Part shown: positions 1 to 64,000 of the stretch, in pieces
Layout of the letters: each line of letters opens with the position of its first letter
How positions within the stretch are numbered: position 1 is the stretch's first letter
IMG/VR virus record: IMGVR_UViG_3300027834_000005
Location: 1-64,000 of that record
DNA: 64,000 nucleotides
Direction: 5' to 3' (one strand)
Position numbers and translations under genes: made by a program
The notes under the pieces: generated by a model
The model's input: the letters and a program-made list of their open reading frames with translations, nothing else
Databases searched by the model: none
Told to the model about the DNA's origin: nothing

Positions 1-58
1 TAGACGTTGATCGAAGAACCTATTATCCAAGGCTCATAGGTTCTTCGATCAACGTCTA
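1..58. repeat. Perfect 23-bp inverted repeat (1-23 / 36-58) with 12-nt loop
   Basis: TAGACGTTGATCGAAGAACCTAT (1-23) is the exact reverse complement of ATAGGTTCTTCGATCAACGTCTA (36-58); the left arm may extend beyond the window. Confidence 0.95.
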
Positions 59-1069
59 GGACAAAGTACTACGCTGACAGGTCGCTGTATCACTAAGCAC
101 ATGACAGCTAAGACTAATGAGATTTTGACAGGCGAGTATGATCATGGTGGCGTAACAGCTATCTACAATGATACTGACTCAACTTACTTTAGTGCATACC
201 CTGTGATGAAGGAAGAGATGGATCAATGGCCGGTTGAGAAGACCATTAAGTTCTACGATGAATTAGGCGAAGCAGTGAATGACACGTTCATTCAGTACAT
301 GGAAGATTCATTTCATGTGCCACCTATGTACGGTGAAGTTATCGCGGCAGCACGTGAGATCGTTTCTAAGAAAGGTCTCTTCATCAAGAAGAAAAGATAT
401 GCAACCTTAGTTGTGGATAACGAAGGTAAACGTATGGATATAGGCGGGAAAATGGGTAAGGTAAAAGTTACCGGACTCGATCTGCGTAGATCTGATACAG
501 TTAAGTATATTCAGGGGTTCTTAATGAACGTTCTAACATTGTTACTGGAAGGTTACGAGGAAGACGACATTATCAGCTATATCATAGCTTTCAAGAAAGA
601 TCTTGAGAAAATGGACCCGTGGACTTGGGGTAGACCATCTTCTGCTAATAAGCTAACCCATTATGGGAAGGCTAAAGAAGATGAGCTATCACGTAAGCTT
701 TCAGGTATGGATGGCACCAAAGGCTTTACGATACCGTCTCATGTGGCCGGTGCATTAAACTGGAACGAATTGTTAGTCATGGCAAACGACATGGAAACGA
801 TGAAGATTCCTGATGGTGCTAAGGTTATGTCATTGCCTTTGATAGAGGGCGCTGATAATCCATATAGCAGGGTTAGTTACCCAGTTGATGAAACTAGACT
901 ACCTACGTGGTTCTTAGAGCTACCGTTCGATGTTGATGAAATGATGAAAACTAACATTGATAAGAAGGTTAATAACCTTTTGGGTATAATGAATTGGGAT
1001 TTGTCCAGAACGGATTTGGACAATGAAGCTTTCGAAGAAATGTTCGTATATGACGATGATGATTGTTGA
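38..1069 (+). CDS. Family B DNA polymerase, C-terminal part (N-terminal part not in this frame or window)
   Basis: Frame reads RFFDQRLGQSTTLTGRCITKHM (post motif B), then YNDTDS (motif C), KKKRYA and KVTGLDLRRSD; open upstream of ATG 101; in-frame TGA at 8-10. Confidence 0.9.
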   Translation, partial: RFFDQRLGQSTTLTGRCITKHMTAKTNEILTGEYDHGGVTAIYNDTDSTYFSAYPVMKEEMDQWPVEKTIKFYDELGEAVNDTFIQYMEDSFHVPPMYGEVIAAAREIVSKKGLFIKKKRYATLVVDNEGKRMDIGGKMGKVKVTGLDLRRSDTVKYIQGFLMNVLTLLLEGYEEDDIISYIIAFKKDLEKMDPWTWGRPSSANKLTHYGKAKEDELSRKLSGMDGTKGFTIPSHVAGALNWNELLVMANDMETMKIPDGAKVMSLPLIEGADNPYSRVSYPVDETRLPTWFLELPFDVDEMMKTNIDKKVNNLLGIMNWDLSRTDLDNEAFEEMFVYDDDDC

Positions 1070-1095
1070 CACAGACAGTCATCATCTGTTATAAT
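1066..1095 (+). promoter_or_regulatory. sigma70-type promoter
   Basis: TTGACA-N18-TATAAT with TG extension; the -35 box contains the polymerase TGA stop. Confidence 0.8.
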
Positions 1096-1113
1096 ACAAT
1101 AAAGGAATTTTTA

Positions 1114-1866
1114 GTGGATAATATTATACACAGCAATCTTAAGGATGTGCTGAAACACACACACGGTTTAGGTTTCATAGACTTCGTGAAAATTGAGGGG
1201 AATGTCATTAAGGGCATCTCCGAAGATAAAGCGGTTGTAGTCCGTGGAAAACTAAAAGATACTATCTCAGACCTTGAAGGGCATAAGGTAGGGATGTCTA
1301 ATATGTCAGTGTTGAAAGGACTGTTAGACTTCCCTCCATTCCAAGAAGCAGATTCAGATATTCTTATCTCATGTGAAAATGATAAGAAGGGCGAATCTTA
1401 CCCTAGGAATGTTGTTTTTACATCTGGGTATAGTCACAAAGCACAATACACTTTTATGTCTGCTACCAATGCTGATAACAAAGTGAGAGTTCCAAAATTA
1501 GATAATATCAAATTTGATATTAGCTTTCAACCCTCCAGAAAGAACTTAAAGGATTTAAGTTATTTTAATGGAGTTTTAGGTTCCCTTCATAAGACCTTTA
1601 AGGTGACAATGGTTGGTGGTAAGTTGGACTTCGTCATAGGCGATGAAAACTCTACGCAGTCAATCATACCCATCGAAGATGGTCTGATGGGGATACTAAA
1701 AGCAGAGATGATCTTTCCTTTAAGCTACGTGCTTTCTGTACTTAAGTTGGCAGATACGTCACAGTGCGAAATATCTTTCTCTGATAAACGCGGGATGAAA
1801 ATACAAATAGACTCCGGTATCGGTGAGTATGTGTATTATTTCCCAACAAGGAAAAGGAGTTCATAA
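1114..1866 (+). CDS. Putative sliding clamp / processivity factor (gp45-like)
   Basis: ~250 aa, beta-rich, directly after polB; LKDVLKHTHGLGFIDFVKI resembles large-phage clamp N-termini (recollection); GTG start with AAGGAA RBS. Confidence 0.6.
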   Translation: MDNIIHSNLKDVLKHTHGLGFIDFVKIEGNVIKGISEDKAVVVRGKLKDTISDLEGHKVGMSNMSVLKGLLDFPPFQEADSDILISCENDKKGESYPRNVVFTSGYSHKAQYTFMSATNADNKVRVPKLDNIKFDISFQPSRKNLKDLSYFNGVLGSLHKTFKVTMVGGKLDFVIGDENSTQSIIPIEDGLMGILKAEMIFPLSYVLSVLKLADTSQCEISFSDKRGMKIQIDSGIGEYVYYFPTRKRSS

Positions 1867-1867
1867 C

Positions 1868-2557
1868 GTGTCGTATAAGATTACAAATTTAGACGGAACG
1901 GTCACAGTTAGTACCAATGGATATGGAAACCATACGCATAATTTGTCCTACCAAACACCGACAGGTGATATCAAGGTAGACTCAAATGGTTCTACGCTCA
2001 TATACGATGGCACTGAGTGGGTTAAAATGCATGATGGCACTATGACTAATACAGATACTATTAAAAAACTTATGGACAGTATGTACTTGTACTATCCAGA
2101 GAATACCGAGTACGATGAGACCTTAGCTATAGTAATTAATAACTATGTTGACTTTTTAAAAGAGCACGACTTTCAAATGATTGATCACGTGAAGGTTAAG
2201 CCGGAGCCGGTAGAGATAGAGGAAGACGACGAAGGCATTGCTGGATTTACATCTGGTTTTTATGGTCCTCAAGGTCCAACAGGCCATACTCAATCCATTG
2301 GTATGAGTGGACAACATTTGTCTATTGGGACAAGTGGCTCAGCGTGGGTATCTACCTCTCATACTCATGCCAATAAATCATACATGGATAATATATGGGG
2401 CGGTAATTCATATACCGAGACCAGATACTTATCTACTTGCGATGGTTTTATTATAATGAGAAATGGTTTAACTGGTAAAGAAACACAGACGTTATTTAAT
2501 CTTTATGATGAAATAAAATTCGTGGAGAAATTATCAGGTGATGGAGATAACGTATGA
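1868..2557 (+). CDS. Hypothetical protein
   Basis: ORF; AGGAG RBS before GTG 1868. Confidence 0.7.
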   Translation: MSYKITNLDGTVTVSTNGYGNHTHNLSYQTPTGDIKVDSNGSTLIYDGTEWVKMHDGTMTNTDTIKKLMDSMYLYYPENTEYDETLAIVINNYVDFLKEHDFQMIDHVKVKPEPVEIEEDDEGIAGFTSGFYGPQGPTGHTQSIGMSGQHLSIGTSGSAWVSTSHTHANKSYMDNIWGGNSYTETRYLSTCDGFIIMRNGLTGKETQTLFNLYDEIKFVEKLSGDGDNV

Positions 2558-2736
2558 AAGTAGAAATACACTTATATTCTCAGAGTAGACCTGTAATGCT
2601 AGCGGACGTAAAGAACACATACACCAAAGATAATTTATTTTGTGTTATGGATAAAGACGGTGTCGTACAGAAGTTTCCGTACTTACACATTTTTAGAGTT
2701 AAGGAGTATCCATGTACTACGCAGTCTGTTGGTTAG
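2554..2736 (+). CDS. Small hypothetical protein
   Basis: ATGA overlap with upstream stop; GGAG RBS. Confidence 0.65.
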   Translation: MKVEIHLYSQSRPVMLADVKNTYTKDNLFCVMDKDGVVQKFPYLHIFRVKEYPCTTQSVG

Positions 2737-3002
2737 ATACGTCTGATAGAAAATATGTTAAAGGTTGGTCTTTGCATCAAAACTCAGAGAGTGCTGAAAA
2801 CGTAAAGTTGAAAGACCTAAAAGGCAGTACAGCACATACGCGTACACCTCACGTATATAAAGTTAATGTGAGTGATGAAGCATTCGATGAAGACTTCTTC
2901 ATGGGTATATTAATGGATGGGTTCGCATACGTAGAAGAATCTGAACCTAAATGGCTTAGGGGCGATTCGTCCACTAGCTCAAAAACACATGTTGGAGATT
3001 AG
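2712..3002 (+). CDS. Hypothetical protein
   Basis: ORF in contiguous operon; AGGAG RBS. Confidence 0.65.
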   Translation: MYYAVCWLDTSDRKYVKGWSLHQNSESAENVKLKDLKGSTAHTRTPHVYKVNVSDEAFDEDFFMGILMDGFAYVEESEPKWLRGDSSTSSKTHVGD

Positions 3003-3003
3003 C

Positions 3004-3723
3004 ATGGCTAAGAAAAACAGATTACTACCTTTTGGCATTTGGCCAATGGCATGGGGAATGGCAGGAACAACTAGATTAGTAGCAGAAGCTGAATATTACT
3101 ATGATGGTATAGATTTGGAATTTGAACTATCAAAGATCAGTAATGCGGATGACTCTTCAGAGCATATGCGTGACTTACTACGAATTAAGCACAAGTATGA
3201 AGAAATTTCATTAGGTGAAATGGAAGTTGGTCTAGCAGAAATTGAATACTCTATTTCTGACAGCGACTTCAATAAATTGGCACTGTTAGAAGCACAGATG
3301 AACAACGACATGATCGAAGAAAAAGACCATGACTACGCGGTAGCTAAAATCAGAGATGATGAAGGTACGTGGTTAGGTGTTAAGCATAAACATGGTGAAA
3401 TAACAACTAACGAATTTGCCAAAGATATGGCTACGTTAAGGGGTGAGCCATGGGTCATGTTTACCGATATTAACCTTGACGGAGAAACTGGATCGATTGG
3501 AAACTTTGAACTTGACTGGAATGATAAGTTCATTGAAGTTATCAAGGCTGAAGGTCACGTAGCGTTGACCGATGAAGGGTGCGTTGACTTATGGTTGACT
3601 GAAGTTAGTAAGAATATCGCACTTGAAGAACTTAGCGGTACTGGCGTCTTTGATGACGACGCGGAAGAGTCATATTTGTTGAAAAAGAAAAGACTTTCTA
3701 ACGGTAAAAGCGAATACAAGTAA
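3004..3723 (+). CDS. Acidic hypothetical protein (probably conserved in large phages)
   Basis: ORF with GGAG RBS; LLPFGIWPMAWG N-terminus. Confidence 0.75.
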   Translation: MAKKNRLLPFGIWPMAWGMAGTTRLVAEAEYYYDGIDLEFELSKISNADDSSEHMRDLLRIKHKYEEISLGEMEVGLAEIEYSISDSDFNKLALLEAQMNNDMIEEKDHDYAVAKIRDDEGTWLGVKHKHGEITTNEFAKDMATLRGEPWVMFTDINLDGETGSIGNFELDWNDKFIEVIKAEGHVALTDEGCVDLWLTEVSKNIALEELSGTGVFDDDAEESYLLKKKRLSNGKSEYK

Positions 3724-3743
3724 AAACACACAGGGAGCCAAGG

Positions 3744-4730
3744 ATGGCTAATTACATATTAGTAGATTACATGAATATGGCTCACCGAGCTAAAAATGCG
3801 ATGTTTAACAGCGATCTGGACACCCAGATAGGCATGTCTATGCATATCATGTTTAACAGCATCAGGAAGGTCCACAATCAGTTTAGTGGGGACCATGTCC
3901 TTATCTGTACTGAGGGTAGTTCATGGCGTAAGAAGTTCTATACTGGTTACAAAAAGAACCGAGTACTAAAGAACCTTCAAAAGACCGAAGCTGAGAGAGA
4001 AGATGATAAGATCTTCATGGAAGCTATTGATGACATGGCGGTATTCTTCAACGAGAAGACCAATGCCACAGTTCTCAATAATCCAGAGGCCGAGGCGGAT
4101 GATATGATTGCTTTGTTCATTCAGGCTCATCCAAACGACACACATTTTATCATTAGCTCTGATCAGGATTACATCCAGTGCTTAGCTGAGAACGTGACCA
4201 TTTATAATGGCGTGTCTGAAGAGGTAATCAGATTGGATGGTTACTTCGACATAAAGGGTAAGCCTATTAAGGATAAGAAAGGTGACATTAAGTTGACGCC
4301 ATTACCTGAATACTCTTTGTTTGAAAAGTGCATACGTGGAGATGTTTCTGATAACATTTTCACTGCCTACCCTAGAGTTAGGAAAAAAGGCACAAAGAAC
4401 AAAGTAGGTATCATAGAAGCGTTTGACGACAGGTTGAATAAAGGGTATGATTGGAACAACTTTATGCTAACCAAGTGGACTGACCCTAATGGGGTAGAAC
4501 ACGTGGTACAAGACAAGTATGAGTTTAACAAGAGACTTATTGACTTAACTATGCAACCGGCTGACATCAAAGATAGATGTTTGGTGAGTATGGCTGAGTC
4601 TTTGGCTGAACCGAGGAAATCAAACGTCGGTATCCATTTCTTGAAATTCTGCTCAGCATGGAACTTGGATAATCTTTCTAAATATCCTGATGACTTCGCC
4701 ACTATGCTTAACAAGCCATACGTGTACTAG
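3744..4730 (+). CDS. rnh: RNase H-like / FEN 5'-3' nuclease (T4 Rnh-like)
   Basis: YILVDYMN, EGSSWRK..Y..YK.NR, EAEADDMIA, SSDQDY and GDVSDNI motifs of the 5'-3' exonuclease family. Confidence 0.85.
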   Translation: MANYILVDYMNMAHRAKNAMFNSDLDTQIGMSMHIMFNSIRKVHNQFSGDHVLICTEGSSWRKKFYTGYKKNRVLKNLQKTEAEREDDKIFMEAIDDMAVFFNEKTNATVLNNPEAEADDMIALFIQAHPNDTHFIISSDQDYIQCLAENVTIYNGVSEEVIRLDGYFDIKGKPIKDKKGDIKLTPLPEYSLFEKCIRGDVSDNIFTAYPRVRKKGTKNKVGIIEAFDDRLNKGYDWNNFMLTKWTDPNGVEHVVQDKYEFNKRLIDLTMQPADIKDRCLVSMAESLAEPRKSNVGIHFLKFCSAWNLDNLSKYPDDFATMLNKPYVY

Positions 4731-4738
4731 GGGTTATC

Positions 4739-5203
4739 ATGGAATATAAAGTAGAAATTAAAGACGAGCAAACATGGTCAGTAACAGACGACACAGGTAT
4801 CGACAAAGAGATAGTATTCTTTGATGAAAGCATGTACGTCACTGACGGAAACAAAGTCATAGTTGCTAAAGACGAAGACGAACTTGACCGAGTGTTATCT
4901 GGTAACCTACTTGCAAAAGAAGATGACAGATGCGAAGAGTATTACATCGGTGGGTACAGAGTATTAAACGCCAAGCCTTATGAAGAGGTAGTAGTTGAAG
5001 GTGTTGACTTACCACTGTACCGTAAGAGAGCGAACAGTGAAGTAATTTATGCGGCAGGGTTCTACTGCGTAAGATACGAAACTGGCTGGAAGCATGGTAC
5101 TAGTATCATGTTAAGCACACTTGAAAATTATGATTATCGTGGACCTTTCCACACAATGAATAAGGCGTATTCGTCTCTCCTTGAAGTAAGGAAGAAACGA
5201 TAG
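4739..5203 (+). CDS. Hypothetical protein
   Basis: ORF; C-terminal YAAGFYCV...YRGPF segment. Confidence 0.7.
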   Translation: MEYKVEIKDEQTWSVTDDTGIDKEIVFFDESMYVTDGNKVIVAKDEDELDRVLSGNLLAKEDDRCEEYYIGGYRVLNAKPYEEVVVEGVDLPLYRKRANSEVIYAAGFYCVRYETGWKHGTSIMLSTLENYDYRGPFHTMNKAYSSLLEVRKKR

Positions 5204-5225
5204 TCACCATATAGAGGGTATCGAC

Positions 5226-5582
5226 ATGGCTAGAAAAAATCACAGTGAAGAAGCCGGAGCAATGTATGACATATACTGGGACAGCGTTAATGCTGGTGGT
5301 AATGTGGCGCACATGTGGCAGAAAATGTATGATACCTCTATTTCTATGAAATTTGCTAAACTTAAAGGCATGCAGAAAGCGTATGCTGATTTGTCTAGTA
5401 AAGATTCTGAGCTATTGGCAGAGATCAACGCAGAGTTGAAATTGTCCGGTAGTATCGTCACGAAAGAAATCACCTTCTTATATAAAGACAGACTTAAGGT
5501 ATTGAAAAACAAATCTAAATTGGCCAGAAAGATACACGAAGAGAAATCTAGTATTATCAAGACTGGTGATGTGGATGATTGA
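5226..5582 (+). CDS. Hypothetical protein
   Basis: ORF with GAGG RBS. Confidence 0.65.
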   Translation: MARKNHSEEAGAMYDIYWDSVNAGGNVAHMWQKMYDTSISMKFAKLKGMQKAYADLSSKDSELLAEINAELKLSGSIVTKEITFLYKDRLKVLKNKSKLARKIHEEKSSIIKTGDVDD

Positions 5583-5787
5583 AAAAATACTTCAACATTT
5601 ATATTCATTCTCGTTTTTATATTTATTAGCCATGTACGGGGCCAGCGTTGGCTACATGTCACATACTTATGGTATGAGAATGGCAAGTGATTATTCCGCC
5701 ATAGTAATGATCATCTTAGGCTTCTCCGTATTAGGCATAATTAAACTATTGGAAATTATAGTATGGCTAAGAGAAAGAGTACAGTAA
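5566..5787 (+). CDS. Small membrane protein (2 TM)
   Basis: Two hydrophobic segments. Confidence 0.6.
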   Translation: MMWMIEKILQHLYSFSFLYLLAMYGASVGYMSHTYGMRMASDYSAIVMIILGFSVLGIIKLLEIIVWLRERVQ

Positions 5788-6020
5788 GAACAGTAAAGTT
5801 TTGGACTGGTAACGATGACCATACAGGTGACGAACCTTATCGTTATGACGTTAGTATTCATAACGTTGACATAGGTTACGTGATTAAACTAGGTAAACAC
5901 TGGAAAATGTTCTTTACAAACTCTTTAGTGTCTGTTACAATGGACGACTTGGAAGATTTATATAATGCAGTCCTCGATATAGAGGTCAAAGAAAGCATAG
6001 GTGATGATGATGGGAAGTAG
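5763..6020 (+). CDS. Hypothetical protein
   Basis: ORF in contiguous run. Confidence 0.6.
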   Translation: MAKRKSTVRTVKFWTGNDDHTGDEPYRYDVSIHNVDIGYVIKLGKHWKMFFTNSLVSVTMDDLEDLYNAVLDIEVKESIGDDDGK

Positions 6021-6207
6021 CAGCTCAGTTAATATAAATGGAATTAAAGTTGAAATCACAGATGGCGTCATACGCATAAACGACAAAAAAGTAGTGTATG
6101 TTGATGGTGACCCCACTGTAGAGAGAAGACGTCCATCCGCATCAGTATTCTGTTACGGTATGTGTGCGGGTTTAGTTCTGTCTATTATTGTGTATGCATT
6201 TTTCTAA
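6001..6207 (+). CDS. Small protein with C-terminal TM
   Basis: Hydrophobic C-terminus. Confidence 0.55.
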   Translation: MMMMGSSSSVNINGIKVEITDGVIRINDKKVVYVDGDPTVERRRPSASVFCYGMCAGLVLSIIVYAFF

Positions 6208-6370
6208 TTTAAAGGTGACGAAGATGACAAAAGAAGATATCAAAAAACAAAAACTGCCATGGGCACAGAAGATGCTACTTGGTTCAGTTGTATACGGCAC
6301 AGTCGTGTGCAGTCCAGCTATAATTACGTATGCCATGTGGCGACGTCGTAAGCATGGACCTAATGATTAA
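6188..6370 (+). CDS. Small membrane protein (true start may be downstream)
   Basis: One TM followed by basic WRRRKH. Confidence 0.5.
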   Translation: MCMHFSNLKVTKMTKEDIKKQKLPWAQKMLLGSVVYGTVVCSPAIITYAMWRRRKHGPND

Positions 6371-6617
6371 ACGTATTAGGCAATGCATCCGTAACTTTAT
6401 ATATTCTAAGGAAGATATAAAGACTCTCAGAGCCATAGAAAAGAAATCTGAGTTGATGGCTAAGTACGGTGGTAGAATGGTCGTGGTAGGTAGAGGAACT
6501 CTAACGGATTCTTTCGATACCGAGGAAGGTAGAATTGCATACTATGACGCGATATGTGAACCTTACAGAGAAGCCGTAAGAGAAATTGTAGAACAAGAAA
6601 GCAAACGTAATAGATAG
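6330..6617 (+). CDS. Hypothetical protein (start uncertain)
   Basis: ORF in contiguous run. Confidence 0.6.
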   Translation: MPCGDVVSMDLMIKRIRQCIRNFIYSKEDIKTLRAIEKKSELMAKYGGRMVVVGRGTLTDSFDTEEGRIAYYDAICEPYREAVREIVEQESKRNR

Positions 6618-6625
6618 GGATTTTT

Positions 6626-6877
6626 ATGTACGTTCATTCAGATTTACCAATAGCTGAGGGCGCTAAGCGATGCCCTTTTTGTGGTGCCCCAGAAGTATAC
6701 TATAATGATCATGGAAGGTCTTTTGGGCCAGACAATCATACCGTACACTGTAATGTTGTTTGTGTTTGCGGTGCAGAAGGCCCATCAGTTAACTTTGAGT
6801 TCGATGCAACTGAACCCAAATCAGCTATGGCAGCTGCTATAGAGGCGTGGGATTGTAGGAGTATCGCGGATTTGTGA
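6626..6877 (+). CDS. Lar-like (restriction alleviation family) Zn-finger protein
   Basis: CPFCG ... C-x-CGAEGP ... AAIEAWDCR matches the Lar_restr_allev pattern. Confidence 0.6.
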   Translation: MYVHSDLPIAEGAKRCPFCGAPEVYYNDHGRSFGPDNHTVHCNVVCVCGAEGPSVNFEFDATEPKSAMAAAIEAWDCRSIADL

Positions 6878-6883
6878 TAAATA
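6876..6883 (+). promoter_or_regulatory. T4-like late promoter candidate
   Basis: GATAAATA 30 nt upstream of ATG 6913 with AAGGA RBS. Confidence 0.55.
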
Positions 6884-6912
6884 GTGGTGTAGTTAACTAA
6901 AGGAATACACCC

Positions 6913-7224
6913 ATGGCAAGACCAGCACCTCATATTATTATGGAGGCGACAGATCCAGATACGTATAAATCAGAACAGATTTTAGAAGCTGAAGCGATTT
7001 ATGCTGTGTTCTATCAGAACAACCCTATTAACATCAAGACCGTTAATAAACTGGTGACCGCGCCTACTAAATATAAAAAGACAAGCTTCCAGAATCCTGG
7101 ATATGCACTCAATTTAGCAAAACGCCTAAATGAATTATTCCACACTGATGACTTCGTAGTACGAGTTATGGAAGGTGGGACTATTTATACTGGTAAAGTT
7201 GAAAGTGGCTTTTATGACGAATAA
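6913..7224 (+). CDS. Hypothetical protein (probably clade-conserved)
   Basis: MARPAP..YKSEQIL..IYAVFY..PINIK; strong RBS. Confidence 0.75.
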   Translation: MARPAPHIIMEATDPDTYKSEQILEAEAIYAVFYQNNPINIKTVNKLVTAPTKYKKTSFQNPGYALNLAKRLNELFHTDDFVVRVMEGGTIYTGKVESGFYDE

Positions 7225-7592
7225 TGTTACACTTAAAAGAGTTCAAAAGTAAGAAGGAGTGTACTAATCACATTAAGATACACACGCCTGAATTGGCGGA
7301 ATACGACAGTGATAAATTACAAAATGTGATATTCAAGCACCACAATACATACTCACTCAATCCGTATGGTAAGTTTCTATTATCTAAATATTATGAACAT
7401 TACATACATCCTTTCAAATGTACAACTCTTAAAGAAAAAATGATGCTTAACAGATTATTCGAGGCTCCTTATCATTATTGTGATAAGGGCCATGAATTGA
7501 CCCTCTTCGACAATGAAGTTTCATTCCTCATAAAGCTGTCCGGTGATGTTTCAGATTGGATAAGACAAGAGACTATTCGTCTAGATGTCTAA
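7224..7592 (+). CDS. Hypothetical protein
   Basis: TAATG overlap with upstream stop. Confidence 0.65.
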   Translation: MLHLKEFKSKKECTNHIKIHTPELAEYDSDKLQNVIFKHHNTYSLNPYGKFLLSKYYEHYIHPFKCTTLKEKMMLNRLFEAPYHYCDKGHELTLFDNEVSFLIKLSGDVSDWIRQETIRLDV

Positions 7593-8298
7593 TGTATTCA
7601 GTCATCAGATGATCTGTAATTGACTCGAATGGTGCTCTCAAATTTACTAACCTAAGTGAACATGCTAATAGCACATCACATAAAGTGTATAACTTTGATG
7701 GGTTTTTCTTGATCTTACCTGACGTGTTGATGTATAGGAACGTATCGCCCCTTACAGCAAACTTATACCTAACATGAAGTCTTGGTACTAGGTCACAGTT
7801 GTTCACTACTCGTATAAACTTAGAATTGCCTGCAGATGTCTTTTTCTTACAACTTCTGGCCTCACCAAAGGTATATACTGTAACGTTTTGTTCTTTAAAG
7901 CGTAAACCAAGTAACTTAGCTACTGACCCACCTAAAGAATGCCCAATGAAGAAAACTTTCTTATTGGTATGGTTGACAATTTCCGTAACATCCAATATGA
8001 TGTCCGTAACGCCTTCGTAGAACCCACTGTGTACTTCACCGACCTCTGGCATATATCTAACGTCAGTACCCCACACTTTTAATGTGTCTGCGAAGTCTTC
8101 GAACTCTTTACTACCACGTATTGTGAAAATTACATTTTCGTCATCTTCCAATACATAGCATTGAGTATTCATTACGTCTAGGAACTTATAGTCGTATTTA
8201 TGTTTACCGTTTTTTAGCTCTATGTCTGTTGTGCCGTGACTTGCAGCCGGATCACTATAAGCGAACCTCGCAATTGTTGCGGCGTCTAATATGTTCAT
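7573..8298 (-). CDS. Class 3 lipase / alpha-beta hydrolase
   Basis: TIRGS, VHSGF, GHSLGG nucleophile elbow, TFG, DLVP (Asp), DHLM (His); AAGGAG RBS before ATG 8298. Confidence 0.85.
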   Translation of the reverse strand: MNILDAATIARFAYSDPAASHGTTDIELKNGKHKYDYKFLDVMNTQCYVLEDDENVIFTIRGSKEFEDFADTLKVWGTDVRYMPEVGEVHSGFYEGVTDIILDVTEIVNHTNKKVFFIGHSLGGSVAKLLGLRFKEQNVTVYTFGEARSCKKKTSAGNSKFIRVVNNCDLVPRLHVRYKFAVRGDTFLYINTSGKIKKNPSKLYTLCDVLLACSLRLVNLRAPFESITDHLMTEYIRHLDE

Positions 8299-8323
8299 GT
8301 TGTATCTCCTTTTACTTATTAAG

Positions 8324-8331
8324 TATTTATC
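8324..8331 (-). promoter_or_regulatory. T4-like late promoter candidate for the lipase gene
   Basis: GATAAATA on the minus strand ~25 nt before ATG 8298. Confidence 0.55.
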
Positions 8332-8336
8332 TTCTA

Positions 8337-8365
8337 TTGACAATGCGTAAAAACCACCATATAAT
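8337..8365 (+). promoter_or_regulatory. sigma70-type promoter for the sigma-factor gene
   Basis: TTGACA-N17-TATAAT, perfect consensus. Confidence 0.85.
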
Positions 8366-8399
8366 AGCACAAATTGAAAAACTACACAAGAAGAGATTA

Positions 8400-9173
8400 A
8401 TGACGTACTCTGAGAAATATAAAATTCTAACCGACCTTTACTTCAACAAAGGCGACAAATCAGCACTCGATAAAATGCTCCAAATGGCACGTGGTGCTTT
8501 TTTCCGTGAAGCAAATAAGCATAGTATAGAACCTGACATTAAAGAAGAATTCGCACAAGATGCTATGGTGCAGATACTTGAAGCAGTAGAAGACTTTGAT
8601 TTTGAGAAGTCTGATAACTTCAGTGGTATTGTTGGTACTATAATCACTAGAAAAATGCACGCTATGCGGTTTAATGTTGCACATCCTAATGTACCAGCTC
8701 ACGCTAGAAAAAAGCTTACGAAATCTAAGCTTTTCGCAGAGTCTGATTATGGTAAGAAGGACGTGAAGGTTGGTACGGTAACACATTCCGCTGAAAGTAT
8801 AGCAGCAGCCAATGCCTTCCTTAATGTGCGAGTGGTGAGCACTGAAAAGAAAATGACTGAAGACGGCGATACCCTAGGCTCCATTTTACCTAGTGAGGCT
8901 CTTCAAGTAGACGAAGTTATGGAAGGGGATGAATCCAATAACGCCCTTGTTCATGTAATTAGTCTGCTGTCTGATAAAGAACAGAAAATGATTAAAGATC
9001 ACTTTGGCGACGGAATAACATATACCGATATTGCTAAAAGTGATGGTGTGTCCCCTCAAGCAGTACACCTTAGATACTTAAAAGTACTGAAGAAAGTGAA
9101 CGTTGCTCTCACAGAACGTGGTGAAAACTACGTAGATATGAGAGAATGCATTAATCAAGCTAAACTATTCTAG
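8400..9173 (+). CDS. Phage-encoded sigma-70-family factor (regions 2 and 4)
   Basis: Region 2-like EEFAQDAMVQILEAVEDFDFEKSDNFS; region 4 HTH LSDKEQKMI..HFGDGITYTDIAKSDGVSPQAVHL; start set at ATG 8400, downstream of the promoter. Confidence 0.8.
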   Translation: MTYSEKYKILTDLYFNKGDKSALDKMLQMARGAFFREANKHSIEPDIKEEFAQDAMVQILEAVEDFDFEKSDNFSGIVGTIITRKMHAMRFNVAHPNVPAHARKKLTKSKLFAESDYGKKDVKVGTVTHSAESIAAANAFLNVRVVSTEKKMTEDGDTLGSILPSEALQVDEVMEGDESNNALVHVISLLSDKEQKMIKDHFGDGITYTDIAKSDGVSPQAVHLRYLKVLKKVNVALTERGENYVDMRECINQAKLF

Positions 9174-9182
9174 GAGAACAAC

Positions 9183-9641
9183 ATGGCAGCTAATGATCCT
9201 CACGAACTTAAGAACCTTACACAACGTAAGAAACGTCTGGACGTTCAATTGTCCGAATGTACCGATAGAGTCAATGCACGCCAAGAAGAATTCAACATCG
9301 AAAAGAAATCTCAAGGAAAGCTTGTAAAAGAGTTGAATGTAGTAGATAATAGCATTCGTTCTCTTGAGGAACGTAACAAAAGAAACCAAACGCCAATAGT
9401 AACTGAGCACGCATTGTTACGATACGTTGAAAACGTATTAGGCATTGATCTTCAAGAAATCCAAGCTAACATCCTTAGTGATGCTAACCTTGGTATGTAC
9501 CGACAACTCGGTGATGGCAGATACCCTGTAGGGGATTGCAAATCTGGGTTTAAAGCGGTATTTAAGAACGGTAGTGTCGTTACAGTCGTAGACGCAAACA
9601 ACACTGCAAAAAAAGCAAAAAAAGCAAAGAAAAAAGCTTGA
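9183..9641 (+). CDS. Coiled-coil protein with VTEHALLRY domain and Lys/Ala tail
   Basis: AGGAG RBS; ends AKKAKKAKKKA. Confidence 0.75.
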   Translation: MAANDPHELKNLTQRKKRLDVQLSECTDRVNARQEEFNIEKKSQGKLVKELNVVDNSIRSLEERNKRNQTPIVTEHALLRYVENVLGIDLQEIQANILSDANLGMYRQLGDGRYPVGDCKSGFKAVFKNGSVVTVVDANNTAKKAKKAKKKA

Positions 9642-9845
9642 TCGCAACATGAATATCAGGCATAATGTACGACATAGAGTTAAGGGAAACATTAAGAGCT
9701 TCCAAATAACTTTTTAAGAAAAACGTTTGACACTAACATGAAGATCTGACATAATAGTCATCATCAAGTTAAGAGTTAAACACAAAAACTTCTTAAAAAA
9801 CTTATTAAAAAAGATCTTGATAACAAGTTGAACTTAACTTATAAT
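9638..9845 (+). promoter_or_regulatory. Three tandem sigma70-type promoters spaced 89-90 bp
   Basis: TTGATC-N17-CATAAT (9638), TTGACA-N17-CATAAT (9727), TTGATA-N17-TATAAT (9817). Confidence 0.7.
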
Positions 9846-9899
9846 AGCAACACAAATTAACAACTTATATTATTTTATTTTATACAACGGAGAAACACC

Positions 9900-11183
9900 A
9901 TGGGTAAGAAAGAAGCGAACGTAGCCGAGTACACTGAAGTATCACCAGCCAAAGCATCTGCCTACTTAGAGCATTGCATGAATGTAGGACGTCCTGTATT
10001 CCTTTGGGGTTCTCCAGGTATTGGTAAGTCTGACTTGGTAGAAGGCATTGCCGAACGCCAAGGCCGTAAAGTGATCGACATGCGTCTGATCTTAATGGGT
10101 CCAGAAGATCTTAAGGGTATCCCTTACTTCGACTCGAACGAAGGTACTATGCGCTGGGCACCATCAAGCGAATTGCCTGAAGTAGTTAACCAAGCCGACG
10201 TAGATGAGCAACAAGCGATTGTTGATATGTTTGCAGAAGCATTAGCGCTTATCACAGCAGATGAGACAATGGGTGCATTAGAACGTGTATCTCAGATCGA
10301 AATTGCGACTGGTAAATTGAAAGGTGCAGAAGCACGCCGTGACCGTTACCAAGGTTCGTTAGAATTCCAAGATGCTATCTTGTTCTTGGATGAAATGAAC
10401 TCTGCGCCACCATCAGTACAGGGTGCTGCATACCAGCTAACATTGAACCGTCGTGTTGGTGAATACAAACTGCCTGATGGCGTAAGCATCATCGCAGCCG
10501 GTAACAAAGATACGGATAAAGGTGTAACCTACCGTATGCCTACACCGCTTGCTAACCGTTTCATTCACTTATACATGGATGTTTCGTTTGAAGATTGGCA
10601 GCAATGGGCGATTAACGCTGGGGTTCACGCTGACGTGGTTGGTTTCTTAACCGCTCACCCAAGCAAGATCCACAAGTTTGATCCTAAGTCTGCGGACAAG
10701 GCGTTTGCAACACCACGCTCTTGGACTTTCGTTAGCCAGCTGTTAGAGCAAGACATGGATCACGAAATGGCACGTACTTTGATCGGCGGTACTATCGGTG
10801 AAGGTTTGGCAATCGAATTCATGCAACATCGTAAAGTTGCTGGTAAGATGCCTGCTCCAATGGACGTATTGTTGGGTAAGGTTAAAACACTGAATGTCAC
10901 TGACATCTCAGCGCGTTACTCTCTTACTATCAGCATGTGTTACTTGCTGAAAGAGATCCAAGGTCAAATCGCTGACGAAGCGAAGAAGACTGTAGATCAG
11001 AAGTTCTACTTGGAATGTTTCGATAATTACTTCGAGTTCCTTATGGAAGTGATGCAGGAAGAGATGGTAATCTTAGGTGCTACTACAGCATTGAAGACTT
11101 ACAAGTTACCGATTGATCGTAACAAGTCTCGTACCTTCAACAAGATGTTTCAAGAGTACGGAAAAATGGTGTTGAACACTTAG
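9900..11183 (+). CDS. MoxR-like AAA+ ATPase
   Basis: Walker A GSPGIGKS, Walker B ILFLDE, IIAAGN sensor, PLANRF arginine finger, TPRSW. Confidence 0.9.
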   Translation: MGKKEANVAEYTEVSPAKASAYLEHCMNVGRPVFLWGSPGIGKSDLVEGIAERQGRKVIDMRLILMGPEDLKGIPYFDSNEGTMRWAPSSELPEVVNQADVDEQQAIVDMFAEALALITADETMGALERVSQIEIATGKLKGAEARRDRYQGSLEFQDAILFLDEMNSAPPSVQGAAYQLTLNRRVGEYKLPDGVSIIAAGNKDTDKGVTYRMPTPLANRFIHLYMDVSFEDWQQWAINAGVHADVVGFLTAHPSKIHKFDPKSADKAFATPRSWTFVSQLLEQDMDHEMARTLIGGTIGEGLAIEFMQHRKVAGKMPAPMDVLLGKVKTLNVTDISARYSLTISMCYLLKEIQGQIADEAKKTVDQKFYLECFDNYFEFLMEVMQEEMVILGATTALKTYKLPIDRNKSRTFNKMFQEYGKMVLNT

Positions 11184-11220
11184 AACATCGCCGATCTTCT
11201 TAGATCTTCGTTGAACTACT

Positions 11221-11250
11221 AAAAAAAGGGAAGCTTAGCTTCCCTTTTTT
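11221..11250. terminator. Bidirectional intrinsic terminator
   Basis: AAAAAAAGGGAAGC-TTA-GCTTCCCTTTTTT between convergent genes. Confidence 0.9.
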
Positions 11251-12190
11251 ATTTGTCAATGTATTGCTTAATGATAATCCTAACATCATCTTTAGATGTG
11301 TACGGTATTCGTATTAGGTACACGCCATTAACGGAAGCGTAGTTATCCTTCAGTTTGTCGTGTAATTGTGTTTGTTCGAACTTCTCAAGTTTTTGAGATT
11401 CAGATAATTTTCCACTAAAGTCTGTAGGCTCAAAATGTTGAATGCCATCGTATTCTATCAATAAGTTATAGTCAGGAATATGAAAATCATACCTTAGATG
11501 TCCGCCTAAAGGACTTAAAAGGTCATCATAAGTTTTTTCAGGTTTATATGGCACTGATAAGTCCTCTAGGCATTCTTTGATAAGTTTTTCACCTATGGAC
11601 GAAGAGCATAGTTTACAGCCCTTCCCTTCAAGATGTGCGTTGGGAGTCTGCTCGAAATCACCATGTTCCTTGCATGTTATTAATGCTGGAGTCTTAGCAT
11701 TAACGTAGTTGGTATTACTATAAACATATGCGTGTCCATGCACTTCATTAGCTTTACGTATGAACTCTTCGATTGTTGACCTAAACTTACTACTAAGTGT
11801 ATCAGATTTACATTTAGGACAGCCTTGGCCTAGAAGATGGGCATCTGGTCTTTGTTCGAAATCACCATGTACGTGGCAAGTTATGGAAATTTTGGCCTTA
11901 GACGAGACATAAACGGCACTATCGTAAGAATAGGCATTTCCATGGATCTTTATAGCTTTTGTTATGTAACTTTGAGTTGTGAGCTTTCTGCCCTTAGCTC
12001 TTCTGTTATGGCCGCACTTTTTACAACCTTGACCATTTAAGTGATCATTAGGACGTAAAGTGAAGTCACCATGTATATTACAAGTTATTATTACCTTCTC
12101 CATTACTTTTACATACACGGTCTTAGAGTAGTAGTATTTGTTTCCGTGTATGGTTTTAGCTTTCTCTATGAATTTGTCTGTTTTATTCAT
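11249..12190 (-). CDS. Homing-endonuclease-like protein: 3 Zn-binding repeats plus PD-(D/E)xK nuclease domain
   Basis: Three C-x2-HG-x-F...H-L-x-G-x-G-C-x2-C repeats; C-terminal LRYDFHIPDYNLLIEYDGIQHF. Confidence 0.8.
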   Translation of the reverse strand: MNKTDKFIEKAKTIHGNKYYYSKTVYVKVMEKVIITCNIHGDFTLRPNDHLNGQGCKKCGHNRRAKGRKLTTQSYITKAIKIHGNAYSYDSAVYVSSKAKISITCHVHGDFEQRPDAHLLGQGCPKCKSDTLSSKFRSTIEEFIRKANEVHGHAYVYSNTNYVNAKTPALITCKEHGDFEQTPNAHLEGKGCKLCSSSIGEKLIKECLEDLSVPYKPEKTYDDLLSPLGGHLRYDFHIPDYNLLIEYDGIQHFEPTDFSGKLSESQKLEKFEQTQLHDKLKDNYASVNGVYLIRIPYTSKDDVRIIIKQYIDK

Positions 12191-12217
12191 TATTATGTCC
12201 TTTTGTAACTTACGTAG

Positions 12218-12246
12218 TTGACAACATGGTGAAAAAGTAGTATTAT
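12218..12246 (+). promoter_or_regulatory. sigma70-type promoter
   Basis: TTGACA-N17-TATTAT. Confidence 0.7.
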
Positions 12247-12262
12247 TACCACTCTTAGGAAC

Positions 12263-12270
12263 TATTTATC
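12263..12270 (-). promoter_or_regulatory. T4-like late promoter candidate for the endonuclease gene
   Basis: GATAAATA on the minus strand upstream of ATG 12190. Confidence 0.5.
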
Positions 12271-12328
12271 GTTTCAGTACGGTAAAATGGTTTTAAATAC
12301 CTAATCTCCGTTGGGTAAGCGATAGAGG

Positions 12329-12352
12329 AAAGGCACTTATGGTGCCTTTTTT
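12329..12352 (+). terminator. Intrinsic terminator
   Basis: AAAGGCAC-TTATG-GTGCCTTTTTT. Confidence 0.8.
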
Positions 12353-12379
12353 CACATCTAAAGAAAAGAAGGTAATGGT

Positions 12380-12769
12380 ATGGAAGTATTTAAACGTGTA
12401 GCAGATGATGGCGGATTTTATCATGTCAATGAAAAAGGTCAAGCTCATGGTTTATGTGTTACGACCCTTTCAGGTGGTCTCAGAAATGAGGTAAACTACG
12501 AGAATGATTTGAAGCATGGTGAATATAAATTGTTCTATGAAAATGGAAGTATATTCATGCATAGCATGTTTCGTGAAGATGTTGCTTTTGGAGAAATAAA
12601 ATCGTATGACGCTCAAGGTGTGTTAAATAAACATTGTATTATTAATAAAGATGATGTAGTATTGGACATAACTGATGAAACCCCTCTAACCGAAGAACTT
12701 AAGTTTTTACTTAGTATTCAAGGTTATATGTTCCTACCTGAAGATGGAGAACGACATGAACATGAATAG
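12380..12769 (+). CDS. EDxF-tag protein, MORN/YwqK-like repeat type
   Basis: G..G.Y..FYENG repeats; tag LTEELKFLLSIQG. Confidence 0.75.
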   Translation: MEVFKRVADDGGFYHVNEKGQAHGLCVTTLSGGLRNEVNYENDLKHGEYKLFYENGSIFMHSMFREDVAFGEIKSYDAQGVLNKHCIINKDDVVLDITDETPLTEELKFLLSIQGYMFLPEDGERHEHE

Positions 12770-13079
12770 TATTATCGTAGGTGATGAAGCCTTATTAAAG
12801 ACACAGTTGATTAGTCATACGCCTAATAGCGAAGGTTTCTTAGAAGCTAACATAGTTTCTAGAGACGGTAAGACGTTAGATGGCGAGGATAACGTATTGA
12901 AGTTCTTCGAAGAAGACATTTTTTATCGTACAGGCGACTTAGTCATCATGGAAAGTGTTGTTATTGCCGTTAATGGCGATGATGTAGATCTTAAGGTGTT
13001 ATCTACCTTTGGTCGTGATACCGTACGTGAATCAATGACCATAAATCAAGAATTCGTCAATGTAGACGGAAAATACTAG
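12744..13079 (+). CDS. Hypothetical protein
   Basis: ORF; start may be a few codons downstream. Confidence 0.65.
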   Translation: MENDMNMNSIIVGDEALLKTQLISHTPNSEGFLEANIVSRDGKTLDGEDNVLKFFEEDIFYRTGDLVIMESVVIAVNGDDVDLKVLSTFGRDTVRESMTINQEFVNVDGKY

Positions 13080-13086
13080 AAAGTAT

Positions 13087-13115
13087 TTGACAATGGTATT
13101 AATTAGTAGTATCAT
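13087..13115 (+). promoter_or_regulatory. sigma70-type promoter
   Basis: TTGACA-N17-TATCAT. Confidence 0.75.
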
Positions 13116-13157
13116 TGCATCACAAATTAAATAACTCACTCATAAAAGGAAAATCCT

Positions 13158-14372
13158 ATGGCTGCTAAATGTCCGACTCGACAGAAGTTAGTGAAGGCAC
13201 GTATCCAAATGTTAATGAATATGCCGTTCTTCGGTGTACTCGCAACGCATTTACAACTGAAAGAAATTGATGCCAAGTTCTGCCCTACGGCAGGTACTGA
13301 TGGTCGCTCTTTCTATTACAACAAGGACTTCATTGAAAGCCTTGATGATGAAGAGTGTAAATTCTTGTTTGCACATGAAGTTATGCATTGCTGCTATGAC
13401 CATATGGGTCGTCGTGGTCGTCGTGACGCGGACTTGTATAACCAAGCAGCTGATCACGTGATCAACTTGGAAATCACTGACCAGAACGTCGGTAAGCTTA
13501 TTAGCCGTCCAAACGACGATCCTGCTATGATCCCTTGCCATGATACTAAGTATCGCGGTATGTCATCTGATGAGGTCTATGAGATCTTATATGATGAACA
13601 AGAAAAGAACGGCGGCCAAGGCCAAGGTCATAGCTTCGATGTGCATTTCGATGCTGATAGCATGACTGATGAAGAAGCTGAAGAAGCAGGCATTGATAAA
13701 ATGACTGATGATGAGAAGAGCATGGTTCGTGATGCATTCCGTCAAGCGACTTTAGAAGCTGCTAAATCTGCCGGTGCTGAAAACGTGCCAAATGGCGTAC
13801 GTAGCATGATCGATGATCTTTTAGATCCACAAATGGATTGGCGTGAATGTTTGAATGCCAACATCCAAACGTTGGTTAAGAATGACTGGACTTACTCACG
13901 TCCTAACCGTCGTAATTCATCTCTTGGTGGCATCATCTTACCAGGTAATGACTTCGATGAAGCTGTGAGCGTTTGTTGCGCGATTGATACCTCTGGTTCG
14001 ATCTCTCATCAAATGATTCGTGAATTCTTGAGTGAAATCAAGGGTATCATGGAACAGTTCAAGCAGTTCGAAATCAAGATTTGGTGCTTCGACACGGATA
14101 CTTACACTATCTGGAATTACAACGAAGATAACGCCGATGATATGGATGAGTTCTTCCCAGAAGGCGGTGGTGGTACTGAGTTCATGGTGAACTGGGATCG
14201 CATGAAAGAAGAAGATATCGAGCCTGATCAATTCGTGATGTTCACGGATGGTTACCCTTACGGTAGCTGGGGTGAAGAAGAATATCAAGACAACATGGTT
14301 TTCTTGATCAGTGGTAACCCACGTCACGACATCGTTGCGCCGTTCGGCACTACTTTATATTACGACGACTAA
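13158..14372 (+). CDS. HEXXH metallopeptidase-like plus VWA domain protein (DUF2201-like)
   Basis: TAGTDG, FLFAHEVMH, acidic linker, MIDAS IDTSGS, GGGGT, MFTDG. Confidence 0.85.
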   Translation: MAAKCPTRQKLVKARIQMLMNMPFFGVLATHLQLKEIDAKFCPTAGTDGRSFYYNKDFIESLDDEECKFLFAHEVMHCCYDHMGRRGRRDADLYNQAADHVINLEITDQNVGKLISRPNDDPAMIPCHDTKYRGMSSDEVYEILYDEQEKNGGQGQGHSFDVHFDADSMTDEEAEEAGIDKMTDDEKSMVRDAFRQATLEAAKSAGAENVPNGVRSMIDDLLDPQMDWRECLNANIQTLVKNDWTYSRPNRRNSSLGGIILPGNDFDEAVSVCCAIDTSGSISHQMIREFLSEIKGIMEQFKQFEIKIWCFDTDTYTIWNYNEDNADDMDEFFPEGGGGTEFMVNWDRMKEEDIEPDQFVMFTDGYPYGSWGEEEYQDNMVFLISGNPRHDIVAPFGTTLYYDD

Positions 14373-14398
14373 CAGTCGAAAGTAGTAGACAACAACTC

Positions 14399-14432
14399 AA
14401 AAAAGGGATATCATTTAGATATCCCTTTTTTT
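14399..14432 (+). terminator. Intrinsic terminator
   Basis: AAAAAAGGGATATC-ATTTA-GATATCCCTTTTTTT. Confidence 0.9.
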
Positions 14433-14445
14433 ATGGTTATTAAAA

Positions 14446-15117
14446 ATGTTAAAAGAAAATGATAAAACTATTAGTTCTGAAAAAAAGCGTGTGACTGAAA
14501 GCTTACAGAGTAAAATAGACAACATCACCGATTTTGCACAAATAGGCGACATCATTTCTAAAAAAGAAAATGAGTTTATGTATCTTGCCTATTTAGTTAA
14601 CCGACGTGGTGGCATGTGTTTGGATGATATGAAGGAGAAGGCAGACAGCTACGGCGACCTTGACTTCCGGTGGGACTACTTGATTGACTCTGGCTATTCC
14701 GGTCAATGTTGGGATAGTAGTCATCCAGATAATATGGATGAGAAATACATGCAATGGGATGAGCGCTGGGAAAAATGGAAATACCGTACGGCGCGTTGTA
14801 GAGTGGAAATACATTTCTCTGATGATAACAAATATAATTATTCTAGAAGCAGCATACTTGACGCTATTAACCGTATAAGTGGTTTCAAGACTGGATGTGG
14901 TGGGTCTGCTGGTTTTGCTTATTTCCAAGCGGATATGTTTCTAGCTGATTTCAAGCTATATCGAGATTCATATGAGGATTATCTCCTAGAGCATGCGGCG
15001 ATGGAAGAGAATCTGGATTTCATCAATTTTGAAAACAGACTTAGCGGATTACGTGATAGTACCAACACTGTTAAGTATAAATTGCCGTCTTCCGTGCCTA
15101 AACATTCACAAAGATAG
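14446..15117 (+). CDS. Hypothetical protein, probable paralog of 18643-19350
   Basis: Shared order of motifs; G-x-x-TG-x-G-[GS]-S near the C-terminus. Confidence 0.7.
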   Translation: MLKENDKTISSEKKRVTESLQSKIDNITDFAQIGDIISKKENEFMYLAYLVNRRGGMCLDDMKEKADSYGDLDFRWDYLIDSGYSGQCWDSSHPDNMDEKYMQWDERWEKWKYRTARCRVEIHFSDDNKYNYSRSSILDAINRISGFKTGCGGSAGFAYFQADMFLADFKLYRDSYEDYLLEHAAMEENLDFINFENRLSGLRDSTNTVKYKLPSSVPKHSQR

Positions 15118-15146
15118 TAGACATCTATACAAATATAAGGTACTAT
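15118..15146 (+). promoter_or_regulatory. sigma70-type promoter
   Basis: TAGACA-N17-TACTAT. Confidence 0.55.
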
Positions 15147-15186
15147 AGCGGTATCTTTTATAAAACCTTTTCTTTTAAGGAAAAAC

Positions 15187-15525
15187 ATGAATATTACGAC
15201 AGCAATACAAAATGCATTAGACGACGTGTTCGGTCATTTACCCGCAAAACTTGGTGAACCTCTAATCAAAGAAGTCCATGACATGGCTGATGTTTTTTCT
15301 TTAACAGAAGAAGAGATTCTTGAGCATATCCAGCTTAAGAGAAAAGACGTGCCTGCGCTGTATAGCGATGCGCCAGCTGAAGATTACGTGGAGCCTAAAG
15401 ACAGAGTTAATCATTCTGCTGACGTCATTGCCGATATTGAGAAGTTGCGTGGTGATGACGGTGAAGAAGGCGAAACAGATGAACTTGATGATATGTTCAA
15501 AGGTCTGTTAGGTGATGATAAGTAA
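15187..15525 (+). CDS. Acidic hypothetical protein
   Basis: AAGGA RBS. Confidence 0.75.
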   Translation: MNITTAIQNALDDVFGHLPAKLGEPLIKEVHDMADVFSLTEEEILEHIQLKRKDVPALYSDAPAEDYVEPKDRVNHSADVIADIEKLRGDDGEEGETDELDDMFKGLLGDDK

Positions 15526-16031
15526 TGACTATCGTCAGCTTGTCGTTATGGGAATCCTATGGTAGATTACCGTGGGATGCCATAACTTTCTGTACTGGTA
15601 ATAAGATTTCCACGTATAGCTTATATGGCGGTGAATTATTTGAGCACTATGAAACCTTCGAAAATGAAAAGTACATCCTTCATGTAAATAAATTGGCGTC
15701 TGGTTACGAGGTGCATCTCAAGGTAATCGGTACTGACACGACAAAATTAATTGTTAATCAGAGATACGATCATAATATGAGAATCGTGGCTAGTAACAAA
15801 ATTTTGGTTGAAGATCTAGCTATCATTAATACTATCAGATGTACATCTGACAAAGAACGAGAAGAGTCTGAAAAAGAACTTTTCGAACTGGCTCTGTCTG
15901 GTGTTACTGTGCCCCCTGAATACATTATAGAGAACGCTTTGGCGGATATCTATTACATGGACTCATGGACCAGATTTAAAGGATGGTTGACGTGTAAGTT
16001 CATAAACCCTATTAATAAGGTAGAACGTTAA
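15525..16031 (+). CDS. Hypothetical protein
   Basis: TAATG overlaps at both ends. Confidence 0.7.
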   Translation: MTIVSLSLWESYGRLPWDAITFCTGNKISTYSLYGGELFEHYETFENEKYILHVNKLASGYEVHLKVIGTDTTKLIVNQRYDHNMRIVASNKILVEDLAIINTIRCTSDKEREESEKELFELALSGVTVPPEYIIENALADIYYMDSWTRFKGWLTCKFINPINKVER

Positions 16032-16327
16032 TGGACGCTAGAATGGTAGCCAACGTAAAGGCTAAGAAAATATTTGAAGAGTTGGAAACTGGGACCAAGC
16101 TCATGGTATCCTGCATACGAGATAATAGACGAGTAGACAAATATGATATTGTGGAAGTGAGTGACGCTTCATACAACGATGATCTTATATGTATTAAACA
16201 GATAGAGGGCGTGTTCGATTATAGACCGTTTGTCGAAGACGAATACAATGAATTAAAAACTATACGTCTTGTGAGTCTGAAGGGTATGTCAGATGAAGAT
16301 ATATTTCTTCTAAGGTTGTCACTGTGA
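16031..16327 (+). CDS. EDxF-tag protein, array A
   Basis: GTKLMVSCI head; tag MSDEDIFLLRLSL. Confidence 0.8.
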   Translation: MDARMVANVKAKKIFEELETGTKLMVSCIRDNRRVDKYDIVEVSDASYNDDLICIKQIEGVFDYRPFVEDEYNELKTIRLVSLKGMSDEDIFLLRLSL

Positions 16328-16617
16328 TCAAAGTGATGAATCCTGAAGATTGTAAACGTTTGATATGCGTCCGTGCTCCTTATGCCATATACAGGGTCAA
16401 TGTTATCTATGACGTGGTAGATACAGGTCCTGCTAACGATGCCGATCATGATATCGAAATACGTATGCTTTCCGAAGACGGACTGACCTATACGTTTCAT
16501 GAAAGTGACATTGATCAGAGTGATGAATTCATGCATGATCGACCTAGTTTCTTCTTTTTCAAGGACATTACTGATATGTCAGATGAAGATGTATTCCATT
16601 TGAGATTATCCATATGA
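16324..16617 (+). CDS. EDxF-tag protein, array A
   Basis: Tag MSDEDVFHLRLSI. Confidence 0.8.
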   Translation: MIKVMNPEDCKRLICVRAPYAIYRVNVIYDVVDTGPANDADHDIEIRMLSEDGLTYTFHESDIDQSDEFMHDRPSFFFFKDITDMSDEDVFHLRLSI

Positions 16618-16901
16618 GTAATCTAGATCGCGTATTGTGCGTCCAAGCTGGATCTTCAGGAAGGTTCACTTTCAAGAAGACATATGATGTGGTAGACGTG
16701 CATGTGACACGCTCACGTCACGAAGTATTATTCCGTAAATTTACAATAATGAGTGATGATGACACCGCATCCGAATTCTATGATGACGAGGACCTTGATC
16801 AGTCACAAGAAGTAATAAGGCATTTTTCTAATTTCGATTATTTCATGAATATATCCGGTATGACTGATGAAGACATATTCCAACATATGCTGAGTAATTA
16901 A
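16614..16901 (+). CDS. EDxF-tag protein, array A
   Basis: VLCV..FTFKKTYDV; tag MTDEDIFQHMLSN. Confidence 0.8.
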   Translation: MSNLDRVLCVQAGSSGRFTFKKTYDVVDVHVTRSRHEVLFRKFTIMSDDDTASEFYDDEDLDQSQEVIRHFSNFDYFMNISGMTDEDIFQHMLSN

Positions 16902-16902
16902 T

Positions 16903-17172
16903 ATGACAGGTTACACGCCTAAAATCAACGACATTTTACGATGCCGATCAACCAATAGAGATGACAACGAAATCACAGTAGGTAAGTCATATAGAGTGAC
17001 TAAAGTTGAATATGGTGAGTTCTATTTTTCTTCCAATAAAGGAAGAACGATGAAGTATAATTCATGTTGCGTTAGTATTGGTTTTGATCTCATATATATG
17101 TTCAAGACTGAATTTGAGACCATAGATCATTTATCTGAAGAAGAGCAGTTTGAGATAAAGCTGAGCGTGTGA
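16903..17172 (+). CDS. EDxF-tag protein, array A
   Basis: DILRC..ITVGKSYRV; tag LSEEEQFEIKLSV. Confidence 0.8.
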   Translation: MTGYTPKINDILRCRSTNRDDNEITVGKSYRVTKVEYGEFYFSSNKGRTMKYNSCCVSIGFDLIYMFKTEFETIDHLSEEEQFEIKLSV

Positions 17173-17173
17173 T

Positions 17174-17458
17174 ATGGAAGTAGGATATAAACTATTATGT
17201 GTGAACTCTGGGAATGGTATATCGGGTGGTGAATTCACCAAGAATAGAGTTTATGATGTTAATATTGTTGACTTAACAAGCACACCCACGTTGTATAGCT
17301 TTAGAATTATTGATGATGATGGTCATTCTGTGAAATTTGATGACATAGACGTAAATCAGAGTGTAGAGGTGATAAGAAAATACCCTAAACTCACGTTCTT
17401 TATGGACGTCACTGACATGTCAGAAGAAGACTTATTTACCTTTATATTGAGTAACTAA
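17174..17458 (+). CDS. EDxF-tag protein, array A
   Basis: GYKLLCV..FTKNRVYDV; tag MSEEDLFTFILSN. Confidence 0.8.
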   Translation: MEVGYKLLCVNSGNGISGGEFTKNRVYDVNIVDLTSTPTLYSFRIIDDDGHSVKFDDIDVNQSVEVIRKYPKLTFFMDVTDMSEEDLFTFILSN

Positions 17459-17459
17459 T

Positions 17460-17759
17460 ATGGACATAACAAATATATCGATTGGCAGTATATTATTATG
17501 TATTAGAACCACTGCGCCTAGGTGGTTCTCTATCGACAAGACGTATGAAGTATCTACGTCACGTCCTACAAGCGGTTATAGTTTTGGATGCTTAGTAATA
17601 TATGATGACCAAGATGATGATTGGGATATAAAAAACTACGTCATCGAATTGGCAGGGTCCCCATCTGAAATAGCCACGTTTGGTGACGAAAAATGTATAT
17701 TCATAGATATTACGAATATGACTGAAGAAGAAATATTCCTTTTTCGTCTATCTTATTGA
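17460..17759 (+). CDS. EDxF-tag protein, array A
   Basis: GSILLCI..FSIDKTYEV; tag MTEEEIFLFRLSY. Confidence 0.8.
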   Translation: MDITNISIGSILLCIRTTAPRWFSIDKTYEVSTSRPTSGYSFGCLVIYDDQDDDWDIKNYVIELAGSPSEIATFGDEKCIFIDITNMTEEEIFLFRLSY

Positions 17760-17784
17760 CACTAAATTGAAAGGGTTGTATTAT
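17756..17784 (+). promoter_or_regulatory. sigma70-type promoter candidate
   Basis: TTGACA-N17-TATTAT; the -10 box overlaps ATG 17783, so it could only serve genes further downstream. Confidence 0.5.
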
Positions 17785-18088
17785 GTTAGAACATATCAAA
17801 GAAGGCGATAAAGTACTGTGCGTACAAGCTGATATTCTTAAGCACATAGACGCTAGATTTGAGGTTGGTAAATTGTATAACGTATGTTGTGTGCGATTTG
17901 CTCCCAGTGGGAAAATCATGGTTAGTTTACAAAGTCCTTGTGGTAATGTGTTGACTTATAAAGAGAAAGATTTCACGTATGAATTACACCACGAAGACCC
18001 TCAATGCTATTATAAGTTTGCCATGCCTGAAAACTTTAATCAGGAAGAATTATTTGAGTTTATGTTGAGAGGAGGAAACGATGAATAA
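17783..18088 (+). CDS. EDxF-tag protein, array A
   Basis: EGDKVLCV..FEVGKLYNV; tag FNQEELFEFMLRGG. Confidence 0.8.
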   Translation: MLEHIKEGDKVLCVQADILKHIDARFEVGKLYNVCCVRFAPSGKIMVSLQSPCGNVLTYKEKDFTYELHHEDPQCYYKFAMPENFNQEELFEFMLRGGNDE

Positions 18089-18359
18089 GGAATTATCCGT
18101 TGGAGACTTTATTATTTGTGACTGGGTAAGAGGTGGTACAACCATATATACCCTCAAGAAGCAGTATCAAATATTGTCTGTTTCAGATGGAGGATTCGAA
18201 CATACCTACATCGTTAGGAATAATGAAGAAACTCTCTTCGAAGTGTACAGCCAAGAAGTGGACGGCGGAAACAATGTGGCTGCGTATACAATGGCTACCT
18301 TCAGATCTGTTAAGAACATGACCAAAGAAGAATTATTTGAATTTATGTTGAGTCACTAG
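18081..18359 (+). CDS. EDxF-tag protein, array A
   Basis: VGDFIIC; tag MTKEELFEFMLSH. Confidence 0.8.
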   Translation: MNKELSVGDFIICDWVRGGTTIYTLKKQYQILSVSDGGFEHTYIVRNNEETLFEVYSQEVDGGNNVAAYTMATFRSVKNMTKEELFEFMLSH

Positions 18360-18361
18360 CC

Positions 18362-18646
18362 ATGAAAGTAAAAGATGCCAGAGAATCCATGTTTGAGTTG
18401 AAAAAAGGATCATTCGTTATGTGTTTGTATGCCGTTTCAAGCAACGTTCTAGAAACTGGCAAGGTATACAAAGTATTGAGAAGTCCTATATGTATTAAGC
18501 CTGCTATGGAAGTATATATTGATGTTGGTGGAATCCCATATTCTTTTTCCGAAAGAGCATTCACTGGTGACCTTGACTCTGTACACGTAATCAATATAGA
18601 CCACATGGATGATGAAGAGATATTCATGTTAAGGCTGTCAGTATGA
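18362..18646 (+). CDS. EDxF-tag protein, array A
   Basis: KGSFVMC..ETGKVYKV; tag MDDEEIFMLRLSV. Confidence 0.8.
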   Translation: MKVKDARESMFELKKGSFVMCLYAVSSNVLETGKVYKVLRSPICIKPAMEVYIDVGGIPYSFSERAFTGDLDSVHVINIDHMDDEEIFMLRLSV

Positions 18647-19350
18647 AAACCAAATTAGCAATAGAAAAAGATAAAGAACGTGAACTGATCGTAGCCAAGT
18701 TCATCTATAAATTGAAAAGAATACATTACTTCGATGAGATACTCGATATCATAGCGGACCCTGAGAATGAATTTCTTTTGTTGTGTCAGCTACACGGGAG
18801 TAACTCTAGTACCTTAACGTTAGAAGAGTTACGTGAGAAGATCAAGACTTACGGTAAGCTTACTGTGACGTGGGATGAAAACTTTGGCTTCACGGAATAT
18901 GAGTCACAGTGGGGTCCACAAAAACATCCTCGTAACCGACATCCTAGATGGTCAAAGGAGTGCGATAAGTATGTGTCTCGTAAGCATTCTCAGTTTAGAG
19001 GTTGCATTAAGATTCTATACGAAAATAAAAATTATGAGTATGGTTTTGGGGACGTTAGTGATTCATTGGAACGCCTTGGCCTTTATACTGGCACAGGTAG
19101 TAGTGGTCCTAGTTGTTCACGATACTATTTCTATACATATGCATTAGACTACACGTTCATCTATGCTAAGCTGCGTAAGTTCCGCCGTGAGTACTTCGCC
19201 GAAGAAGAAAGGTTGAAACTTGTGCACTTCGAAGACACATTGGCAGGAAAACCCTTGACAAAGAACTGTATTAGGTTTATGATGCCACTTTTAAATTCAA
19301 AGAAGATTCTTTTGCCGAATCCTAACCACGACAGGAAATATGTGAGATGA
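18643..19350 (+). CDS. Hypothetical protein, probable paralog of 14446-15117
   Basis: LGLYTGTGSSG motif; similar length and layout. Confidence 0.7.
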   Translation: MKTKLAIEKDKERELIVAKFIYKLKRIHYFDEILDIIADPENEFLLLCQLHGSNSSTLTLEELREKIKTYGKLTVTWDENFGFTEYESQWGPQKHPRNRHPRWSKECDKYVSRKHSQFRGCIKILYENKNYEYGFGDVSDSLERLGLYTGTGSSGPSCSRYYFYTYALDYTFIYAKLRKFRREYFAEEERLKLVHFEDTLAGKPLTKNCIRFMMPLLNSKKILLPNPNHDRKYVR

Positions 19351-19742
19351 GTTTAAAATACACATTATATATTGCAGATAGAGAAAAAAGCATGTATACT
19401 TTTCGTCCTGTTTTGGTTGAAGGGTATCGTAACTCAATCTCTGCCAGCGGCTTCTTAGATAATATGAAGAAGATAGCACATGATATGGCGTACGGTAAGC
19501 ATAAAACGTTGAAAGTGTATGATTACACGTTCACTGATACTCACTTAGACGACATTGACATGCACAATAAAGCTCATTTGAAATGCGGTGGTAAAAAGAA
19601 TCTGTATGAGATTCGTGGCGAGCCTATTGCACTAAAAGATTACTATGAAGAAATTGGTTGGGACTATAAGGCCAAAAAGCTTAATGGTCTAACTATCAGA
19701 CAACACATCAACAAGAAGATGGCGGAGAGAACCGATGATTAG
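19347..19742 (+). CDS. Hypothetical protein
   Basis: ATGA overlap. Confidence 0.7.
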   Translation: MSLKYTLYIADREKSMYTFRPVLVEGYRNSISASGFLDNMKKIAHDMAYGKHKTLKVYDYTFTDTHLDDIDMHNKAHLKCGGKKNLYEIRGEPIALKDYYEEIGWDYKAKKLNGLTIRQHINKKMAERTDD

Positions 19743-19968
19743 TGAAAAAGCAGACGAGTGTATTATTTCAGATTGTATCATCATGGTAATGAACGGTGAT
19801 GAAAAAGTGTCCAGAGTTCCTGCTGGTACGCCTTTTCCTGTTGGATGTGTTGTTAATTGGGAAGATCTTGGTGATAATCGTGAACGATTCACTATGAGAG
19901 ATGAGAACGACGTTGAAAGAACTATCGAAGTGATGTGTGAAGGTTTTATTGATGTCGTGTTTGCATGA
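19735..19968 (+). CDS. Hypothetical protein
   Basis: GGAG RBS; coupled. Confidence 0.65.
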   Translation: MISEKADECIISDCIIMVMNGDEKVSRVPAGTPFPVGCVVNWEDLGDNRERFTMRDENDVERTIEVMCEGFIDVVFA

Positions 19969-20279
19969 CCCGCTCAGTTAGTTACTACTCTAGAGCCTAT
20001 ATACCTAAAAAGCCAGATATACACTCGGCTAGGTCAGTGTATAATAATGGTCAGTTATTATGTGTGTACTCTCATAATGAAGACTTCATTAAAGGTAAAG
20101 TGTACACGGGTGAGTCTAAGCAGACTACAGGTGATATATTTTATATTCCTGAAGTGAACAATATTATGTACGGGGGTCCACATCTAGACACTGATAGGAT
20201 AGGCAATGATTATCCAATATTTATTGTCGTTGATGGTTTGGACGAAGAAGATATTTTTCAATTATTAATGATGTATTAG
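19965..20279 (+). CDS. EDxF-tag protein
   Basis: GQLLCV..FIKGKVY; tag LDEEDIFQLLMMY. Confidence 0.75.
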   Translation: MTRSVSYYSRAYIPKKPDIHSARSVYNNGQLLCVYSHNEDFIKGKVYTGESKQTTGDIFYIPEVNNIMYGGPHLDTDRIGNDYPIFIVVDGLDEEDIFQLLMMY

Positions 20280-20288
20280 GAGGTAAGC

Positions 20289-20705
20289 ATGAACACAGAT
20301 TACGACAAATACATATATGTCGGTGCAAAATTCGTTTGTGTTGATATATCCCATCGCTACGGTGCCGTACCTCGTAACTTGAAATATAATTACACTGACG
20401 GTATTGTGTATGAGGTTACAGACGCTGTTAGGACGCCTGTGTATTGCCAAGACGAGGGAATAAGTCTTTACCTTTCAAGTGACAAAGGTAGAAAGCAGTG
20501 GAATCCTAAAACCCTATTAAATGCTAAGCCGTCTCCTGTCACTGAGCGTGGTTCTGAAGGTACATACATGTATCCGGTGATGATACCAATAGATGACTTC
20601 CCAGAAGAGCACAAGTTCTTCATAGAGCTTGGAGGTGATCCAGTTCAAGTGGTTAAAGATCATTACGAAGAGATCATGGGGTGTGTTCGTGTTCAAGAAT
20701 CCTAA
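20289..20705 (+). CDS. EDxF-tag protein
   Basis: VGAKFVCV..YTDGIVYEV; tag FPEEHKFFIELGG. Confidence 0.75.
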   Translation: MNTDYDKYIYVGAKFVCVDISHRYGAVPRNLKYNYTDGIVYEVTDAVRTPVYCQDEGISLYLSSDKGRKQWNPKTLLNAKPSPVTERGSEGTYMYPVMIPIDDFPEEHKFFIELGGDPVQVVKDHYEEIMGCVRVQES

Positions 20706-21111
20706 GTGCTACGAATATAATGGTTTCATGTGCATCTCAGACATTGATGATAATGGAAAGCAGACCGGAACAATTTTAAGCTATGAACGGTTCGATAAAA
20801 AATTATTGGTATTCGCTGAAGAAGAACTCAGTTCAAAAACATGCCACTATATGGATTGGAATAAACATGGCAGGTTAGACGCCAATATAGTCGAGTATGA
20901 AGGAAAGGATATTTACTTACAAGATAAGCAAGGTGATGTCAAGACTGACGGATCTTTCTTTTTTCCAAAAACGGAAGAAGAATCATTTCATATACAGCTT
21001 ATGTATCCAGGTGTAGTTTTAATGCCCGAAATAGATTTTGAAAAGTTTGGATATTTTGATGAGACCGTTAAGAAAGTAAAAGCAAAAACACATACATACA
21101 TTGGAAAATAG
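20629..21111 (+). CDS. EDxF-tag protein, internal-tag type (start uncertain)
   Basis: PKTEEESFHIQLMYPG followed by ~30 aa. Confidence 0.65.
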   Translation: MEVIQFKWLKIITKRSWGVFVFKNPKCYEYNGFMCISDIDDNGKQTGTILSYERFDKKLLVFAEEELSSKTCHYMDWNKHGRLDANIVEYEGKDIYLQDKQGDVKTDGSFFFPKTEEESFHIQLMYPGVVLMPEIDFEKFGYFDETVKKVKAKTHTYIGK

Positions 21112-21123
21112 GGTTACAATAGA

Positions 21124-21549
21124 ATGAAAAAGATAAATGTAAATTCGTTACGATATAAAGCGACTAAGCTATGTTTTGAAGAAGATGACATGCCTAAGTC
21201 TGAATGTACCTACTTCTGGCTTTCTCTTGGCTCAATGGCGTGGCTATCCTTCATTGCAGTGTTTGCAGCAACCATGGTAAGCATTGTGCTGTGGGTGGTG
21301 TTATATGAATTCATTGGTTGCTTGATTGGATTAGTAGTAATGAGCACTCCATACTATTATGTAGGTGGTATTATCGTTGCCACGATACTATATTGCGTTC
21401 TGCATATAATGGTATGTGAGAGAAGAGAATTCACTCAGTGGAGAATCGATGAAGGTCTTGAAGAAGCACCTGTGCGTAGTGACTTCGTTGAAAAGCTTTT
21501 ATACGTGAAGAAGAAAATTTGCCGCGAAGTTGAATACGTCGATGAGTAA
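21124..21549 (+). CDS. Membrane protein (about 3 TM)
   Basis: Long hydrophobic stretches. Confidence 0.7.
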   Translation: MKKINVNSLRYKATKLCFEEDDMPKSECTYFWLSLGSMAWLSFIAVFAATMVSIVLWVVLYEFIGCLIGLVVMSTPYYYVGGIIVATILYCVLHIMVCERREFTQWRIDEGLEEAPVRSDFVEKLLYVKKKICREVEYVDE

Positions 21550-22012
21550 TTATATTCTTACTATTGAGCTGGTCCCTAAGACTAGCTGGTATTCCAATGT
21601 TAGGTCTAATGTAACCTCTACGCAGTGGAGTAAGATCAAAAAAGATCGAGCCACGTTAGCCGGTTACAAATGTGAGATCTGTAATGGTACTGGTTTCGAC
21701 CAAGGCATAAGATGGGCAGTAGAGTGCCATGAGATATGGGAGTATGATGATAAGAATCACATACAGAAGCTCAAATCTATGACGTCTCTATGTCCTCGCT
21801 GCCACGAAGTAAAGCATATTGGTCTTGCTGCCGTAAGAGGTAAGCTAGAGTATGCCACACAGCACTTCATGGCGGTTAACGGGGTTTCCAGTGATGAGGC
21901 TGAAGACTACATCATTGGGTGCTTCGAAGAGCATGCAGAGAGAAGTAAGCACGAATGGGCATTAGATTTGGATCACCTTGAAGAAAGATACAACATTAAG
22001 GTTAAAAAGTAA
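21530..22012 (+). CDS. HNH-type nuclease-like protein
   Basis: CEIC ... ECHEIW ... LCPRCHEVKH. Confidence 0.7.
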   Translation: MNTSMSNYILTIELVPKTSWYSNVRSNVTSTQWSKIKKDRATLAGYKCEICNGTGFDQGIRWAVECHEIWEYDDKNHIQKLKSMTSLCPRCHEVKHIGLAAVRGKLEYATQHFMAVNGVSSDEAEDYIIGCFEEHAERSKHEWALDLDHLEERYNIKVKK

Positions 22013-22332
22013 TGAACATAATGGATGATTTGGACATCTGCATGGATGATTTGAACATATGTCCTGTGTGTGTGCCAATAGAGTCCGTGTACGAAGGCAT
22101 GAAGCTAATAGGCATCTCTGATTCCCTCCTATTCGAAGTCACCAAAGGTAAGATTTATGAGATTACTCGTATAACACCGATGTCAATTTACGTGCAGTGC
22201 GATGATGATATGGAATGCGGATACGGGTGGGATAAAAGAACGATATGTGGGCAAGCAAGAAACGTCTGGTACTATCCAATAGACATGATTGAAGATGAAG
22301 CGATGAAATTTCTAATAACTTTGTCAATGTAG
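22012..22332 (+). CDS. EDxF-tag protein (divergent tag)
   Basis: EGMKLIG..VTKGKIYEI; tag IEDEAMKFLITLSM. Confidence 0.7.
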   Translation: MNIMDDLDICMDDLNICPVCVPIESVYEGMKLIGISDSLLFEVTKGKIYEITRITPMSIYVQCDDDMECGYGWDKRTICGQARNVWYYPIDMIEDEAMKFLITLSM

Positions 22333-22341
22333 GAGATTTAC

Positions 22342-22785
22342 ATGGCTGGCATAGATAAAATATGTGAAGTGTGCGACGACTACGTAGGTAGTGATATGTA
22401 TACTATGAGTAGTAATTTATTCCAAGTGTGCAATAAATGTAAGCCGTCATTTAGAGGGCACAGCGCAGTTATATACATGGATGCGCCAGATAGACACCTT
22501 GATATGGGTATTGGTTACGTATCTCATTCTATAGAGGATGAAGAGTGGTTCAAAGACTCAGGAAGAAAAATACCACGAGGGAAGTTAGTGAATAGGTACG
22601 AATACGCCATAGAGATAAAAGGTGATACGTATTGGCATTACACGTACGATAAGAAAACTATGCTACGTAAGGTGAAGCGGTTAACAAGATCATCGGATAT
22701 ACGAATACACGAAAACGTGTATATGGAAGCTATATATCGAGAGTATAGCACTTCGCAGCACGGTGAGGTATATGAGTACTTCTAG
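22342..22785 (+). CDS. Hypothetical protein with N-terminal Cys pairs
   Basis: CEVC ... CNKC; AGGA RBS. Confidence 0.65.
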   Translation: MAGIDKICEVCDDYVGSDMYTMSSNLFQVCNKCKPSFRGHSAVIYMDAPDRHLDMGIGYVSHSIEDEEWFKDSGRKIPRGKLVNRYEYAIEIKGDTYWHYTYDKKTMLRKVKRLTRSSDIRIHENVYMEAIYREYSTSQHGEVYEYF

Positions 22786-22969
22786 AGAATCATCGGATGT
22801 TGTTTGTGGCGTGCTTCTTATGGCCCATGGTATGTTCGGGTTATCCATATCCCCATACGCAGCTCATAATGGATCGCCAGCGGTAATATTTACTTATGTA
22901 CTGTGTGTAGGTACGTTATTAAGTAGTTTTTACTTTTTTCATAAATCAGGCAGTACAATTTTTAATTAA
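22763..22969 (+). CDS. Small membrane protein
   Basis: Two hydrophobic segments. Confidence 0.5.
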   Translation: MRYMSTSRESSDVVCGVLLMAHGMFGLSISPYAAHNGSPAVIFTYVLCVGTLLSSFYFFHKSGSTIFN

Positions 22970-22974
22970 AATGA

Positions 22975-23003
22975 TTGACAAAAACATTATGTTGTGGGAT
23001 AAT
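22975..23003 (+). promoter_or_regulatory. sigma70-type promoter
   Basis: TTGACA-N17-GATAAT. Confidence 0.65.
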
Positions 23004-23031
23004 ACGCAGCAAGAGACCAACGGGGTTTATA

Positions 23032-24966
23032 ATGATAGACATTAGTGAAAAGAAGAATAAGTTAGCATCTGCTTCTACTAATCTGAAGAAAAGATTCTTC
23101 GGTATTGATGATACAATTGATAAGATTATCGATAGTATTAGCGCATGGTATTTGTTCCCAGAGATTAGTACACGTCCTCAAATCGTGTGCCTTTGGGGTT
23201 TAACTGGAGTAGGTAAGACCGACTTGATCAGACAGCTATGTGCTGAGCTAGATGTAAGTTCTGACTTTGCTGAAATCCAGCTTGATGGCAACAAAAACGG
23301 TCAGCGCGACATTGGCGACATTTTAGCGCACACCACAATCACTCCTGAGTCTCATAGTGTTTTACTATTAGATGAAGTGCAGCGATTCAAGACCAAAGAC
23401 GAAGAAGGTCATGACCTGATGGAAGGCAATATGCAAGACATCTGGATGCTTCTTAGTGACGGTACGCTTGGCTCACGTAACTCCCTAAAGATCGATCTAA
23501 TGAACTTCTTGATGGAACTGAACTCTGACATCTATGCGGCAGAGAAACGCTCTAATAAGTCCTCTAAGGACGATAGTAATAGCGTTTCTGGTAGTGACGA
23601 AGCTGATATCACTGAAGAAGATGATGAAGACGACGATAGTCCGTTCTCATGGGGTAGAAAATATAATGCTAACCGCTTATATCGCTTCGATAACAGCACA
23701 CCGTTGGAAGAGTACATGCAAATGGACTATTACCAGCAACGTGACATGGTAACTGCTCTGTTAGCTGATACTAATACGTTTGTACCTAAGCCTTATCGTA
23801 AGATGCTTATTTTCATCTCCGGTAACTTGGATGAAGCATTCCACGTAGCGACAGATACAGCTGAATCTGAAATCAATGCTGATTTGGTGTACGAAGAGAC
23901 CAAGAAAGTAAATGTATTGGATATTAAGACTGCTCTACGTAGACGTTTTAAGCCAGAACAGATTGCTCGCTTCGGTAACAACTACATCATCTATCCTTCG
24001 CTTAATAAGAAAGCGTATGATAAGATCATTGAGCGAAGAATCAAAGACTTCACTAAGTCGGTGAATAAAGTCCTTAAAGGCAACGATATCAAAGTTAAGA
24101 TTACCAAGAACGTGAATACCATGTTGTATCAGAACGGTGTATATCCAGCACAAGGTGCACGTCCTATTTTGTCAACGATTGATAATTTCATCAATAACGT
24201 TATCCCTAAAGTGATCATTGCGTGTGATTCTAACGGTGTGACAGGTGAAGTGTCTCTTAGCTGCTCAGAGAAAGGCTTCGTGTCTTACAAGTGCGGTGAC
24301 TTAGAAGGTAAAGTGGCATTCGTAGGTGAGTTGGATAAGATTCGTGACAAGCAAAAAAGCAAGAAAAATCTTTCTGCTAAAGTAGCTGTACATGAAGCTG
24401 GTCATGCAGTATTACATTGCGTCGAATACGGGGTAGCACCTAAAGATGTGAAGATCAGCGTAGCTTCTTCATTCAATAACGGATTCGTGTATAACAGTGT
24501 TGTTCCTTCATCTAAGAAAGAGTTGGAAAGTTATGTTAAGTGTTGCTTCGGTGGCACAGCAGCTGAAGAGCTTGTGTTCGGTAAAGACAACGTTAGTAGC
24601 GGTGCCAGCTCCGACTTAGCTTCTGCTTCTGAGAAGATTGCTCTGATGATCCGATACTTAGGTATGGGACCAAACGACTCTAAAGTCATGGTGGGTGATC
24701 ACACTGACAAGCAAATCATCTGCACAAAAGAAACAGATGCTCAGATGAAGACGTTGTCGGCTTCTCTTATGAAAGACACGTCTGCGGTTCTTAGAGAGCA
24801 CGTTGATTTCTTAAAGGATGTCTCTAGAGAGTTATCTGCTAAGAAAGAACTATCCTCTAAGGATATGCGAGAAATCGCTAAACGTAATAACTTGGACATA
24901 TTGGCAGATGCCTCAGAAGACGATCATTATGGCTATAATGACGTATTCAACAAGTGGCTTTCGTAG
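23032..24966 (+). CDS. Soluble Clp-like AAA+ ATPase fused to M41 (FtsH-type) Zn-protease domain
   Basis: GLTGVGKT, LLLDE, GARP (ClpB D2-like); HEAGH, GGTAAEELVFG, SSGASSD (FtsH M41); no TM segment; start set at ATG 23032, downstream of the promoter. Confidence 0.8.
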   Translation: MIDISEKKNKLASASTNLKKRFFGIDDTIDKIIDSISAWYLFPEISTRPQIVCLWGLTGVGKTDLIRQLCAELDVSSDFAEIQLDGNKNGQRDIGDILAHTTITPESHSVLLLDEVQRFKTKDEEGHDLMEGNMQDIWMLLSDGTLGSRNSLKIDLMNFLMELNSDIYAAEKRSNKSSKDDSNSVSGSDEADITEEDDEDDDSPFSWGRKYNANRLYRFDNSTPLEEYMQMDYYQQRDMVTALLADTNTFVPKPYRKMLIFISGNLDEAFHVATDTAESEINADLVYEETKKVNVLDIKTALRRRFKPEQIARFGNNYIIYPSLNKKAYDKIIERRIKDFTKSVNKVLKGNDIKVKITKNVNTMLYQNGVYPAQGARPILSTIDNFINNVIPKVIIACDSNGVTGEVSLSCSEKGFVSYKCGDLEGKVAFVGELDKIRDKQKSKKNLSAKVAVHEAGHAVLHCVEYGVAPKDVKISVASSFNNGFVYNSVVPSSKKELESYVKCCFGGTAAEELVFGKDNVSSGASSDLASASEKIALMIRYLGMGPNDSKVMVGDHTDKQIICTKETDAQMKTLSASLMKDTSAVLREHVDFLKDVSRELSAKKELSSKDMREIAKRNNLDILADASEDDHYGYNDVFNKWLS

Positions 24967-25190
24967 TATATTTCCTATGCGTGATCTTATTAAACACCAT
25001 CGCCCTTACTGTGGCGGTTGGTGTTTTTTTGCGTTATAGGGATATAAAAAGGTGGAATAATGGGGTATGTAGAGAGTCAGGTAGAGATTGGATGTTGTTT
25101 AGGCTTGACATGAGTAATAATGCTTGGTACACTGATCTTCGTGGTAATGACATATACTTGAAACATTACAATCCTAGGAAATACGAATGA
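24954..25190 (+). CDS. Small membrane-anchored protein
   Basis: N-terminal TM; WNNGVCRESG. Confidence 0.6.
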   Translation: MAFVVYFLCVILLNTIALTVAVGVFLRYRDIKRWNNGVCRESGRDWMLFRLDMSNNAWYTDLRGNDIYLKHYNPRKYE

Positions 25191-25226
25191 TATACGATGA
25201 CATAATGATATACGATGACATAATGA
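25187..25226 (+). repeat. 18-bp tandem duplication at the gene start
   Basis: ATGATATACGATGACATA x2 plus ATGA (MIYDDI MIYDDI M). Confidence 0.9.
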
Positions 25227-25558
25227 CTGTTATATTCTGTGCAACTACGTTATTATCATTAATAATGTATCATGTGTTTTACAAGAAAAGAATACATAAT
25301 AGCATGAAGATGGCAGCTACGGTTGATTATTGTCTTCTAACTTTTTCCGTACAAGTAGCTATAGCATACACATTATATACTTCATATTTCAACTTGACAC
25401 CGTCAGCGATTGCTGTATGCTCGTGTATGGTAATTTTGGTACTTTATGACTTATTCTGTAGAGTGTATGGTTCCATAACACATAAGAAGACACGGTTCTT
25501 TAACAAGTTAAGCGGGGAGGTGAATTTTGAGCGATCTAATATTGATGTCGATTACTAG
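25187..25558 (+). CDS. Membrane protein (3 TM)
   Basis: Hydrophobic segments. Confidence 0.65.
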   Translation: MIYDDIMIYDDIMTVIFCATTLLSLIMYHVFYKKRIHNSMKMAATVDYCLLTFSVQVAIAYTLYTSYFNLTPSAIAVCSCMVILVLYDLFCRVYGSITHKKTRFFNKLSGEVNFERSNIDVDY

Positions 25559-25853
25559 TATCGTAATGCTTTTTTCATGTAAATGGAGAGGCGAATATCT
25601 TAAGGAGTATGGATTCTATAGCCTAGGTATCATGAATAATAATCCATGGTACAAGAATCCAGCGGTCACTAATCTAATTCTTATCATACTTATGAATCTG
25701 TCCAATTTTGTATTTGATAGCAGAGAAGAAGTGTCATCATTTTATTTGTTTTGTTTCATTTACATATGGTCTTCTTTATCCGTACACACGTCTGTAACTA
25801 GAATAATGAGCAGACGGGAAGTAGATCATATCATAGAGACTAAATTCAAATGA
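25527..25853 (+). CDS. Membrane protein
   Basis: Hydrophobic segments; GGAGG RBS. Confidence 0.6.
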   Translation: MSDLILMSITSIVMLFSCKWRGEYLKEYGFYSLGIMNNNPWYKNPAVTNLILIILMNLSNFVFDSREEVSSFYLFCFIYIWSSLSVHTSVTRIMSRREVDHIIETKFK

Positions 25854-26233
25854 CTAAGATGGAAACGCCCTATGGCCCACTTGAATTTCTAGAAATTCCT
25901 AGAACCGGCAAAACGTACCGCATAACGCATCGCGGAGAAGAAACTAGATCCGATATTGTCAAACGTGGTTCAGGTCATAGACTAAAGTATACCACAGGAA
26001 GCATTATTAATGGTCCTAGGGTAGAGATAACAGTGAGAGTTGTGCCAGATGGGTATGATCAGGAAAAATCTGTATTTAGTATTGGTGGTGAAGTGGTATT
26101 TTCTGAATTTTATATCCCGTCTGATGAAGAAGTATTCGAAATCATTTTGACCCATGGTCCGTTCATAATGCCGTCATTCAAAATGCGAAAATATTTAGAA
26201 CATGCATATAGTCTGAACAAAAATAAGTTTTAG
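25850..26233 (+). CDS. EDxF-tag protein, internal-tag type; paralog of 26247
   Basis: IPSDEEVFEIILTHG..MPSFKM. Confidence 0.75.
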   Translation: MTKMETPYGPLEFLEIPRTGKTYRITHRGEETRSDIVKRGSGHRLKYTTGSIINGPRVEITVRVVPDGYDQEKSVFSIGGEVVFSEFYIPSDEEVFEIILTHGPFIMPSFKMRKYLEHAYSLNKNKF

Positions 26234-26246
26234 CGGAGATAATGCC

Positions 26247-26648
26247 ATGATTAATTATATAGACTCACCACATGGTGTTATTGATGTGATGCGAGTTCCC
26301 AATTGCGATGACGTTGCTGGTTTATATCACAATGACGGTGAAACTAGGTCAACCATTAAAGCTATTGATGGAATCACGGAAGTTAAATTTACTATTGGGT
26401 CAATTCACAAAGGTTCAAGGGTAGAAATGCGCATTGGATGTGATAAAAAAGGACATGAAAATATAATAACTTTAATCATCCGTGATGGCGAACTTCAAGA
26501 AGTACTACCCCACATACCAACCGATGAGGATATTTTCGAATTGACATTGAAGTATGGTGATATAAAAATGCCGTCAATGAAGATGAAATATCACTTAGAA
26601 TGCGCATTAGAAAAAATTATTAAAGATAAAGGTGTATTTACATGTTAA
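26247..26648 (+). CDS. EDxF-tag protein, internal-tag type; paralog of 25850
   Basis: IPTDEDIFELTLKYG..MPSMKM. Confidence 0.75.
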   Translation: MINYIDSPHGVIDVMRVPNCDDVAGLYHNDGETRSTIKAIDGITEVKFTIGSIHKGSRVEMRIGCDKKGHENIITLIIRDGELQEVLPHIPTDEDIFELTLKYGDIKMPSMKMKYHLECALEKIIKDKGVFTC

Positions 26649-26687
26649 TGCATGTTATAATACGCGCATAATACAGGGAGAAGGACC

Positions 26688-26846
26688 ATGGCTATATTAT
26701 TCATAGTCTTAATAATATTAGGCGCGTGCGTCTGGGAAGAAGGATTTGATGTACAATTCACTCATCCTTACGCATCACTCATACTAATGACCATAGGCAT
26801 AATTATGGTTCTTGGCGGATTCGGCGGAGCAATAGTCTATGCCTGA
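26688..26846 (+). CDS. 52-aa two-TM protein (below the ORF-track cutoff)
   Basis: MAILFIVLIILGACVWEEGFDVQFTHPYASLILMTIGIIMVLGGFGGAIVYA; GGGAG/AAGGA RBS; TGnTATAAT at 26653-26661. Confidence 0.65.
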   Translation: MAILFIVLIILGACVWEEGFDVQFTHPYASLILMTIGIIMVLGGFGGAIVYA

Positions 26847-27024
26847 TAAAATGACATCATCAGAGAAGTACAGTAAGGCTCTAGAGCTTAGAATGTGTGC
26901 CGATTCATGGGAACCAAACGTAATGCTCTTAGGTAATGTGTCGGCGGATGCTATCAAGCAGATATGCAGTGATTACGCACGTTTACGACTTCAAGCAGGC
27001 ATTAGTGATAATATTGATGATTAA
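26839..27024 (+). CDS. Small hypothetical protein
   Basis: GGAG RBS; overlaps upstream stop. Confidence 0.55.
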   Translation: MPDKMTSSEKYSKALELRMCADSWEPNVMLLGNVSADAIKQICSDYARLRLQAGISDNIDD

Positions 27025-27092
27025 AAGCTTGCCGGTAACATGAACTGGTGTTATTATACACCTCTCAAATTAATCAACTTATTAAATAACAG

Positions 27093-27641
27093 GTGACAAA
27101 TATGGAAGCTTTCTTTTTAGGTGTATTAGGGTTCTTCGCAACCCCATTCTTTTTCGGCGCATTTATCATTGCAGCATTATGGTTCGAGTATGAATCCCAT
27201 ACGAAGACAGGCGGTGTGTTCTTATTGATATTAGCAGTGCTCACGGTGAGTATGTTCGGTGACGTAGTACCGTTACGTTGTTTCGGATACATGGCATTAG
27301 CTTATATCCCGTTAGGCATCGCATGGTCAACTATTCGTTGGGGACGTTATTCCAATAGTTTAGTGAATGATTTCAATGAGTGGAAGAAACAGCAACAAGG
27401 TCATTCGAACTCATCTCAACATAGTAGAACGGTTGATGCACGAGAAAGATTAGATTATAGACTCGAACTGTCTAACAACAAAGCTCGTGTTGCAGAATGG
27501 GTATTAACTTGGCCTATCAGTATCCCAGTGTTCTTCTTAAGTGATACATTGGCGTTGATTGAGAAAGTCATCACAACATATTTCAAGTCTGTGTTCACAC
27601 GTATCACAGATAAAGCCAAGTCACGTATTGACGAAAGCTAA
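27093..27641 (+). CDS. Membrane protein (3-4 TM)
   Basis: Hydrophobic segments; true ATG probably 27102. Confidence 0.75.
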   Translation: MTNMEAFFLGVLGFFATPFFFGAFIIAALWFEYESHTKTGGVFLLILAVLTVSMFGDVVPLRCFGYMALAYIPLGIAWSTIRWGRYSNSLVNDFNEWKKQQQGHSNSSQHSRTVDARERLDYRLELSNNKARVAEWVLTWPISIPVFFLSDTLALIEKVITTYFKSVFTRITDKAKSRIDES

Positions 27642-27668
27642 AACACAATCTAATTTAAAGGAATAGAC

Positions 27669-27983
27669 ATGATTGTAGAAGGGAATCAGGAAAATTTTGA
27701 TGAAGAAGTTATGGGCCACCAAGGTGTGGTTCTTTTAGACTTCTATGCAGACTGGTGCGGTCCATGTAAAATGGTAATGCCAGTACTGGAAGACATCGCC
27801 GAGAGTGGCGAAGTAAAAGTAGTGAAAATAAACGTTGACGAAGCACCAGAAATGGTGGCAGAATACAACGTTCGTGGAGTACCTACTTTCCGTTTAGTAA
27901 GAGATGGTGAGTTGTTGGAAGCAATTGCTTCTGGCGGACAGACCAAAACAACTCTTACTGAATTTATTGACAATAATTTGTAA
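27669..27983 (+). CDS. trxA: Thioredoxin
   Basis: DFYADWCGPCK active site; VRGVPTF cis-Pro loop. Confidence 0.95.
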   Translation: MIVEGNQENFDEEVMGHQGVVLLDFYADWCGPCKMVMPVLEDIAESGEVKVVKINVDEAPEMVAEYNVRGVPTFRLVRDGELLEAIASGGQTKTTLTEFIDNNL

Positions 27984-28023
27984 CAGTTTTATAATGAAGT
28001 GAGAACCTGTAGGAGGGTTAACA

Positions 28024-28221
28024 ATGTCTAAGACAAGACGCGTGGCAGCCAAAGGCCAAAAATCAGTTCCAGTGCGAGTTAAGTTCAAACTGGGTGGACG
28101 TAAAAGTACAGTTAGTGCTCTACATTTAACAACCGATGAATTGCTTGAACGCTTAGCCAAAGGTGGCAAAGACGCGAGTAAGATCACGCAGGTTTTAGAT
28201 CAACGCGGCATTACTATCTAG
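28024..28221 (+). CDS. Small basic protein
   Basis: AGGAGG RBS; Lys/Arg-rich. Confidence 0.7.
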   Translation: MSKTRRVAAKGQKSVPVRVKFKLGGRKSTVSALHLTTDELLERLAKGGKDASKITQVLDQRGITI

Positions 28222-28257
28222 CAGTGTTAACTCACTGCTCCGAATAGGAAGATAATT

Positions 28258-28494
28258 ATGGTCATGGCAAGATTGCACGTTATATGCGGTAATTGTGGTA
28301 ACAACGAAGGGTTCAAGTATTCTATTGACCCGACAGGCAACTGCGACAATGATGGGAATAATTTTCCCAGTGTAGACATAACGTGTCCAAACTGTGCTAC
28401 TATGCACTTCTTAGGTGAAGACATGGGCATCCCAGAGGATGAAAAACATAAGTATCGACCAGATGAGAATGGTGAAGAAGATGAAAAAAAGTAA
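28258..28494 (+). CDS. Zn-ribbon protein
   Basis: CGNC ... CPNC. Confidence 0.65.
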   Translation: MVMARLHVICGNCGNNEGFKYSIDPTGNCDNDGNNFPSVDITCPNCATMHFLGEDMGIPEDEKHKYRPDENGEEDEKK

Positions 28495-29704
28495 TTTTAT
28501 TTATGACGGTTCAGCCGTCAATGGTATCAAACACTGGACCAAAGGTGTTGGTATGGAGCCACAAGCGTTACAGCAATTGATCAATGTTGCTAATATGCCT
28601 TTCATTCATAAGCACGTCGCGGCTATGCCAGACGTTCACTTTGGACGAGGAGCTACAATAGGATCAGTTATTGCAACCAAGGGTGCTATTATCCCTTCGG
28701 CAGTAGGCGTGGATATCGGATGCGGCATGATCGCAGTTCAAACCACGTTGAAAGCAGGTGATTTACCAGATAACTTGCGTACCATACGTAATGATATCGA
28801 AAGAGCAGTACCACATGGCTTTGTATCGATCTCTGGGCGCTCCCGTAAAGGTTCGTTTGAGGTTGCTCCACAGTCTGTTCTAACACGCTGGCGTACGTTG
28901 TCAGACGGGTATGAAACACTTGTAGCCAAACATGGCGATAAGATAGCTAAGAAAAACCCTCACGAGCAGCTAGGTACGCTTGGTGGAGGAAACCACTTCA
29001 TTGAAATCTGTTTGGATGAAAATGACTCGGTTTGGATCATGTTACACTCAGGCTCTCGTGGAGCTGGTAACTTGATCGGTCAGTATTTTATCGATAAGGC
29101 CAAAGAAGATATGGAGAGACGCCATATCGGCTTGGTTGACAGAGACCTGTCCTACTTGACAGAAGGCGACAAACTTTTTGAAGATTATACGGAAGCTTTG
29201 TTGTGGGCACAAGACTACGCATACGAAAACCGTCAAGCTATGCTTGATAACGTGTTAGGTGTGTTGAGAAATCACTTGAAGCCATTCCAGTTTGTGGAGC
29301 AGGCTATCAACTGCCACCATAACTACGCTTCCCAAGAGGTCCACTTCGGTGAGAACGTCTGGGTAACTCGTAAAGGTGCAGTTAGAGCACAAGTAGGGGA
29401 TTTGGGTATCATACCAGGTTCTATGGGCACTGGCTCCTTCATCGTTCGCGGTTTAGGTAGCAAGGAATCCTTCTGTTCATGTTCGCATGGGGCAGGACGT
29501 GTAATGTCACGTGGTGAGGCTAAACGCACAATCACTATGGCAGATCACGAGAAGGCTACAGCCGGTATAGAGTGTCGTAAAGACAAAGCTATATTGGATG
29601 AGTCACCAGCTGCTTATAAGGATATCTCGGCTGTAATGGCCGCACAGGATGACCTTGTAGAAGTTGTCCACAGACTACGACAAGTAGTTAACGTAAAAGG
29701 GTGA
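28481..29704 (+). CDS. rtcB: RtcB RNA ligase
   Basis: MPDVH.G.G..IG, VGVDIGCG, GTLGGGNHF, HSGSRG, NCHHN, RKGA, IPGSMG, SCSHGAGR, DESPAAYK. Confidence 0.95.
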   Translation: MKKSNFIYDGSAVNGIKHWTKGVGMEPQALQQLINVANMPFIHKHVAAMPDVHFGRGATIGSVIATKGAIIPSAVGVDIGCGMIAVQTTLKAGDLPDNLRTIRNDIERAVPHGFVSISGRSRKGSFEVAPQSVLTRWRTLSDGYETLVAKHGDKIAKKNPHEQLGTLGGGNHFIEICLDENDSVWIMLHSGSRGAGNLIGQYFIDKAKEDMERRHIGLVDRDLSYLTEGDKLFEDYTEALLWAQDYAYENRQAMLDNVLGVLRNHLKPFQFVEQAINCHHNYASQEVHFGENVWVTRKGAVRAQVGDLGIIPGSMGTGSFIVRGLGSKESFCSCSHGAGRVMSRGEAKRTITMADHEKATAGIECRKDKAILDESPAAYKDISAVMAAQDDLVEVVHRLRQVVNVKG

Positions 29705-29720
29705 TTCGTCACCCTTTTTT
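29695..29720 (+). terminator. Intrinsic terminator with UUCG loop
   Basis: AAAAGGGTGA-TTCG-TCACCCTTTTTT. Confidence 0.9.
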
Positions 29721-29732
29721 ATTGTCTGCGTA

Positions 29733-29761
29733 TTGACAACATCACACATATCACCTATAAT
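29733..29761 (+). promoter_or_regulatory. sigma70-type promoter heading array B
   Basis: TTGACA-N17-TATAAT, perfect consensus. Confidence 0.85.
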
Positions 29762-29791
29762 GGCTGCATAACTTATTATAGGTGATATGTC

Positions 29792-30073
29792 ATGTCTGAA
29801 TGGAACGCAAGTGGATTAGAAGTAGACCATAGTGAAAGAACAGACTTCAGTTTATTACCTCTAACATCTGAGACGTGCAGTCTTTGGGCTAAAGAAAGAA
29901 GTTGTACCCAACAAGGCAGAGCCAACATGCTAAGCGGTACTCAGTTTGCACTGAAGAAGCACGAAGAATACGTAGCTAAAATGGAACTAGCCGTGAAGAA
30001 TGCTATACAGGCATGTGAGCATGGCAGCCCAGAAAATGCAGCGACCATTCTGAGGGAATTACAATGCCGGTAG
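29792..30073 (+). CDS. Hypothetical protein
   Basis: AGGTG RBS. Confidence 0.65.
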   Translation: MSEWNASGLEVDHSERTDFSLLPLTSETCSLWAKERSCTQQGRANMLSGTQFALKKHEEYVAKMELAVKNAIQACEHGSPENAATILRELQCR

Positions 30074-30330
30074 AACTTAATAAATTCCATACTTATGAAA
30101 AAGGTGACGAACTAGTTTGTGTGAGTAAAATAGGCACGAGCACTAACCATGTTGTGGGAGAAACATATATGTTCCATGGCAGTGGAGTTGAAGGTATGGT
30201 TATGGGTCACGAAGGTATTCATAGGAGAAGCCTTTTACCGATAACCTACTTCAGCAGGGTGAAGTTTACCCTGAAATCCAGTATCACAGACGAAGATATA
30301 TTCACTTTAAAGTTGGGTGGTAGAATATGA
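30064..30330 (+). CDS. EDxF-tag protein, array B
   Basis: KGDELVCV; tag ITDEDIFTLKLGG. Confidence 0.8.
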   Translation: MPVELNKFHTYEKGDELVCVSKIGTSTNHVVGETYMFHGSGVEGMVMGHEGIHRRSLLPITYFSRVKFTLKSSITDEDIFTLKLGGRI

Positions 30331-30674
30331 TAGTCCTACGTGATTTACCAATAAAAGAAATAGTTGACTTAGTAAGACTGGGTGACGAATTGTTATGCAT
30401 TAATTTTGACTGTGCATATACTACCGTGGGTAAATCATATGAAGTCGCAAAATACATTGATAGTGAAAATCAGGTACGTATCGCTTTTCCTAAAGATGGT
30501 GTTATAGGGTATAAAATACTAGATGACGAGAATGATCCAGAAGGCTTATTGGAAGTTGAAATTAGAGAAATAATGTATAGTCACCTTTATTACCCCGTGT
30601 CTCTTATATCCGAAGAAGATAAATTCGCCATAGCTCTAGGAGTAGATGTGACATTCGCATCGGATGGTAACTAA
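30327..30674 (+). CDS. EDxF-tag protein, array B (close paralog of 30677)
   Basis: GDELLCI..YTTVGKSYEV; tag ISEEDKFAIALG. Confidence 0.8.
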   Translation: MIVLRDLPIKEIVDLVRLGDELLCINFDCAYTTVGKSYEVAKYIDSENQVRIAFPKDGVIGYKILDDENDPEGLLEVEIREIMYSHLYYPVSLISEEDKFAIALGVDVTFASDGN

Positions 30675-30676
30675 GT

Positions 30677-31015
30677 ATGATAACCTTACCTAGACTAACC
30701 GCAGAAGAGGTCACTGAAACAGTCATGATAGGTGATTCGTTACTATGTATTAAGTATGATTGCGAATATACAACGGTTGGCAAAAAATATAAAGTCATGA
30801 AGTACTTTGATGTCACGTATGACGAATATGACGAAATACCAGAGAACGGAATACACGGGTATCTCATTTTTGATGATGAAGAAATACCAGATAACATGTT
30901 AGGTGTAGAGATAGACGAAATATCTTTAGATTGTATTTATTATCCCGTGTCTCGTATACCTGATGAAGACATGTTTGTAATATCTTTGGGCATGGGAGTT
31001 AAAGTTGCATGTTGA
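30677..31015 (+). CDS. EDxF-tag protein, array B
   Basis: GDSLLCI..YTTVGKKYKV; tag IPDEDMFVISLG. Confidence 0.8.
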   Translation: MITLPRLTAEEVTETVMIGDSLLCIKYDCEYTTVGKKYKVMKYFDVTYDEYDEIPENGIHGYLIFDDEEIPDNMLGVEIDEISLDCIYYPVSRIPDEDMFVISLGMGVKVAC

Positions 31016-31341
31016 TAGAAGGTGAAGTAATGGCACGGTCATTATACTTAGAAGAGAAAGATTTAGTGGAAGGTGTTGAATTACTCTATGTAGGTAGTAG
31101 TGATCGTAGATTATACACCGAAGGTAAAGTTTATAACTATATCAGAAGAGTAAAATCATACGGTGATATACGCATATTAGTTACCGACGATGACCGTGAT
31201 GATACTGATCCTTGGAAGTGGATGATTAGTGAAATTTTAGAAGACAAGGTATTCGTATCAATGTCGGTTCTATCGGAAAAAGACTTGTTCCTGTACCGAG
31301 TAGGTGGACCAGAAGCTATTGGATTACGGGCGGTAAAATGA
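31009..31341 (+). CDS. EDxF-tag protein, array B
   Basis: DDDRDDTDPWKW; tag LSEKDLFLYRVGG. Confidence 0.8.
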   Translation: MLIEGEVMARSLYLEEKDLVEGVELLYVGSSDRRLYTEGKVYNYIRRVKSYGDIRILVTDDDRDDTDPWKWMISEILEDKVFVSMSVLSEKDLFLYRVGGPEAIGLRAVK

Positions 31342-31658
31342 AAATATTACATTATTTGAGAAGAGAAGAGTTAGTCGTAGGCACAAAGATACTTTATATT
31401 GGGTATGAACGAGGCCTATACACTCAAGGCGAAGAATACGAGATCGTTTTGATACGTGATGATAGTGACGGTGGTGATTTAGAAGGTATGGTATCTATTG
31501 GCGTTACCGATAATGAGCGAGACAGGAATAATTTATGGATGTGGGGTGCTGATTCCATTATAGAACAACAGATGTTCGTGGCTATTGACTATATGACCGA
31601 AGAAGATAAGTTCGCATATAAAATAGGCGGCATAGAGGCATTAGAGATAATAGAATAA
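31338..31658 (+). CDS. EDxF-tag protein, array B
   Basis: Tag MTEEDKFAYKIGG. Confidence 0.8.
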   Translation: MKILHYLRREELVVGTKILYIGYERGLYTQGEEYEIVLIRDDSDGGDLEGMVSIGVTDNERDRNNLWMWGADSIIEQQMFVAIDYMTEEDKFAYKIGGIEALEIIE

Positions 31659-31660
31659 AC

Positions 31661-31963
31661 ATGATGAAAATTACAGATAAAGATGTTGTCGTTGGTTTTG
31701 AAATAGTGTGCGTATCAGTTCCTGACCACGCAAAGGATAATTATACGCGAGGTGGCATTTACAAAATTATATCTACGTATACCCCTTCGAATAACTACGA
31801 TGTGCTAATGTCTGATAATAACATAAAGGAAGAACTTGACAATCCTGATGATTACGGGTATTATTGGTATATTACAGAAGTGACAGCAATGAATATTTTC
31901 GTTCCAAGAGAATATTTATCCGATGAAGATATATTCGCTTTAAAATTAGGTGCTGATCTATGA
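31661..31963 (+). CDS. EDxF-tag protein, array B
   Basis: Tag LSDEDIFALKLGA. Confidence 0.8.
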   Translation: MMKITDKDVVVGFEIVCVSVPDHAKDNYTRGGIYKIISTYTPSNNYDVLMSDNNIKEELDNPDDYGYYWYITEVTAMNIFVPREYLSDEDIFALKLGADL

Positions 31964-32214
31964 GACATATAACTTATCATAACGTACTAGTTGGCACTGA
32001 AGTTATAGCACTAGAAAGTACCAAATACCATACTAGGGGTGAAACATACACTATCCGTACGCGGACGTATGAAGGGGTTTCTGTATCTATTGACGGTCAG
32101 GATGAACAATGTCAACTTCTTAGGTTCATGTTTAGAGAAATTAAGAACTTCGTGCCAGCTTACGAGTTGACTGAAGAAGACATATTCGCTTTAAAATTAG
32201 GTGTTGAGTTATGA
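31960..32214 (+). CDS. EDxF-tag protein, array B
   Basis: Tag LTEEDIFALKLGV. Confidence 0.8.
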   Translation: MRHITYHNVLVGTEVIALESTKYHTRGETYTIRTRTYEGVSVSIDGQDEQCQLLRFMFREIKNFVPAYELTEEDIFALKLGVEL

Positions 32215-32621
32215 AATACAAAAAGAACGGTGAAGTGTTATTTGAAAAAGAAGACCGCAGTGTTCTTAATGCTATTGTTAACGAATGGCTAAAGAATAAC
32301 GATACTACCACCGTGAAAGGTAAGAAGGTAGCTAAAATTAAGTCTGCTATGGGTAAACCACTGGCCAAGCCATTCCCGACCTTAGATGAATCATTGAAAG
32401 CCATTCGTGATTCAGGTCTATCTGCGACAAAAGAAGCTGGTGGTTTTTATAGTAATCATGTAGTGACACGAATTTCAAATGGCAAGAAAAGTGGTGATTA
32501 CGCAACTGTTCTTTTTTTCTCCAATCGTTACCAAGTAAATATGTATTATGGTAGTGGCGGTTGTAATATAAAGATAAAGAAAAGCCTTAAAACGTTATTA
32601 GCAATGTTGGAATCTATATGA
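32211..32621 (+). CDS. Basic hypothetical protein without tag, inside array B
   Basis: ATGA-coupled; no tag. Confidence 0.75.
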   Translation: MKYKKNGEVLFEKEDRSVLNAIVNEWLKNNDTTTVKGKKVAKIKSAMGKPLAKPFPTLDESLKAIRDSGLSATKEAGGFYSNHVVTRISNGKKSGDYATVLFFSNRYQVNMYYGSGGCNIKIKKSLKTLLAMLESI

Positions 32622-32941
32622 GCATTGAGTATGCAAACGAAGACAATTTGATTAGAGGCGATAAGCTCATATACGTCAGAGAATTCTATGTCAATTGGGA
32701 ATTAGGAAGCATTGTCACAGTTTCTGACATAGTAGGTTACCAAGCAGCTACTGGTGCCAATAGAGTGTATTTTGAAGAAAAGACTACAGGTATTGGAAGC
32801 TACAATGGAAGTATAGATATGAAAATACATGGGGAAAACAAGACGTTCATCATATACGAATGTCTTGAAGAGGAAGAGAAGTTCCTTTATTCCGTGGGTG
32901 GATATGAAGCTCTAATGAGAAGCGAACATGAGAGAGATTAG
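32618..32941 (+). CDS. EDxF-tag protein, array B
   Basis: Tag LEEEEKFLYSVGG. Confidence 0.8.
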   Translation: MSIEYANEDNLIRGDKLIYVREFYVNWELGSIVTVSDIVGYQAATGANRVYFEEKTTGIGSYNGSIDMKIHGENKTFIIYECLEEEEKFLYSVGGYEALMRSEHERD

Positions 32942-33206
32942 AAGATCAGATTTTAAAGTTGGTAGTAAGTTCGCCATAATAACTACAGATACCTATATGC
33001 CTATGAATACTGTAGTGACAGTTAGAGAGTTGGTGTATGAAAGTTCTATCATACAGAGAGTTAAGTTTGTAGAGACTGAACTAGTTATTAATTTCCGTTA
33101 TCTTGAACAATACACAGAAGACCTTTTACCTTATGATGCATTGACAGATGAAGAAAAATTCCTGTTTGGTATCGGCGGTATACAGACATTGAGAGATAAC
33201 CAATGA
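32928..33206 (+). CDS. EDxF-tag protein, array B
   Basis: Tag LTDEEKFLFGIGG. Confidence 0.8.
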   Translation: MREIRRSDFKVGSKFAIITTDTYMPMNTVVTVRELVYESSIIQRVKFVETELVINFRYLEQYTEDLLPYDALTDEEKFLFGIGGIQTLRDNQ

Positions 33207-33514
33207 AAATGCCTTATCTAACAGAAGCGGATGTTTTCCTTGATGCAATATTCATATATGTAGTGGAAGATCAAGATAGAGAATATTCCGGTCTGTACAC
33301 TAGAGGTGAAAAGTATCCCGTAGTGAATATGCCTAGTAGACCCACTTTTAGTGTTAGTGTTTTAGACGATGACCGTGATGATACTGATCCGTGGAGGTGG
33401 ATAAACATGGATGACATAATCAGCGAACAAGCCTTCATATCTTATGACTCACTATCTGAGGAGGATAAGTTCCTATTTGATGTTGGTGGGCTAGACGCGT
33501 TATTAGGAGAGTAA
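33203..33514 (+). CDS. EDxF-tag protein, array B
   Basis: DDDRDDTDPWRW; tag LSEEDKFLFDVGG. Confidence 0.8.
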   Translation: MKMPYLTEADVFLDAIFIYVVEDQDREYSGLYTRGEKYPVVNMPSRPTFSVSVLDDDRDDTDPWRWINMDDIISEQAFISYDSLSEEDKFLFDVGGLDALLGE

Positions 33515-33515
33515 T

Positions 33516-33797
33516 ATGTCAATTGTATATGCGAAATCAACGAACGTTAAAGCAGGTCATACCTTAAAGGCTCTGTTCTCAAGCGATAGGCATTCAACGT
33601 ACACCATTAATGAGATAGCGGTAACTAATTCTATGTCGGTGCCATATAGAATCACATTTGCAGAGACATCCGCAACGATGGATTTAAAAGCATTGGACAG
33701 AGAACCATTGTTCATTATATTCGATATGCTTGACGACGAAGAGAAGTTCCTATATAATATAGGCGGAATGGAATCACTTCTAGAGCAGGACGAGTAG
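33516..33797 (+). CDS. EDxF-tag protein, array B
   Basis: Tag LDDEEKFLYNIGG. Confidence 0.8.
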   Translation: MSIVYAKSTNVKAGHTLKALFSSDRHSTYTINEIAVTNSMSVPYRITFAETSATMDLKALDREPLFIIFDMLDDEEKFLYNIGGMESLLEQDE

Positions 33798-33799
33798 TC

Positions 33800-34078
33800 A
33801 TGATTAGGTTTAGTAACAAAATAGAAGATTTCGATAAAGGCACAGAGCATGTGATGATCGTCGGTAGTTATGTCGGGAAGAAAGTAAAAGTCTTAACACA
33901 GCAGGCAATTAGAGGTGGCGGACAAGTGGATGTAAGTGTTGATATCCATGAAACTGTCTACAATGTGCATCAGTTGATAAGACATGAAGCGTGCTTAAAT
34001 TATAGCGCCATGACAGACGAAGAAAAATTCTTACTTGAACTAAGCGGTCTATCCGCGTTACTGGCTAACCTATGTTAA
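33800..34078 (+). CDS. EDxF-tag protein, array B
   Basis: Tag MTDEEKFLLELSG. Confidence 0.8.
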   Translation: MIRFSNKIEDFDKGTEHVMIVGSYVGKKVKVLTQQAIRGGGQVDVSVDIHETVYNVHQLIRHEACLNYSAMTDEEKFLLELSGLSALLANLC

Positions 34079-34335
34079 ATCTAGAAGAAATGCTTAAGGT
34101 GCCATCACGAAGTTATTTGGTATGTGTTAAATCTAAATATCCTAAAAGTCACATAGTAGGTAATGTATATAGCGTGATTAATGATAAACACGCAAAAGGA
34201 ATATACATAACATGTGAAAATTCAGGAGGGCATAGGTTTCAGGCTCTCTCATATTTTAACATAGTTAGGTTCGTAACACGTGAATCATTAACAGATGAAG
34301 ATCTATTTGCTTTAAAAATTGGTGCGTCATTATGA
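34072..34335 (+). CDS. EDxF-tag protein, array B
   Basis: Tag LTDEDLFALKIGA. Confidence 0.8.
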   Translation: MLNLEEMLKVPSRSYLVCVKSKYPKSHIVGNVYSVINDKHAKGIYITCENSGGHRFQALSYFNIVRFVTRESLTDEDLFALKIGASL

Positions 34336-34457
34336 ACTGTAGAATTACTCCAGTAGCCTCAGACAGAGACGTCCCTATTAAGCATAAAGAGAAGCCTAAG
34401 AGTAAAGGCAACGTCCGGTATGGTAACCTAAAAAGATTACTAGGCATAATAGAATGA
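34332..34457 (+). CDS. 41-aa basic peptide (below the ORF-track cutoff)
   Basis: MNCRITPVASDRDVPIKHKEKPKSKGNVRYGNLKRLLGIIE; ATGA overlaps at both ends. Confidence 0.6.
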   Translation: MNCRITPVASDRDVPIKHKEKPKSKGNVRYGNLKRLLGIIE

Positions 34458-34744
34458 AAAAAGCATTAAGAAGGAACATGTATGTTGGACAAGAGATCCT
34501 ATATGTGGGTAATTTAGAACATTACCCTACCATGACCAATATATTGTCTGTCATAGAAGTTGATCGTGCCGCTGACGGTAGTTTTGGCGTGGATATAGGA
34601 GATGGTGATCATAAATGGTTTAGTATGGGACACTATCTTACAAGAGAAGAAGTGTTCGTGGATTATGAATCATTATCTGATGAAGAAAAATTCCTAATAA
34701 AATTAGGTGGCGCAGAGGCGTTATTAAAAGGACTTGATGAATGA
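34454..34744 (+). CDS. EDxF-tag protein, array B
   Basis: Tag LSDEEKFLIKLGG. Confidence 0.8.
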   Translation: MKKALRRNMYVGQEILYVGNLEHYPTMTNILSVIEVDRAADGSFGVDIGDGDHKWFSMGHYLTREEVFVDYESLSDEEKFLIKLGGAEALLKGLDE

Positions 34745-35028
34745 CCATTACATTTGCGAACGAACATAACATAGAATATGGCCAACGATTAGTATGCACT
34801 AAGGTGTTATATAAAAGTGGGGAACCAGCTATACTTGTTGGGCAGATCCTAACCATAAACGAAATTACCAGTGATGCCATACGTTTCAGAGATAAAGATG
34901 GTGAGCTACCTATGGAAATTATTAAAAGTAACAATACCTTAGTGCTATATGATGACCTTGATGAAGAAGAGCTTTTCTTATATAGCATAGGAGGAGTCGA
35001 GTCTCTAGTGGGTAGAGACGATGAATGA
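34741..35028 (+). CDS. EDxF-tag protein, array B
   Basis: Tag LDEEELFLYSIGG. Confidence 0.8.
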   Translation: MTITFANEHNIEYGQRLVCTKVLYKSGEPAILVGQILTINEITSDAIRFRDKDGELPMEIIKSNNTLVLYDDLDEEELFLYSIGGVESLVGRDDE

Positions 35029-35335
35029 TATTTATTTAAAAAAAGATGATTGTGTAGCCGGTGAAGTATTATTATATGTTGGTGGGACACGAGCATTATA
35101 TACCTTCGGGAAATCATATGAAATAATCAATGTGCATAAGCCCATGCGAACAGCTCCTGTCGTGTATATACTTGATGATGAAGACTCAGTCAGAGATCCA
35201 TGGGCATGGGATTCAAAAGATTTATTAGTTGAAGACATATTCATACCTATGTCAAGATTAAGTGAAAAAGACTTGTTCGCATTTAAAATAGGTGGTATAG
35301 AAGCTTTGGGGATCACGTATGATAGTAAAGACTAA
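35021..35335 (+). CDS. EDxF-tag protein, array B
   Basis: DDEDSVRDPWAW; tag LSEKDLFAFKIGG. Confidence 0.8.
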   Translation: MNDIYLKKDDCVAGEVLLYVGGTRALYTFGKSYEIINVHKPMRTAPVVYILDDEDSVRDPWAWDSKDLLVEDIFIPMSRLSEKDLFAFKIGGIEALGITYDSKD

Positions 35336-35582
35336 TCTGAATATGTGCGAGGTTTTTGATAAAGCCATATGTATAGCGACTTTGCATAGCTTCGGAGAAA
35401 AAGTATGTGATGTTGGGGATATTATTACAATCGTGACTAAAAATGGTGGCGGAATAAGGTTTAAAGAGATAGATGGGTATATGTCAAACTTAAATAATAT
35501 AATATTGATGAAAAATCTATCTGAAGAAGAGAAATTCGCGTTTGAACTTGGCGGCATTAACATGTTAGTTATTGAAAAATGA
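35319..35582 (+). CDS. EDxF-tag protein, array B
   Basis: Tag LSEEEKFAFELGG. Confidence 0.8.
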   Translation: MIVKTNLNMCEVFDKAICIATLHSFGEKVCDVGDIITIVTKNGGGIRFKEIDGYMSNLNNIILMKNLSEEEKFAFELGGINMLVIEK

Positions 35583-35869
35583 CTGAAGGTGATCTAGAAC
35601 CACATTCTAAATTGATATTTAAGTCTGATGATGAACATGAAGAATTTTTCACCCGTGGTAAAGTTTACTTGGTGAAATACGTAGGTAGTGGTTTCACAGA
35701 AGTAGTTGATGATTCTAAAGACGAGATAAACACTACTTCGTTCAGTGGCGGTTGCCTACATCAATATTTTGTATATTATGACGCGCTTACTGAAGAAGAG
35801 AAATTCGCTTTTGATATTGGTGGCATTGACATGTTAGATATCGAAGAAGATGAGGATTACGACTGGTGA
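35579..35869 (+). CDS. EDxF-tag protein, array B
   Basis: FTRGKVY; tag LTEEEKFAFDIGG. Confidence 0.8.
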   Translation: MTEGDLEPHSKLIFKSDDEHEEFFTRGKVYLVKYVGSGFTEVVDDSKDEINTTSFSGGCLHQYFVYYDALTEEEKFAFDIGGIDMLDIEEDEDYDW

Positions 35870-36165
35870 GGCAAATTTATAAAGATGACATACGCAAAGG
35901 CAAACAACTAATTGTATGTGTTAGGGGTCTCAATGAGCCATTTGGTAAAGTACTCACGATAGACACTGAAGTGCCTTTTTTATCTTTCGATGATGAACTA
36001 AAAATTAGGTTCATTGAGACAGACAAGATTGTTAGGCTGGGTAGTTTATTAATGAAAGAAGAGTGCTGTGTTATGTCATACGACGCACTATCTGAAGAAG
36101 AGAAATTCACATTCCACATTGGTGGTCTAGAATCCATTGGTATTGAACCGGAAGACAAGAAATGA
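35866..36165 (+). CDS. EDxF-tag protein, array B
   Basis: Tag LSEEEKFTFHIGG. Confidence 0.8.
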   Translation: MRQIYKDDIRKGKQLIVCVRGLNEPFGKVLTIDTEVPFLSFDDELKIRFIETDKIVRLGSLLMKEECCVMSYDALSEEEKFTFHIGGLESIGIEPEDKK

Positions 36166-36473
36166 TTTCACGACGTAAAATAACAAAAGCTGATTTGCAG
36201 CCATTCATTAAACTTGTGTGCGTTGCCACTGAACAAAACCAACATGTAAAATGCTCACATAAGTTGGGAGGCATATATAAAATAGGTCACCTAACAGCTG
36301 ATCACAGTTTATATATGGAAAGTGAGACGTATGATGGACTTACTACGTTCAATATAAACTACATACTAAACGAAGAAGACTCTGGATACACGAGAACATT
36401 CGTTCCTAAAGATTGGTTAACAGATAAAGAGATATTTTCTATATTACTAGGAGTGCCGTATGAATGTGATTGA
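36162..36473 (+). CDS. EDxF-tag protein, array B
   Basis: Tag LTDKEIFSILLG. Confidence 0.75.
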   Translation: MISRRKITKADLQPFIKLVCVATEQNQHVKCSHKLGGIYKIGHLTADHSLYMESETYDGLTTFNINYILNEEDSGYTRTFVPKDWLTDKEIFSILLGVPYECD

Positions 36474-36918
36474 TGGAAACTTAATACATATGGCCATAAA
36501 CGGTGACTTCGATGTTATGGTGCATGGCTGTAACTGTTTCGGTGCCATGGGTTCAGGCATAGCACGACAGGTCAAAGATACGTTCCCAGAAGCATACTCT
36601 GCGGACTTGGCAACTGAGAAAGGCGACTCATCTAAACTGGGCACATACAGCATAGCTACATACGATGACGCACTTACCGACTACGGCAAGTTACACGTTG
36701 TTAATGCATACACACAATACGCCTTCTGGAATGACGCTGACGTGGATTACGAAGCTATACGTTGGTGCTTCAAAGACATCAAAGAAGACTTTGGTGATCT
36801 TAGAGTGGCATACCCTTTAATAGGGTGCGGTTTGGCCGGTGGCGACTGGAACATTGTCAAGAACATTATTGACGAAGAAATGGGGACATCAACGCACACG
36901 CTAGTGAGATATAAATGA
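36460..36918 (+). CDS. Macrodomain protein (DarG-like ADP-ribosylhydrolase fold)
   Basis: VHGCNCFGAMGSGIARQVK; VVNAYTQ; PLIGCGLAGGDW. Confidence 0.85.
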   Translation: MNVIDGNLIHMAINGDFDVMVHGCNCFGAMGSGIARQVKDTFPEAYSADLATEKGDSSKLGTYSIATYDDALTDYGKLHVVNAYTQYAFWNDADVDYEAIRWCFKDIKEDFGDLRVAYPLIGCGLAGGDWNIVKNIIDEEMGTSTHTLVRYK

Positions 36919-37202
36919 TAAAGTATTGTGATAATACTGGACAGTTGAATCACGGATCTTCATTCATACCTGTCAATAAGGTATTGGGAGAAATGGGGTC
37001 TGTATTCACCATCACTGAGTTTTCTTCAGACACTGGTGTTCATTTCGACGTGGAAGAAGCGTGGTGTCCTTCTAGATACATAACTAGAGGAGATACGTTC
37101 ATTATGTATGAATGTCTTGATGAACATGAGAAGTTCCTATACATGATCGGTGGCTTAGATGCATTACTTGGAGACAATAATGATACATTTCCTAGTATCT
37201 AG
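36915..37202 (+). CDS. EDxF-tag protein, array B
   Basis: Tag LDEHEKFLYMIGG. Confidence 0.75.
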   Translation: MIKYCDNTGQLNHGSSFIPVNKVLGEMGSVFTITEFSSDTGVHFDVEEAWCPSRYITRGDTFIMYECLDEHEKFLYMIGGLDALLGDNNDTFPSI

Positions 37203-37482
37203 TGAATTTAACGAAGACGTAGTAGTCATATACTACGACGATACCTTGCCTGACTATCACGGAATTAAAATGATTTTCGGTACTCGCAAAGAGTTTGATA
37301 TCGGAGACAGGATAAGTGTATTTAGAGGGGATAACGAAGACTTTATCACCACTCTAATAATCACTGACGACATTGTTGAAGGAAGGTTCTTGTCTTATGA
37401 TAAACTGAATGACGAAGAGAAATTCGCATATGAGATAGGCGGAATAGACTCTATAATAGGAGAGCATCATGAAAACGATTAA
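37159..37482 (+). CDS. EDxF-tag protein, array B (true start probably 37180)
   Basis: Tag LNDEEKFAYEIGG. Confidence 0.75.
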   Translation: MHYLETIMIHFLVSSEFNEDVVVIYYDDTLPDYHGIKMIFGTRKEFDIGDRISVFRGDNEDFITTLIITDDIVEGRFLSYDKLNDEEKFAYEIGGIDSIIGEHHEND

Positions 37483-37654
37483 CATTGGTAAGCTTACATT
37501 AGGCTTTGACTTCGCTAAGACATGGTTGTGGGGAACAACAACTGGCGATGAAGAAAGAACGTACTTCTTTCAGATAGGCACGGTTAAGAAAAACGATAAC
37601 ACAGCCTTGTCTTTAATCATATTACCTGTTACCATAATGATTCATTACGGATGA
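37469..37654 (+). CDS. Small hypothetical protein without tag
   Basis: AGGAG RBS. Confidence 0.6.
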   Translation: MKTINIGKLTLGFDFAKTWLWGTTTGDEERTYFFQIGTVKKNDNTALSLIILPVTIMIHYG

Positions 37655-37938
37655 TAACATACGCAACAGCTGAAGACATAATAACTGGTGTCCCTCTATA
37701 CAGTATTAAAGAAAATAGAGTAGTGGTGGTGTATGATGTTGAGATATGTCAAACAGAAAGGGACAGAATTTACCATATGGTGACTTTTGAACACAGACGT
37801 GGAGCACAAACTAATGCTTCATTTTTAGAAGATATGAAGCAGCTCGTCCTTTTTAAATCATTGACAGAAGAAGAGCAATTTTATATACAACTGGGCGGTT
37901 TGATACAAGGTATCGGAGATGACAATAAACGTACATAA
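37651..37938 (+). CDS. EDxF-tag protein, array B
   Basis: Tag LTEEEQFYIQLGG. Confidence 0.8.
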   Translation: MITYATAEDIITGVPLYSIKENRVVVVYDVEICQTERDRIYHMVTFEHRRGAQTNASFLEDMKQLVLFKSLTEEEQFYIQLGGLIQGIGDDNKRT

Positions 37939-38233
37939 GTTAAGCCTAGAAGAAATAAAGGTCGGTACGGATGTGCTATGTATACGTCCACATCCACGCG
38001 ATGGATGGATCACACATGGTAGGTTATACAATATAAATTACGTCAATAAAACGCTAAGTGTATTCGGTGTATCAGATGACGATAATGACCCTACGGACTA
38101 TTGCATATATGAAATGGAAGACATATTCAGTGACGACTTCTGTTATTACTCAGTAAGTGGGATACCCGAAGAGGAATTGTTTTTCATTAAACTAGGTGGT
38201 GTCACAGATTATGATATTATCGTTGACAACTAG
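37919..38233 (+). CDS. EDxF-tag protein, array B
   Basis: VGTDVLCI..THGRLYNI; tag IPEEELFFIKLGG. Confidence 0.8.
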   Translation: MTINVHKLSLEEIKVGTDVLCIRPHPRDGWITHGRLYNINYVNKTLSVFGVSDDDNDPTDYCIYEMEDIFSDDFCYYSVSGIPEEELFFIKLGGVTDYDIIVDN

Positions 38234-38251
38234 TTCATCATGTAGTATAAT
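38223..38251 (+). promoter_or_regulatory. sigma70-type promoter
   Basis: TTGACA-N17-TATAAT, perfect consensus. Confidence 0.85.
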
Positions 38252-38274
38252 TATCGCATACATAGGAGAGCATC

Positions 38275-38562
38275 ATGAAAAACATTTCTAAGGTTTTACT
38301 AGCATTCTTAATCACATTCAGTATCAGTGTTTCAGCTGATCCATTTAAAACCACGGTCAAGTGCATCGACGGTTATAAATTCGCCGTGATATACACGGAC
38401 AGAAACAACTCTAAGTACGTAAGGATCGTTGACATGGAACAGATCATGGACAGTGGCAATGCTATGATATGCACAGTGAAAGTAGCGAAATACGTTGAGC
38501 CTGAACCTCTCCCAGATGGCTATTGGCCAGAAACTGAAGCATCAACATTGAACGTTAGATAG
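38275..38562 (+). CDS. Putative exported protein with signal peptide
   Basis: MKNISKVLLAFLITFSISVSA-DP; two Cys in the mature part. Confidence 0.7.
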   Translation: MKNISKVLLAFLITFSISVSADPFKTTVKCIDGYKFAVIYTDRNNSKYVRIVDMEQIMDSGNAMICTVKVAKYVEPEPLPDGYWPETEASTLNVR

Positions 38563-38570
38563 GTAAGCAC

Positions 38571-38732
38571 ATGAGAAGAGCGTGGAGACTATGGGCAAAA
38601 GCCATAGGGGAAAAGAGTGGTTCTACCGATGCGGAAGCTAACATCATAGCAGCAATAAGAACTTCATTTTTTTTATTAACTGTAGCAACAGAAATATCAA
38701 TACTAGGCACTAATGCTGGCTGGTTTAATTAA
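38571..38732 (+). CDS. 53-aa membrane protein (below the ORF-track cutoff)
   Basis: MRRAWRLWAKAIGEKSGSTDAEANIIAAIRTSFFLLTV...; WRxWAKAxGEK resembles a small T4-like phage family (recollection). Confidence 0.65.
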   Translation: MRRAWRLWAKAIGEKSGSTDAEANIIAAIRTSFFLLTVATEISILGTNAGWFN

Positions 38733-38743
38733 AAGGTAATATT

Positions 38744-39376
38744 ATGCATTTTCATCAGAATCACTCATGGTGTAGTAGATCAAACTGGAATAATCAGTCT
38801 TTTGACTCTTCGTATATGGTGTCGTTCGGTACTCACTTGAGCTACCAGCACAATAACGACGAGTACGTTGAAGACTTAGTCGATTGGAACAACCTCGTCG
38901 TTGAAGAAGACGAAGTATTCATCCAAGAAGATTATGATCGTGCAGTGGCATGGGCGAAGAAGTCCAAGCATGAGTATTCACCTGACTACCCAACACTAGC
39001 GGCAACCAAGTATGGCGTGCCAAATCTTAAACCGGAAGTTTTACAATGGCTCCATGAGAATGTGAAGGATTGTGCCAGTAACAAAGAACAGCCACAGGGT
39101 TGGGCCATAGGCAATGAATCCTACAGAGCAACCAATACTACTGATATAACCATCTGGTTCTACCGTAGAGGTGACGCTATGAAGTTCATTAAGGAGTGGA
39201 GCCAGTACAAGAAGCCCACTACTTATCTAAACTACTTCAAAGATGACTACCGTGAACTGTATGATGGTAAGCTGAGAGTGTTTAATCGCAGTGACCAAGA
39301 TTTTGAGCCTAAAGTGAAGGGCCGTGTCATACCTACAAAAAAAGATGACTTTGGATTCACAATAGGAACGTATTAA
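38744..39376 (+). CDS. Hypothetical protein, tandem paralog of 39386
   Basis: MHFHQNHSWCS..NWN; KPTTYLNYFKDDYR. Confidence 0.8.
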   Translation: MHFHQNHSWCSRSNWNNQSFDSSYMVSFGTHLSYQHNNDEYVEDLVDWNNLVVEEDEVFIQEDYDRAVAWAKKSKHEYSPDYPTLAATKYGVPNLKPEVLQWLHENVKDCASNKEQPQGWAIGNESYRATNTTDITIWFYRRGDAMKFIKEWSQYKKPTTYLNYFKDDYRELYDGKLRVFNRSDQDFEPKVKGRVIPTKKDDFGFTIGTY

Positions 39377-39385
39377 GGATAAGTT

Positions 39386-39988
39386 ATGCATTTTCATGAA
39401 AATCACTGCTGGTGTAGTAATTCAAATTGGAATGATGAAAACTATGATAGCCGTTACATGGTCGTCATAGACAGACATCTAGACTTACCTCATATAGAGA
39501 GAGTTCCTTATCGTGAACGCGTTAATGAGAAGGATTGGGACAACCTCACACATCTGATCAACGACGTGTGGTGTCAGGAATCATATGATGAGTGGATTAG
39601 GGTGTTCGAAAAATCTTCCGATAATAAGCGTGATATTGAACGTGATGAAAGATTCGCCAAAGCAGACTCAACCAAAAACAGAGTGCCAGCTCTTAACCAA
39701 GAAGTTATCGATTGGCTGAATGAAAATATTGACGACGATGCGAAAGCCAAGTACAATGACAATATGAAAGGTTGGTGTATGGGTAACGATGAGTACCGAG
39801 CAACTGGTACATGTTCATCTGTTACAGTGTGGTTCTACCGTAAGGTTGATGCATTTAGATTCATGCGTCGTTGGAGCACACATCAGAAACCAACAACATA
39901 TTTGAATTACTTCAAAGATGACTACCGCGTATTGAAAGCCGGTGACCTTTTGAAGTATAATCGTTCTACTAAATTGTTCGAGGAATAA
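39386..39988 (+). CDS. Hypothetical protein, tandem paralog of 38744
   Basis: MHFHENHCWCS..NWN; KPTTYLNYFKDDYR. Confidence 0.8.
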   Translation: MHFHENHCWCSNSNWNDENYDSRYMVVIDRHLDLPHIERVPYRERVNEKDWDNLTHLINDVWCQESYDEWIRVFEKSSDNKRDIERDERFAKADSTKNRVPALNQEVIDWLNENIDDDAKAKYNDNMKGWCMGNDEYRATGTCSSVTVWFYRKVDAFRFMRRWSTHQKPTTYLNYFKDDYRVLKAGDLLKYNRSTKLFEE

Positions 39989-39993
39989 CCACT

Positions 39994-41961
39994 ATGCAAG
40001 ATATGATAACTAGCCTCATCAGTAAAGGTAACTATGACGAATATGACATCGATGATGTCTGCGCCATGTTATTTACAGCCGACGACGAATATGAGATTGA
40101 TGGTGATCTTACATCGTTTGAGTTATCTGATGCTCAGTATGACGTTATCAAGTTCAATGCTAAGCGATTGGCACCAGCACACAAGTACTTCACTGGTGTT
40201 GGTTCTGACGTGCGTGGTGGCAAGATAGACCTACCCAATTACATGCCTTCACTTAACCAGATCGAAGTAGGCGACATTGGCCGCTGGATCATCGATAACA
40301 ATCTTCACCAAGAATGCATTGTTCTATCAGATAAGATGGATGGCGTATCAATTCAGCTTATATACAACGCTGATGGTTCTTTACGTATTGCATATTCTCG
40401 TGGTAACGGATTGAAGGGTGCAGACGTTACCCGACATGTTAGACGCATGAAGAAAGTGCCATTACAGATAGAACCAACTGGCAGTGTAGTTGAAATACGT
40501 GCCGAGGTGGAATTGTCCAATTCTATATTCGAAGAGTTGAAGACGCAAGTGTTTAAGTCTGATGGTTCCCCTTATAAGAACCCTCGTAACATGACTGCCG
40601 GTATGATGAACTCTTCTGAAGCTCACCAAGCCTTCTATGATGTGGTTGATGTGTTCACTTATGAAATCATGAACACCACTTTGGACAAACTAACCACTTT
40701 ACAACGCCTAGATGAGATGCGATTCACTGTGGTGTGTTACTGTGCTCTAGATGGTTGCGATCTAAATGACGATAAGCTTGCCGAATACCTTAATAGAAGA
40801 CGTAATGATATCGACTATGACATTGATGGTTTGGTGCTTACTGTGGATAGCTATATTGTTAGCGGTAAGTTAGACGTTGGTATGAAGGGCGCAGCTAACC
40901 CTAAGTCATCTATCAAGTACAAGGTGGCGGACGCATCCAATTATCACATGGCTACGTGTACTGGCGTGACATATAACGTGTCTAAACATGCATTCGGTAA
41001 GCCACAGATCAACTTGGAACCGTTTGACATTCAAGGGGTGACAGTATCCAACACTACCGGATTCAATGCGAAGTTCATCCACGACAATAACATTGGTGCT
41101 GGTGCTAAAATACTGATGACGCGCTCTGGTGATGTAATCCCTTACGTTGTTAAGGTGAGTGAAGGTGTTGAGACATGGGCACAGCCTGACGATGGATATG
41201 AGTACAAGTGGAACGACACAGCAGTAGACTTAGTGCTTGTTGACCCTGATTCTCATCCAACGGTACAGCTACGTCGCATGACTGACTTCTGTAACTCTCT
41301 GGAACTGCCCGTGTTAAGAGAAGGTAACGTCCAGAAGCTTATAACAGACGGCTACGACTCCGTAGAATCGATCCTGTTGGCTAGTAAGGAGCAACTGGTC
41401 CAAACGTTAGGGGCTAATGGTGAGAAGGCATACGACGGCATACACAAGCGTCTAAGTAACGTGAAGTATTACGAGATTGCTGGTTCAGTTCACGCCTTCG
41501 GACGTGGAGTAGGCAAGCGCAAGTTTGAAGATCTATTCGCCAGCGGTATTTTACCAATGGAGGAAGATGGCACCTATGACATGACTAAGCTCACAGTGTC
41601 TAAAATCATAGGCGTTAAAGGGTTCGAAGTGGTAACAGCAGAAAAAATCATGGAAGGACTTGACGAGTTCATGAACTTCTGGGATAATATATGTCACTTG
41701 GTACACATACCAACGCTCTCTAGTAGTGGCTCACTGAATGACGAGATGATCGTGTTCACTGGCTTCAGAGATAAAGACCTAAAGGCGGATGTTGAATCTG
41801 CTGGAGGGAAGATGCAATCGAGTGTCAATGGCAAAACAACTATACTAGTATGTCTTGATCCAACATCAACATCTGGTAAAGTTAAAAAAGCACGGGACAA
41901 GGGTGTTACTATCGTTAGCCCTGACGAAATTAAAGAACGAATCCTAATGGGGAATCTATAA
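39994..41961 (+). CDS. ligA: NAD-dependent DNA ligase
   Basis: Ia-like LSDAQYD, KMDG adenylation site, SRGNG, NPRN, DIDGLV, SGDVIP, C-terminal BRCT (IVFTG). Confidence 0.9.
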   Translation: MQDMITSLISKGNYDEYDIDDVCAMLFTADDEYEIDGDLTSFELSDAQYDVIKFNAKRLAPAHKYFTGVGSDVRGGKIDLPNYMPSLNQIEVGDIGRWIIDNNLHQECIVLSDKMDGVSIQLIYNADGSLRIAYSRGNGLKGADVTRHVRRMKKVPLQIEPTGSVVEIRAEVELSNSIFEELKTQVFKSDGSPYKNPRNMTAGMMNSSEAHQAFYDVVDVFTYEIMNTTLDKLTTLQRLDEMRFTVVCYCALDGCDLNDDKLAEYLNRRRNDIDYDIDGLVLTVDSYIVSGKLDVGMKGAANPKSSIKYKVADASNYHMATCTGVTYNVSKHAFGKPQINLEPFDIQGVTVSNTTGFNAKFIHDNNIGAGAKILMTRSGDVIPYVVKVSEGVETWAQPDDGYEYKWNDTAVDLVLVDPDSHPTVQLRRMTDFCNSLELPVLREGNVQKLITDGYDSVESILLASKEQLVQTLGANGEKAYDGIHKRLSNVKYYEIAGSVHAFGRGVGKRKFEDLFASGILPMEEDGTYDMTKLTVSKIIGVKGFEVVTAEKIMEGLDEFMNFWDNICHLVHIPTLSSSGSLNDEMIVFTGFRDKDLKADVESAGGKMQSSVNGKTTILVCLDPTSTSGKVKKARDKGVTIVSPDEIKERILMGNL

Positions 41962-42353
41962 TGATTAAGAAAGAAGAAATATTTGATGCTATTAAAGCAA
42001 CCGCGCTATGGTTTGTAATCTCGCTGATGCGTGTCGCTGAATTATTAATTACGATACTTGCATTCGTGTATACCGTAGCTATCACTTTGCCATTCCTGAC
42101 TGCTCTCATAGGCAAGACAGTGATCGCATTATTTTTGACTCTGTTTATGGGTTTCATTGCATACGTAATAGTGAGTTGCATAACTGAATGGATATTGAAG
42201 AATGCATTCTCTGCGTTATACGCTTATATCCTTCGTAAAGGCTTCATCATGGACGAACACATGAATGAAATGTTTGCTGAATACTCTAGTGAAACGTATG
42301 AGCTTCCTAGAATGTTCCATGTGCATAACTTATTCAGAAAGGTTCACGATTAA
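41961..42353 (+). CDS. Membrane protein
   Basis: Long hydrophobic region. Confidence 0.65.
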   Translation: MIKKEEIFDAIKATALWFVISLMRVAELLITILAFVYTVAITLPFLTALIGKTVIALFLTLFMGFIAYVIVSCITEWILKNAFSALYAYILRKGFIMDEHMNEMFAEYSSETYELPRMFHVHNLFRKVHD

Positions 42354-42886
42354 TGAACGCGGGATATTCACATTCCTACGATCTAGTATCGAAGTTCTAT
42401 GAGGGACGCAGTGCAGCACGCTCTGGCGTTCCTTATATGAATCATATAGATGAAGGCATAGTCATAATGACTGAAATAGGCGCAAGCGTTGATGCTATTG
42501 GTGCCTATTGCCTTCATCCTCTTGTCCAGAGTCATGTAGACTACATGGACAGATTAAAACCAGAAGACGAATACTTGGACGGTGTCGATCCAAGACAGTT
42601 GATGTTAGCTATGGACTATAGATCCAGAGCCAATGCCTTCCTGTCTTATAAGATTGATCGCATCACTGACGCAGAAGTAGCTACGCTAAACGCGTATCTA
42701 TGGAAGACCCGTGATGTAAGAGACATGCTCATTGCAGACAAGGTACAGAACTATAAGGACTTCCTTAAGTATCACCTTTTAACGCATGAACGTTCGGAAA
42801 AGCTTGACAAGTATTTTAAAACGTGGCTTAATGACATTCTTGATGTGTACAACTACCAGTCATTAGTCAAACTCATAGAGAAATAA
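42353..42886 (+). CDS. HD-hydrolase-like protein (RelA/SpoT/Mesh1-type fold) with HP in place of HD
   Basis: R..SGVPYMNH, AYCLHPLVQ, LIADKVQN. Confidence 0.6.
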   Translation: MNAGYSHSYDLVSKFYEGRSAARSGVPYMNHIDEGIVIMTEIGASVDAIGAYCLHPLVQSHVDYMDRLKPEDEYLDGVDPRQLMLAMDYRSRANAFLSYKIDRITDAEVATLNAYLWKTRDVRDMLIADKVQNYKDFLKYHLLTHERSEKLDKYFKTWLNDILDVYNYQSLVKLIEK

Positions 42887-42888
42887 CT

Positions 42889-43116
42889 ATGCAATACGAA
42901 CTTATTATATATAACGGCGAACGTAAAAAAAGACTATCTCTTCCTTTCAAACCAGCTGACGGAGACCGCCTTGAGTTTATGATTGACGTGGTTGAGGTCG
43001 GAAAGCCAACGACGCAGCGTAAGGTTAGTGCAAAGCTGCGTGACGTAACGTATGATTGTGAGATTACACTGTTCACGGCATACACTACCGTATGGACTTA
43101 TATCGATGGTGAATAA
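42889..43116 (+). CDS. Small hypothetical protein
   Basis: ORF in contiguous run. Confidence 0.55.
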   Translation: MQYELIIYNGERKKRLSLPFKPADGDRLEFMIDVVEVGKPTTQRKVSAKLRDVTYDCEITLFTAYTTVWTYIDGE

Positions 43117-43591
43117 CATAGTGGGCATGGCTAAGGTACATAAGACTTTAGCCGAGCGTGCCATTGTCGTACAAAGTATGCTGGAGCCTCTGGCTGAAAA
43201 CGATTTAGAAGTGCAGCTCATCAAAATGATGGACAAGCTTGGATGGAAGACTGTCGGTGTATTATGGTGGAAGAAACCAATAACATTGGACTTCTATAAA
43301 TCCTTCATAACTGAAAAATTCATTGATCATAACTACAAAGCATTTACTCAAATTAAAAATGAGCACGCTGCCAATCCTAACACAAAGGATGGGGTGTTCG
43401 CAGTGAAACATTACAAGCTTGGTATGGGCTGGATTACTGAGAAGCATGATGACATATATGCCGAAGTGCGGTCCCTTATTGATGCTACAACACACGATCA
43501 CATATATCTATCTAATGAAGCCACTAAGTGGTACAATGATATGATGTCTATTGAACAAGAGGTGCACGATGCAACGACTAACCAAGTTTAA
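43052..43591 (+). CDS. Hypothetical protein (true start probably ~43108-43126)
   Basis: ORF. Confidence 0.65.
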   Translation: MIVRLHCSRHTLPYGLISMVNNIVGMAKVHKTLAERAIVVQSMLEPLAENDLEVQLIKMMDKLGWKTVGVLWWKKPITLDFYKSFITEKFIDHNYKAFTQIKNEHAANPNTKDGVFAVKHYKLGMGWITEKHDDIYAEVRSLIDATTHDHIYLSNEATKWYNDMMSIEQEVHDATTNQV

Positions 43592-43937
43592 AAAAGAAAT
43601 ATTCACACTCGTATGCTTACTCGTTATATTTTCAGCTGCGGTAGTAACGTTTAGTGAAAGAGACAAGCAAAATCGTTTTGATACTGATGAGTACGCATCT
43701 GATAATAGATACTCTTGCCACATAGAATATGGTGCAACGACGTATGTTGGTAATACAAGATATGACACGTTGGTAGAATCAGAAGACCATGCATACATAC
43801 ATGCTATAGCTATAGTTGCATGCACTGAAGCATTAGATATGTGTATTGCTGATCGTAAGTTTGGATGGAAGGACTGTATGTCTCCATTCCAACAAAAGAT
43901 AGAAGGCATCGTCAATGAAATCGACCAAGAAGTCTAA
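43551..43937 (+). CDS. Membrane-anchored hypothetical protein
   Basis: N-terminal TM; GAGG RBS before a downstream ATG. Confidence 0.6.
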   Translation: MNKRCTMQRLTKFKKEIFTLVCLLVIFSAAVVTFSERDKQNRFDTDEYASDNRYSCHIEYGATTYVGNTRYDTLVESEDHAYIHAIAIVACTEALDMCIADRKFGWKDCMSPFQQKIEGIVNEIDQEV

Positions 43938-44127
43938 TAAGAAAACAGTATCCATGCCAGTAGAGGTGCCTAAAGGTCGCTTCTGTTGGGATGGAGAAAC
44001 AGTATGTGACCACTTTGATAATGAAGGTGGTCATGGTTCATGTGATATTGGTTTTCACTTAGCATGTGATTATGAATATCTTAAGCCCCAAGAGTGTTTA
44101 AATTTAATTGATATCACTGACGAATAA
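43915..44127 (+). CDS. Small Cys-rich protein
   Basis: Five Cys. Confidence 0.6.
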   Translation: MKSTKKSNKKTVSMPVEVPKGRFCWDGETVCDHFDNEGGHGSCDIGFHLACDYEYLKPQECLNLIDITDE

Positions 44128-44130
44128 AGT

Positions 44131-44159
44131 TTGACAGTAATATGAATTAGCCCTATACT
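44131..44159 (+). promoter_or_regulatory. sigma70-type promoter
   Basis: TTGACA-N17-TATACT. Confidence 0.75.
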
Positions 44160-44200
44160 TCAATCCTCACAAATCAAACAGTATCTCATAAGGAGATCAT

Positions 44201-46075
44201 ATGTTACAAATTATATTCGCAATCATCTTTGCAATCGCAGCATGGAAGGCCGTGCCGTTAATCGCAGAGAAAGTAAGTGATGGTGCTGGCACAGCAGCTC
44301 GTATCATCTTCATCGTTTTATCGTTATTTTGTTTCGCATCGACGTCATGGATCAATGTAGGTTCTGACGAAGTGGCTCACCTTAAGCGTAACTACTTAGG
44401 TACATCCATCTCAACTGACCGCGTTATCGCATTAGACGGTGAAACGGGCAAGCAAGCAGAAATCCTGATGCCAGGATTCAAGTTCCGCTTCCTCATCCGT
44501 GTAGTCAATGATATTGAATACTACGAATTCGTTAATGTGCCCACGGGCAGTATTGCCGTAATATCCGCAGTAGATGGTGAACCATTACGTGAAGGTCAGG
44601 CCATTGCAGATGCATGGGTTCCCTTTACCGATAAAGATGGCGTAGAACATAAAGCCATGGACATGCTTAATGCCACTACATTCCTAACCAACGGCGGTCA
44701 GAAAGGTGAGCAGTTAACAGTGCTGAAACCAGGACAATACGCAGTTAATGCATACTTGTTCAAACTAGAAATCGTTAGAGCCACGTCTATTGCGGCTGGT
44801 ACGGTAGGTGTAGTTACCTCTCGTGTTGAACATCCTAATACGGTATGTCCTACACAGGCTGAGTTATTATCTTATAAAGGTGCCAATGAAGAAGTATCCG
44901 TGCCGTTAGTTCCCACTGGTTGTATCGGTGTGTGGTCTGACCCTCTGTTGAACGGTTACCACTTCATTAACCCTAACGCTTATAAAGTGACTGTTGTCCC
45001 TACACTGGTTCAAACTTGGAAATATAAGGGTGGCTACACTAAACGTGAAATCGTTCTTACCGTAGGTAAAACTGCGATTACGCAACAGATCAAGCCTACA
45101 CCAGTGCCAGTACCGAAAGATGCCGCTGACTCAGCTATCTCTTCGAACGTGGAAGGTTGGACAGTCCCTACTGAATTCAGCTTACTCATTCAGGTTCCGC
45201 CAGCTAAAGCTTCTATGATGGTAGCGTCAGTAGGAACATTATCAGACGTAGAGAATAAGATTGGTACACGTGCATTACGCTCTTCATACCGCGACACTGT
45301 AGGTGGCCGACATGAAGTAACAGTAACTGAATGCAGTGTTAACCTTATTGACAAAGTTGACAAGAAAGGTAAAGTGATTCAGAAGGCAGTATGTCCTAAA
45401 GACAAACTGGTTGATGTTAAAAAAATGGTTCCTTGGAAGATCTTAGAGCTTATCACTGAACGTGTAGCGATTGAGAACTCAGTAGAAACAGCATTAGCAG
45501 TCGAATTAGCACGTGCCGGTGTTATCTTGAAAGAAGTACAGATGGGTCATGCAGAACTGCCTACAGGCTTACTGGCAACACGTCAGCGTGAACAGTTAGC
45601 AGATCAGCAGCGCAAGACCTTCATCGAAGAAGAGAAAGCACAGGTACAGCGTCAGTCATTGGAAGCAGCTGAAGAGTTAGCTAACATGCAGGACCAGATT
45701 GTACAAGCTAAGCAAGCTGAGCAGATCGCCAAAGACAAAGCCAGAGCCGCGAAGAACGAAGGTGAAGGTGAACGTGATAAGCTTAAAGAAATTGCTAAGG
45801 GTGAACGTGCTCGTGTAAATACTTTAGGCGTAGAAGCAACACTCGAATTGGCCAAAGAGAAGCAGCGCTTAGACTTCCAGTTGATTCAGTTTGAAATGTT
45901 GATGGCTACATTAGCTAAGAACCCAGACTTAGTTAAGGTTCCTTTAGTAGACGCAAGCTCTAAAGGTGGCGCAGCAGGTCAGGAAGGTGCAGCGGCAGTA
46001 CTAGGCACCATGTTAGGCGGTAACAGTAACGTTGCTGAGCTAGTAAGCCTGATGGAACAAAGAAACAAAAACTAA
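44201..46075 (+). CDS. SPFH/Band 7/flotillin-like membrane protein
   Basis: Two N-terminal TMs, GKQAEILMPG, GVILKEV, A/E/Q-rich coiled coil. Confidence 0.75.
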   Translation: MLQIIFAIIFAIAAWKAVPLIAEKVSDGAGTAARIIFIVLSLFCFASTSWINVGSDEVAHLKRNYLGTSISTDRVIALDGETGKQAEILMPGFKFRFLIRVVNDIEYYEFVNVPTGSIAVISAVDGEPLREGQAIADAWVPFTDKDGVEHKAMDMLNATTFLTNGGQKGEQLTVLKPGQYAVNAYLFKLEIVRATSIAAGTVGVVTSRVEHPNTVCPTQAELLSYKGANEEVSVPLVPTGCIGVWSDPLLNGYHFINPNAYKVTVVPTLVQTWKYKGGYTKREIVLTVGKTAITQQIKPTPVPVPKDAADSAISSNVEGWTVPTEFSLLIQVPPAKASMMVASVGTLSDVENKIGTRALRSSYRDTVGGRHEVTVTECSVNLIDKVDKKGKVIQKAVCPKDKLVDVKKMVPWKILELITERVAIENSVETALAVELARAGVILKEVQMGHAELPTGLLATRQREQLADQQRKTFIEEEKAQVQRQSLEAAEELANMQDQIVQAKQAEQIAKDKARAAKNEGEGERDKLKEIAKGERARVNTLGVEATLELAKEKQRLDFQLIQFEMLMATLAKNPDLVKVPLVDASSKGGAAGQEGAAAVLGTMLGGNSNVAELVSLMEQRNKN

Positions 46076-46094
46076 CCACTGTTAGTTTGATAAA

Positions 46095-46118
46095 GAAGGG
46101 GACTTAGGTCCCTTTTTT
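46095..46118 (+). terminator. Intrinsic terminator
   Basis: GGGGAC-TTAG-GTCCCT followed by T-run. Confidence 0.8.
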
Positions 46119-46137
46119 CTTATTCGGAGTAAATGAA

Positions 46138-46485
46138 ATGACAGTACTAGATTTCCTGTTTTACGGTCAAATACCAACCTTAATAGTGTTAGTAGTTAAG
46201 ATATTCATGTTATTAACTAGAGATGAATTGGACAATTTCGGCGTCTGTGGAGGAAACACATTCTCCGTTGTTACAGTCCACACCATAGTTACCATGTTAA
46301 CATGCTTGTGCTTAAGTACTCTGCTTTATGGAGTATGGCTAGATAACACGTCAGCCATGTTTTCACTTGTGAAGACAATCACGTTATTCTTTTTGATTAC
46401 GTATGTAATATATGCCATAATGTCCGCTAGGAAAGAAAGGCAAAAAGTACTATTCATAGAAAAACTTGGAGGTGAAGTATGTTAG
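46138..46485 (+). CDS. Membrane protein (3 TM)
   Basis: Hydrophobic; GGAG RBS. Confidence 0.7.
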   Translation: MTVLDFLFYGQIPTLIVLVVKIFMLLTRDELDNFGVCGGNTFSVVTVHTIVTMLTCLCLSTLLYGVWLDNTSAMFSLVKTITLFFLITYVIYAIMSARKERQKVLFIEKLGGEVC

Positions 46486-46799
46486 GACACGGTGATATAA
46501 TGGAGAGTATGTTGATCATACTCTTTTTTGTGGTCATAGCTTTTGAGACTAAAATCATTCTAAATAACTACATAAAGACAGGTAATATACTTACTGAAGA
46601 CATATACGAAGGCGCTTTTAAATTCGTCGCAGACATATGTGTTTTTGCTCGTTTAGTATTAGCATTCACTGTGTGCGCATTCTTAGGTAGCATAGAAGTA
46701 GTTAATTACTTGACAAGCTCTATGTACTTATTCATGATATTCATGCTTGGTGCGCACATAGTAGTAGAAGAAAAATACAGATCGCCATATAGTTTCTAA
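46479..46799 (+). CDS. Membrane protein (3 TM)
   Basis: Hydrophobic; GGAGG RBS. Confidence 0.7.
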   Translation: MLGHGDIMESMLIILFFVVIAFETKIILNNYIKTGNILTEDIYEGAFKFVADICVFARLVLAFTVCAFLGSIEVVNYLTSSMYLFMIFMLGAHIVVEEKYRSPYSF

Positions 46800-46847
46800 G
46801 AATCTAAATGGCTTATAGAAGAATGTAGAGGAGTTATAACAAAAGAG

Positions 46848-46855
46848 TATAAATA
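46848..46855 (+). promoter_or_regulatory. T4 late-promoter consensus
   Basis: TATAAATA in the intergenic region. Confidence 0.55.
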
Positions 46856-46876
46856 GGTATATAAGACAATAAAAAG

Positions 46877-47128
46877 TTGACTATGCCGCATACCTTATGT
46901 TATAATATACCCTCTCATCAGGTAGACACGAAGTCTATCGGATTACTAGAGATGTTCATAGCCGAATGGCTAGATGGATTATGTATAGAGCCTTATAGAT
47001 TTAAGGTTACGGAAAGGTTTTATGTGAGTGAAGTCAGATTAGACATCGATTTCGACTGCGCAGAAGACGCCTTTCTAGTGAAAATAAAGGGATTTTCAGA
47101 GCAATTGCCCAAGTTTACCTCTATTTAA
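46877..47128 (+). CDS. Hypothetical protein with tag-like C-terminal helix (start uncertain, perhaps ATG 46883)
   Basis: RLDIDFDCAEDAFLVKIKG; TTGACT-N18-TATAAT overlaps its 5' end. Confidence 0.6.
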   Translation: MTMPHTLCYNIPSHQVDTKSIGLLEMFIAEWLDGLCIEPYRFKVTERFYVSEVRLDIDFDCAEDAFLVKIKGFSEQLPKFTSI

Positions 47129-47144
47129 CCTCATATAATCCATT

Positions 47145-47177
47145 TTTCGTACATAAATGATAAATAAAAGTACGAAA
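47145..47177 (+). promoter_or_regulatory. Hairpin with late-promoter motif in its loop
   Basis: TTTCGTAC / GTACGAAA arms; GATAAATA at 47159-47166. Confidence 0.55.
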
Positions 47178-47229
47178 GAAATATTTTCTAGTTAATACAC
47201 AGCTAAAAAACTTATACAAGGATTAGTAT

Positions 47230-47499
47230 ATGACTACTGATACAACAGCAACAGACACACCTGAAACACCTGAAACACCTGAAACACCTGAAACACCTGA
47301 AACAATTAGCTTAGGCGCTTCAGACCTAGGTATGTACTTAAAAATCATCGAAGTAGCTTGTACCCGTGGTGCGTTCAGAGCTGAAGAGATGACTCAAATT
47401 GGTACAGCTCATGATAAGCTTAAAGCTTTCTTAGCTCAAATCACTCCAGCAGCACCAGAAGATGGTGAGGAAGGCGCAACAACTGAAGGTGATAAATAA
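47230..47499 (+). CDS. Hypothetical protein (probably clade-conserved) with TPE repeats
   Basis: IIEVACTRGAFRAEEM; AAGGA RBS. Confidence 0.8.
   Translation: MTTDTTATDTPETPETPETPETPETISLGASDLGMYLKIIEVACTRGAFRAEEMTQIGTAHDKLKAFLAQITPAAPEDGEEGATTEGDK
47257..47301 (+). repeat. 9-bp tandem repeat x5
   Basis: ACACCTGAA x5 encoding (TPE)5. Confidence 0.95.
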
Positions 47500-48209
47500 T
47501 GAATTTATCTACAGACGTACGTCGTCACACGGGCATTTTGGACTCTACCGGAAGTAGAATTTACCTTGTATTCAGAAAGATTCCAGGTGATGAAGAGAAC
47601 TGCTTAGTTATTATGGCTGATGCATTACCAGATCAAATCTCACAGAACTTAGAAGGCTTAGTGCTGAGCCGTGAAGGTCAAGGCACGTGCGACTTACATG
47701 AAGTGTTCCATAGACATAAGTTCAAAGACGGTTCTAATGTTCTTTTATCTCTGCATGAGCGTAAGCTTCTACAGAAGATGCCGGTTAGCGGAATCAGCAT
47801 GACTCCTCTAGCAGATAGAACTGTACCGTTATCTGTTATCAACCATGACATCGACTTTGGTACAGCAGTCGAAGACGACTCTAACGTGGTTGCTACTATG
47901 GACACAGCTTCTAATGTTCCTACTCCAGCACCTGTGAAAGCAGAAGCCGTAGTCGCAGTTGAAGAGGAAGCTGATCCTATGGATTCTATGACTGACGCTG
48001 AAAAAGCTAAGTATATGATGAAGATGTCTCAGGACCTTAAGAAGCAAGCGGAAGATCTTAAGAAACAAGCTCAAAAGCTTAACCCTAAGATCAAAGCTAA
48101 AGCAGGTCGCCCAGCAGAATCAGCATCTGATGCTGAAAAGAAAGCTAAGCGTAATGCGCAGAGACGCAAGTCTTATGCTGAGAAAAATGGAAAAAGTGGT
48201 AAGGCGTAA
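47499..48209 (+). CDS. Hypothetical protein (probably clade-conserved) with basic C-terminal tail
   Basis: LVFRKIPGDEENCLV; tail KAKAGRP...KAKRNAQRRK. Confidence 0.8.
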   Translation: MNLSTDVRRHTGILDSTGSRIYLVFRKIPGDEENCLVIMADALPDQISQNLEGLVLSREGQGTCDLHEVFHRHKFKDGSNVLLSLHERKLLQKMPVSGISMTPLADRTVPLSVINHDIDFGTAVEDDSNVVATMDTASNVPTPAPVKAEAVVAVEEEADPMDSMTDAEKAKYMMKMSQDLKKQAEDLKKQAQKLNPKIKAKAGRPAESASDAEKKAKRNAQRRKSYAEKNGKSGKA

Positions 48210-48244
48210 GTCTTACCCACCCATCTACACACAGAAACATTAAG

Positions 48245-48291
48245 AAACCTCCACCGATATGCTAAATACTATTATCGATGGGGGTTTTTTT
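48245..48291 (+). terminator. Terminator-like hairpin with CTAAATA in its loop, covering the next RBS
   Basis: AAACCTCCACCGATA pairs with TATCGATGGGGGTTT (14 of 15 pairs, one G-U); T-run; ATG at 48292. Confidence 0.65.
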
Positions 48292-48618
48292 ATGTCAAGT
48301 AATAATACAGACTTAGCTATACACGGTTCTAACTTGTTGGATTATATAGATATTCTTAGGAAGTTAGATTCATCTAGAGTGCCAGCCAAGTATGTTGAGA
48401 AGATCATAGTAACACTTAAAGATGAAAGTGTAGTAGAGTTGTCAGGCGAAGAGTTCTCGGAGCCATTGCCAGTAGAAGGCTTTATCCAATGGAATAAGAT
48501 AAAAGACATGTTCGATGGCGTTGCCAGTATGAAGATGCACCTCAACCTAGACCTAATAGAGATAGAACTAGAGAGAAAACTAGAAGACATTTATAGAGTG
48601 GCATACAGAGGTGAGTAG
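48292..48618 (+). CDS. Hypothetical protein
   Basis: ATG 48292 after the hairpin; VPAKYVEKIIV. Confidence 0.7.
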   Translation: MSSNNTDLAIHGSNLLDYIDILRKLDSSRVPAKYVEKIIVTLKDESVVELSGEEFSEPLPVEGFIQWNKIKDMFDGVASMKMHLNLDLIEIELERKLEDIYRVAYRGE

Positions 48619-48898
48619 TATTCTTTCTGAAGTGTGCGAAATAGCCAATTATATAAATGTAGACAGTCTTGTGACTGAATCCGGTGATGCACGCTTCGAT
48701 CATTACATAGCGTACCCTTCACGTAACATGATACCTACAATCTACGCTACGCGCATGAAACACATTTTCGACATAACATACGCTGACTCAGCTTCCGTTG
48801 GCTCAGTGTCAATCAGCGGCTATAACGACGCGGAACTTGGGTTCCTACTGAAGTTAGCCATCCCAGACAGTCACGTAATACCCCGCAAAACAATTTGA
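48611..48898 (+). CDS. EDxF-tag protein (divergent), array C
   Basis: YNDAELGFLLKLAIP. Confidence 0.55.
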   Translation: MSSILSEVCEIANYINVDSLVTESGDARFDHYIAYPSRNMIPTIYATRMKHIFDITYADSASVGSVSISGYNDAELGFLLKLAIPDSHVIPRKTI

Positions 48899-48923
48899 CA
48901 TTAGCCTGACAATCAGGTATCAT
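48895..48923 (+). promoter_or_regulatory. sigma70-type promoter heading array C
   Basis: TTGACA-N17-TATCAT. Confidence 0.75.
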
Positions 48924-48989
48924 TCTCCACTGTACTCATTGGAGATTTCCACGTGCCATCTCCATATCCATATACACGAAGGAAATAAG

Positions 48990-49631
48990 ATGTTTAGTCT
49001 AAAGAAACTTAAAGCGTTGAAAGGTACAGGCGAACGTATTGATTACCTAATTGATTGCGCAGCTAGACATTATGCAGACACTGCTTACATCATTGAGAAA
49101 AGCAGTCAAGGTGTTAGATTCAATAGTCAGTTCGGCAAGAAGATTTTCGAAGTGAAGATAGGTAACAGTAAAGTAAGAGAGATCGGTTACTACAAAGATC
49201 CTAAAAACTTTTCAGGTCTACGTGTATTGCAACTATCTAACAGCATGCACATCTGTATGGCTAAGACCTCTCTCGTTAATAGAAGGAACATGAAGCGTTA
49301 TACCCGAATATGCGGAAGATCATACATCACAGGGTTGAACATGAATGGCTTAGAGAAGACTTTTAGATTATACCATACGCATGGCGTGGTCAGAAAGAAA
49401 TTATTGTCTATAAGCATGCGCGTGGATTGTCATAAAAGCAGAACTACTAAGTATGAAAAGTACAGTAACTGCACTAAGCAGTTTGAAGTTATGTTTGACA
49501 GGAAAAAATACACCCATAGCCAATTCACTGCCGAGGAAAGATTTCATTTAAAACTCACTAACCCTGACTTGGTTATCATACCTCAAGTACACCTTGATAA
49601 GATTTTAGAGAAGGGTCAACTAAGTGCCTAA
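48990..49631 (+). CDS. EDxF-tag protein, basic internal-tag type
   Basis: FTAEERFHLKLTNP; AAGGA RBS before ATG 48990. Confidence 0.7.
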   Translation: MFSLKKLKALKGTGERIDYLIDCAARHYADTAYIIEKSSQGVRFNSQFGKKIFEVKIGNSKVREIGYYKDPKNFSGLRVLQLSNSMHICMAKTSLVNRRNMKRYTRICGRSYITGLNMNGLEKTFRLYHTHGVVRKKLLSISMRVDCHKSRTTKYEKYSNCTKQFEVMFDRKKYTHSQFTAEERFHLKLTNPDLVIIPQVHLDKILEKGQLSA

Positions 49632-50157
49632 AAATACTGATCTGTTCTGTAATACTGATTATATCTACATCGTCAATGATAAGGATAGAATCATCAGAGC
49701 CTATGTGGTTACGCCCATAGGAAGTATAAAATTATACAAGGTTGTTAAGTACCATGACATGTGGAGTAGCGGAATAGATTTCGAAAGAACCTACATCCGA
49801 GGAAATATCGTAACCCGTGAAATGTATTCCAAGACGGTTAAAGTATGTCTTAATACTAACTCTAACTCTGGTAAAATGTGCGTGCATTGGCATGAGTGGG
49901 ATGGCATGGAATTCAAAAGATGGAAATTATACGAGAGATACCCTTATAGTATTATAAAAACGGGTAATGATGAGCTTACTGAAGAAGATAAGTTCGAGTT
50001 GAACCTTCAGTATGGTTCCTCAAAATACCCAACATTAAAAATGGATGATGAGGTTAGAGAGAAAACTAATCTCATGTTCCCTTTGGATTTTTACGACAAT
50101 GATCTTGAGAGAATGAAAGAAATAAATCACGACTTTAACATGAGGTTTTTAGTATGA
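49624..50157 (+). CDS. EDxF-tag protein, internal-tag type
   Basis: LTEEDKFELNLQYG plus ~40 aa. Confidence 0.75.
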   Translation: MPKNTDLFCNTDYIYIVNDKDRIIRAYVVTPIGSIKLYKVVKYHDMWSSGIDFERTYIRGNIVTREMYSKTVKVCLNTNSNSGKMCVHWHEWDGMEFKRWKLYERYPYSIIKTGNDELTEEDKFELNLQYGSSKYPTLKMDDEVREKTNLMFPLDFYDNDLERMKEINHDFNMRFLV

Positions 50158-50741
50158 AATGGTATGCAAGATATTGGGCTTTGGACCAATCAGAAGCTGT
50201 AGCTCAATTCTATTCATATGGTTTCAATAATGGAGAATATGGATCGGATAGCATCGATAGCGTAACGTGGAATAAAAAAGGCCAAATGACGTCAATGACT
50301 GTGTACTTTGACGAGCAGCACAGAGAAACATATGAGATAGACGAAGACTCTGGTGAATGGCTATACACTATTAGTGTGTCAGGTAAAGAGAAGAAAAGCT
50401 CTATACGCATAATCAACAACATGGCAAAAGGTACATGGGAATACTACATTGTCAACGAGAGGATGGAATATATGTATCCTTTCGATGATTCTAAGGTGTC
50501 CACTAAGGTTGATAGGATTCTCAACGAAGAAGATTTAATGTACATAACCTTATCCCACGAGGGTGTGGCAATGATGAATTTCGACGTGTTCTCTTGGGGA
50601 TCTATAGATCCTTTCAGTATGAAGATGCCATCACGCTTTATTATGTGTGTTGATGCCACGCTTGATGCATTAACAGAGGCACTAGTATCATGTATACCTT
50701 CAATGATTAAGGACATATTCACCTACAAGTACGGGGAGTGA
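50154..50741 (+). CDS. EDxF-tag protein, internal-tag type
   Basis: LNEEDLMYITLSHEG plus extension. Confidence 0.7.
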   Translation: MKWYARYWALDQSEAVAQFYSYGFNNGEYGSDSIDSVTWNKKGQMTSMTVYFDEQHRETYEIDEDSGEWLYTISVSGKEKKSSIRIINNMAKGTWEYYIVNERMEYMYPFDDSKVSTKVDRILNEEDLMYITLSHEGVAMMNFDVFSWGSIDPFSMKMPSRFIMCVDATLDALTEALVSCIPSMIKDIFTYKYGE

Positions 50742-50744
50742 CAT

Positions 50745-51239
50745 GTGCGTATAATTAAATGTTGGAAGATAGCCTCCACAAGGTCAATATGCGTCTACAC
50801 TGACGAAGTTCATGTTTTCGTGTGTATGTATGCGGATGACATAATAACGACGATACAGCATTGGAAGTCCACTAAAGAGAAGAGCTACACTAGTTGTTAC
50901 CCTCTCAATGATGAATATCACGCATACGGTTATTTAGGTAACGTACAGACAGAGACCATAGTGGACATTGGCGGAGAAACAAGGTTCACCATAGCAAATA
51001 GCGAGAGTGATGAACCGCCTATAGCTTCTGGGTACAGTATAACGGACGAAGACAAGTTCGCCATTACACTTAGGCATGGTGCTATCTCATGGGCAGACTA
51101 CACTGCTATTAGTTATATTAGGGATGAAAAAATTCCAACCTCCATGCCTTTTCAGTATCGATTATGTATGATGGCTCACGTTACGCCTAAGTTACTTGCG
51201 GCGGACTTTATAAAAGATTTTTTTGACACATTGACATAA
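50745..51239 (+). CDS. EDxF-tag protein, internal-tag type
   Basis: ITDEDKFAITLRHG plus extension. Confidence 0.75.
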   Translation: MRIIKCWKIASTRSICVYTDEVHVFVCMYADDIITTIQHWKSTKEKSYTSCYPLNDEYHAYGYLGNVQTETIVDIGGETRFTIANSESDEPPIASGYSITDEDKFAITLRHGAISWADYTAISYIRDEKIPTSMPFQYRLCMMAHVTPKLLAADFIKDFFDTLT

Positions 51240-51259
51240 AACTTATAACGTGGTATTAT
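51231..51259 (+). promoter_or_regulatory. sigma70-type promoter
   Basis: TTGACA-N17-TATTAT. Confidence 0.7.
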
Positions 51260-51281
51260 AGACGTCCACCAAGGATTAATC

Positions 51282-51581
51282 ATGAACCTCATAAAGACTG
51301 AATACTCTAATTGCACATTTTACCTTGATGAAAGAAGTAAGAAGCAAGGTGAGTACATAGAAAGACACATGTGCAATGACTCGTTGTCAGTGAGATGCTT
51401 ATTCAAAGACAATAAACTCCACGGTGAGTATATTGAGTGGACGAGAAACGGCGAAGTTGTACATCATAAACTGTATGATGAAGGCAAGGTGAGCTGGTCT
51501 AACATGCATAACCTTACCAATGAAGATAGGTTTGAACTTGCCCTCAAAACATCATTGCCTTTTCTTAGTGGTACAGTGTAA
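51282..51581 (+). CDS. EDxF-tag protein, MORN/YwqK-like type
   Basis: KQGEY..LHGEY..NGE; tag LTNEDRFELALK. Confidence 0.8.
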   Translation: MNLIKTEYSNCTFYLDERSKKQGEYIERHMCNDSLSVRCLFKDNKLHGEYIEWTRNGEVVHHKLYDEGKVSWSNMHNLTNEDRFELALKTSLPFLSGTV

Positions 51582-51952
51582 TGGGTGCCTTAATATCTGA
51601 AAGGAATATCTGCGAAGGTGAGCTTCTTCTGTGTCCTAAATCTATGTCTGTATATGAAGTCATGACTATAAGTGATAAACGAGGGTACAGTGTGCATGGT
51701 AATAAGGAGATACGTATCCGACAAGTAGATGGTGGTAACACTAGCGATAGAACATCGTTCGGTCTATCTCATTCCTACCTTAGAAATCGACATGTAACCG
51801 AAGAAGCTAAATTCGCATTTATGCTTAGCGGAGACATCAAAGACCTACTTGTGGACGAAGACCTTAACGGTAATAACCTACAAAGAAGCAAACAACGTAT
51901 AGATGCATTACAGGATCTATGCGATAACTTCGGTAATGATGTGCGCAGATGA
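51581..51952 (+). CDS. EDxF-tag protein, array C
   Basis: Tag VTEEAKFAFMLSG. Confidence 0.8.
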   Translation: MGALISERNICEGELLLCPKSMSVYEVMTISDKRGYSVHGNKEIRIRQVDGGNTSDRTSFGLSHSYLRNRHVTEEAKFAFMLSGDIKDLLVDEDLNGNNLQRSKQRIDALQDLCDNFGNDVRR

Positions 51953-52260
51953 TAGATCCTGCAGATTACGAACATCTATTAGTAGATAAGGAAAATGTGA
52001 ATGATGGTTTACTATGCATTGATCCTTTAGTAGGTACAGTGTGCACAGTGCTTACGTGCGTAGACGTAGAAGAGGTAGAAATAGTACCCTCTGTCATGTG
52101 CTCTTCCATGGTAGTAACTGTGGACGCCAAAGGCGACATAGAAAATGTTTTACCTTTACATGTGTTCTGTATGAAGTTCGTTGATTTAACTGGTACTAGT
52201 GAAGAAGACATATTCGAGTACACACTAAGCGAAGACATAGAAAAACTGTTAGGTATATAA
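51949..52260 (+). CDS. EDxF-tag protein, array C
   Basis: Tag TSEEDIFEYTLSE. Confidence 0.8.
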   Translation: MIDPADYEHLLVDKENVNDGLLCIDPLVGTVCTVLTCVDVEEVEIVPSVMCSSMVVTVDAKGDIENVLPLHVFCMKFVDLTGTSEEDIFEYTLSEDIEKLLGI

Positions 52261-52272
52261 AGGAATATATGA

Positions 52273-52626
52273 ATGTTAACATGTGATGATTTAATAGTGG
52301 GTCAAGTACTTATTTGCGTACATGACGAATCAGACGAGAAGTGCTTGTCGTGGGAAGGAAGAGAGTACACGATTGCTAATGTAAGTTATGACTCAGGTGA
52401 GTGGTCGTGCTACATTTCAAATGAGGCTTGGACTATTGATCAACTCAATGGGCAAAAAAAATACAATGACAATGGGGATTTTCTAATATTCGCAGTGAAG
52501 AAAGATATACCCGAAGAAAATCTATTTGCGTATGAGCTGTCAAAAAACGTAAAAGATCTACAGTGCGGAATGGAAAACGTCATAGCGAATTCACGAGCCA
52601 AAATTAGACTTCAGGGGACGTTATGA
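52273..52626 (+). CDS. EDxF-tag protein, array C
   Basis: VGQVLICV; tag IPEENLFAYELSK. Confidence 0.8.
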   Translation: MLTCDDLIVGQVLICVHDESDEKCLSWEGREYTIANVSYDSGEWSCYISNEAWTIDQLNGQKKYNDNGDFLIFAVKKDIPEENLFAYELSKNVKDLQCGMENVIANSRAKIRLQGTL

Positions 52627-52973
52627 AGACCATAAAGAATATAACTTATGATAGTCTTAAAATAGGTGACATGCTATTTTGTGTGTTAGACCAAGATCTA
52701 CCTGAACAGAACTGGACTGGAAGAGAGCTTCTCGTTGTTAAAATGGAAAGATCTAATTACGTAAGTGTTAAGTCTATTGGTATCGTGGACGAATCTGGTG
52801 AAGAGGTAACATCTGCTTTACCTATAGGCATTTTACGTGGTGACAACGACTACGATGATGATTTCTTCATGCACGTTATAAAACGAGAAGATGTGTCTGA
52901 AGATGACATATTCTTAGGTAAGCTTTCTGGAAATTACGACCACGTAATAGAAAGAATAGACAAGGAGTCATAG
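52623..52973 (+). CDS. EDxF-tag protein, array C
   Basis: IGDMLFCV; tag VSEDDIFLGKLSG. Confidence 0.8.
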   Translation: MKTIKNITYDSLKIGDMLFCVLDQDLPEQNWTGRELLVVKMERSNYVSVKSIGIVDESGEEVTSALPIGILRGDNDYDDDFFMHVIKREDVSEDDIFLGKLSGNYDHVIERIDKES

Positions 52974-53321
52974 ATGTACATGTGCACGGAAAAAGACATG
53001 GAGCCAATGTCGGAATTTATTTGTCTGGTAGACACTGTAGCTATAGAAGAGGAAGGTGGCGCATTGACTGGTAGAGTATTGATCCTTGATTCGTTCTTAC
53101 CTGATCTCCAACCATGTGGCTGTAAGGGAACCTACAACTTCGAAGACGAAGAACTAAGTATAGGCGACAGTGGTTGTTTTTGTATATTACATGGCGTTAC
53201 AGAGCATGCACGTGGTGGACATTTCATAATGATGCCGGTAAGTAAGTTAGATGAAGCAGATAGATTCTTACTGAGTCTGTCTGGTAGCACAGAACACATA
53301 TTAAAAAAAGAGGCACCGTAG
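52974..53321 (+). CDS. EDxF-tag protein, array C
   Basis: Tag LDEADRFLLSLSG. Confidence 0.8.
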   Translation: MYMCTEKDMEPMSEFICLVDTVAIEEEGGALTGRVLILDSFLPDLQPCGCKGTYNFEDEELSIGDSGCFCILHGVTEHARGGHFIMMPVSKLDEADRFLLSLSGSTEHILKKEAP

Positions 53322-53323
53322 GG

Positions 53324-53746
53324 ATGACTAGATTACCCAACACAGAAGACATTGAGATAGGTAATAAATTTCTACTTCTTTGTCCTGAATCTACCGCAGG
53401 CGACATATATAAAGTGACAGCTGTGGCACATCCAAACTCACAAACACACCCTAACGGTTTCTTCGAGGGGGATGATGTAGACATTGACAAGGAAGTATTA
53501 TTAAATGAAAAGTATTGTTTCTTTAACGGTGGCAATAGAGAGTTTAATATTGGGATGATACGAGGTGAGATACCGTATTGCGATGATAGATACTTATTTG
53601 CTATTCCGCTAAACTCATTATCAGATGAAGATGTATTCCAGTACAAACTATCTGGTGAATGGGATCATCTACAGTATTTCTTAGGACATCATAAAAAATG
53701 GATTGAAGTGACAAATGACATGCTACTGGAACTTAACGGTGAGTAG
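53324..53746 (+). CDS. EDxF-tag protein, array C
   Basis: Tag LSDEDVFQYKLSG. Confidence 0.8.
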   Translation: MTRLPNTEDIEIGNKFLLLCPESTAGDIYKVTAVAHPNSQTHPNGFFEGDDVDIDKEVLLNEKYCFFNGGNREFNIGMIRGEIPYCDDRYLFAIPLNSLSDEDVFQYKLSGEWDHLQYFLGHHKKWIEVTNDMLLELNGE

Positions 53747-54056
53747 TTTTTTGTACGTAGACAAATACAAGGATGGTACTGTGTCTGAAGAAGTATTAGT
53801 AGTTGACGGTAAGAGACAAGGTTTATGTACAAGGTATTGCATGAACGGCAGAGTGATGGCGCACGAGAACTTCGTCAACGATGTGTTACATGGTGAAGCT
53901 AGGTTCTATAGTTCACTTGGCAAATTGAAATGGTGCGTGTTATTCGTAAGAGGCAAACCGGCAGTCAAGCAAGACCACCTTATGGATGATGTGGAGAAGT
54001 TTGAATATGCTTTAAAGTTCGAAGGGCTGTTATTTATAGAGGAAGACTTCAAATGA
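53715..54056 (+). CDS. EDxF-tag protein, MORN/YwqK-like type (start uncertain)
   Basis: GKRQG..LHGE; tag MDDVEKFEYALKFEG. Confidence 0.75.
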   Translation: MTCYWNLTVSSFLYVDKYKDGTVSEEVLVVDGKRQGLCTRYCMNGRVMAHENFVNDVLHGEARFYSSLGKLKWCVLFVRGKPAVKQDHLMDDVEKFEYALKFEGLLFIEEDFK

Positions 54057-54379
54057 AAGAAGTAAAACATGACGACTTAGTGAAAGACGTACATTGCATA
54101 TGTATAATGGATGAGTACCCATCTCAGTATAGCGAACACTTCACTGGAAGGAAGTTTGTATTGGAAGGCGTAATAAATGATGATGCAACTCTAGTGCCAA
54201 CCTACACGTTCAACATAGATGACTCGCCAGAAAAAGACTTGGTGAATTTAACGTTATCGGAAATTAATGGCCATAATAAGGTAGGCGGTAGTGCCATTAT
54301 TCTAGTACCAGAGAATTTCATAACGGATGAAGACATGTTTACATATAAGTTATCCGGTAACTTCGAGCACATACTATAA
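54053..54379 (+). CDS. EDxF-tag protein, array C
   Basis: Tag ITDEDMFTYKLSG. Confidence 0.8.
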   Translation: MKEVKHDDLVKDVHCICIMDEYPSQYSEHFTGRKFVLEGVINDDATLVPTYTFNIDDSPEKDLVNLTLSEINGHNKVGGSAIILVPENFITDEDMFTYKLSGNFEHIL

Positions 54380-54673
54380 ATGTCTAACTTACAACACATA
54401 GTGAATAATAAAATAGACTACTACTTGGATGATGAAGGCTTTCCGCAAGGAGTGTGTATTCTTTATTGTGGTACTGGGCAAATTGAAGTAATGCGAACGT
54501 ATAGAGACGGTAAGAAGCACGGTGAGTGTATAGAGTACAGTGGCACGGGTAAGGTAATCGCTCATAGAATATTCGTGGATGATGAACTTGTGGTAGGTAA
54601 CGCTGTTGGTATCACTGAAGAAGAAAAGTTTCATTATAGTTTAAAATATGGCATAACAGAATGGCTAAGCTAG
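54380..54673 (+). CDS. EDxF-tag protein, MORN/YwqK-like type
   Basis: PQG..GKKHGE; tag ITEEEKFHYSLKYG. Confidence 0.8.
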   Translation: MSNLQHIVNNKIDYYLDDEGFPQGVCILYCGTGQIEVMRTYRDGKKHGECIEYSGTGKVIAHRIFVDDELVVGNAVGITEEEKFHYSLKYGITEWLS

Positions 54674-54963
54674 TAGACGAGAATTTAATAATACACGATA
54701 ACATTACATGCATTAGTGACACGGACGAGAGCTTATCTTTAGTTGGAGACATATTCAATATAGTAGATATGCCCACACCATACAAGTACACGTTGATCAC
54801 TAGTGATCAACCACTTAGTGATATAACCTTGACTTTGTCTCAATTATTAGGTGAAAGGACATTCGGTATTGCCAGAATGAAGTTCGTTTATACTGACAGT
54901 ATAACAGACAAAGACAAATTTTTATGGAAGTTATCGGGCCACACTAATATGCCCTTAGAGTAA
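54661..54963 (+). CDS. EDxF-tag protein, array C
   Basis: Tag ITDKDKFLWKLSG. Confidence 0.8.
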   Translation: MAKLVDENLIIHDNITCISDTDESLSLVGDIFNIVDMPTPYKYTLITSDQPLSDITLTLSQLLGERTFGIARMKFVYTDSITDKDKFLWKLSGHTNMPLE

Positions 54964-54968
54964 TCATC

Positions 54969-55304
54969 ATGATTAGATTAATAACTAAAGAAGACCTAGA
55001 TGTTAATATTGACGGTAATGTCGAGTTCGTAATAGTATACGATACGTACCCAGAAGATTCGGAGAACAGATTCTTGAACACATGGGAGTTAGTTGGCCGA
55101 TCATCACATGATGGCGAGTATAAGTTCGCAGATATTAACGAAGGAAGGAATACGCAATTCTTACCTTTAGGAATACTGATCGGTGAACTAATCCCTCATA
55201 GCAATAGAGTAATCCAGTTGGTCCCTAAACATCTATTAACTGATGAAGACATGTTCGAACTCAAATTACGTGGAAATAATCCTTTGGTGAATGACAATGG
55301 CTAA
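54969..55304 (+). CDS. EDxF-tag protein, array C
   Basis: Tag LTDEDMFELKLRG. Confidence 0.8.
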   Translation: MIRLITKEDLDVNIDGNVEFVIVYDTYPEDSENRFLNTWELVGRSSHDGEYKFADINEGRNTQFLPLGILIGELIPHSNRVIQLVPKHLLTDEDMFELKLRGNNPLVNDNG

Positions 55305-55665
55305 ATATAGACCGTTAAGAAAAGATGATTTGGTAATTGGAGAAGACTTCCTATGCATAGTTGATGAGTGCAAAGATCCAAGAGGTTCATGGGCAGCAGA
55401 CTTACTCACACTAGATGAGGTAGACATTGACGGTGACCCAACATTCCGATCCCGTGATGGATACGTTACAGGTTTCGCAAGCCTTGACACCTTTAATGGA
55501 CTAACACATTATTACTCTGAATGTAGTGATGGTAGTGACAGATTCGTAATGGTATCACTGTCCTTACTTAAAGATGAAAGTGATTTCTTGGGAATACTAC
55601 AAGCCGACTACCGTGACATATCTGAATCGTTAGCAAAGCAGTGGAGAGAGCATGTTCAAGGATAA
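55291..55665 (+). CDS. EDxF-tag protein, array C
   Basis: IGEDFLCI; tag LKDESDFLGILQA. Confidence 0.75.
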   Translation: MTMAKYRPLRKDDLVIGEDFLCIVDECKDPRGSWAADLLTLDEVDIDGDPTFRSRDGYVTGFASLDTFNGLTHYYSECSDGSDRFVMVSLSLLKDESDFLGILQADYRDISESLAKQWREHVQG

Positions 55666-56041
55666 TCAATTCGGTAGTTTAATGCAAGACCATACTATGG
55701 TAGTAGGGGATAAGTTCCTCTGCTACTATGACCTGAACATGGTATATGACCGTAACCCTAACTCATGGTTCGGAAAGACATGCACCCTCACTGAGGTGAA
55801 GGATATGTTTTTTGAGACAGAGTTAAGCTTCTCATTGGATAATAACGGGTGCAAAACTTATGCGTCTGCACGTACGCTTGATGGCGTGATTGACGGTCAC
55901 GAAGATCTATTCCTCCTCATACCATTAGAACTTATAACACAGAACGAAGAAGATGCATTCTTCATCGCATTAAGTGACGACTGGAAGAAAGTAGCTAAAG
56001 AAATAAGAAAGCGTTACAAGTTATATAAGCTTCATTGTTGA
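55652..56041 (+). CDS. EDxF-tag protein, array C
   Basis: VGDKFLCY; tag QNEEDAFFIALSD. Confidence 0.8.
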   Translation: MFKDNQFGSLMQDHTMVVGDKFLCYYDLNMVYDRNPNSWFGKTCTLTEVKDMFFETELSFSLDNNGCKTYASARTLDGVIDGHEDLFLLIPLELITQNEEDAFFIALSDDWKKVAKEIRKRYKLYKLHC

Positions 56042-56066
56042 CTCCAATACTATTATGTTGTAAAAT
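56038..56066 (+). promoter_or_regulatory. sigma70-type promoter
   Basis: TTGACT-N17-TAAAAT. Confidence 0.65.
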
Positions 56067-56092
56067 GTCAGTATTAATACATAGGCACTTAC

Positions 56093-56413
56093 ATGATAGA
56101 ACTTATTAGTGAAAACTCCGTATCGGAAACCAACAAGTACTTAATCTCCTATGACTCATGGGAAGCCGTAAATGGAGAGCACGTAACTCTATTGCCACGT
56201 ACTGAATTTCCAACTCTAATATTTGAATTTGACCAAGATAAGATCACTGCGCCTGCTGTGCACATAAAGGTTGCCCGTGGTGAGAGACCACTAATTAATC
56301 ATTCTGCTAAAGGTGAAAGGATCATACAGTTCATCAGGACCGATACTTTGTCGGATGAAGATAAGTTCTTCATTAAAATGTCCGGTGGCTATAATGAGAA
56401 GATAGACGTATGA
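56093..56413 (+). CDS. EDxF-tag protein, array C
   Basis: Tag LSDEDKFFIKMSG. Confidence 0.8.
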   Translation: MIELISENSVSETNKYLISYDSWEAVNGEHVTLLPRTEFPTLIFEFDQDKITAPAVHIKVARGERPLINHSAKGERIIQFIRTDTLSDEDKFFIKMSGGYNEKIDV

Positions 56414-56847
56414 ATTATAATCGCATACTCGTAGAAAATCTCTCATTGGGTGATAAGTTACTCTGTGTAAGAGATGACATAATAGAAAGTAGTACTTCCG
56501 GTGACTCTGCATGGACAGGTAAAGTCGTTACTGTCACCAGAATACATAACGTTAGATGGGGTGCCGGTGCCGGTGATTCAGATGTGGTACGCGATGTGCG
56601 GTTGACTTCAGACATTCTATATGACGATGTTGTCGTGGATGAGTTTCAAATGAACGGCGAGAAAAGATTCTATCGTGTACCTAATCAAGCTTACGGAGAC
56701 AAAATGGTATTCATAAACTATGAAGATATATCTGATATTGATAAATTTGACATAGCTTTATCTGGTAGTGATAGTGATGTGATCGGGCAGGCATATGAAT
56801 CTTGGTTAGAAGGTAACCCATACGCTAAAGACAGGACAAGTGACTAA
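56410..56847 (+). CDS. EDxF-tag protein, array C
   Basis: LGDKLLCV; tag ISDIDKFDIALSG. Confidence 0.8.
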   Translation: MNYNRILVENLSLGDKLLCVRDDIIESSTSGDSAWTGKVVTVTRIHNVRWGAGAGDSDVVRDVRLTSDILYDDVVVDEFQMNGEKRFYRVPNQAYGDKMVFINYEDISDIDKFDIALSGSDSDVIGQAYESWLEGNPYAKDRTSD

Positions 56848-57161
56848 TGATAGACGTAACAACCCCAGAAGATTTCATGGTAGATGGCAATCTATTCCGT
56901 TGTGTATACGCGGACGGCGCAGGCGAATGTTTACGTGACACTACGTTCATTGTTGAACGTCATGGATGTGAAGATTTTGAAGTGGATCTTAGAGGCTACC
57001 ATGATCGCGGAAGTCTAACAATGACTCACGAACAATCACTTGGCGGACAAGGCTATCAATATGCAGATGAGCCATGTAAGATCTATTTCGTAAAAAATGA
57101 TGTTATATTGTCTGAAGAAGACAAGTTTGAACTATCTCTTAAGCATGGGTGGACATGGTGA
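56847..57161 (+). CDS. EDxF-tag protein, array C
   Basis: Tag LSEEDKFELSLKHG. Confidence 0.8.
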   Translation: MIDVTTPEDFMVDGNLFRCVYADGAGECLRDTTFIVERHGCEDFEVDLRGYHDRGSLTMTHEQSLGGQGYQYADEPCKIYFVKNDVILSEEDKFELSLKHGWTW

Positions 57162-57478
57162 AATATTGCGAGAATTTAGATGACTTACGAGGAAGAAGAG
57201 TCGTGTGTACCTTATGCGAAGGTGCCAGAGGTGATGTTGGGTTATTAGGTAATCTTTTCTATGTTACTGCGAGTTGGTCTGGTGGAGAACGGGAACCTTT
57301 CCTCACCTTTAGATGCGTTAACAGCAGTAACATACTCACTATGTCTTTGCCTACCGCTACTGGAAATCTTCTCTATCACTATCACACGGAATCATTGACA
57401 ATGAGGTTCACTAAGCTCTGCGACATGACGGATGAAGATAATTTCGAAATTAAGTTGAAGGGTGGTAGAACATCATGA
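57149..57478 (+). CDS. EDxF-tag protein, array C
   Basis: Tag MTDEDNFEIKLKGG. Confidence 0.8.
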   Translation: MDMVKYCENLDDLRGRRVVCTLCEGARGDVGLLGNLFYVTASWSGGEREPFLTFRCVNSSNILTMSLPTATGNLLYHYHTESLTMRFTKLCDMTDEDNFEIKLKGGRTS

Positions 57479-57897
57479 CTATATCTCGCGTAGACGATAG
57501 AACAATGGTTAAGTTTGTAGACGAAAACGGTTTGCTACAGGGCTACGTATATCACTTCTCTAACGGTCACTGCACAGACAGACTACATTACATTGATAAT
57601 GTATGCGTGGGTTTACAACTTAAATGGTACACAGGCACTGATACCTTGTACATGGCATACATATATGCTAGAGGATGCATGACTGGCGAAGCTATCATGT
57701 TTAATAGAGACGGTTCCATACATTCCCATAATGTTTGGGATGATGATGATAACACCATATGCAATTTAGACGGTTTTCCATCCAAAGAAGATAAATTCGA
57801 ACTCACATTAAAACATGGTAACATAGATTGGTTACCAGAAAACACGCTAGATATTAAGCCGCCAAAAAACAGGACTGATATACATGGACCTCTTTGA
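57475..57897 (+). CDS. EDxF-tag protein, MORN/YwqK-like type
   Basis: GLLQG..MTGE..RDGS; tag PSKEDKFELTLKHG. Confidence 0.8.
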   Translation: MTISRVDDRTMVKFVDENGLLQGYVYHFSNGHCTDRLHYIDNVCVGLQLKWYTGTDTLYMAYIYARGCMTGEAIMFNRDGSIHSHNVWDDDDNTICNLDGFPSKEDKFELTLKHGNIDWLPENTLDIKPPKNRTDIHGPL

Positions 57898-58204
57898 TTC
57901 AAAAAACATACCGGAAGATCGTAGATACGTCATAGTTCAAGACGATTTATGTGACTTCATAGGTGATGTGTGGACTTTACATAAGGTTATTACTAGTGGT
58001 GATCGAGAATATTTCAGTTTCATCAGAGATACCCCAAATAAAGAAAAAACTAGGGAATTCGTAGAAGAGCATTTACGCGGTGAGACTTCTATAGGATTAG
58101 ACACGGACACTAGATTACAATTGGTGGCCGAGTCAAGTATATCCGATGAGGATAAGTTTTACATTGCTTTCAAAGGTTACAGCAAAATAGACGTTGACTC
58201 GTAA
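57884..58204 (+). CDS. EDxF-tag protein, array C
   Basis: Tag ISDEDKFYIAFKG. Confidence 0.8.
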   Translation: MDLFDSKNIPEDRRYVIVQDDLCDFIGDVWTLHKVITSGDREYFSFIRDTPNKEKTREFVEEHLRGETSIGLDTDTRLQLVAESSISDEDKFYIAFKGYSKIDVDS

Positions 58205-58222
58205 CCCCACATAGAGTATAAT
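58194..58222 (+). promoter_or_regulatory. sigma70-type promoter
   Basis: TTGACT-N17-TATAAT. Confidence 0.65.
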
Positions 58223-58225
58223 ACC

Positions 58226-58552
58226 ATGGTAAGAGAAGAATTGCTAGCCTATAAACGTGGCGATATTTTAGTAACTGTGCATGACACAGCTAAACGACGC
58301 TATGGAAGTCTTTACACCATTGAATATTGTTTCGAAGATGTGTTAACTGGTGAGTACATCTATTCATTAAGAAGTGAATCTGGTCACGTACTCAAACTTA
58401 AACATTCGTACATCAATGGCACTAAGGAACTAACAAGTTTTTCAAGTGCCAGAGGCATTCAGTTAGTGATTAAGAACGAACTTACTGAAGAAGAACAGTT
58501 CCTTGGTGAGCTTTGCGGATGGAATAGGGAGGCTATGGGCTTATGCGAGTAA
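58226..58552 (+). CDS. EDxF-tag protein, array C
   Basis: Tag LTEEEQFLGELCG. Confidence 0.8.
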   Translation: MVREELLAYKRGDILVTVHDTAKRRYGSLYTIEYCFEDVLTGEYIYSLRSESGHVLKLKHSYINGTKELTSFSSARGIQLVIKNELTEEEQFLGELCGWNREAMGLCE

Positions 58553-58884
58553 TGAATAAAGATGACCTTATCGTAGATAATAAATTCGTAGTTACCTTTC
58601 ACAAAAGAGGTAAGGCAGACGGCGAAGTGTGGATTTATAAACGTGCGCATTCACCTTGTAAAACTGACGAAGAAATCAAATATGTATTTAAACGATTCAC
58701 AGCCAATGGCGTCATCTTAGAAACTCATCGAATGACATTCAGAAGCTTTACTGGTGGCGATGAAATAGCTGTCAGAGATTTAGAGATAAGTCCCATAGAC
58801 ACCATTACCGATGAAGACATTTTCTTCATGAAGATGCAAGGTGTGAATACAAGCAGAGTGGAGCAATTCCGTGGAAAAGAATGA
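58543..58884 (+). CDS. EDxF-tag protein, array C
   Basis: Tag ITDEDIFFMKMQG. Confidence 0.8.
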   Translation: MRVMNKDDLIVDNKFVVTFHKRGKADGEVWIYKRAHSPCKTDEEIKYVFKRFTANGVILETHRMTFRSFTGGDEIAVRDLEISPIDTITDEDIFFMKMQGVNTSRVEQFRGKE

Positions 58885-59299
58885 TTTTAATTTAGACTAC
58901 GGGAACCTTTGTACTGTAGAAGGATTGCTTAAGGGTCATCAATATTTGATAATTAAAGATAGGAAAGACCTACATTCATCTATAGGTGAGTGTAGCGAGG
59001 GTCGTATTGTCGAATATAGTAGTGTTATAGACAGCCACGCAGGAGAGTATGAGTTTTCTATTGTAGGTGGTAATGATCATACCTACTCTACTGTACCGGA
59101 GATGAACGGACGTAAGCCGTGGTATATTGGAAGTGCCCGAAACTCTAGAAACTACGTGGTATATGTCCCTTTGCACTTAATACCTAAAGACGTATTGTTC
59201 CACTGTGCGTTATCCGGTGACTACACTGAACTATGTGAACAACTTTATTACGAATGGAGTATGTGGTGGGAAAAAGAAATAAAGCCAAAACGCGATTAA
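58871..59299 (+). CDS. EDxF-tag protein (divergent), array C
   Basis: Tag IPKDVLFHCALSG. Confidence 0.7.
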   Translation: MEKNDFNLDYGNLCTVEGLLKGHQYLIIKDRKDLHSSIGECSEGRIVEYSSVIDSHAGEYEFSIVGGNDHTYSTVPEMNGRKPWYIGSARNSRNYVVYVPLHLIPKDVLFHCALSGDYTELCEQLYYEWSMWWEKEIKPKRD

Positions 59300-59712
59300 C
59301 CAAGCATCGAAGAGGCGGATTAGAATGGACAGAAGATGACCTTGGTCGTAAACAAGGTGAGCTACTAAGATTCCATAACAGCATAACCATACTTAGAGAG
59401 CACTACGTAGATAACTTATTACATGGTATGACTACTAGGTGTGATTACTTTGGTAATCGAACGGCAACGACCACTTATGTCAATGGTGAGTTACATGGGA
59501 GAAAAACCATGTACATGAGAGACGGAAGAGTTAAGGCTGTGCGTCATTTTTATTTCGGTAAGCTACACGGTGAACTTGTAACATACATCGGCACGAATAT
59601 GGAACACGCTGTATATGATAATGGATTTAAAATACACGGTCTTCACATGCCTTTATCTGAAGAAGATAAGTTTGAATTGGCACTTAAGTATGAAGGATTA
59701 CAATGGGCATAA
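59254..59712 (+). CDS. EDxF-tag protein, MORN/YwqK-like type (start uncertain)
   Basis: Repeated LHG motifs; tag LSEEDKFELALKYEG. Confidence 0.8.
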   Translation: MEYVVGKRNKAKTRLTKHRRGGLEWTEDDLGRKQGELLRFHNSITILREHYVDNLLHGMTTRCDYFGNRTATTTYVNGELHGRKTMYMRDGRVKAVRHFYFGKLHGELVTYIGTNMEHAVYDNGFKIHGLHMPLSEEDKFELALKYEGLQWA

Positions 59713-59999
59713 GACCAGAGCTACTACAATATAGAGACGGAGATGAGCTACTTTGTGTGCGTAGTAATGACAAAGATTTTGATGTCAGTGACACCTACGT
59801 GGTGTCGGGAGGATACCTCAATGATTCACTCGATAGAGTATTTACTATCGTCACGGACTACACTACGTGGCGAATAGTAGAAAACTACTTGAACGGCACT
59901 AATATCATGAAGGATGATACTAGTGTGTTGATGGTGAGAAAGGATTTACTCACTGAAGAAGATAAATTTCATGGAGAACTTTCAGGATGGAAAGTATAA
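59703..59999 (+). CDS. EDxF-tag protein, array C
   Basis: DGDELLCV; tag LTEEDKFHGELSG. Confidence 0.8.
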   Translation: MGIRPELLQYRDGDELLCVRSNDKDFDVSDTYVVSGGYLNDSLDRVFTIVTDYTTWRIVENYLNGTNIMKDDTSVLMVRKDLLTEEDKFHGELSGWKV

Positions 60000-60418
60000 A
60001 TTTCGAAGAACTAAGATCACATAACCTATCAGAATCTAAAGTTGGTGATAAATTCCTATGTGTGTTCCACAAGGGTAAATGGTACAGTCACGACCAATTA
60101 GAAAGTAACGTAGTAACTTTCAAAGAGGTGAAGCTTTACGAGTACATGAAGAAAGGCAAAAAAGTAAGTGTGGTTGAGAGAATGACGTTAGAAATTAATG
60201 GCAGAGACCATCATATGTATAGCGACACTCAGTTAGTAGTGACTGCCGGTGATAAGAGAAGAGGCGACTATGCACGTAACGATTACGTCACAGCGTTCAT
60301 TCCACTGGAACAGCTTACCCAAGAAGCACTATTTGAATCAACTCTATGCGGTGACTATAAAGAGATGTCTAAGCAGTTGAGATCGGAGTTTATAAAATGG
60401 AAAAAGACAGCAAATTAG
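59987..60418 (+). CDS. EDxF-tag protein, array C
   Basis: VGDKFLCV; tag LTQEALFESTLCG. Confidence 0.75.
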   Translation: MESINFEELRSHNLSESKVGDKFLCVFHKGKWYSHDQLESNVVTFKEVKLYEYMKKGKKVSVVERMTLEINGRDHHMYSDTQLVVTAGDKRRGDYARNDYVTAFIPLEQLTQEALFESTLCGDYKEMSKQLRSEFIKWKKTAN

Positions 60419-60798
60419 ATTACTATAAGAATCTTCCTTACGGGCGTTTAGTGACTGATGATGATTTATACATCGGAAACAAATTCCTAGTGTACCGAGA
60501 CAATGAACATGACACATGCCGTAGAGGACACGTTATCATACTTGATGGACTGATAGACTTCGACGGAGACTACACGTTCGAAATGTGTGAAACTCCTGAC
60601 GACATGTCCGTGATGTTCATAAGTAAGGATGAGGCAAACGGCAACGGTGACACGTACGGAGAAAATGTTCTGCTTGTTCCAATGGACCTAATACTTGAAG
60701 AAGATAAGTTCATTGGTGTATTATCCGGTGACTGGGAATATATATGTGACGTGATGGACAAGGCAAAAGAAAACCATAAGAAGAAATTAAAAGGGTAG
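60397..60798 (+). CDS. EDxF-tag protein, array C
   Basis: Tag ILEEDKFIGVLSG. Confidence 0.8.
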   Translation: MEKDSKLDYYKNLPYGRLVTDDDLYIGNKFLVYRDNEHDTCRRGHVIILDGLIDFDGDYTFEMCETPDDMSVMFISKDEANGNGDTYGENVLLVPMDLILEEDKFIGVLSGDWEYICDVMDKAKENHKKKLKG

Positions 60799-60801
60799 TA
60801 G

Positions 60802-61131
60802 ATGAATATTTTCAAGGATGTTGAAGACATACGCAATTTAAGAAAAACTAGGTTCTCCACCCTTGAGTCGGGCGATGAAGTGTTATGTGTGAATGGACTA
60901 GACATAGGTAGCATCCTCACGATTGAGAAGCACACCCACAATACATTCATCAGAATGCCTAATAACAAATTGATTGCCGTCAACTACGCTACCCTATGCA
61001 CTGATTACTTCGCTCATATACCAACAAAGTACTTATGCGGCGAAGAAACGTTCTACGCTACCTTATCAAACGACTGGTCAGGCTCTGCTAATAGAATATT
61101 TAATGAATATATGAAGGTGGTTTTAACATGA
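60802..61131 (+). CDS. EDxF-tag protein, array C
   Basis: SGDEVLCV; tag LCGEETFYATLSN. Confidence 0.75.
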   Translation: MNIFKDVEDIRNLRKTRFSTLESGDEVLCVNGLDIGSILTIEKHTHNTFIRMPNNKLIAVNYATLCTDYFAHIPTKYLCGEETFYATLSNDWSGSANRIFNEYMKVVLT

Positions 61132-61436
61132 TAGTGTACCCTACTAAAGATAACATAGAACTAAAAACGCGACTAGTTTGTGTAAAAGATTCAGGTAATG
61201 AATACATGAATAACAGAGCTTCCATATCTAGTATGCCAGATTTCGTATACGAAGAAGCGTATGGTATCATATTCGATGATGCTTGGGCCGAAGGTAAGGT
61301 TAGCTTAGAGTGTATGAGTGGAAAAGCTCTTCCTAATGGGAGAGAGATGCTTTTCGCCCTAGAAGAATTCTTAGACGACGAAGATCTATTTTACCTGTCA
61401 CTTGAAAATGGCGTGTCTTTGGGTAAACCCATATAG
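61128..61436 (+). CDS. EDxF-tag protein, array C
   Basis: Tag LDDEDLFYLSLEN. Confidence 0.8.
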   Translation: MIVYPTKDNIELKTRLVCVKDSGNEYMNNRASISSMPDFVYEEAYGIIFDDAWAEGKVSLECMSGKALPNGREMLFALEEFLDDEDLFYLSLENGVSLGKPI

Positions 61437-61440
61437 CCCA

Positions 61441-61469
61441 TTGACAATATCACTAAGAACGAGTATAGT
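61441..61469 (+). promoter_or_regulatory. sigma70-type promoter
   Basis: TTGACA-N17-TATAGT. Confidence 0.7.
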
Positions 61470-61492
61470 GTTCTCTTTTGGAGTCATAACAT

Positions 61493-61831
61493 ATGTACGT
61501 ACTTGAGAAAGACCTATACAAAGGCAATCGATTTTTGTGCATCCAAGACACTATGTATGATTTTAAAAATCTAATTATAGAGGTGAACGAAATCCATATT
61601 GAGTACGGTACAAGATCAATACTACTTGACCACCCTAAGTACCCAATGCCTATAGCCATTACATACGAAGGTATGAAAAGTAGACATTATTACAATACTT
61701 TAGTACTCGTGCCAATAGACAAGTTAGTACTACCAGAAAAAATGGAGTTCGAAGCTTTACTAACTAACGATTGGGAAGAAGTGACTTCCTACGTTATCTC
61801 CAACGTTCACACTTGCATAAAGGACTTTTAA
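61493..61831 (+). CDS. EDxF-tag protein (divergent), array C
   Basis: KGNRFLCI; tag LPEKMEFEALLTN. Confidence 0.7.
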   Translation: MYVLEKDLYKGNRFLCIQDTMYDFKNLIIEVNEIHIEYGTRSILLDHPKYPMPIAITYEGMKSRHYYNTLVLVPIDKLVLPEKMEFEALLTNDWEEVTSYVISNVHTCIKDF

Positions 61832-61834
61832 CAT

Positions 61835-62290
61835 ATGCTTACTCTCGTTGAAGAAGCCCTTTGTGAAATGTACATAGACGAAGACGGTAGACGTCAAGGT
61901 GCGACTACGCATTTCTATGACTTCGGTGAAAAAAAAGCCATACACAAGATCATGGAATTTAAAGACGACGTTGTTAATGGCGCGTACATGTTGTTCAGGA
62001 TTGATGGCTCCATTAAATTCAACCATAGCTACGTTAATGGGTTCAAATGCGGGGAACAAACAACATGGAGAAGTAACGGCGTAATCTTCAGAAGTGAAAT
62101 GTGCTCTTCAATCTCTGTGTTGCATGGCGAAGCAGTTGAAAGAGATAGAAACGGGTACGTAAATAGCCACTGCATATATGCTAATGGCGTGGTAGTTGAA
62201 CGCCTTGACGATAGCGAACTCACCGACGAAGATAAGTTTGAGCTTAGGCTTAAGTACGGAGACATTGGTTTCCTAAAGCACTTCAAGTAG
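61835..62290 (+). CDS. EDxF-tag protein, MORN/YwqK-like type
   Basis: GRRQG..VNG..LHGE; tag LTDEDKFELRLKYG. Confidence 0.8.
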   Translation: MLTLVEEALCEMYIDEDGRRQGATTHFYDFGEKKAIHKIMEFKDDVVNGAYMLFRIDGSIKFNHSYVNGFKCGEQTTWRSNGVIFRSEMCSSISVLHGEAVERDRNGYVNSHCIYANGVVVERLDDSELTDEDKFELRLKYGDIGFLKHFK

Positions 62291-62298
62291 GAACGTAT

Positions 62299-62619
62299 AT
62301 GAGACAAGTTGATCGTGATGACATAGTTACAGGTACGAAGTTCTTATTGGTAGCTAAGCACACTAATGATATTGTCATTGGCGAGGTAATTTCAAAGTCT
62401 AGAAGTAATTTTTACTACAAGATTGGAAACGGTAGAGTTTACGTGTTGGGTTTCACCACTACGGAGGTTTTGCCTGTGCCCGATTTGAGGGTCATACCAT
62501 TAGACTATATGGATTGGTATGTGGAACAGGGCGAAATCAGAGACCAAGACGTTTTCCTCGCTAAGTTAAGTGGTGACTGGAACGACGTAGTAGATAAGAT
62601 AACAGGAAGAAATCTATGA
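62299..62619 (+). CDS. EDxF-tag protein, array C
   Basis: Tag IRDQDVFLAKLSG. Confidence 0.75.
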   Translation: MRQVDRDDIVTGTKFLLVAKHTNDIVIGEVISKSRSNFYYKIGNGRVYVLGFTTTEVLPVPDLRVIPLDYMDWYVEQGEIRDQDVFLAKLSGDWNDVVDKITGRNL

Positions 62620-63002
62620 CCATGCGTATTGTTACTTCTAGGGACCTAATCAATGAAGGAATGGAGCTTCTCCTTTTTTCATTCACTGATAAGGAGAAGC
62701 ACTCACACGGCATATTCGTAGAGAAGTCTGTATCTATGTGGACTGAAGGCCCAGAGTATATAATAGATATCACCAGAAAAGACGGTAACACTACAAAGTT
62801 TGGTGCTAAGAAACATGTATTAATGGGTGTCGTACCTTACTCAGAAAAAGATGGCATCAAGAAGTTCTTGGTTGCTATACCAGTTTCAAGTTTAGATGAG
62901 AACGACCTGTTTCTGTTAAAACTAAGTAATAATGCTGATCATATAAGAGCTAAGACAAAAAAGCTTATCAACTCATATTCAATTGAACACTGGGTAGACT
63001 AA
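62616..63002 (+). CDS. EDxF-tag protein, array C
   Basis: Tag LDENDLFLLKLSN. Confidence 0.8.
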   Translation: MTMRIVTSRDLINEGMELLLFSFTDKEKHSHGIFVEKSVSMWTEGPEYIIDITRKDGNTTKFGAKKHVLMGVVPYSEKDGIKKFLVAIPVSSLDENDLFLLKLSNNADHIRAKTKKLINSYSIEHWVD

Positions 63003-63433
63003 TGTCGGAATTAAAACGCATAGTAGAAAGAAGTGGCGGAATCATAGAAACGTTCCAAGTTGATGAAACTGGCTCGAAACAGGGAGTCAGTGTTAGGACG
63101 TTCGAGAACGGAAAGCCATGGCTTATATCTTATTACCAAAATGGGTTCTTACATGGCGAATTCATAGAGCTGCACGAAGATGGGTACATACGTGAGCACT
63201 CTATGTACTCTAATGGTAAACAGTGCGGCGAGATGGTATTAAAAAGAGATGACAGGGTAGTACGCCATGAAATATGGTATAGTGCAGAATTGGTCCATAC
63301 ATTCATGTATCTTGGATCTATTTTCTGTGAACCAACAGAAGAAACCAAGTTTGAAATGACACTTAAATACGGCACCAAGTGGTTACCCAAGAGGACATAT
63401 GAAGAGTTATCAGCTGAATTTGAACAGTCCTAA
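63002..63433 (+). CDS. EDxF-tag protein, MORN/YwqK-like type
   Basis: GSKQG..LHGE..CGE; tag PTEETKFEMTLKYG. Confidence 0.8.
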   Translation: MSELKRIVERSGGIIETFQVDETGSKQGVSVRTFENGKPWLISYYQNGFLHGEFIELHEDGYIREHSMYSNGKQCGEMVLKRDDRVVRHEIWYSAELVHTFMYLGSIFCEPTEETKFEMTLKYGTKWLPKRTYEELSAEFEQS

Positions 63434-63722
63434 TTATAGAACTATAAATAAAAAAACATTAGTTCAAGATCTACCTCATAACACAATGCTTATCGGCATA
63501 GATAAGCATAATAGTGGGGATGCGATACACATACAGATTGGCGAAGATGGACGTCATATGTGTAACGGTTCGGTATGCTCTAACCTGCATCTTGATAATG
63601 ATAGATACGCATATGTACCTGAATCTAGCCTAAGTGAAGAAGCCGTGTTCGAAGCTAAGTTGCGTGGTGATTGGAGTGAAGTGGCAATTGAAGCTGCTTC
63701 ACTATACTACCGTGTCTATTAA
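63399..63722 (+). CDS. EDxF-tag protein, array C
   Basis: Tag LSEEAVFEAKLRG; AGGA RBS. Confidence 0.7.
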   Translation: MKSYQLNLNSPNYRTINKKTLVQDLPHNTMLIGIDKHNSGDAIHIQIGEDGRHMCNGSVCSNLHLDNDRYAYVPESSLSEEAVFEAKLRGDWSEVAIEAASLYYRVY

Positions 63723-63729
63723 TCCGTAT

Positions 63730-64000
63730 ATGAATCTTCCATTCGACCATCTCATATTCACTACGGATATGGAAGTGGGGAAGGAAATATTAGTGTACCG
63801 TCATGATGATCACGCTGGTGACAGGTATTCTTTTAAGGCTAATATATTCAGAGTACATGATGAATGTGATAGTGATGGTGATTATGATATGCAGCGCATG
63901 ATTGCCTCCCCAGATAACGTGATGGATCAGAAATTCAGCTTTGTTAGACTAGATGAATATAATGGCAACAAACTATGGATGGATTGCATTACGTTATTAG
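63730..64000 (+). CDS. Partial ORF running off the window; probably a further array C member
   Basis: MNLPFDHLIFTTDMEVGKEILVY head resembles the family; tag would lie beyond the window. Confidence 0.55.
   Translation, partial: MNLPFDHLIFTTDMEVGKEILVYRHDDHAGDRYSFKANIFRVHDECDSDGDYDMQRMIASPDNVMDQKFSFVRLDEYNGNKLWMDCITLL

What the first reader, a model, noticed from the sequence alone, without database searches (positions are those of the whole stretch)
12380..64000. About 80 divergent small proteins share one C-terminal 'EDxF' tag: a possible modular effector or adaptor library
By manual count, 80 ORFs carry [LMI]-[ST]-[DE]-E-[DE]-x-F-x-hydrophobic-x-L-[SG]-G at or near the C-terminus: 1 at 12.4 kb, 9 at 16.0-18.6 kb, 4 at 20.0-22.3 kb, 2 at 25.9-26.6 kb, 24 at 30.1-38.2 kb and 40 at 48.6-63.7 kb. 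Examples: MSDEDIFLLRLS, LSEEDKFLFDVGG, LTDEDKFELRLKYG. The heads upstream are barely alignable. The tag looks like a capped amphipathic helix (S/T-x-x-E cap, F and L on one face, acidic N-end). A constant tail on variable heads is the layout of adaptor families such as poxvirus ankyrin/F-box proteins. Inference: the tail docks all of these proteins onto one hub (phage or host protein, or self-oligomer) while the heads diversify against many targets such as host defence proteins. I do not recognise a named family for it.
Basis: partly seen in the sequence, partly recalled or inferred. Interest (0 to 1): 0.95.

Follow-up and report, generated by a model that had tools for sequence, protein, structure and literature searches.

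The report
Huge-phage small-protein family, shared tail helix
An uncultured 347-kb phage carries more than 100 tandem genes for small acidic proteins that all end in the same short capped helix; most are diverged copies of one undescribed barrel-plus-helix family rather than unrelated heads with a tag, although the helix also sits on a second fold.

Summary
A motif profile scores 57 genes at 10 bits or more, against 0 in 50 shuffles.

- With the tail removed, profile searches link 50 of 81 heads into one family.
- AlphaFold2 models this head as an SH3-like five-stranded barrel, with the tag as a confident C-terminal helix (pLDDT 91).
- Eight members have an unrelated MORN-repeat head with the same helix (pLDDT 94).
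- 23 heads remain unclassified.
- Barrel domains in tandem-repeat proteins elsewhere lack the helix. A few unrelated window proteins, including two small membrane proteins, end in a similar motif. So the helix is a semi-portable module.

The arrays run past the window to at least 76 kb, giving about 110 or more copies. They are punctuated by consensus sigma-70 promoters, which suggests early expression.

Relatives occur only in uncultured metagenomic phages, again in arrays. There is no Pfam, PHROG, solved-structure or cultured-phage match.

Function is unknown. My best reading is a diversifying early accessory repertoire with a conserved capping helix. A hub-docking role is not excluded.

The parts
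12380..12769 (+). Isolated MORN-head member (129 aa), tail LTEELKFLLSIQG
   Evidence: Pfam MORN_2 at 25.2 bits, below the 29.6 cut-off. Belongs to the MORN head cluster. Tag found at residues 103-115.
15525..16031 (+). 168-aa member with an internal tag (SEKELFELALSG); head unclassified
   Evidence: Tag profile 10.8 bits. The head matches neither the barrel nor the MORN profile.
16031..18646 (+). Array A: 9 consecutive barrel-type genes (89-101 aa); the tag ends the protein (e.g. MSDEDIFLLRLSL-stop)
   Evidence: Heads are linked to arrays B and C by a tail-less profile.
19965..21111 (+). Three members (104, 138 and 160 aa): two barrel-type, one unclassified
22012..22332 (+). Barrel-type member (106 aa) with a degenerate tail, EDEAMKFLITLSM
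25850..26648 (+). Pair of paralogues (127 and 133 aa) with a 'F-E-x-x-L-[TK]-[HY]-G' tail followed by about 30 more residues; head unclassified
   Evidence: The pair is linked by BLAST. Tags scored. Head scores are marginal.
30064..38233 (+). Array B: 24 members (84-115 aa), tail typically L-[ST]-[DE]-E-E-K-F-x-[FY]-x-[IL]-G-G-[IL]-[ED]-[AS]-L. Non-members interspersed: 32211-32621, 34332-34457, 36460-36918 (macro domain), 37469-37654.
   Evidence: AF2 model of 31338-31655: pLDDT 91.2, five strands plus helix 88-102. Macro domain.
48611..63722 (+). Array C: 40 members (95-230 aa). Barrel-type genes (tail ...F-x-x-x-L-S-G-[DN]-[WYF]...) are interleaved with MORN-type genes.
51282..51581 (+). 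MORN-head member. The other MORN-head members in array C are 53715-54056, 54380-54673, 57475-57897, 59254-59712, 61835-62290 and 63002-63433. Tail: [ST]-[DE]-E-D-K-F-E-h-x-L-K-[YH]-G-x-x-x-[WF]-L.
   Evidence: MORN cluster. AF2 model of 54380-54670: pLDDT 93.8, seven strands plus helix 80-90. The family profile hits the SET7/9 MORN region at E=1.3e-5.
63634..64000 (+). Family member cut by the window end; the array continues to at least about 76 kb of the contig
   Evidence: Its head hits the barrel profile. L072 and L030 show about 30 further members beyond 64 kb.
29733..29761 (+). Perfect sigma-70 consensus promoter (TTGACA-17-TATAAT), just after a terminator-like hairpin (29695-29718) and upstream of array B. 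Similar sites with at most 1 mismatch: 12218, 17756, 31836, 33730, 48895, 51231, 58194, 61441.
   Evidence: 22 sites on the + strand against 1 on the - strand; shuffles average 1.6.
7224..7592 (+). Non-family 122-aa protein ending in a tag-like ...VSFLIKLSGD.... Similar tails occur on 1823-2557, 14446-15117, 25187-25558 and 46138-46485 (the last two are small multi-TM proteins).
   Evidence: Strict F...L[SG]G: 5 matches in 70 non-member proteins against 0.27 expected. Sequences. The orthologue in L076 keeps the motif.
22975..24966 (+). Soluble FtsH-like AAA+/M41 protease lying between the arrays. This is context and only a speculative hub candidate.
   Evidence: Pfam AAA, ClpB_D2-small and Peptidase_M41. 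At least 1024 metagenomic homologues. Its distribution is much wider than the tag family.

Best explanation
The tag is the C-terminal alpha-helix, together with the strand before it, of an undescribed and massively amplified family of small (about 85-150 aa), acidic phage proteins. The genes sit in tightly packed tandem arrays in an uncultured 347-kb phage.

Shown:
- Most members are diverged paralogues of one protein: an SH3-like five-stranded barrel followed, after a 5-residue link, by a self-capped helix (hydrophobic staple L, S/T N-cap, acidic first turn, F-x-h-x-L packing face, Gly C-cap).
- A second, interleaved set has MORN-repeat heads with the same helix.
- The same architecture and the same arrays occur in a few related uncultured phages.

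Inferred:
- The arrays grew by tandem duplication and rapid divergence of the heads, which act as variable binding surfaces. The helix stayed constant because it caps and stabilises a small beta-only domain, and may also provide a shared contact surface.
- Recombination between neighbouring genes moved the helix onto MORN heads.
- Near-consensus sigma-70 promoters through the arrays suggest transcription by host RNA polymerase early in infection. The most likely role is therefore an early host-takeover or anti-defence repertoire, with each copy binding a different target.

The biochemical function itself is not shown.
For: - Motif enrichment: 57 genes against 0 in shuffles.
- Tail-less head profile links 50 of 81 members across all arrays. 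The only non-member hit is the truncated last gene, and shuffles give 0-1 hits.
- AF2, barrel type: pLDDT 91.2, pTM 0.81, helix 88-102.
- AF2, MORN type: pLDDT 93.8, pTM 0.82, helix 80-90.
- Barrel and MORN heads are unrelated (hhalign probability 0.07%).
- A tag profile trained only on barrel members finds the correct site in all 8 MORN members, 4 of them at E<0.02.
- A profile search of 1.84 billion representative proteins gives 244 hits. About 35 or more are external ~100-aa proteins with the same barrel-plus-tag layout.
- External arrays: L073, L074, L075, L076 and L078.
- In external members position -3 varies, while the N-cap, N3, F, L and G positions are kept. That is the pattern expected of a structural helix.
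- 4-nt gene overlaps dominate, and members have median pI 4.9 against 5.8 for other genes.
- The only DNA repeats are the tag-coding segments at 60-85% identity, so the duplications are old.
- 22 sigma-70-like promoters on the + strand against 1 on the - strand.
Against: - A purely structural helix does not easily explain why the same motif is kept on two unrelated folds, or why tag-like tails end two small membrane proteins and other unrelated proteins.
- Tandem-barrel proteins elsewhere do without the helix, so the barrel does not need it to fold.
- 23 of 81 heads could not be assigned to either fold.
- I could not inspect model coordinates, so packing of F and L against the head is inferred from confidence scores only.
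- There is no expression data, and the host is unknown.
Confidence: 0.6

Rival explanations
1. The helix is a portable docking module that brings 100 or more different heads to one hub. The hub could be a phage protein such as the soluble FtsH-like AAA+ protease between the arrays, or a conserved host machine. The family would then be an adaptor library comparable to poxvirus ANK/PRANC proteins or SspB-type protease adaptors.
For: - Same tail on at least two unrelated folds.
- Tag-like tails on two multi-TM proteins and on a conserved 122-aa protein whose orthologue keeps the motif.
- The barrel exists without the tail in tandem-repeat proteins.
- The three acidic residues before F are more conserved in this genome than a capping box requires.
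- The FtsH-like gene lies among the arrays, and a relative (L076) has a MORN-plus-tail array just downstream of it.
Against: - Most heads are one family, so the constant tail is largely inherited.
- The helix is rigidly linked and confidently folded rather than on a flexible linker.
- FtsH-like homologues are far more widespread (at least 1024) than the tag family. L077 and L079 show no tags within 10 kb.
- No partner was tested.
Confidence: 0.2
2. The helix is a self-association element. Members form homo- or hetero-oligomers through the shared helix, giving combinatorial assemblies.
For: A short amphipathic helix with a wide hydrophobic face (positions -1, 0, +2, +4) is conserved across paralogues that are co-expressed from the same operons.
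Against: Monomer models are already confident and compact (pTM 0.81-0.82).
Confidence: 0.12
3. The motif is a virion-packaging or protease-processing signal, like the T4 internal-protein capsid targeting sequence with its L-x-E cleavage site. It would load a library of proteins into the capsid for injection.
For: The motif contains L-[ST]-E, which resembles L-x-E prohead-protease sites (my own knowledge of T4). Large phages are known to carry paralogous ejection proteins.
Against: The motif is C-terminal or internal and folded, not an N-terminal propeptide. The arrays lie among replication-type genes and carry sigma-70-type promoters typical of early genes. No structural genes are nearby.
Confidence: 0.04
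4. The conservation is at the nucleotide level (a recombination or regulatory site), or it is a compositional artefact of acidic proteins.
For: DNA repeat families coincide with the tag-coding segments.
Against: Synonymous codons vary freely at conserved residues. The distance to the next start codon varies from about 20 to over 200 nt. Shuffled and reversed proteomes give no hits. External homologues with different codons keep the peptide motif.
Confidence: 0.02

Closest known systems
Poxvirus ankyrin/PRANC (F-box-like) host-range proteins and other multigene expansions in large DNA viruses (ankyrin, MORN, BTB)
   Same: Many paralogues in one large viral genome; a variable N-terminal binding part and a constant C-terminal element; tandem clustering; presumed host-interaction role.
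   Different: The tail here is a 13-19-residue single helix, not a ~50-residue F-box-like domain, and there is no PRANC or F-box Pfam match. Most heads are one small barrel domain rather than repeat arrays. The host is bacterial and no hub is known.
Chromo-barrel / Tudor / CarD-RID type SH3-like barrels
   Same: A five-stranded SH3-like barrel with a 3-10 turn before the last strand. Chromo-barrels also carry a C-terminal helix. These are the best Foldseek neighbours: UHRF1 tandem Tudor domain, MSL3, MRG15, CarD.
   Different: The matches are weak (E of 0.1 or worse, TM 0.36-0.45) and there is no sequence similarity. An aromatic cage was not examined. This is fold-level resemblance only.
MORN-repeat proteins (Pfam MORN_2 PF07661; SET7/9 N-terminal domain; PfMORN1)
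   Same: Eight window members, and more beyond the window, have MORN-type beta-hairpin repeats.
   Different: They are very short (2-5 repeats). They end in the family helix, which is not a described part of MORN proteins. The Pfam score is below the curated cut-off.
SspB-type adaptors of AAA+ proteases
   Same: A small beta-rich substrate-binding head plus a short conserved C-terminal element. This is a conceptual analogue for the hub model, and the phage encodes an FtsH-like protease.
   Different: SspB uses a long flexible linker and an unstructured docking peptide. Here the link is 5 residues and the element is a folded helix. There is no sequence similarity, and binding was not tested.
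Small uncharacterised SH3-like phage proteins and tandem-barrel proteins (some fused to PF18909 dGTP_diPhyd_N, or annotated cytidine deaminase)
   Same: The barrel part is homologous at profile level, E down to 6.5e-17. BFVD neighbours are small uncharacterised phage proteins.
   Different: None of the roughly 75 multi-barrel proteins carries the tag helix.

Membership tests
Any curated protein family (Pfam-A, PHROGs v4) | Profile match at or above the curated or significant threshold | tested here: not met
   10 representatives: no Pfam family except a sub-threshold MORN_2 match and a chance DUF7625 match. PHROG hits are all E>0.007. Precomputed Pfam is '-' for all array genes.
MORN repeat proteins (PF07661 MORN_2) | Repeat profile match above the Pfam gathering score | tested here: not met
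   12380-12769 scores 25.2 bits against a 29.6 cut-off. Only 'faint' precomputed hits appear in relatives.
MORN repeat proteins (fold level) | Consecutive beta-hairpin repeats forming a single-layer sheet, with homology to a solved MORN domain | tested here: met
   The A4 profile hits the SET7/9 MORN region at E=1.3e-5. The AF2 model has seven consecutive strands, pLDDT 93.8. Foldseek lists SET7/9 and PfMORN1 among weak hits. This applies to 8 of the 81 members only.
SH3-like barrel (Tudor / chromo-barrel) | Five-stranded barrel topology | tested here: met
   AF2 model of 31338-31655: strands 17-20, 33-41, 52-56, 67-70 and 80-82, with a short helix at 71-77.
SH3-like barrel (Tudor / chromo-barrel) | Significant structural or sequence match to a solved member | tested here: not met
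   Best Foldseek PDB hit E=0.1, TM 0.38. Best BFVD hit E=0.0097. The profile against PDB gives only YqfB/ASCH at E=0.04.
Poxvirus ANK/PRANC adaptors | C-terminal PRANC/F-box-like domain and ankyrin-repeat head | tested here: not met
   No such Pfam hits. The tail is 13-19 residues. Heads are barrel or MORN.
Poxvirus ANK/PRANC or SspB-type adaptors (functional class) | The tail binds a common hub (Skp1/cullin, or an unfoldase N-domain) | not testable with these tools
   No complex prediction or binding assay was available. Co-occurrence with the FtsH-like gene is inconclusive.
SspB-type adaptors | A flexible linker between the head and an unstructured docking peptide | tested here: not met
   The link is 5 residues with a conserved L and a preceding F-V-P strand. 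The helix has pLDDT of about 94.
T4-type capsid-targeted internal proteins | N-terminal targeting propeptide and late expression with structural genes | tested here: not met
   The motif is C-terminal. The arrays carry sigma-70 consensus promoters and sit among replication and repair genes. Virion content was not testable.

The most novel reading that the evidence does not exclude
The helix is a portable recruitment module. It would let one huge phage plug more than 100 early proteins, of at least two folds plus small membrane proteins, into a single hub such as its soluble FtsH-like protease or a conserved host machine. That would be a bacterial-virus counterpart of the poxvirus ANK/PRANC adaptor libraries, used for example to deliver many host defence proteins for degradation or sequestration.
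Probability: 0.15. Interest if true: 0.9.

Novelty: new variant of a known kind. Interest (0 to 1): 0.6.

Why it matters
About 110 or more copies occupy roughly 30 kb, close to a tenth of a 347-kb phage genome. To my knowledge that is among the largest paralogue expansions seen in a phage.

The family has no annotation in Pfam or PHROGs, no solved structure and no cultured-phage relative.

It gives a concrete case for studying how huge phages use their extra coding capacity. It also provides two confidently modelled scaffolds (barrel plus helix, MORN plus helix) for testing whether phages build diversified binder repertoires, as large eukaryotic viruses do.

If the shared helix proves to be a docking element, it would define a new recruitment motif and a route to its hub.

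Tried and rejected
- Megablast of array B, and tblastn of a barrel member, a MORN member and the FtsH-like protein, against 50,697 phage records: no match. Only the NAD-dependent ligase hit, at 38% or less, to Stenotrophomonas CM1, XacN1 and Atu_ph07.
- The search for related loci with family alignments A1 and A3 failed because no stretch was conserved enough. With the ligase it returned only the source contig.
- A degenerate DNA scan of IMG/VR for the tag found true hits only in the source contig. The other ~60 loci are chance matches in one unrelated prophage protein (IFREEDKFRIYFNG), because my WSN codon also admitted Arg.
- The word-indexed protein search with external members returned only the query members, on 1-5 kb contigs with no names. 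Cluster look-up gave one name only, a 'cytidine deaminase' label on a two-barrel Enterococcus phage protein.
- Foldseek against PDB and BFVD found no significant match for either model.
- Four literature searches and two huge-phage preprints gave no description of the family.
- L071 and L072 are identical to the window, so there is no population variation for a selection test. Paralogues are too diverged for dN/dS.
- tRNA and Rfam scans of the window found nothing.
- The ORF-poor stretch at 11.2-12.4 kb is simply a minus-strand gene.
- Co-occurrence of the family with the FtsH-like gene is inconclusive. It is present near the gene in L076 and L078, and absent within 10 kb in L077 and L079.

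Full report
**Source.** The window is the first 64 kb of IMGVR_UViG_3300027834_000005 (347,232 bp). The same sequence is held as NCBI GCA_902730825.1, CACVGT010000001.1. It is an uncultured huge phage.
- Recognisable genes include a DNA polymerase B fragment, a 5'-3' exonuclease, a sigma-like protein, MoxR-type AAA and DUF2201/VWA proteins, a soluble FtsH-like AAA+/M41 protease, thioredoxin, RtcB and an NAD-dependent ligase.
- The ligase is at most 38% identical to those of Stenotrophomonas CM1, XacN1 and Atu_ph07.
- There is no nucleotide-level match in 50,697 phage records.
- All genes but one are on the + strand.

**Observation.** The motif is real and very far from chance.
- The strict regex [ST][DE]E[DE].F occurs 39 times in + frames and never in - frames. 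Residue shuffles of the 151 tiled genes average 0.21.
- An iterated 13-column profile (consensus LTEEDKFELKLSG) scores 57 genes at 10 bits or more, against 0 in 50 shuffles and 0 in reversed sequences.
- The conserved block is longer than reported: [FLY]-[VI]-P-x-[DS]-x-L-[ST]-[DE]-E-[DE]-x-F-x-h-x-L-[SG]-G. F is present in 79 of 81, L(+4) in 62, and E(-3) in 65.
- Leu uses all six codons, and Ser/Thr use TCN, AGY and ACN, so selection acts on the peptide.
- DNA repeats in the region are only the tag-coding segments, at 60-85% identity.

**Heads.** Profile iteration tells a different story.
- Tail-less heads alone link 25, then 36, then (with external homologues added) 50 of the 81 members, across all three arrays.
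- No true non-member is hit. The single 'negative' is the gene truncated by the window end. Shuffles give 0-1 hits.
- The head consensus begins h-G-x-x-h-h-C-h ... G-x-x-Y-x-V.
- AlphaFold2 with the family alignment models 31338-31655 at pLDDT 91.2 and pTM 0.81. It shows five strands with a short helical turn before the last one (an SH3-like barrel), then helix 88-102. That helix is the tag.
- Foldseek finds only weak Tudor, chromo-barrel and CarD-like neighbours in PDB (E of 0.1 or worse), and small uncharacterised phage proteins in BFVD.

**Second head type.** Eight window members form a separate cluster with MORN-type repeats.
- Their profile hits the MORN region of SET7/9 at E=1.3e-5.
- AF2 models 54380-54670 at pLDDT 93.8: seven consecutive strands, then helix 80-90, again the tag.
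- Barrel and MORN head profiles show no similarity (hhalign probability 0.07%).
- A tag profile trained only on barrel members locates the correct C-terminal site in all eight MORN members.
- MORN-type tails have their own flavour: K-F-E-h-x-L-K-[YH]-G-x-x-x-[WF]-L.
- Twenty-three heads remain unassigned. Some score marginally as barrels. Several are longer proteins of 160-230 aa.

**Is the helix separable from the barrel?**
- A profile search of 1.84 billion representative proteins gave 244 hits at E of 1e-3 or better.
- About 35 or more are ~100-aa proteins from other metagenomes with the same barrel-plus-tag layout, for example ...LTDKELFLFRLSGRLPE.
- About 75 are proteins with 2-8 tandem barrels and no tag at all. 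Some are fused to PF18909.
- So the barrel folds without the helix when it is flanked by other domains. The helix accompanies stand-alone small proteins.
- In external members position -3 is variable, while the S/T N-cap, the acidic N3, F, h, L and G persist. That is the signature of a hydrophobic staple, a capping box, a packing face and a Gly C-cap, which reads as a structural helix. The triple-acidic version is specific to this genome.
- Against a purely structural reading: strict F...L[SG]G tails occur 5 times in the 70 non-member proteins, against 0.27 expected. These include two small multi-TM proteins (25187-25558, 46138-46485) and a conserved 122-aa protein whose orthologue in a marine relative keeps the motif.

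**Extent and relatives.**
- The array continues beyond the window to at least about 76 kb, with roughly 30 more members of both head types. The genome therefore holds about 110 or more.
- Other metagenomic contigs show the same organisation. L074 and L075 carry consecutive barrel-plus-tag genes. L073 mixes barrel-plus-tag and MORN-plus-tag genes with a third small family ending ND-x-E-x-L-x-[FY]-Y-x-L-K-Y-[SA].
- L076, a Tara Oceans relative whose FtsH-like protein is 54% identical, has a MORN-plus-tail array directly downstream of that gene. L078 (60% identical) has three members at syntenic positions.
- None of these proteins has a name or a Pfam hit.

**Expression context.**
- Genes are packed with 4-nt overlaps, and members are acidic (median pI 4.9 against 5.8 for other genes).
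- Near-consensus sigma-70 promoters (at most 1 mismatch, spacer 17-18) number 22 on the + strand against 1 on the - strand, with 1.6 expected from shuffles. Several sit immediately upstream of array genes, and one follows a strong terminator-like hairpin just before array B.
- This suggests transcription by host RNA polymerase, meaning early genes. That is an inference, not a measurement.

**Interpretation.**
- Most of the 'constant tail on variable heads' pattern is explained by tandem duplication and fast divergence of one small barrel-plus-helix protein. The helix is the slowest-evolving part because it is a self-capped structural element.
- The helix is nevertheless semi-portable. It occurs on MORN heads, is missing from multi-barrel proteins, and has look-alikes on unrelated proteins. 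A shared functional role such as docking or oligomerisation therefore remains possible.
- I could not test binding. The only nearby hub candidate, the FtsH-like protease, is far more widely distributed (at least 1024 homologues) than the tag family, and its co-occurrence with the family is inconclusive.
- I rate the structural-paralogue reading at 0.6, hub docking at about 0.2, self-association at about 0.12, and packaging-signal or DNA-level explanations as unlikely.

**Novelty.** The family is undescribed in every library and paper I could search. Its scale is unusual for a phage. The general phenomenon, a lineage-specific multigene expansion with a conserved terminal element in a large virus, is already known. 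I therefore rate it as a new variant of a known kind, with interest 0.6.

Noticed in passing
window, + strand: 1066, 7973, 8337, 9727, 9817, 12218, 13087, 17756, 19255, 22975, 27967, 29733, 31836, 33730, 38223, 39932, 44131, 46877, 48895, 51231, 58194, 61441: There are 22 near-consensus sigma-70 promoters (TTGACA, 17-18 nt spacer, TATAAT, at most 1 mismatch) on the + strand, against 1 on the - strand and about 1.6 expected. The whole region looks transcribed by host RNA polymerase.
   Followed up: partly
window 36460-36918 (+): A macro-domain protein (Pfam Macro, E=1.3e-6) is embedded in array B. It may be an ADP-ribose-related counter-defence or repair gene.
   Followed up: no
window 22975-24966 (+): A soluble FtsH-like protein (AAA+, ClpB_D2-small, M41 peptidase) with no evident N-terminal membrane anchor. 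It has at least 1024 metagenomic homologues, many on 0.3-0.45 Mb contigs, but none in cultured-phage records.
   Followed up: partly
window 11249-12190 (-): The only minus-strand gene (313 aa). It has three ~68-aa repeats (H-G-D-F ... G-x-G-C-x-K-C) and a C-terminal segment that, from my own knowledge, resembles Vsr/DUF559-type endonucleases, so it is probably a homing endonuclease. It explains the local skew change and the apparent ORF-poor gap.
   Followed up: partly
window 25187-25558 and 46138-46485 (+): Two small multi-TM proteins end in similar cytoplasmic tails...RFFNKLSGEV... and ...LFIEKLGGEVC. These resemble the hydrophobic half of the tag.
   Followed up: partly
L073 62-4250 (ENA ERZ23498405 scaffold_40701): In another phage contig, about 10 small genes (77-100 aa) of a third family end in ND-x-E-x-L-x-[FY]-Y-x-L-K-Y-[SA]. 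They are interleaved with barrel-plus-tag and MORN-plus-tag genes, and the tail resembles the MORN-type L-K-Y-G ending.
   Followed up: no
external proteins P0001, P0011 (and P0025): Proteins with 2-8 tandem copies of the same barrel domain and no tag. P0001 and P0011 are fused to PF18909 (dATP/dGTP diphosphohydrolase N-terminal domain). P0025 is labelled cytidine deaminase in Enterococcus phage vB_EfaS_SZ1. This hints at a nucleotide-metabolism link for the barrel.
   Followed up: no
window 9900-11183 and 13158-14372 (+): A MoxR-type AAA ATPase and a DUF2201 metallopeptidase/VWA protein form a pair, split by the minus-strand endonuclease gene and one MORN-tag gene. The pair is syntenic in relative L076.
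   Followed up: no
window 38744-39376 and 39386-39988 (+): Adjacent paralogous genes (210 and 200 aa) with no family match. Their starts are 81% identical over 62 nt.
   Followed up: no
window 31186-31223 and 33365-33402: A 38-nt stretch is 95% identical between two array-B genes that are otherwise about 35% identical. It encodes the acidic D-D-D-R-D-D-T-D-P-W loop and suggests local gene conversion.
   Followed up: no

What the first reader, a model, noticed from the sequence alone, without database searches (positions are those of the whole stretch)
12380..63433. The same tag is grafted onto unrelated head folds (MORN/YwqK-like versus SH3-like beta heads)
Eight members (12380, 51282, 53715, 54380, 57475, 59254, 61835, 63002) have G-x-x-x-G / LHGE beta-hairpin repeats typical of MORN-variant/YwqK-like proteins. 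Most others have a 'GDxLxC...[FY]TxGKxYxV' head, suggestive of an SH3-like barrel (inference). Seven of the MORN-type genes are interspersed among beta-head genes in array C, and most end in their own tag variant (KFELxLK[YH]G). One tail on two unrelated folds argues that it is an independent, transferable module rather than part of a fold. YwqK-like domains are known as antitoxin-type binders.
Basis: partly seen in the sequence, partly recalled or inferred. Interest (0 to 1): 0.8.

Follow-up and report, generated by a model that had tools for sequence, protein, structure and literature searches.

The report
One tail helix, two protein folds
A huge marine phage encodes about 90 small early-type proteins that all end in the same 12-15-residue helix, although their bodies have at least two unrelated folds (SH3-like barrel and MORN-repeat sheet), so the helix is a separate shared module whose job is still unknown.

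Summary
In the window, 76 + strand genes carry a C-terminal motif: hydrophobic-[ST]-[DE]-E-[DE]-x-F-x-hydrophobic-x-L-x-G. All profile hits above 6 bits lie in + strand frames.

- **MORN class:** the eight listed genes form one sequence cluster. The predicted fold is a MORN-type hairpin sheet (pLDDT 93.8) that matches MORN1 and SET7/9.
- **SH3 class:** the other class models as a five-stranded SH3-like barrel (pLDDT 91.1).
- **Heads versus tails:** head profiles are unrelated (hhalign probability 0.1-0.2%). Tail profiles align in register (96.8%, E 2e-10).
- **Head without tail:** the SH3-like head also occurs as tag-less tandem repeats in other proteins.

Three caveats apply.
- Tails track head class and array, which fits one fusion followed by whole-gene duplication rather than repeated grafting.
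- Both models show the tail as a confident, ordered helix, so it is not a floppy tag.
- YwqK membership is not established, and at least six heads fit neither class.

Function is inferred: early, diversifying binder proteins that share a docking or capping helix. The family is absent from Pfam, PHROGs, NCBIfam and cultured phages, and is known only from a few uncultured marine jumbo phages.

The parts
12380..12769 (+). Lone MORN-type tagged gene (129 aa), outside the arrays; tag at 12686-12724 (LTEELKFLLSIQG).
   Evidence: Pfam MORN_2 E 1.4e-5, below the cut-off. Clusters with the other 7 MORN genes. Tail 6.7 bits, matched by 1 of 1000 shuffles.
16031..20705 (+). Array A: 11 tagged genes with SH3-like heads. 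In this tag variant the protein mostly ends at ...F-x-x-x-L-S-x-stop (for example 16286-16324, MSDEDIFLLRLSL).
   Evidence: Heads are homologous to array B and C heads (hhalign 93% and 73%).
25850..26648 (+). Pair of tagged genes (127 and 133 aa) with unclassified beta-rich heads. Their tail resembles the MORN subtype (26517-26555, PTDEDIFELTLKY).
   Evidence: The Atlas model has low confidence and no fold could be assigned.
30064..38233 (+). Array B: 24 tagged SH3-like-head genes with tag variant F-x-[FY]-x-[IL]-G-G-x-[ED]-x-L. It is interrupted by untagged genes at 32211-32621, 36460-36918 (Macro domain) and 37469-37654.
   Evidence: Alignment A2. Nine of the 16 most conserved columns lie in the tag, and F is invariant in 24 of 24. 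The model of 35021-35335 has pLDDT 91.1, with 5 strands plus helix 82-91, which is the tag at 35258-35296.
29733..29761 (+). Perfect sigma-70 consensus promoter-like site in the gap before array B, just after a terminator-like hairpin at 29695-29718.
   Evidence: This is a consensus match only; the total number of sites is not above the shuffle expectation.
49624..51239 (+). Tagged genes 49624-50157 and 50745-51239 with longer heads (unclassified and doubtful, respectively), plus 50154-50741 with a degenerate tag. Their tails are close to the MORN subtype.
51231..51259 (+). Sigma-70-like promoter site (11 of 12 matches, with TG) directly upstream of the first MORN gene of array C.
   Evidence: Similar sites lie in gaps at 56038, 58194 and 61441.
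51282..63722 (+). Array C within the window: 33 tagged genes, 26 non-MORN and 7 MORN. The non-MORN tag variant is F-x-x-x-L-S-G-[DN]-[WYF].
   Evidence: The array continues at least 10 kb beyond the window.
51282..51581 (+). MORN-type gene (99 aa); tag at 51513-51551.
53715..54056 (+). MORN-type gene (113 aa); tag at 53982-54020. This is the weakest tail (4.2 bits, matched by 3 of 1000 shuffles).
54380..54673 (+). MORN-type gene (97 aa); tag at 54611-54649 (18.9 bits).
57475..57897 (+). MORN-type gene (140 aa); tag at 57778-57816.
59254..59712 (+). MORN-type gene (152 aa, the most repeats); tag at 59653-59691.
61835..62290 (+). MORN-type gene (151 aa), the modelled representative; tag at 62219-62257, which is helix 131-141.
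   Evidence: AlphaFold pLDDT 93.8, pTM 0.80, 11 strands plus one helix. Foldseek matches MORN1, SET7/9 and axonemal MORN proteins.
63002..63433 (+). MORN-type gene (143 aa); tag at 63332-63370.
56847..57161 (+). Non-MORN-head gene that carries the MORN-subtype tail (57108-57146, LSEEDKFELSLKH). It is the best candidate for a tail exchange or for the donor lineage.
   Evidence: Its tail DNA is only 73% identical to that of 59254, so any exchange was not recent. The head assignment is weak (6.3 bits leave-one-out).

Best explanation
**What is shown.** The window belongs to a huge uncultured marine phage. It carries a lineage-specific, massively expanded family of small proteins of 85-170 aa, built as a variable beta-rich head plus a constant C-terminal module.

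- The module is a short connecting stretch ending in a conserved hydrophobic residue, followed by an alpha-helix.
- The helix has an S/T N-cap, an acidic triplet, a near-invariant Phe, a Leu four residues later and a Gly stop.
- It is homologous across proteins whose heads have unrelated folds (SH3-like barrel and MORN-repeat hairpin sheet).
- It is the most conserved part of the proteins and is conserved at the protein level, not the DNA level.

**What is inferred about its history.** The module was joined to a MORN-repeat head once, or very few times, because the MORN genes have their own tail subtype. Whole genes were then amplified by tandem duplication, and copy number differs sharply between related phages.

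**What is inferred about function.**
- The genes are early genes read from sigma-70-like promoters.
- The hypervariable heads act as binders of diverse host or defence targets.
- The constant helix packs one hydrophobic face (F, L) on the head's beta-sheet and offers its acidic N-terminus and second hydrophobic stripe as a common surface. That surface would dock to one shared partner or serve for self-assembly.

This is the logic of 'many binders, one handle'.
For: **Tag is real and coding.**
- 75 hits above 6 bits, all in + strand frames; 76 curated genes.
- Codons at conserved positions are diverse: F is TTC 47 and TTT 29, and the conserved L uses five codons.
- The highest tail DNA identity between any two genes is 80% over 45 nt.

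**Tail homologous, heads not.**
- Tails: hhalign 96.8%, E 2.2e-10.
- Heads: 0.1-0.2%.
- Shuffle tests support the tail match.

**Folds.**. The MORN profile matches the SET7/9 MORN region at E 8e-6.

**Tail is the most conserved part.**

**Heads are autonomous elsewhere.**

**One fusion followed by gene duplication.**
- MORN tail subtype: 0 of 10,000 permutations.
- Head-tail Mantel r = 0.19-0.20, 0 of 2000 permutations.

**Dynamic copy number.** The relative L002/L003 has a single tagged gene where this phage has array B. L006 has its own array with the tail variant LSG[RK]LP.

**Early expression.** Sites with 11-12 of 12 matches to the sigma-70 consensus lie on the + strand in gaps before arrays.

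**Ordered helix in both contexts.** pLDDT is about 95.
Against: - No experiment or expression data exist. Only one marine DNA run holds the sequence.
- No partner has been identified.
- I could not inspect model coordinates or PAE, so packing of the helix on the head is inferred from pLDDT and pTM only.
- High pLDDT in a monomer model fits a purely intramolecular cap as well as it fits a handle.
- The total number of promoter-like sites does not exceed the shuffle expectation.
- The binder role of the heads rests on what SH3-like and MORN domains generally do, which is established knowledge but was not tested here.
- Tails differ between arrays after the Gly, which would require either several partners or a partner that reads only the core.
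Confidence: 0.5

Rival explanations
1. The tail is only an intramolecular structural element. A strand-helix cap covers the exposed hydrophobic face or edge of any small beta domain and stabilises it. It is shared because of common descent, and no partner is involved.
For: - The helix has pLDDT of about 95 and pTM is 0.80-0.83 in monomer models of both classes.
- The helix follows the last strand without a linker.
- S/T-x-x-[DE] is a classical helix N-capping box and Gly a classical C-cap (established knowledge).
- Tails co-inherit with heads.
Against: - The SH3-like head exists as a complete domain without the helix in tandem-repeat proteins.
- The helix is more conserved than the head cores and keeps the same residues on two unrelated folds, whereas a cap would be expected to co-vary with the surface it covers.
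- Glu at the second acidic position is present in 63 of 76 genes, which is more than capping requires.
- Hydrophobic residues lie on two opposite helix faces (F and L versus the residue two after F). This last point is my inference from the sequences.
Confidence: 0.3
2. The tail is an address label for virion packaging and ejection. It would be analogous to the C-terminal cargo-loading peptides of encapsulins or to the capsid-targeting sequences of T4 internal proteins, so that the phage injects a cocktail of binders.
For: - The position is terminal and the motif is short and shared by many otherwise unrelated cargo-like proteins.
- The phage has a huge genome and hence a huge capsid.
- The G-rich continuation in array B (I-G-G-x-E-x-L) loosely recalls encapsulin L-x-I-G-S-L motifs. 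That comparison is from memory and is a lead only.
Against: - The genes sit among replication and repair genes behind sigma-70-like early promoters, not in the structural module.
- The tail is an ordered helix abutting the domain, not a peptide on a flexible linker.
- There are no virion proteomics.
Confidence: 0.08
3. The tail is a docking site or degron for the phage's own soluble FtsH-like AAA+ protease (22975-24966). The tagged proteins would either be adaptors that deliver bound targets for destruction, or be cleared themselves at the end of the early phase.
For: - An AAA+/Peptidase_M41 protein is encoded between arrays A and B.
- The relative L003, which also has tagged genes, has one too.
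- The protease has no match in cultured phages, and two tagged small proteins used as queries also found none.
- Array A proteins end in non-polar C-termini, a feature of known FtsH and ClpXP substrates (established knowledge).
Against: - Co-occurrence rests on two related genomes and is not independent.
- The tail is predicted to be folded, whereas degrons are usually unstructured.
- In arrays B and C the tail is followed by variable extensions, so it is not at the very C-terminus.
Confidence: 0.07
4. The tail similarity is convergence, a compositional artefact, or a DNA-level element such as a recombination site or regulatory cassette, rather than a homologous protein module.
For: - The motif is short, with about 12 informative positions.
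- Acidic-plus-aromatic helices are common.
- T4-type phages are known to shuffle genes through conserved regulatory cassettes (established knowledge).
Against: - The in-register profile-profile match has E 2.2e-10.
- All eight MORN tails beat at least 997 of 1000 shuffles at the same C-terminal position.
- No hits fall in non-coding frames or on the minus strand.
- Synonymous codons vary freely and tail DNA identity is at most 80%.
- The tag starts 10-50 codons before the stop, which is too far to act as the next gene's ribosome-binding site.
Confidence: 0.03

Closest known systems
MORN-repeat proteins (MORN1, SET7/9 N-terminal domain, axonemal MORN proteins; Pfam MORN and MORN_2)
   Same: - The eight (plus six further) MORN-type heads are stacks of 2-5 beta-hairpin repeats with the G-x-x-G / hG-E pattern.
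- The model matches MORN structures by Foldseek at probability 1.0.
- The profile matches the SET7/9 MORN region at E 8e-6.
   Different: - Single-sequence Pfam scores are all below the gathering cut-offs.
- The proteins are very small and end in the family tag helix. I did not test whether known MORN proteins carry that helix; the Foldseek and PDB sequence hits were not inspected for one.
YwqK-family immunity proteins of polymorphic (LXG) toxin systems
   Same: Both are small MORN-variant repeat proteins. YwqK binds and neutralises its cognate deaminase toxin YwqJ (bioRxiv 10.64898/2026.09.29.755374). Tandem arrays of divergent paralogs are typical of immunity genes (established knowledge).
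   Different: - No toxin gene was seen next to any MORN gene; the neighbours in array C are other tagged genes.
- MORN_2 is below threshold.
- The genes are phage-encoded, and the tail is not part of the MORN_2 repeat model.
Small SH3-like / KOW-like beta-barrel domains of phage proteins (YorP, DUF6501, DUF7244, RecD and Pif1 helicase SH3 domains)
   Same: - Five-strand barrel model.
- Weak Foldseek and Atlas matches to eS4 KOW, PetP, YorP, SH3_13 and Pif1_2B.
- Tandem-repeat relatives hit DUF6501 at 41 bits.
   Different: - No window protein reaches any Pfam, PHROG or NCBIfam model.
- PDB matches have E of 0.04 or worse and TM 0.33-0.46.
- The extra C-terminal helix is specific to this family.
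Viral multigene families with a variable binding domain plus a constant C-terminal module (for example poxvirus ankyrin-repeat proteins with a C-terminal PRANC/F-box-like motif); bacterial adaptor SspB with its C-terminal ClpX-binding peptide
   Same: The architecture is the same: many paralogs, a hypervariable binder and one short conserved C-terminal element. In the known cases that element docks all members to one shared machine (established knowledge).
   Different: This is an analogy only, with no sequence or structural relation tested or expected. Here the shared partner is unknown, and the element is a packed helix rather than an F-box or a peptide on a linker.
Terminal targeting peptides for HK97-fold shells (encapsulin cargo-loading peptides; T4 capsid-targeting sequence)
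   Same: Both are short terminal motifs shared by otherwise unrelated proteins.
   Different: - The T4 signal is N-terminal and is cleaved.
- Encapsulin peptides sit on flexible linkers.
- Here the motif is a structured helix, the genes are in an early-type region, and there are no virion data.

Membership tests
MORN-repeat superfamily | Pfam MORN (PF02493) or MORN_2 (PF07661) match above the gathering score | tested here: not met
   The best hit is 12380 against MORN_2 at 25.2 bits, against a cut-off of 29.6. The others score 12.9-15.6 bits, and three of the eight have no hit.
MORN-repeat superfamily | Profile-level sequence similarity to proteins with solved MORN repeats | tested here: met
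   The profile of 13 MORN-type proteins (A4) matches the N-terminal MORN region of SET7/9 (1h3i, 1mt6) at E 8.2e-6 and 1.3e-5.
MORN-repeat superfamily | Fold: a single-layer antiparallel sheet built of stacked beta-hairpin repeats | tested here: met
   The AlphaFold model of 61835 has pLDDT 93.8 and 11 strands in hairpins. Foldseek matches MORN1 of T. brucei, T. gondii and P. falciparum, SET7/9 and axonemal MORN proteins at probability 1.0 and TM 0.4-0.6.
YwqK-family antitoxin / immunity protein | Family-level sequence match (MORN_2-based YwqK models) | tested here: inconclusive
   MORN_2 hits are sub-threshold only. NCBIfam gave only weak hits to a Leptospira MORN adhesin model (about 19 bits against a cut-off of 250). 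No direct comparison with B. subtilis YwqK was run.
YwqK-family antitoxin / immunity protein | Encoded next to a cognate toxin gene (LXG, deaminase or similar) | tested here: not met
   The neighbours of the seven array C MORN genes are other tagged small genes. 12380 lies between a zinc-finger protein and a DUF2201 metallopeptidase. No toxin domain was seen in the proteins that were scanned, and not every neighbour was scanned.
YwqK-family antitoxin / immunity protein | Binds and neutralises a toxin | not testable with these tools
   This needs co-expression or binding assays.
SH3-like small beta-barrel | Five-stranded barrel fold | tested here: met
   The model of 35021 has pLDDT 91.1 and pTM 0.83, with five strands. 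The best structural neighbours are SH3/KOW-type barrels (eS4, PetP, YorP, RecD SH3_13), but the matches are weak: E 0.04 or worse and TM 0.33-0.5.
SH3-like small beta-barrel | All non-MORN tagged heads share this domain | tested here: inconclusive
   Array A, B and C head profiles are mutually homologous (hhalign 73-93%). The heads of 7224, 15525, 20629, 25850, 26247 and 49624 match neither class, and 50745 is doubtful. A leave-one-out profile cannot separate weak members from MORN controls.
Curated phage or protein families (Pfam-A, PHROGs v4, NCBIfam) | Any model that covers the head-plus-tag proteins or the tag | tested here: not met
   There were no significant hits for 10 representatives in Pfam. 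PHROGs gave only one weak hit (phrog_6261, E 2.9e-4, unknown function). NCBIfam gave none.
Terminal capsid / encapsulin targeting peptide | Short terminal motif on a flexible linker, with the proteins found inside the shell | tested here: inconclusive
   The terminal position is met. The flexible linker is not met, because the helix is ordered and directly follows the last strand. Virion content is not testable here.

The most novel reading that the evidence does not exclude
The tail is a common address label. Through one short helix, this huge phage would route about a hundred different binder proteins, on at least two unrelated scaffolds, to a single machine. That machine could be its own soluble FtsH-like AAA+ protease (targeted destruction of host or defence proteins, a phage analogue of poxvirus ANK-PRANC or of SspB-type adaptors) or the capsid interior (a cocktail of injected binders). 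Either would be a previously undescribed, programmable targeting system in phages.
Probability: 0.15. Interest if true: 0.9.

Novelty: new variant of a known kind. Interest (0 to 1): 0.62.

Why it matters
About half of the genes in this 64-kb stretch of a roughly 350-410-kb phage belong to one family that no curated database describes. The family shows an unusually clean case of modular protein evolution: one 12-15-residue helix is kept under stronger constraint than the domains it is attached to, across two unrelated folds.

If the helix is a shared docking handle, the family would be a natural library of small binders wired to a common effector. That bears on how huge phages take over or disarm hosts, and it offers a minimal portable module for protein engineering.

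If the helix is only a cap, it is still a compact, transferable stabiliser of beta domains.

In either case it explains a large block of 'hypothetical proteins' in huge-phage genomes and gives a profile for finding more of them.

Tried and rejected
- **DNA-level explanations** (recombination site, regulatory cassette, ribosome-binding site of the next gene). Rejected because codons at conserved positions vary freely, tail DNA identity is at most 80% over 45 nt, and the tag lies 10-50 codons before the stop.
- **Recent gene conversion of tails between MORN and neighbouring genes.** Not seen.
- **Cultured phage relatives.** The collection of 50,697 records gave no DNA match. There was also no tblastn match for two tagged proteins or for the FtsH-like protease. 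Only the NAD-dependent ligase finds distant jumbo phages at about 38% identity.
- **The search for related loci with family alignments.** Failed because no stretch was conserved enough.
- **Degenerate DNA pattern for one tag variant in IMG/VR.** Returned 60 hits to one unrelated prophage protein and a single true hit, which is the same phage. It therefore gives no information about how widespread the tag is.
- **Classifying the odd heads.** The ESM Atlas models of 26247 and 49624 were of low confidence and gave nothing. A leave-one-out head profile was too weak to classify array C outliers.
- **Literature.** Searches for a described family of this kind found nothing relevant.
- **Formal head and tail trees.** Not attempted, because tails of about 17 residues cannot resolve a tree. 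I used label permutation and a Mantel test instead.
- **Read laying.** Not used, because the only run that holds the sequence is the DNA source sample, kept as contigs.

Full report
**Context**

The window is almost entirely + strand coding, about 39% G+C, with steadily rising GC skew. It encodes:
- a DNA polymerase B fragment, a 5'-3' exonuclease and a sigma-like protein;
- a MoxR-like AAA protein with a DUF2201 metallopeptidase;
- a soluble FtsH-like AAA+/M41 protease, a thioredoxin, RtcB and an NAD-dependent DNA ligase.

The ligase is about 38% identical to those of jumbo phages of Stenotrophomonas, Xanthomonas, Sinorhizobium and Agrobacterium. Nothing matches cultured phages at the DNA level.

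The same sequence occurs on contigs of 347-410 kb:
- NCBI GCA_902730825.1;
- an ENA assembly;
- IMG/VR UViG_3300027834_000005;
- a Logan contig from a marine metagenome.

It is therefore an uncultured marine huge phage.

**The tag is real**

Translating the + strand gene chain shows that most small genes end in the motif hydrophobic-[ST]-[DE]-E-[DE]-x-F-x-hydrophobic-x-L-x-G.
- A profile built from 61 non-MORN tails finds 75 hits above 6 bits among the 413 six-frame ORF pieces of at least 50 aa. All 75 are in + strand reading frames and none is on the minus strand.
- After curation 76 genes carry the tag: 11 in array A (16031-20705), 24 in array B (30064-38233), 34 in array C (50745-63722) and 7 scattered.
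- Conservation is at the protein level. The near-invariant Phe uses TTC 47 times and TTT 29 times, as in the heads. The conserved Leu uses five codons and the S/T cap many.
- No two tails share more than 80% DNA identity over 45 nt.
- In the SH3-type alignments, 9 of the 16 most informative columns fall within the 13 residues of the tag, and Phe is the most conserved residue (24 of 24, and 60 of 65).

**Two head classes**
- Heads with the tails removed are extremely divergent.
- In profile-profile comparison, the heads of arrays A, B and C are homologous to each other (probability 73-93%, E 1e-5 to 1e-7). The MORN-type heads match none of them (probability 0.1-0.2%).

*SH3-type model.* With an alignment of 65 relatives, AlphaFold models 35021-35335 at pLDDT 91.1 and pTM 0.83. 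It shows a five-stranded barrel followed by helix 82-91, which is the tag, and a short second helix. Its structural neighbours are SH3/KOW-type barrels, all weakly matched:
- ribosomal eS4, PetP and the SPbeta protein YorP;
- RecD and Pif1 SH3 domains;
- small uncharacterised phage proteins.

*MORN-type model.* AlphaFold models 61835-62290 at pLDDT 93.8 and pTM 0.80. It shows 11 strands in hairpins plus helix 131-141, again the tag.
- Foldseek matches MORN1 proteins, the SET7/9 N-terminal domain, axonemal MORN proteins and the hairpin domains of TarM and GtfB.
- The family profile hits the SET7/9 MORN region by sequence at E 8e-6.
- Single-sequence Pfam MORN and MORN_2 hits are all sub-threshold.

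The MORN fold is therefore supported, but YwqK membership is not.

- The MORN tails score with the non-MORN tail profile at the right place. Each beats at least 997 of 1000 shuffles.
- In the reverse test, a MORN-tail profile places 41 of 61 non-MORN proteins above the 99th percentile of shuffles.
- Tail profiles align in register at 96.8% probability, E 2.2e-10.

The heads are not one fold, so neither refutation condition holds.

**Is the tail an independent module?**

*Evidence for.*
- A full HMMER search of 1.84 billion representative proteins with the array B profile found only 89 hits.
- Twenty-three of these are window proteins. About 38 are other small head-plus-tag proteins, with their own tail variants such as LSG[RK]LP.
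- About 25 are longer proteins in which the SH3-like head is repeated 3-4 times in tandem with no tag.
- The barrel is therefore complete without the helix. One MORN relative from another sample also lacks the tag.

*Limits.*
- Tails fall into subtypes that follow array and head class.
- The MORN subtype (F-E-L-x-L-K-[YH]-G-x-x-[WF]-L) is sharply distinct from its neighbours in array C (0 of 10,000 permutations).
- Head and tail similarities are positively correlated (Mantel r = 0.19-0.20, 0 of 2000 permutations).
- The simplest history is one fusion of the module to a MORN head, or very few, followed by duplication of whole genes.
- Non-MORN genes with MORN-like tails (56847, 26247, 25850, 49624, 50745) may mark the donor lineage or an old exchange. 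No recent exchange is visible.
- At least six tagged heads fit neither class, so there may be further scaffolds.

**Dynamics**
- L001, L069 and L070 are 100% identical to the window where they overlap. They show that array C continues at least 10 kb further, with six more MORN-type genes.
- A more distant relative (L002/L003) keeps the order FtsH-like, thioredoxin, RtcB, ligase. It has a single tagged gene where this phage has the 24-gene array B.
- Another relative (L006) has its own array of at least 12 genes with a different tail ending.
- The family therefore expands and contracts quickly.

**How it most likely works (inferred)**
- The strongest sigma-70-like sites (11-12 of 12 matches) are almost all on the + strand. 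Many of them sit in the few intergenic gaps before arrays: 17756, 29733, 51231, 56038, 58194 and 61441. This fits host-polymerase early transcription, although the total site count is no higher than in shuffles.
- Small, hypervariable SH3-like and MORN domains are typical protein or ligand binders (established knowledge). YwqK, a MORN-variant protein, is a toxin-binding immunity protein.
- I therefore read the family as a diversified set of early binders aimed at host or defence targets.
- The helix has a classical S/T N-cap and a Gly C-cap, so part of its pattern is structural.
- It also keeps the same acidic triplet, with Glu at the second acidic position in 63 of 76 genes. It has hydrophobic residues on two opposite faces, on two unrelated folds, and it is more conserved than the head cores.
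- I favour a helix that packs on the head with one face and offers a common surface with the other. That surface would serve a shared partner or self-assembly.
- A purely structural cap is the main rival. Packaging-signal and protease-adaptor or degron readings are less likely but not excluded.
- I could not examine coordinates or PAE, and there are no expression or interaction data.

**Novelty**
- No Pfam, PHROG or NCBIfam model covers these proteins.
- No cultured phage has them.
- Literature searches found no description.
- The general kind is known from large eukaryotic viruses and bacterial adaptors: viral multigene families with a variable binder and a constant terminal element.
- This is a new variant of that kind, in a phage, with a new motif, on two folds, at very high copy number.

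Noticed in passing
window 36460-36918 (+): A Macro-domain protein (Pfam Macro, E 1.3e-6) sits inside array B among the tagged genes. Macro domains bind or remove ADP-ribose, so this could be a counter-defence gene.
   Followed up: partly
window 22975-24966 (+): A soluble FtsH-like protein (AAA, ClpB_D2-small and Peptidase_M41 domains). It has no tblastn match in 50,697 cultured phage records but is present in the related contig L003.
   Followed up: partly
window 28415-29704 (+); L002 2492-4654: RtcB is 429 aa here but 720 aa in the related phage, where it is followed by a 318-aa gene with faint homing-endonuclease hits (NUMOD3, Phage_endo_I). This suggests an insertion or intein in the relative.
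   Followed up: no
window 29792-38562 versus L002 5764-7837: The relative has a single tagged gene between RtcB and the DNA ligase, where this phage has the 24-gene array B. This is a large lineage-specific expansion.
   Followed up: partly
beyond the window end: L070 10324-20324: Array C continues at least 10 kb past the window. It holds further tagged genes, six more MORN-type genes, and another tail ending (L-S/D-G-E/S/T-L-P) that resembles the one in the other phage, L006.
   Followed up: partly
whole window: The same phage appears as contigs of 347,087 bp (GCA_902730825.1), 347,153 bp, 347,232 bp and 410,284 bp in different assemblies. The longer one may include a terminal repeat or a concatemer junction.
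   Followed up: no
window 9900-11183 and 13158-14372 (+): A MoxR-like AAA ATPase and a DUF2201 metallopeptidase/VWA protein, a pair that usually works together, flank the lone MORN-type gene 12380.
   Followed up: no
window 27967-27995 and 29733-29761 (+); 14399-14431: Two perfect TTGACA-17-TATAAT promoter-like sites, and a 14-bp-stem bidirectional terminator-like hairpin after the DUF2201 gene.
   Followed up: no
window 24954-25853 and 46138-46799 (+): Two clusters of small, very hydrophobic (probably membrane) proteins. 46138 ends in a tag-like 'LFIEKLGGEV' that I treated as a chance match.
   Followed up: no
window 47230-47499 (+): A small protein with an N-terminal (PET)n repeat. A homologue lies in the other phage, L006 (6633-6878), next to a conserved 236-aa protein.
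   Followed up: no

What the first reader, a model, noticed from the sequence alone, without database searches (positions are those of the whole stretch)
23032..24966. Soluble Clp-like AAA+/M41 protease fusion, a candidate partner for the tagged proteins
The ATPase half looks like a ClpB D2/ClpX-type module (GVGKT, LLLDE, GARP) rather than an FtsH ATPase. It is fused to an intact FtsH-type M41 domain (HEAGH; GGxAAEE) and has no TM anchor. It has its own sigma70 promoter and lies between tag-gene clusters. Hypothesis (inference only): the tagged proteins act as substrate adaptors or substrates for this phage protease, giving a targeted-degradation system against host proteins. The MoxR/VWA pair is an alternative hub.
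Basis: inference. Interest (0 to 1): 0.7.

Follow-up and report, generated by a model that had tools for sequence, protein, structure and literature searches.

The report
Soluble Clp-type/FtsH-type fusion protease
A marine jumbo phage encodes a membrane-free, ATP-driven zinc protease that joins a Clp-type motor to an FtsH-type cutting domain; it belongs to a large unstudied family found in giant phages and some bacteria, and nothing found here ties it to the phage's many 'tagged' small proteins.

Summary
Window 23032-24966 (+) encodes a 644-aa protein with no membrane segment. Its N-terminal AAA+ module is of the Clp/Hsp100-D2 type. Its C-terminal M41 (FtsH-type) peptidase has an intact HEAGH...E512...D528 zinc site. 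All ATPase catalytic residues are conserved across the family.

The gene has a near-consensus extended -10 sigma70 promoter and a terminator-like hairpin, and it lies among arrays of tag-bearing small genes.

New findings:
- It belongs to a large, unnamed family (about 850 clusters at 50% identity). Members occur in uncultivated jumbo phages and patchily in Bacteroidota and Burkholderiales. None was found in 50,697 deposited phage records.
- The canonical aromatic pore loop 1 (GYVG/FVG) is missing. A conserved loop at ClpX's pore-2 position and a roughly 110-aa helical/acidic insert are present instead.
- The reported jumbo-phage 'FtsH' (PA5oct/MIJ3) is a true membrane FtsH and shares only the M41 domain.

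The partner hypothesis is not supported. The own genome has 96 tag copies. Twenty-six large protease-bearing phage records and four bacterial genomes have no tag expansion. Tags accompany the protease only in its closest relatives (54-60% identity). The tag models as part of a folded domain. The complex prediction gave no answer.

Verdict: a new variant of a known kind, of moderate interest.

The parts
22975..23003 (+). Sigma70-type promoter: -35 TTGACA (22975-22980), 17-nt spacer, TG extension (22995-22996), -10 GATAAT (22998-23003)
   Evidence: 11 of 12 matches, the best site in 21-27 kb; sequence read directly; this class of site is enriched on the coding strand, 88 against 6.7 +/- 2.8 in shuffles.
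23032..24966 (+). CDS, 644 aa plus stop: soluble AAA+ (Clp-D2-type) / M41 metalloprotease fusion. A weak GGGG Shine-Dalgarno-like run lies at 23023-23026.
23197..23220 (+). Walker A, GLTGVGKT (aa 56-63)
   Evidence: T58, G59 and T63 are invariant and K62 is at least 90% conserved in 117 sequences.
23281..23310 (+). Position of pore loop 1 (aa 84-93, LDGNKNGQRD): short, with no aromatic residue
   Evidence: ClpC's 'RLVGSPPGYVGYDE' has no counterpart here; 1 of 117 members has Ar-h-Gly; the window clade has no aromatic here, while 70 of 117 members keep one 3-5 residues before I/L94.
23362..23376 (+). Walker B, LLLDE (aa 111-115)
   Evidence: D114 and E115 are invariant.
23380..23436 (+). Conserved loop after Walker B (aa 117-135, Q-R-F119-K-T-K-D-E-E-G...), at the position of ClpX's pore-2 loop
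   Evidence: Q117 100%, F/Y119 99%, G126 86%. The positional analogy to ClpX is from knowledge, not tested.
23464..23799 (+). Insert of about 110 aa before sensor 1 (aa 145-256): long helix 149-182, acidic low-confidence stretch 183-206, helices 207-250
   Evidence: secondary structure and pLDDT; 46% D+E in 183-206; variable charged region in all members
23815..23838 (+). Sensor 1 strand, ISGNLDEA (N265 invariant)
23947..23976 (+). FKPEQIARFG, the counterpart of Clp 'FRPEFLNRID'; R313 is the putative arginine finger (invariant)
24001..24231 (+). ClpB_D2-small lid domain (aa 324-400) with sensor 2 QGARP (aa 374-378, nt 24151-24165)
24238..24327 (+). Small three-stranded beta linker (aa 403-432) between the ATPase and the protease
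24364..24963 (+). M41 peptidase domain (aa 445-644): HEAGH 454-458 (nt 24391-24405), E512, and putative third zinc ligand D528 (nt 24613-24615)
   Evidence: E 6e-17; FtsH structures, E 2.6e-29; H454, E455, H458, D528 invariant
24999..25028 (+). Terminator-like hairpin (stem 24999-25018) with a T-rich tail, 33 nt after the stop codon
   Evidence: This is a consensus match only; the number of such sites in the region is not above shuffles.

Best explanation
The gene encodes a cytosolic, single-chain ATP-dependent zinc metalloprotease. It is built like Lon, with an HCLR-clade AAA+ motor followed by a protease in one polypeptide, but it uses FtsH's M41 peptidase.

Shown here:
- The ATPase is of the Clp/Hsp100-D2 type. 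Walker A and B, sensor 1, the Arg finger and sensor 2 are all conserved.
- The M41 zinc site is intact.
- There is no membrane anchor.
- The gene has its own near-consensus host-type promoter and lies in the promoter-rich first third of the genome.
- It belongs to a large family shared by uncultivated jumbo phages and some bacteria, with no conserved neighbour gene.

Inferred:
- It forms an FtsH/Lon-like hexamer in which the M41 ring makes a degradation chamber under the ATPase ring.
- Host RNA polymerase makes it early in infection.
- It degrades soluble host and/or phage proteins, as general or regulatory proteome remodelling.
- The canonical aromatic pore-1 loop is absent, so substrate engagement probably uses other elements. 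Candidates are the conserved Q-R-F119...G126 loop at the pore-2 position and/or the roughly 110-aa helical/acidic insert as a docking platform.

The conserved function of the family does not involve the tag-bearing small proteins.
For: Architecture: Pfam, NCBIfam and PDB sequence matches. The AF2 model has pLDDT 91.7 and pTM 0.87. Its whole chain aligns to FtsH/YME1 and its ATPase part to ClpB NBD2 at TM 0.61-0.66.

Active-site integrity: T58, G59, T63, D114, E115, N265, R313, R377, H454, E455, H458 and D528 are invariant in 117 sequences at about 33% identity; K62 and E512 are at least 90% conserved.

Soluble.

Own transcription unit.

Family size and spread: more than 1,190 full-length hits; 850 representatives at E <= 1e-30; 94 IMG/VR loci on contigs up to 548 kb; at least 528 hits in species genomes, including cultured Chryseobacterium, Arcicella, Polaromonas and Mitsuaria; Atlas clusters of Uroviricota, Bacteroidota and Pseudomonadota.

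Stand-alone gene: no neighbour is conserved across 160 loci. It is the only M41 gene in the phage.

Not a ClpP partner: no IG[FL] motif is visible between sensor 1 and the Arg finger (sequence read).
Against: No biochemical or expression data exist, and no RNA run was listed.

The hexamer could not be modelled because of size limits.

The window protein and its five closest relatives have no aromatic residue at all at the pore-1 position. A processive unfoldase mechanism is therefore uncertain.

The substrates are unknown.

Early timing rests on promoter consensus only.
Confidence: 0.7

Rival explanations
1. The roughly 96 tag-bearing small proteins are substrates or adaptors of this protease, and the conserved C-terminal motif is the recognition element. 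Together they would form a targeted-degradation system, or a timed clearance of early proteins.
For: The gene sits inside the tag arrays. Both lie in the region rich in sigma70-type promoters. The two closest relatives' contigs carry both features. The tag is strongly non-random: 79 of 528 proteins against 7.1 +/- 2.6 in shuffles.
Against: Twenty-six large protease-bearing phage records have no tag expansion: 25 have no match and one has a single weak 14.6-bit match. Four protease-bearing bacterial genomes have none. So the protease does not need tags. Co-occurrence is confined to one lineage, where descent explains it. The tag is usually internal to the C-terminal region, starting a median of 21 aa from the end, and it models as a folded strand plus helix. 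The complex prediction gave no answer.
Confidence: 0.1
2. The ATPase is not a threading motor. It acts as a nucleotide-dependent switch or assembly module that gates a site-specific M41 protease. The enzyme would cleave particular native proteins rather than unfold and degrade them.
For: The canonical pore loop 1 is absent family-wide, with only 1 of 117 members carrying Ar-h-Gly. The window clade has no aromatic there at all. A large insert could serve as a regulatory or docking domain.
Against: All ATP-hydrolysis residues are strictly conserved. Seventy of 117 members keep an aromatic near the pore-1 position, and the pore-2-position loop is nearly invariant. Every characterised AAA+ fused to M41 or to the Lon protease is a translocase (established knowledge).
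Confidence: 0.15
3. It is a virion-assembly or maturation factor. It would process or remove scaffold and head proteins, possibly together with the MoxR/VWA-metallopeptidase pair encoded 9-13 kb upstream.
For: Jumbo phages carry chaperone and peptidase sets for assembly, and the MoxR-vWA-metallopeptidase pair has been proposed for that role (PMC7824862). That pair is present in this window. The syntenic relative L004 also has Cpn10 nearby.
Against: The gene lies in the early-type, promoter-rich region among replication and accessory genes, not among structural genes. Free-living bacteria keep homologues in ordinary chromosomal contexts. There is no conserved linkage to MoxR/VWA across loci.
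Confidence: 0.05

Closest known systems
FtsH / YME1 / AFG3L2 (M41 AAA proteases)
   Same: It has a homologous M41 peptidase domain with HExxH, the structural Glu and the Asp zinc ligand. The order, ATPase then protease in one chain, is the same. The whole-chain fold matches.
   Different: There are no transmembrane helices and no periplasmic domain. The ATPase is not classic-clade: FtsH ATPase domains score about 0 bits against the family profile, there is no AAA_lid_3, and there is no FVG pore loop. The NCBIfam FtsH score is 51.9 against a cut-off of 600.
Clp/Hsp100 second nucleotide-binding domain (ClpB, ClpA, ClpC, ClpE D2)
   Same: Shared features are the GxTGVGKT Walker A, the 'LLSDG' counterpart of LLQxLDDG, the FKPEQIARFG counterpart of FRPEFLNRID, the GARP sensor 2, and the ClpB_D2-small lid over its cut-off. 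The protein starts where a D2 module starts.
   Different: It has a single ATPase ring and no D1 or N-domain. The GYVG pore loop is deleted. A 110-aa insert lies before sensor 1. The segment after Walker B is longer and ClpX-like. No ClpP-docking loop was seen. It is fused to its own protease.
Lon protease
   Same: The design principle is the same: a soluble HCLR-clade AAA+ motor fused N-terminal to a protease domain in one polypeptide. There is a weak Lon match at the N-terminus of the ATPase.
   Different: The protease is a zinc M41 domain, not the Ser-Lys S16 domain. There is no Lon N-terminal domain.
'FtsH-like' protein of jumbo phages MIJ3 and PA5oct (PMC6892783)
   Same: It is a jumbo-phage-encoded AAA+/M41 protease, and the M41 domains are homologous (hhalign probability 98.8%).
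   Different: The PA5oct protein is a canonical membrane FtsH with FtsH_ext, classic AAA (E 3e-42), AAA_lid_3 and M41. Its ATPase does not align with this family.

Membership tests
Peptidase family M41 (Pfam PF01434) | Domain match above the curated cut-off | tested here: met
   62.5 bits against a cut-off of 29.9, covering profile positions 9-191 of 191. The family profile matches FtsH structures at E 2.6e-29.
Peptidase family M41 (Pfam PF01434) | HExxH zinc motif plus a downstream Asp ligand and a structural Glu | tested here: met
   H454, E455, H458 and D528 are invariant, and E512 is at least 90% conserved, in 117 sequences. The assignment of D528 as a ligand is by alignment to FtsH 'GASxD'.
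FtsH proper (NCBIfam TIGR01241) | N-terminal transmembrane helices with a periplasmic domain | tested here: not met
   The maximum hydropathy is 1.20. The protein starts directly with the ATPase module.
FtsH proper (NCBIfam TIGR01241) | Classic-clade AAA domain (PF00004 plus AAA_lid_3) with an FVG pore loop | tested here: not met
   FtsH ATPase domains score -2.7 to 0.1 bits against the family profile. hhalign to PA5oct FtsH aligns only M41. There is no Ar-h-Gly motif.
FtsH proper (NCBIfam TIGR01241) | Whole-protein score above the equivalog cut-off | tested here: not met
   51.9 bits against a cut-off of 600.
Clp/Hsp100 D2-type AAA+ module | Walker A GxTGVGKT, Walker B hhhhDE, sensor 1 Asn, Arg finger in FRPE-like motif, sensor 2 GARP | tested here: met
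Clp/Hsp100 D2-type AAA+ module | ClpB_D2-small lid domain above the cut-off | tested here: met
   30.6 bits against a cut-off of 21.9.
Clp/Hsp100 D2-type AAA+ module | GYVG aromatic pore-1 loop | tested here: not met
   The segment is deleted relative to wild-type ClpC. The window protein has no aromatic in aa 84-93.
Clp/Hsp100 D2-type AAA+ module | Orthology to ClpA/ClpB/ClpX (equivalog cut-offs); AAA_2 above its cut-off | tested here: not met
   ClpA scores 57 against 993, ClpB 48.6 against 1232 and ClpX 14.9 against 359. AAA_2 scores 21.5 against 27.
ClpP-dependent unfoldases (ClpX/ClpA/ClpC) | IGF/IGL-type ClpP-docking loop | tested here: not met
   No IG[FL] motif appears between sensor 1 and the Arg finger in the sequence or the consensus. 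This was a sequence reading only. The phage's ClpP gene lies 280 kb away.
Known anti-phage defence systems (PADLOC) | Significant full-length match to a defence-system model | tested here: not met
   There are only partial P-loop matches (DolB at 1.4e-7 over aa 7-85).
AAA+ protease hexamer | Ring-shaped homohexamer with an enclosed proteolytic chamber | not testable with these tools
   A hexamer of 644-aa chains exceeds the complex-prediction size limit.

The most novel reading that the evidence does not exclude
This is an uncharacterised class of soluble ATP-dependent metalloprotease: a Clp-D2-type motor on an M41 chamber that engages substrates without a canonical pore-1 loop. It would be ancient in jumbo phages and passed to Bacteroidota and Burkholderiales. 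In this marine phage lineage it would have been co-opted to recognise the shared C-terminal strand-helix element of the roughly 96 paralogous early proteins. It would use them either as timed-degradation substrates or as a diversified adaptor library that delivers host targets.
Probability: 0.08. Interest if true: 0.85.

Novelty: new variant of a known kind. Interest (0 to 1): 0.5.

Why it matters
Bacterial ATP-dependent proteases are usually counted as a handful of designs: ClpXP, ClpAP/ClpCP, HslUV, Lon, FtsH and the proteasome. This family combines the motor type of one with the protease of another. It has lost the membrane anchor and the textbook substrate-gripping loop. Even so, it is abundant, with hundreds of sequence clusters in uncultivated jumbo phages and in common environmental bacteria such as Chryseobacterium.

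It offers a tractable soluble system for asking how an AAA+ protease works without a canonical pore-1 loop. It also gives a concrete entry point to how giant phages remodel the proteome of the infected cell.

For the scan, the result separates a correct molecular call from an attractive but unsupported link to the tag expansion. The tag expansion remains an unexplained feature in its own right.

Tried and rejected
1. Deposited phages. megablast of the locus and tblastn of the protein and of a central family member (P0027) found no homologue. No cultured phage is available as a model.
2. A single-protein scan of IMG/VR found nothing. The alignment-based scan was needed.
3. Conserved partner gene. 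Clustering 3,617 neighbour ORFs from 163 loci gave no family-wide neighbour. The recurrent ones belong to one phage subclade at variable distances.
4. Defence-system membership. PADLOC gave only P-loop fragments.
5. Prophage or mobile-island origin of the bacterial copies. The contexts look chromosomal (IMPDH, HflX, glycosyltransferase), but the gene is patchy, in 19 of 61 species of one genus.
6. Reverse co-occurrence test. The tag profile was too degenerate for an IMG/VR scan. A tighter sub-alignment gave 36 pattern matches, none confirmed. tblastn of two tag proteins against deposited phages gave nothing relevant.
7. Protease plus tag-protein complex prediction scored 0.00, 'no answer'. It is not used as evidence.
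8. Tag-protein identity. Nothing convincing came from Pfam or PHROGs: one 7.8e-06 match to an unknown-function PHROG, otherwise E > 0.003. The fold search gave only weak SH3/KOW-like hits with E > 0.01.
9. My first claim, that the family as a whole has no aromatic at pore loop 1, was too strong and was corrected. Seventy of 117 members keep an aromatic 3-5 residues before I/L94, and only the window clade has none.
10. RNA evidence: none was listed.
Full report
WHAT IS THERE

The frame is open from 22975 to 24966 on the + strand. The true start is ATG 23032, for two reasons. Homologues start at that residue. The upstream 'TTG' is the -35 hexamer of a promoter, TTGACA, 17 nt, TG-n-GATAAT, at 22975-23003. 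That site has 11 of 12 matches, is the best in the 21-27 kb region and ends 29 nt before the ATG. A terminator-like hairpin follows the stop codon at 24999-25018.

Promoter-like sites of this strength are a real class in this genome. There are 88 on the coding strand, 10 on the other strand, and 6.7 +/- 2.8 in shuffles. Forty-three lie within 60 nt of a gene start, and 57 lie in the first 116 kb. The gene therefore looks like a monocistronic unit transcribed by host RNA polymerase in the early-type part of the genome.

The genome is an IMG/VR virus record of 347,232 bp with an estimated completeness of 94%. It comes from a marine metagenome.

DOMAIN ARCHITECTURE

Pfam finds AAA (aa 52-129), ClpB_D2-small (324-398, above its cut-off) and Peptidase_M41 (449-615, E 6e-17). 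NCBIfam and PDB sequence searches give the same split. The C-terminal third matches FtsH. The remainder matches the second ATPase domain of ClpA, ClpB, ClpC and ClpE.

I tested the claim 'Clp-type, not FtsH-type ATPase' in three ways.
- A profile of 117 family members matches FtsH structures at E 2.6e-29, but only over M41. The FtsH ATPase domains score -2.7 to 0.1 bits. ClpE, ClpC and ClpB D2 score E 1e-12 to 1e-14.
- The motifs are those of Clp D2: GxTGVGKT; LLSDG for LLQxLDDG; FKPEQIARFG for FRPEFLNRID; QGARP for GARP.
- A genuine phage FtsH (PA5oct) aligns to the family profile only in M41 (hhalign probability 98.8%, residues 436-610).

The AlphaFold2 model is confident (pLDDT 91.7, pTM 0.87). 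Its whole chain superposes on FtsH/YME1. Its ATPase part superposes on ClpB NBD2 with TM 0.61-0.66. There is no hydrophobic segment; the maximum 19-residue hydropathy is 1.20.

CATALYTIC INTEGRITY

In 117 sequences averaging about 33% identity to the window protein, the following are invariant:
- T58, G59 and T63 in Walker A, where K62 is at least 90% conserved
- D114 and E115 in Walker B
- N265, sensor 1
- R313, the Arg finger
- R377, sensor 2
- H454, E455 and H458 in HExxH
- D528, the putative third zinc ligand, assigned by alignment to FtsH

E512 is at least 90% conserved. Both the ATPase and the peptidase are therefore expected to be active.

WHAT IS UNUSUAL IN THE MOTOR

1. Pore loop 1. 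Clp has GYVG and FtsH has FVG between strand beta2 and helix alpha2. The window protein has the 10-residue loop LDGNKNGQRD there. In pairwise HMMER alignments the stretch 'RLVGSPPGYVGYDE' of wild-type ClpC has no counterpart, and the best match is a ClpC sequence (3pxi) that itself lacks that stretch. Across the family the loop is 9-25 residues long and rich in Ser, Gly, Asn and Lys. Only 1 of 117 members has an aromatic-hydrophobic-Gly motif. I first read this as a complete family-wide loss and then corrected it. Seventy of 117 members keep an aromatic residue 3-5 positions before the conserved I/L94. The window protein and its five closest relatives have none.

2. The segment after Walker B. 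Q117-R-F119-[RK]-T-[IV]-D-E-x-G126 is nearly invariant (Q117 100%, F/Y119 99%). It lies where ClpX carries its pore-2 loop. That positional analogy comes from knowledge of ClpX and was not tested here.

3. An insert of about 110 residues (aa 145-256) precedes the sensor-1 strand. It has a long helix, an acidic low-confidence stretch (46% Asp+Glu in 183-206) and further helices.

4. A three-stranded linker (aa 403-432) joins the ATPase lid to M41.

5. No IG[FL] ClpP-docking motif is visible. The phage's ClpP gene lies 280 kb away.

HOW WIDESPREAD IT IS

The protein is not a one-off.
- A word-indexed search found more than 1,190 full-length homologues of 620-700 aa.
- An exhaustive HMMER scan of 1.84 billion representatives found 850 clusters at E <= 1e-30.
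- IMG/VR holds at least 94 loci, many on contigs of 200-548 kb with terminal repeats. Metagenome contigs reach 686 and 859 kb with phage-like gene content.
- Species genomes hold at least 528 hits. These include cultured Chryseobacterium, Arcicella, Polaromonas and Mitsuaria on megabase-scale contigs in ordinary chromosomal contexts.
- Within one genus, 19 of 61 species genomes carry a single copy, so in bacteria it is a patchy accessory gene.
- In a FastTree phylogeny of 145 sequences the viral copies are deep and diverse. Sixty-nine bacterial sequences, mostly Bacteroidota, form one supported clade. Six betaproteobacterial (mostly Burkholderiales) sequences nest among viral ones. The window protein sits in a fully supported clade of seven, next to another viral contig. 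The root is unknown and long branches are many, so I do not claim a direction of transfer.
- None of 50,697 deposited phage genomes has a homologue.
- AlphaFold DB and the ESM Atlas hold the family only under automatic names or none.
- Four literature searches found no description of it. A survey of 224 cultured jumbo phages does not mention FtsH or M41.
- The one reported jumbo-phage 'FtsH-like' gene (MIJ3/PA5oct, PMC6892783) is a canonical membrane FtsH (FtsH_ext, classic AAA, AAA_lid_3, M41).

THE TAG HYPOTHESIS

The tag is real. It is a motif h-[ST]-[DE]-E-[DE]-x-F-x-h-x-L-[SGK].
- It occurs in 79 of 528 predicted proteins, against 7.1 +/- 2.6 in shuffles.
- A profile of it finds 96 places in the genome, all on the + strand, at 15.8-84 kb and 201-225 kb.
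- It is attached to different N-terminal parts: an SH3/KOW-like barrel, MORN-like repeats and others.

It does not travel with the protease.
- Twenty-six large protease-bearing viral records, 19 of them at least 90% complete, show no tag expansion. Twenty-five have no match at all, and one has a single weak 14.6-bit match.
- Four whole bacterial genomes with the protease have none.
- None of 163 loci has a tag ORF within 10 kb of the protease.
- Tags are found beside the protease only on the contigs of its closest relatives. L004 (54% identity) has tandem MORN-like genes ending '...VDEKDKFVIALETGGKWLC'. L165 (60% identity) has '...LTDEEKFLYHVGG...'. Common descent explains that.

The tag also does not look like a degron. 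It starts a median of 21 residues from the C-terminus. In an AlphaFold2 model of a 94-aa member (pLDDT 80.7) it forms a strand and a helix, and these are the most confident part of the fold.

A complex prediction of the protease with a tag protein scored 0.00, which the tool rates as 'no answer'. I do not count it either way.

I found no tag-bearing genome outside the close clade, so that test remains open.

A lineage-specific co-option cannot be excluded. I put it at about 0.1.

MOST LIKELY MECHANISM

By homology with FtsH and by analogy with Lon, the protein should form a hexamer in which the M41 domains build a proteolytic chamber below the ATPase ring. It should use ATP to feed soluble proteins into that chamber.

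- Shown: both active sites are intact, the protein is soluble, and it has its own promoter.
- Inferred: the hexamer, the early timing, and the role in remodelling the host or phage proteome.
- Main mechanistic uncertainty: the missing pore-1 aromatic. Either another element grips the substrate (the F119 loop or the insert), or the ATPase acts as a switch for a more specific protease.

No conserved neighbour points to an adaptor.

VERDICT

The molecular interpretation is right and the partner hypothesis is unsupported. The protein is a new variant of a known kind, a Clp-D2-type motor fused to an M41 protease. It is abundant but unstudied, and of moderate interest to specialists in AAA+ proteases and jumbo phages.

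Noticed in passing
window 15800-64000, continuing to about 84 kb and 201-225 kb of the same genome: There is an expansion of about 96 small genes (about 90-190 aa), all on the + strand. They share a C-terminal motif h-[ST]-[DE]-E-[DE]-x-F-x-h-x-L-[SGK] on different N-terminal parts (SH3/KOW-like barrel, MORN-like repeats, others). Pfam and PHROGs give nothing convincing, and no deposited phage or other IMG/VR contig has a counterpart. Its function is unexplained, and it is the more unusual feature of this window.
   Followed up: partly
whole genome G000; window examples 22975-23003, 27967-27995, 29733-29761, 38223-38251: Near-consensus sigma70 promoters (at least 11 of 12 matches) are 13-fold enriched on the coding strand: 88 against 6.7 in shuffles, with only 10 on the other strand. 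They concentrate in the first 116 kb. This suggests a large early region read by host RNA polymerase, and a host with TTGACA/TATAAT promoters rather than the Bacteroidota type.
   Followed up: partly
window 9900-11183 and 13158-14372: A MoxR-type AAA+ ATPase lies near a DUF2201_N metallopeptidase fused to a VWA-like domain. This is the chaperone/co-chaperone pair described for group 2.2 jumbo phages (PMC7824862). It is syntenic in the relative L004.
   Followed up: partly
window 8229-9173: A 314-aa ORF has a weak Sigma70 region 2 match (E 1e-4, below the cut-off). It is possibly a phage sigma factor.
   Followed up: no
window 101-1069, 3744-4730, 28439-29704, 39994-41961: These are replication and repair accessory genes: a family B DNA polymerase fragment (only part of the profile, perhaps a split polymerase), a 5'-3' exonuclease, an RtcB RNA ligase and an NAD-dependent DNA ligase with BRCT.
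   Followed up: no
G000 303643-304218 (outside the window): A strong ClpP homologue (PF00574, 193 bits) is encoded 280 kb from the M41 fusion. It could be a real ClpP or a ClpP-like prohead protease.
   Followed up: no
window 36460-36918: A 152-aa ORF embedded in the tag array lacks the tag. By eye ('HGCNCFGAMGSGIA') it resembles a macro (ADP-ribose-binding or -hydrolase) domain. This was not tested with any tool.
   Followed up: no
L106 6835-7923, and the same position in about 12 other Chryseobacterium loci: In Chryseobacterium a DUF4407 gene lies directly upstream of the protease homologue on the same strand. This is genus-level synteny only and is not seen elsewhere.
   Followed up: partly
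ESM Atlas clusters (structure rows 5-7): ATPase-only relatives (about 410-490 aa, AAA plus ClpB_D2-small, no M41) exist in Bacteroidota and in viruses. They are possible precursors or split forms of the fusion and a possible outgroup for rooting.
   Followed up: no
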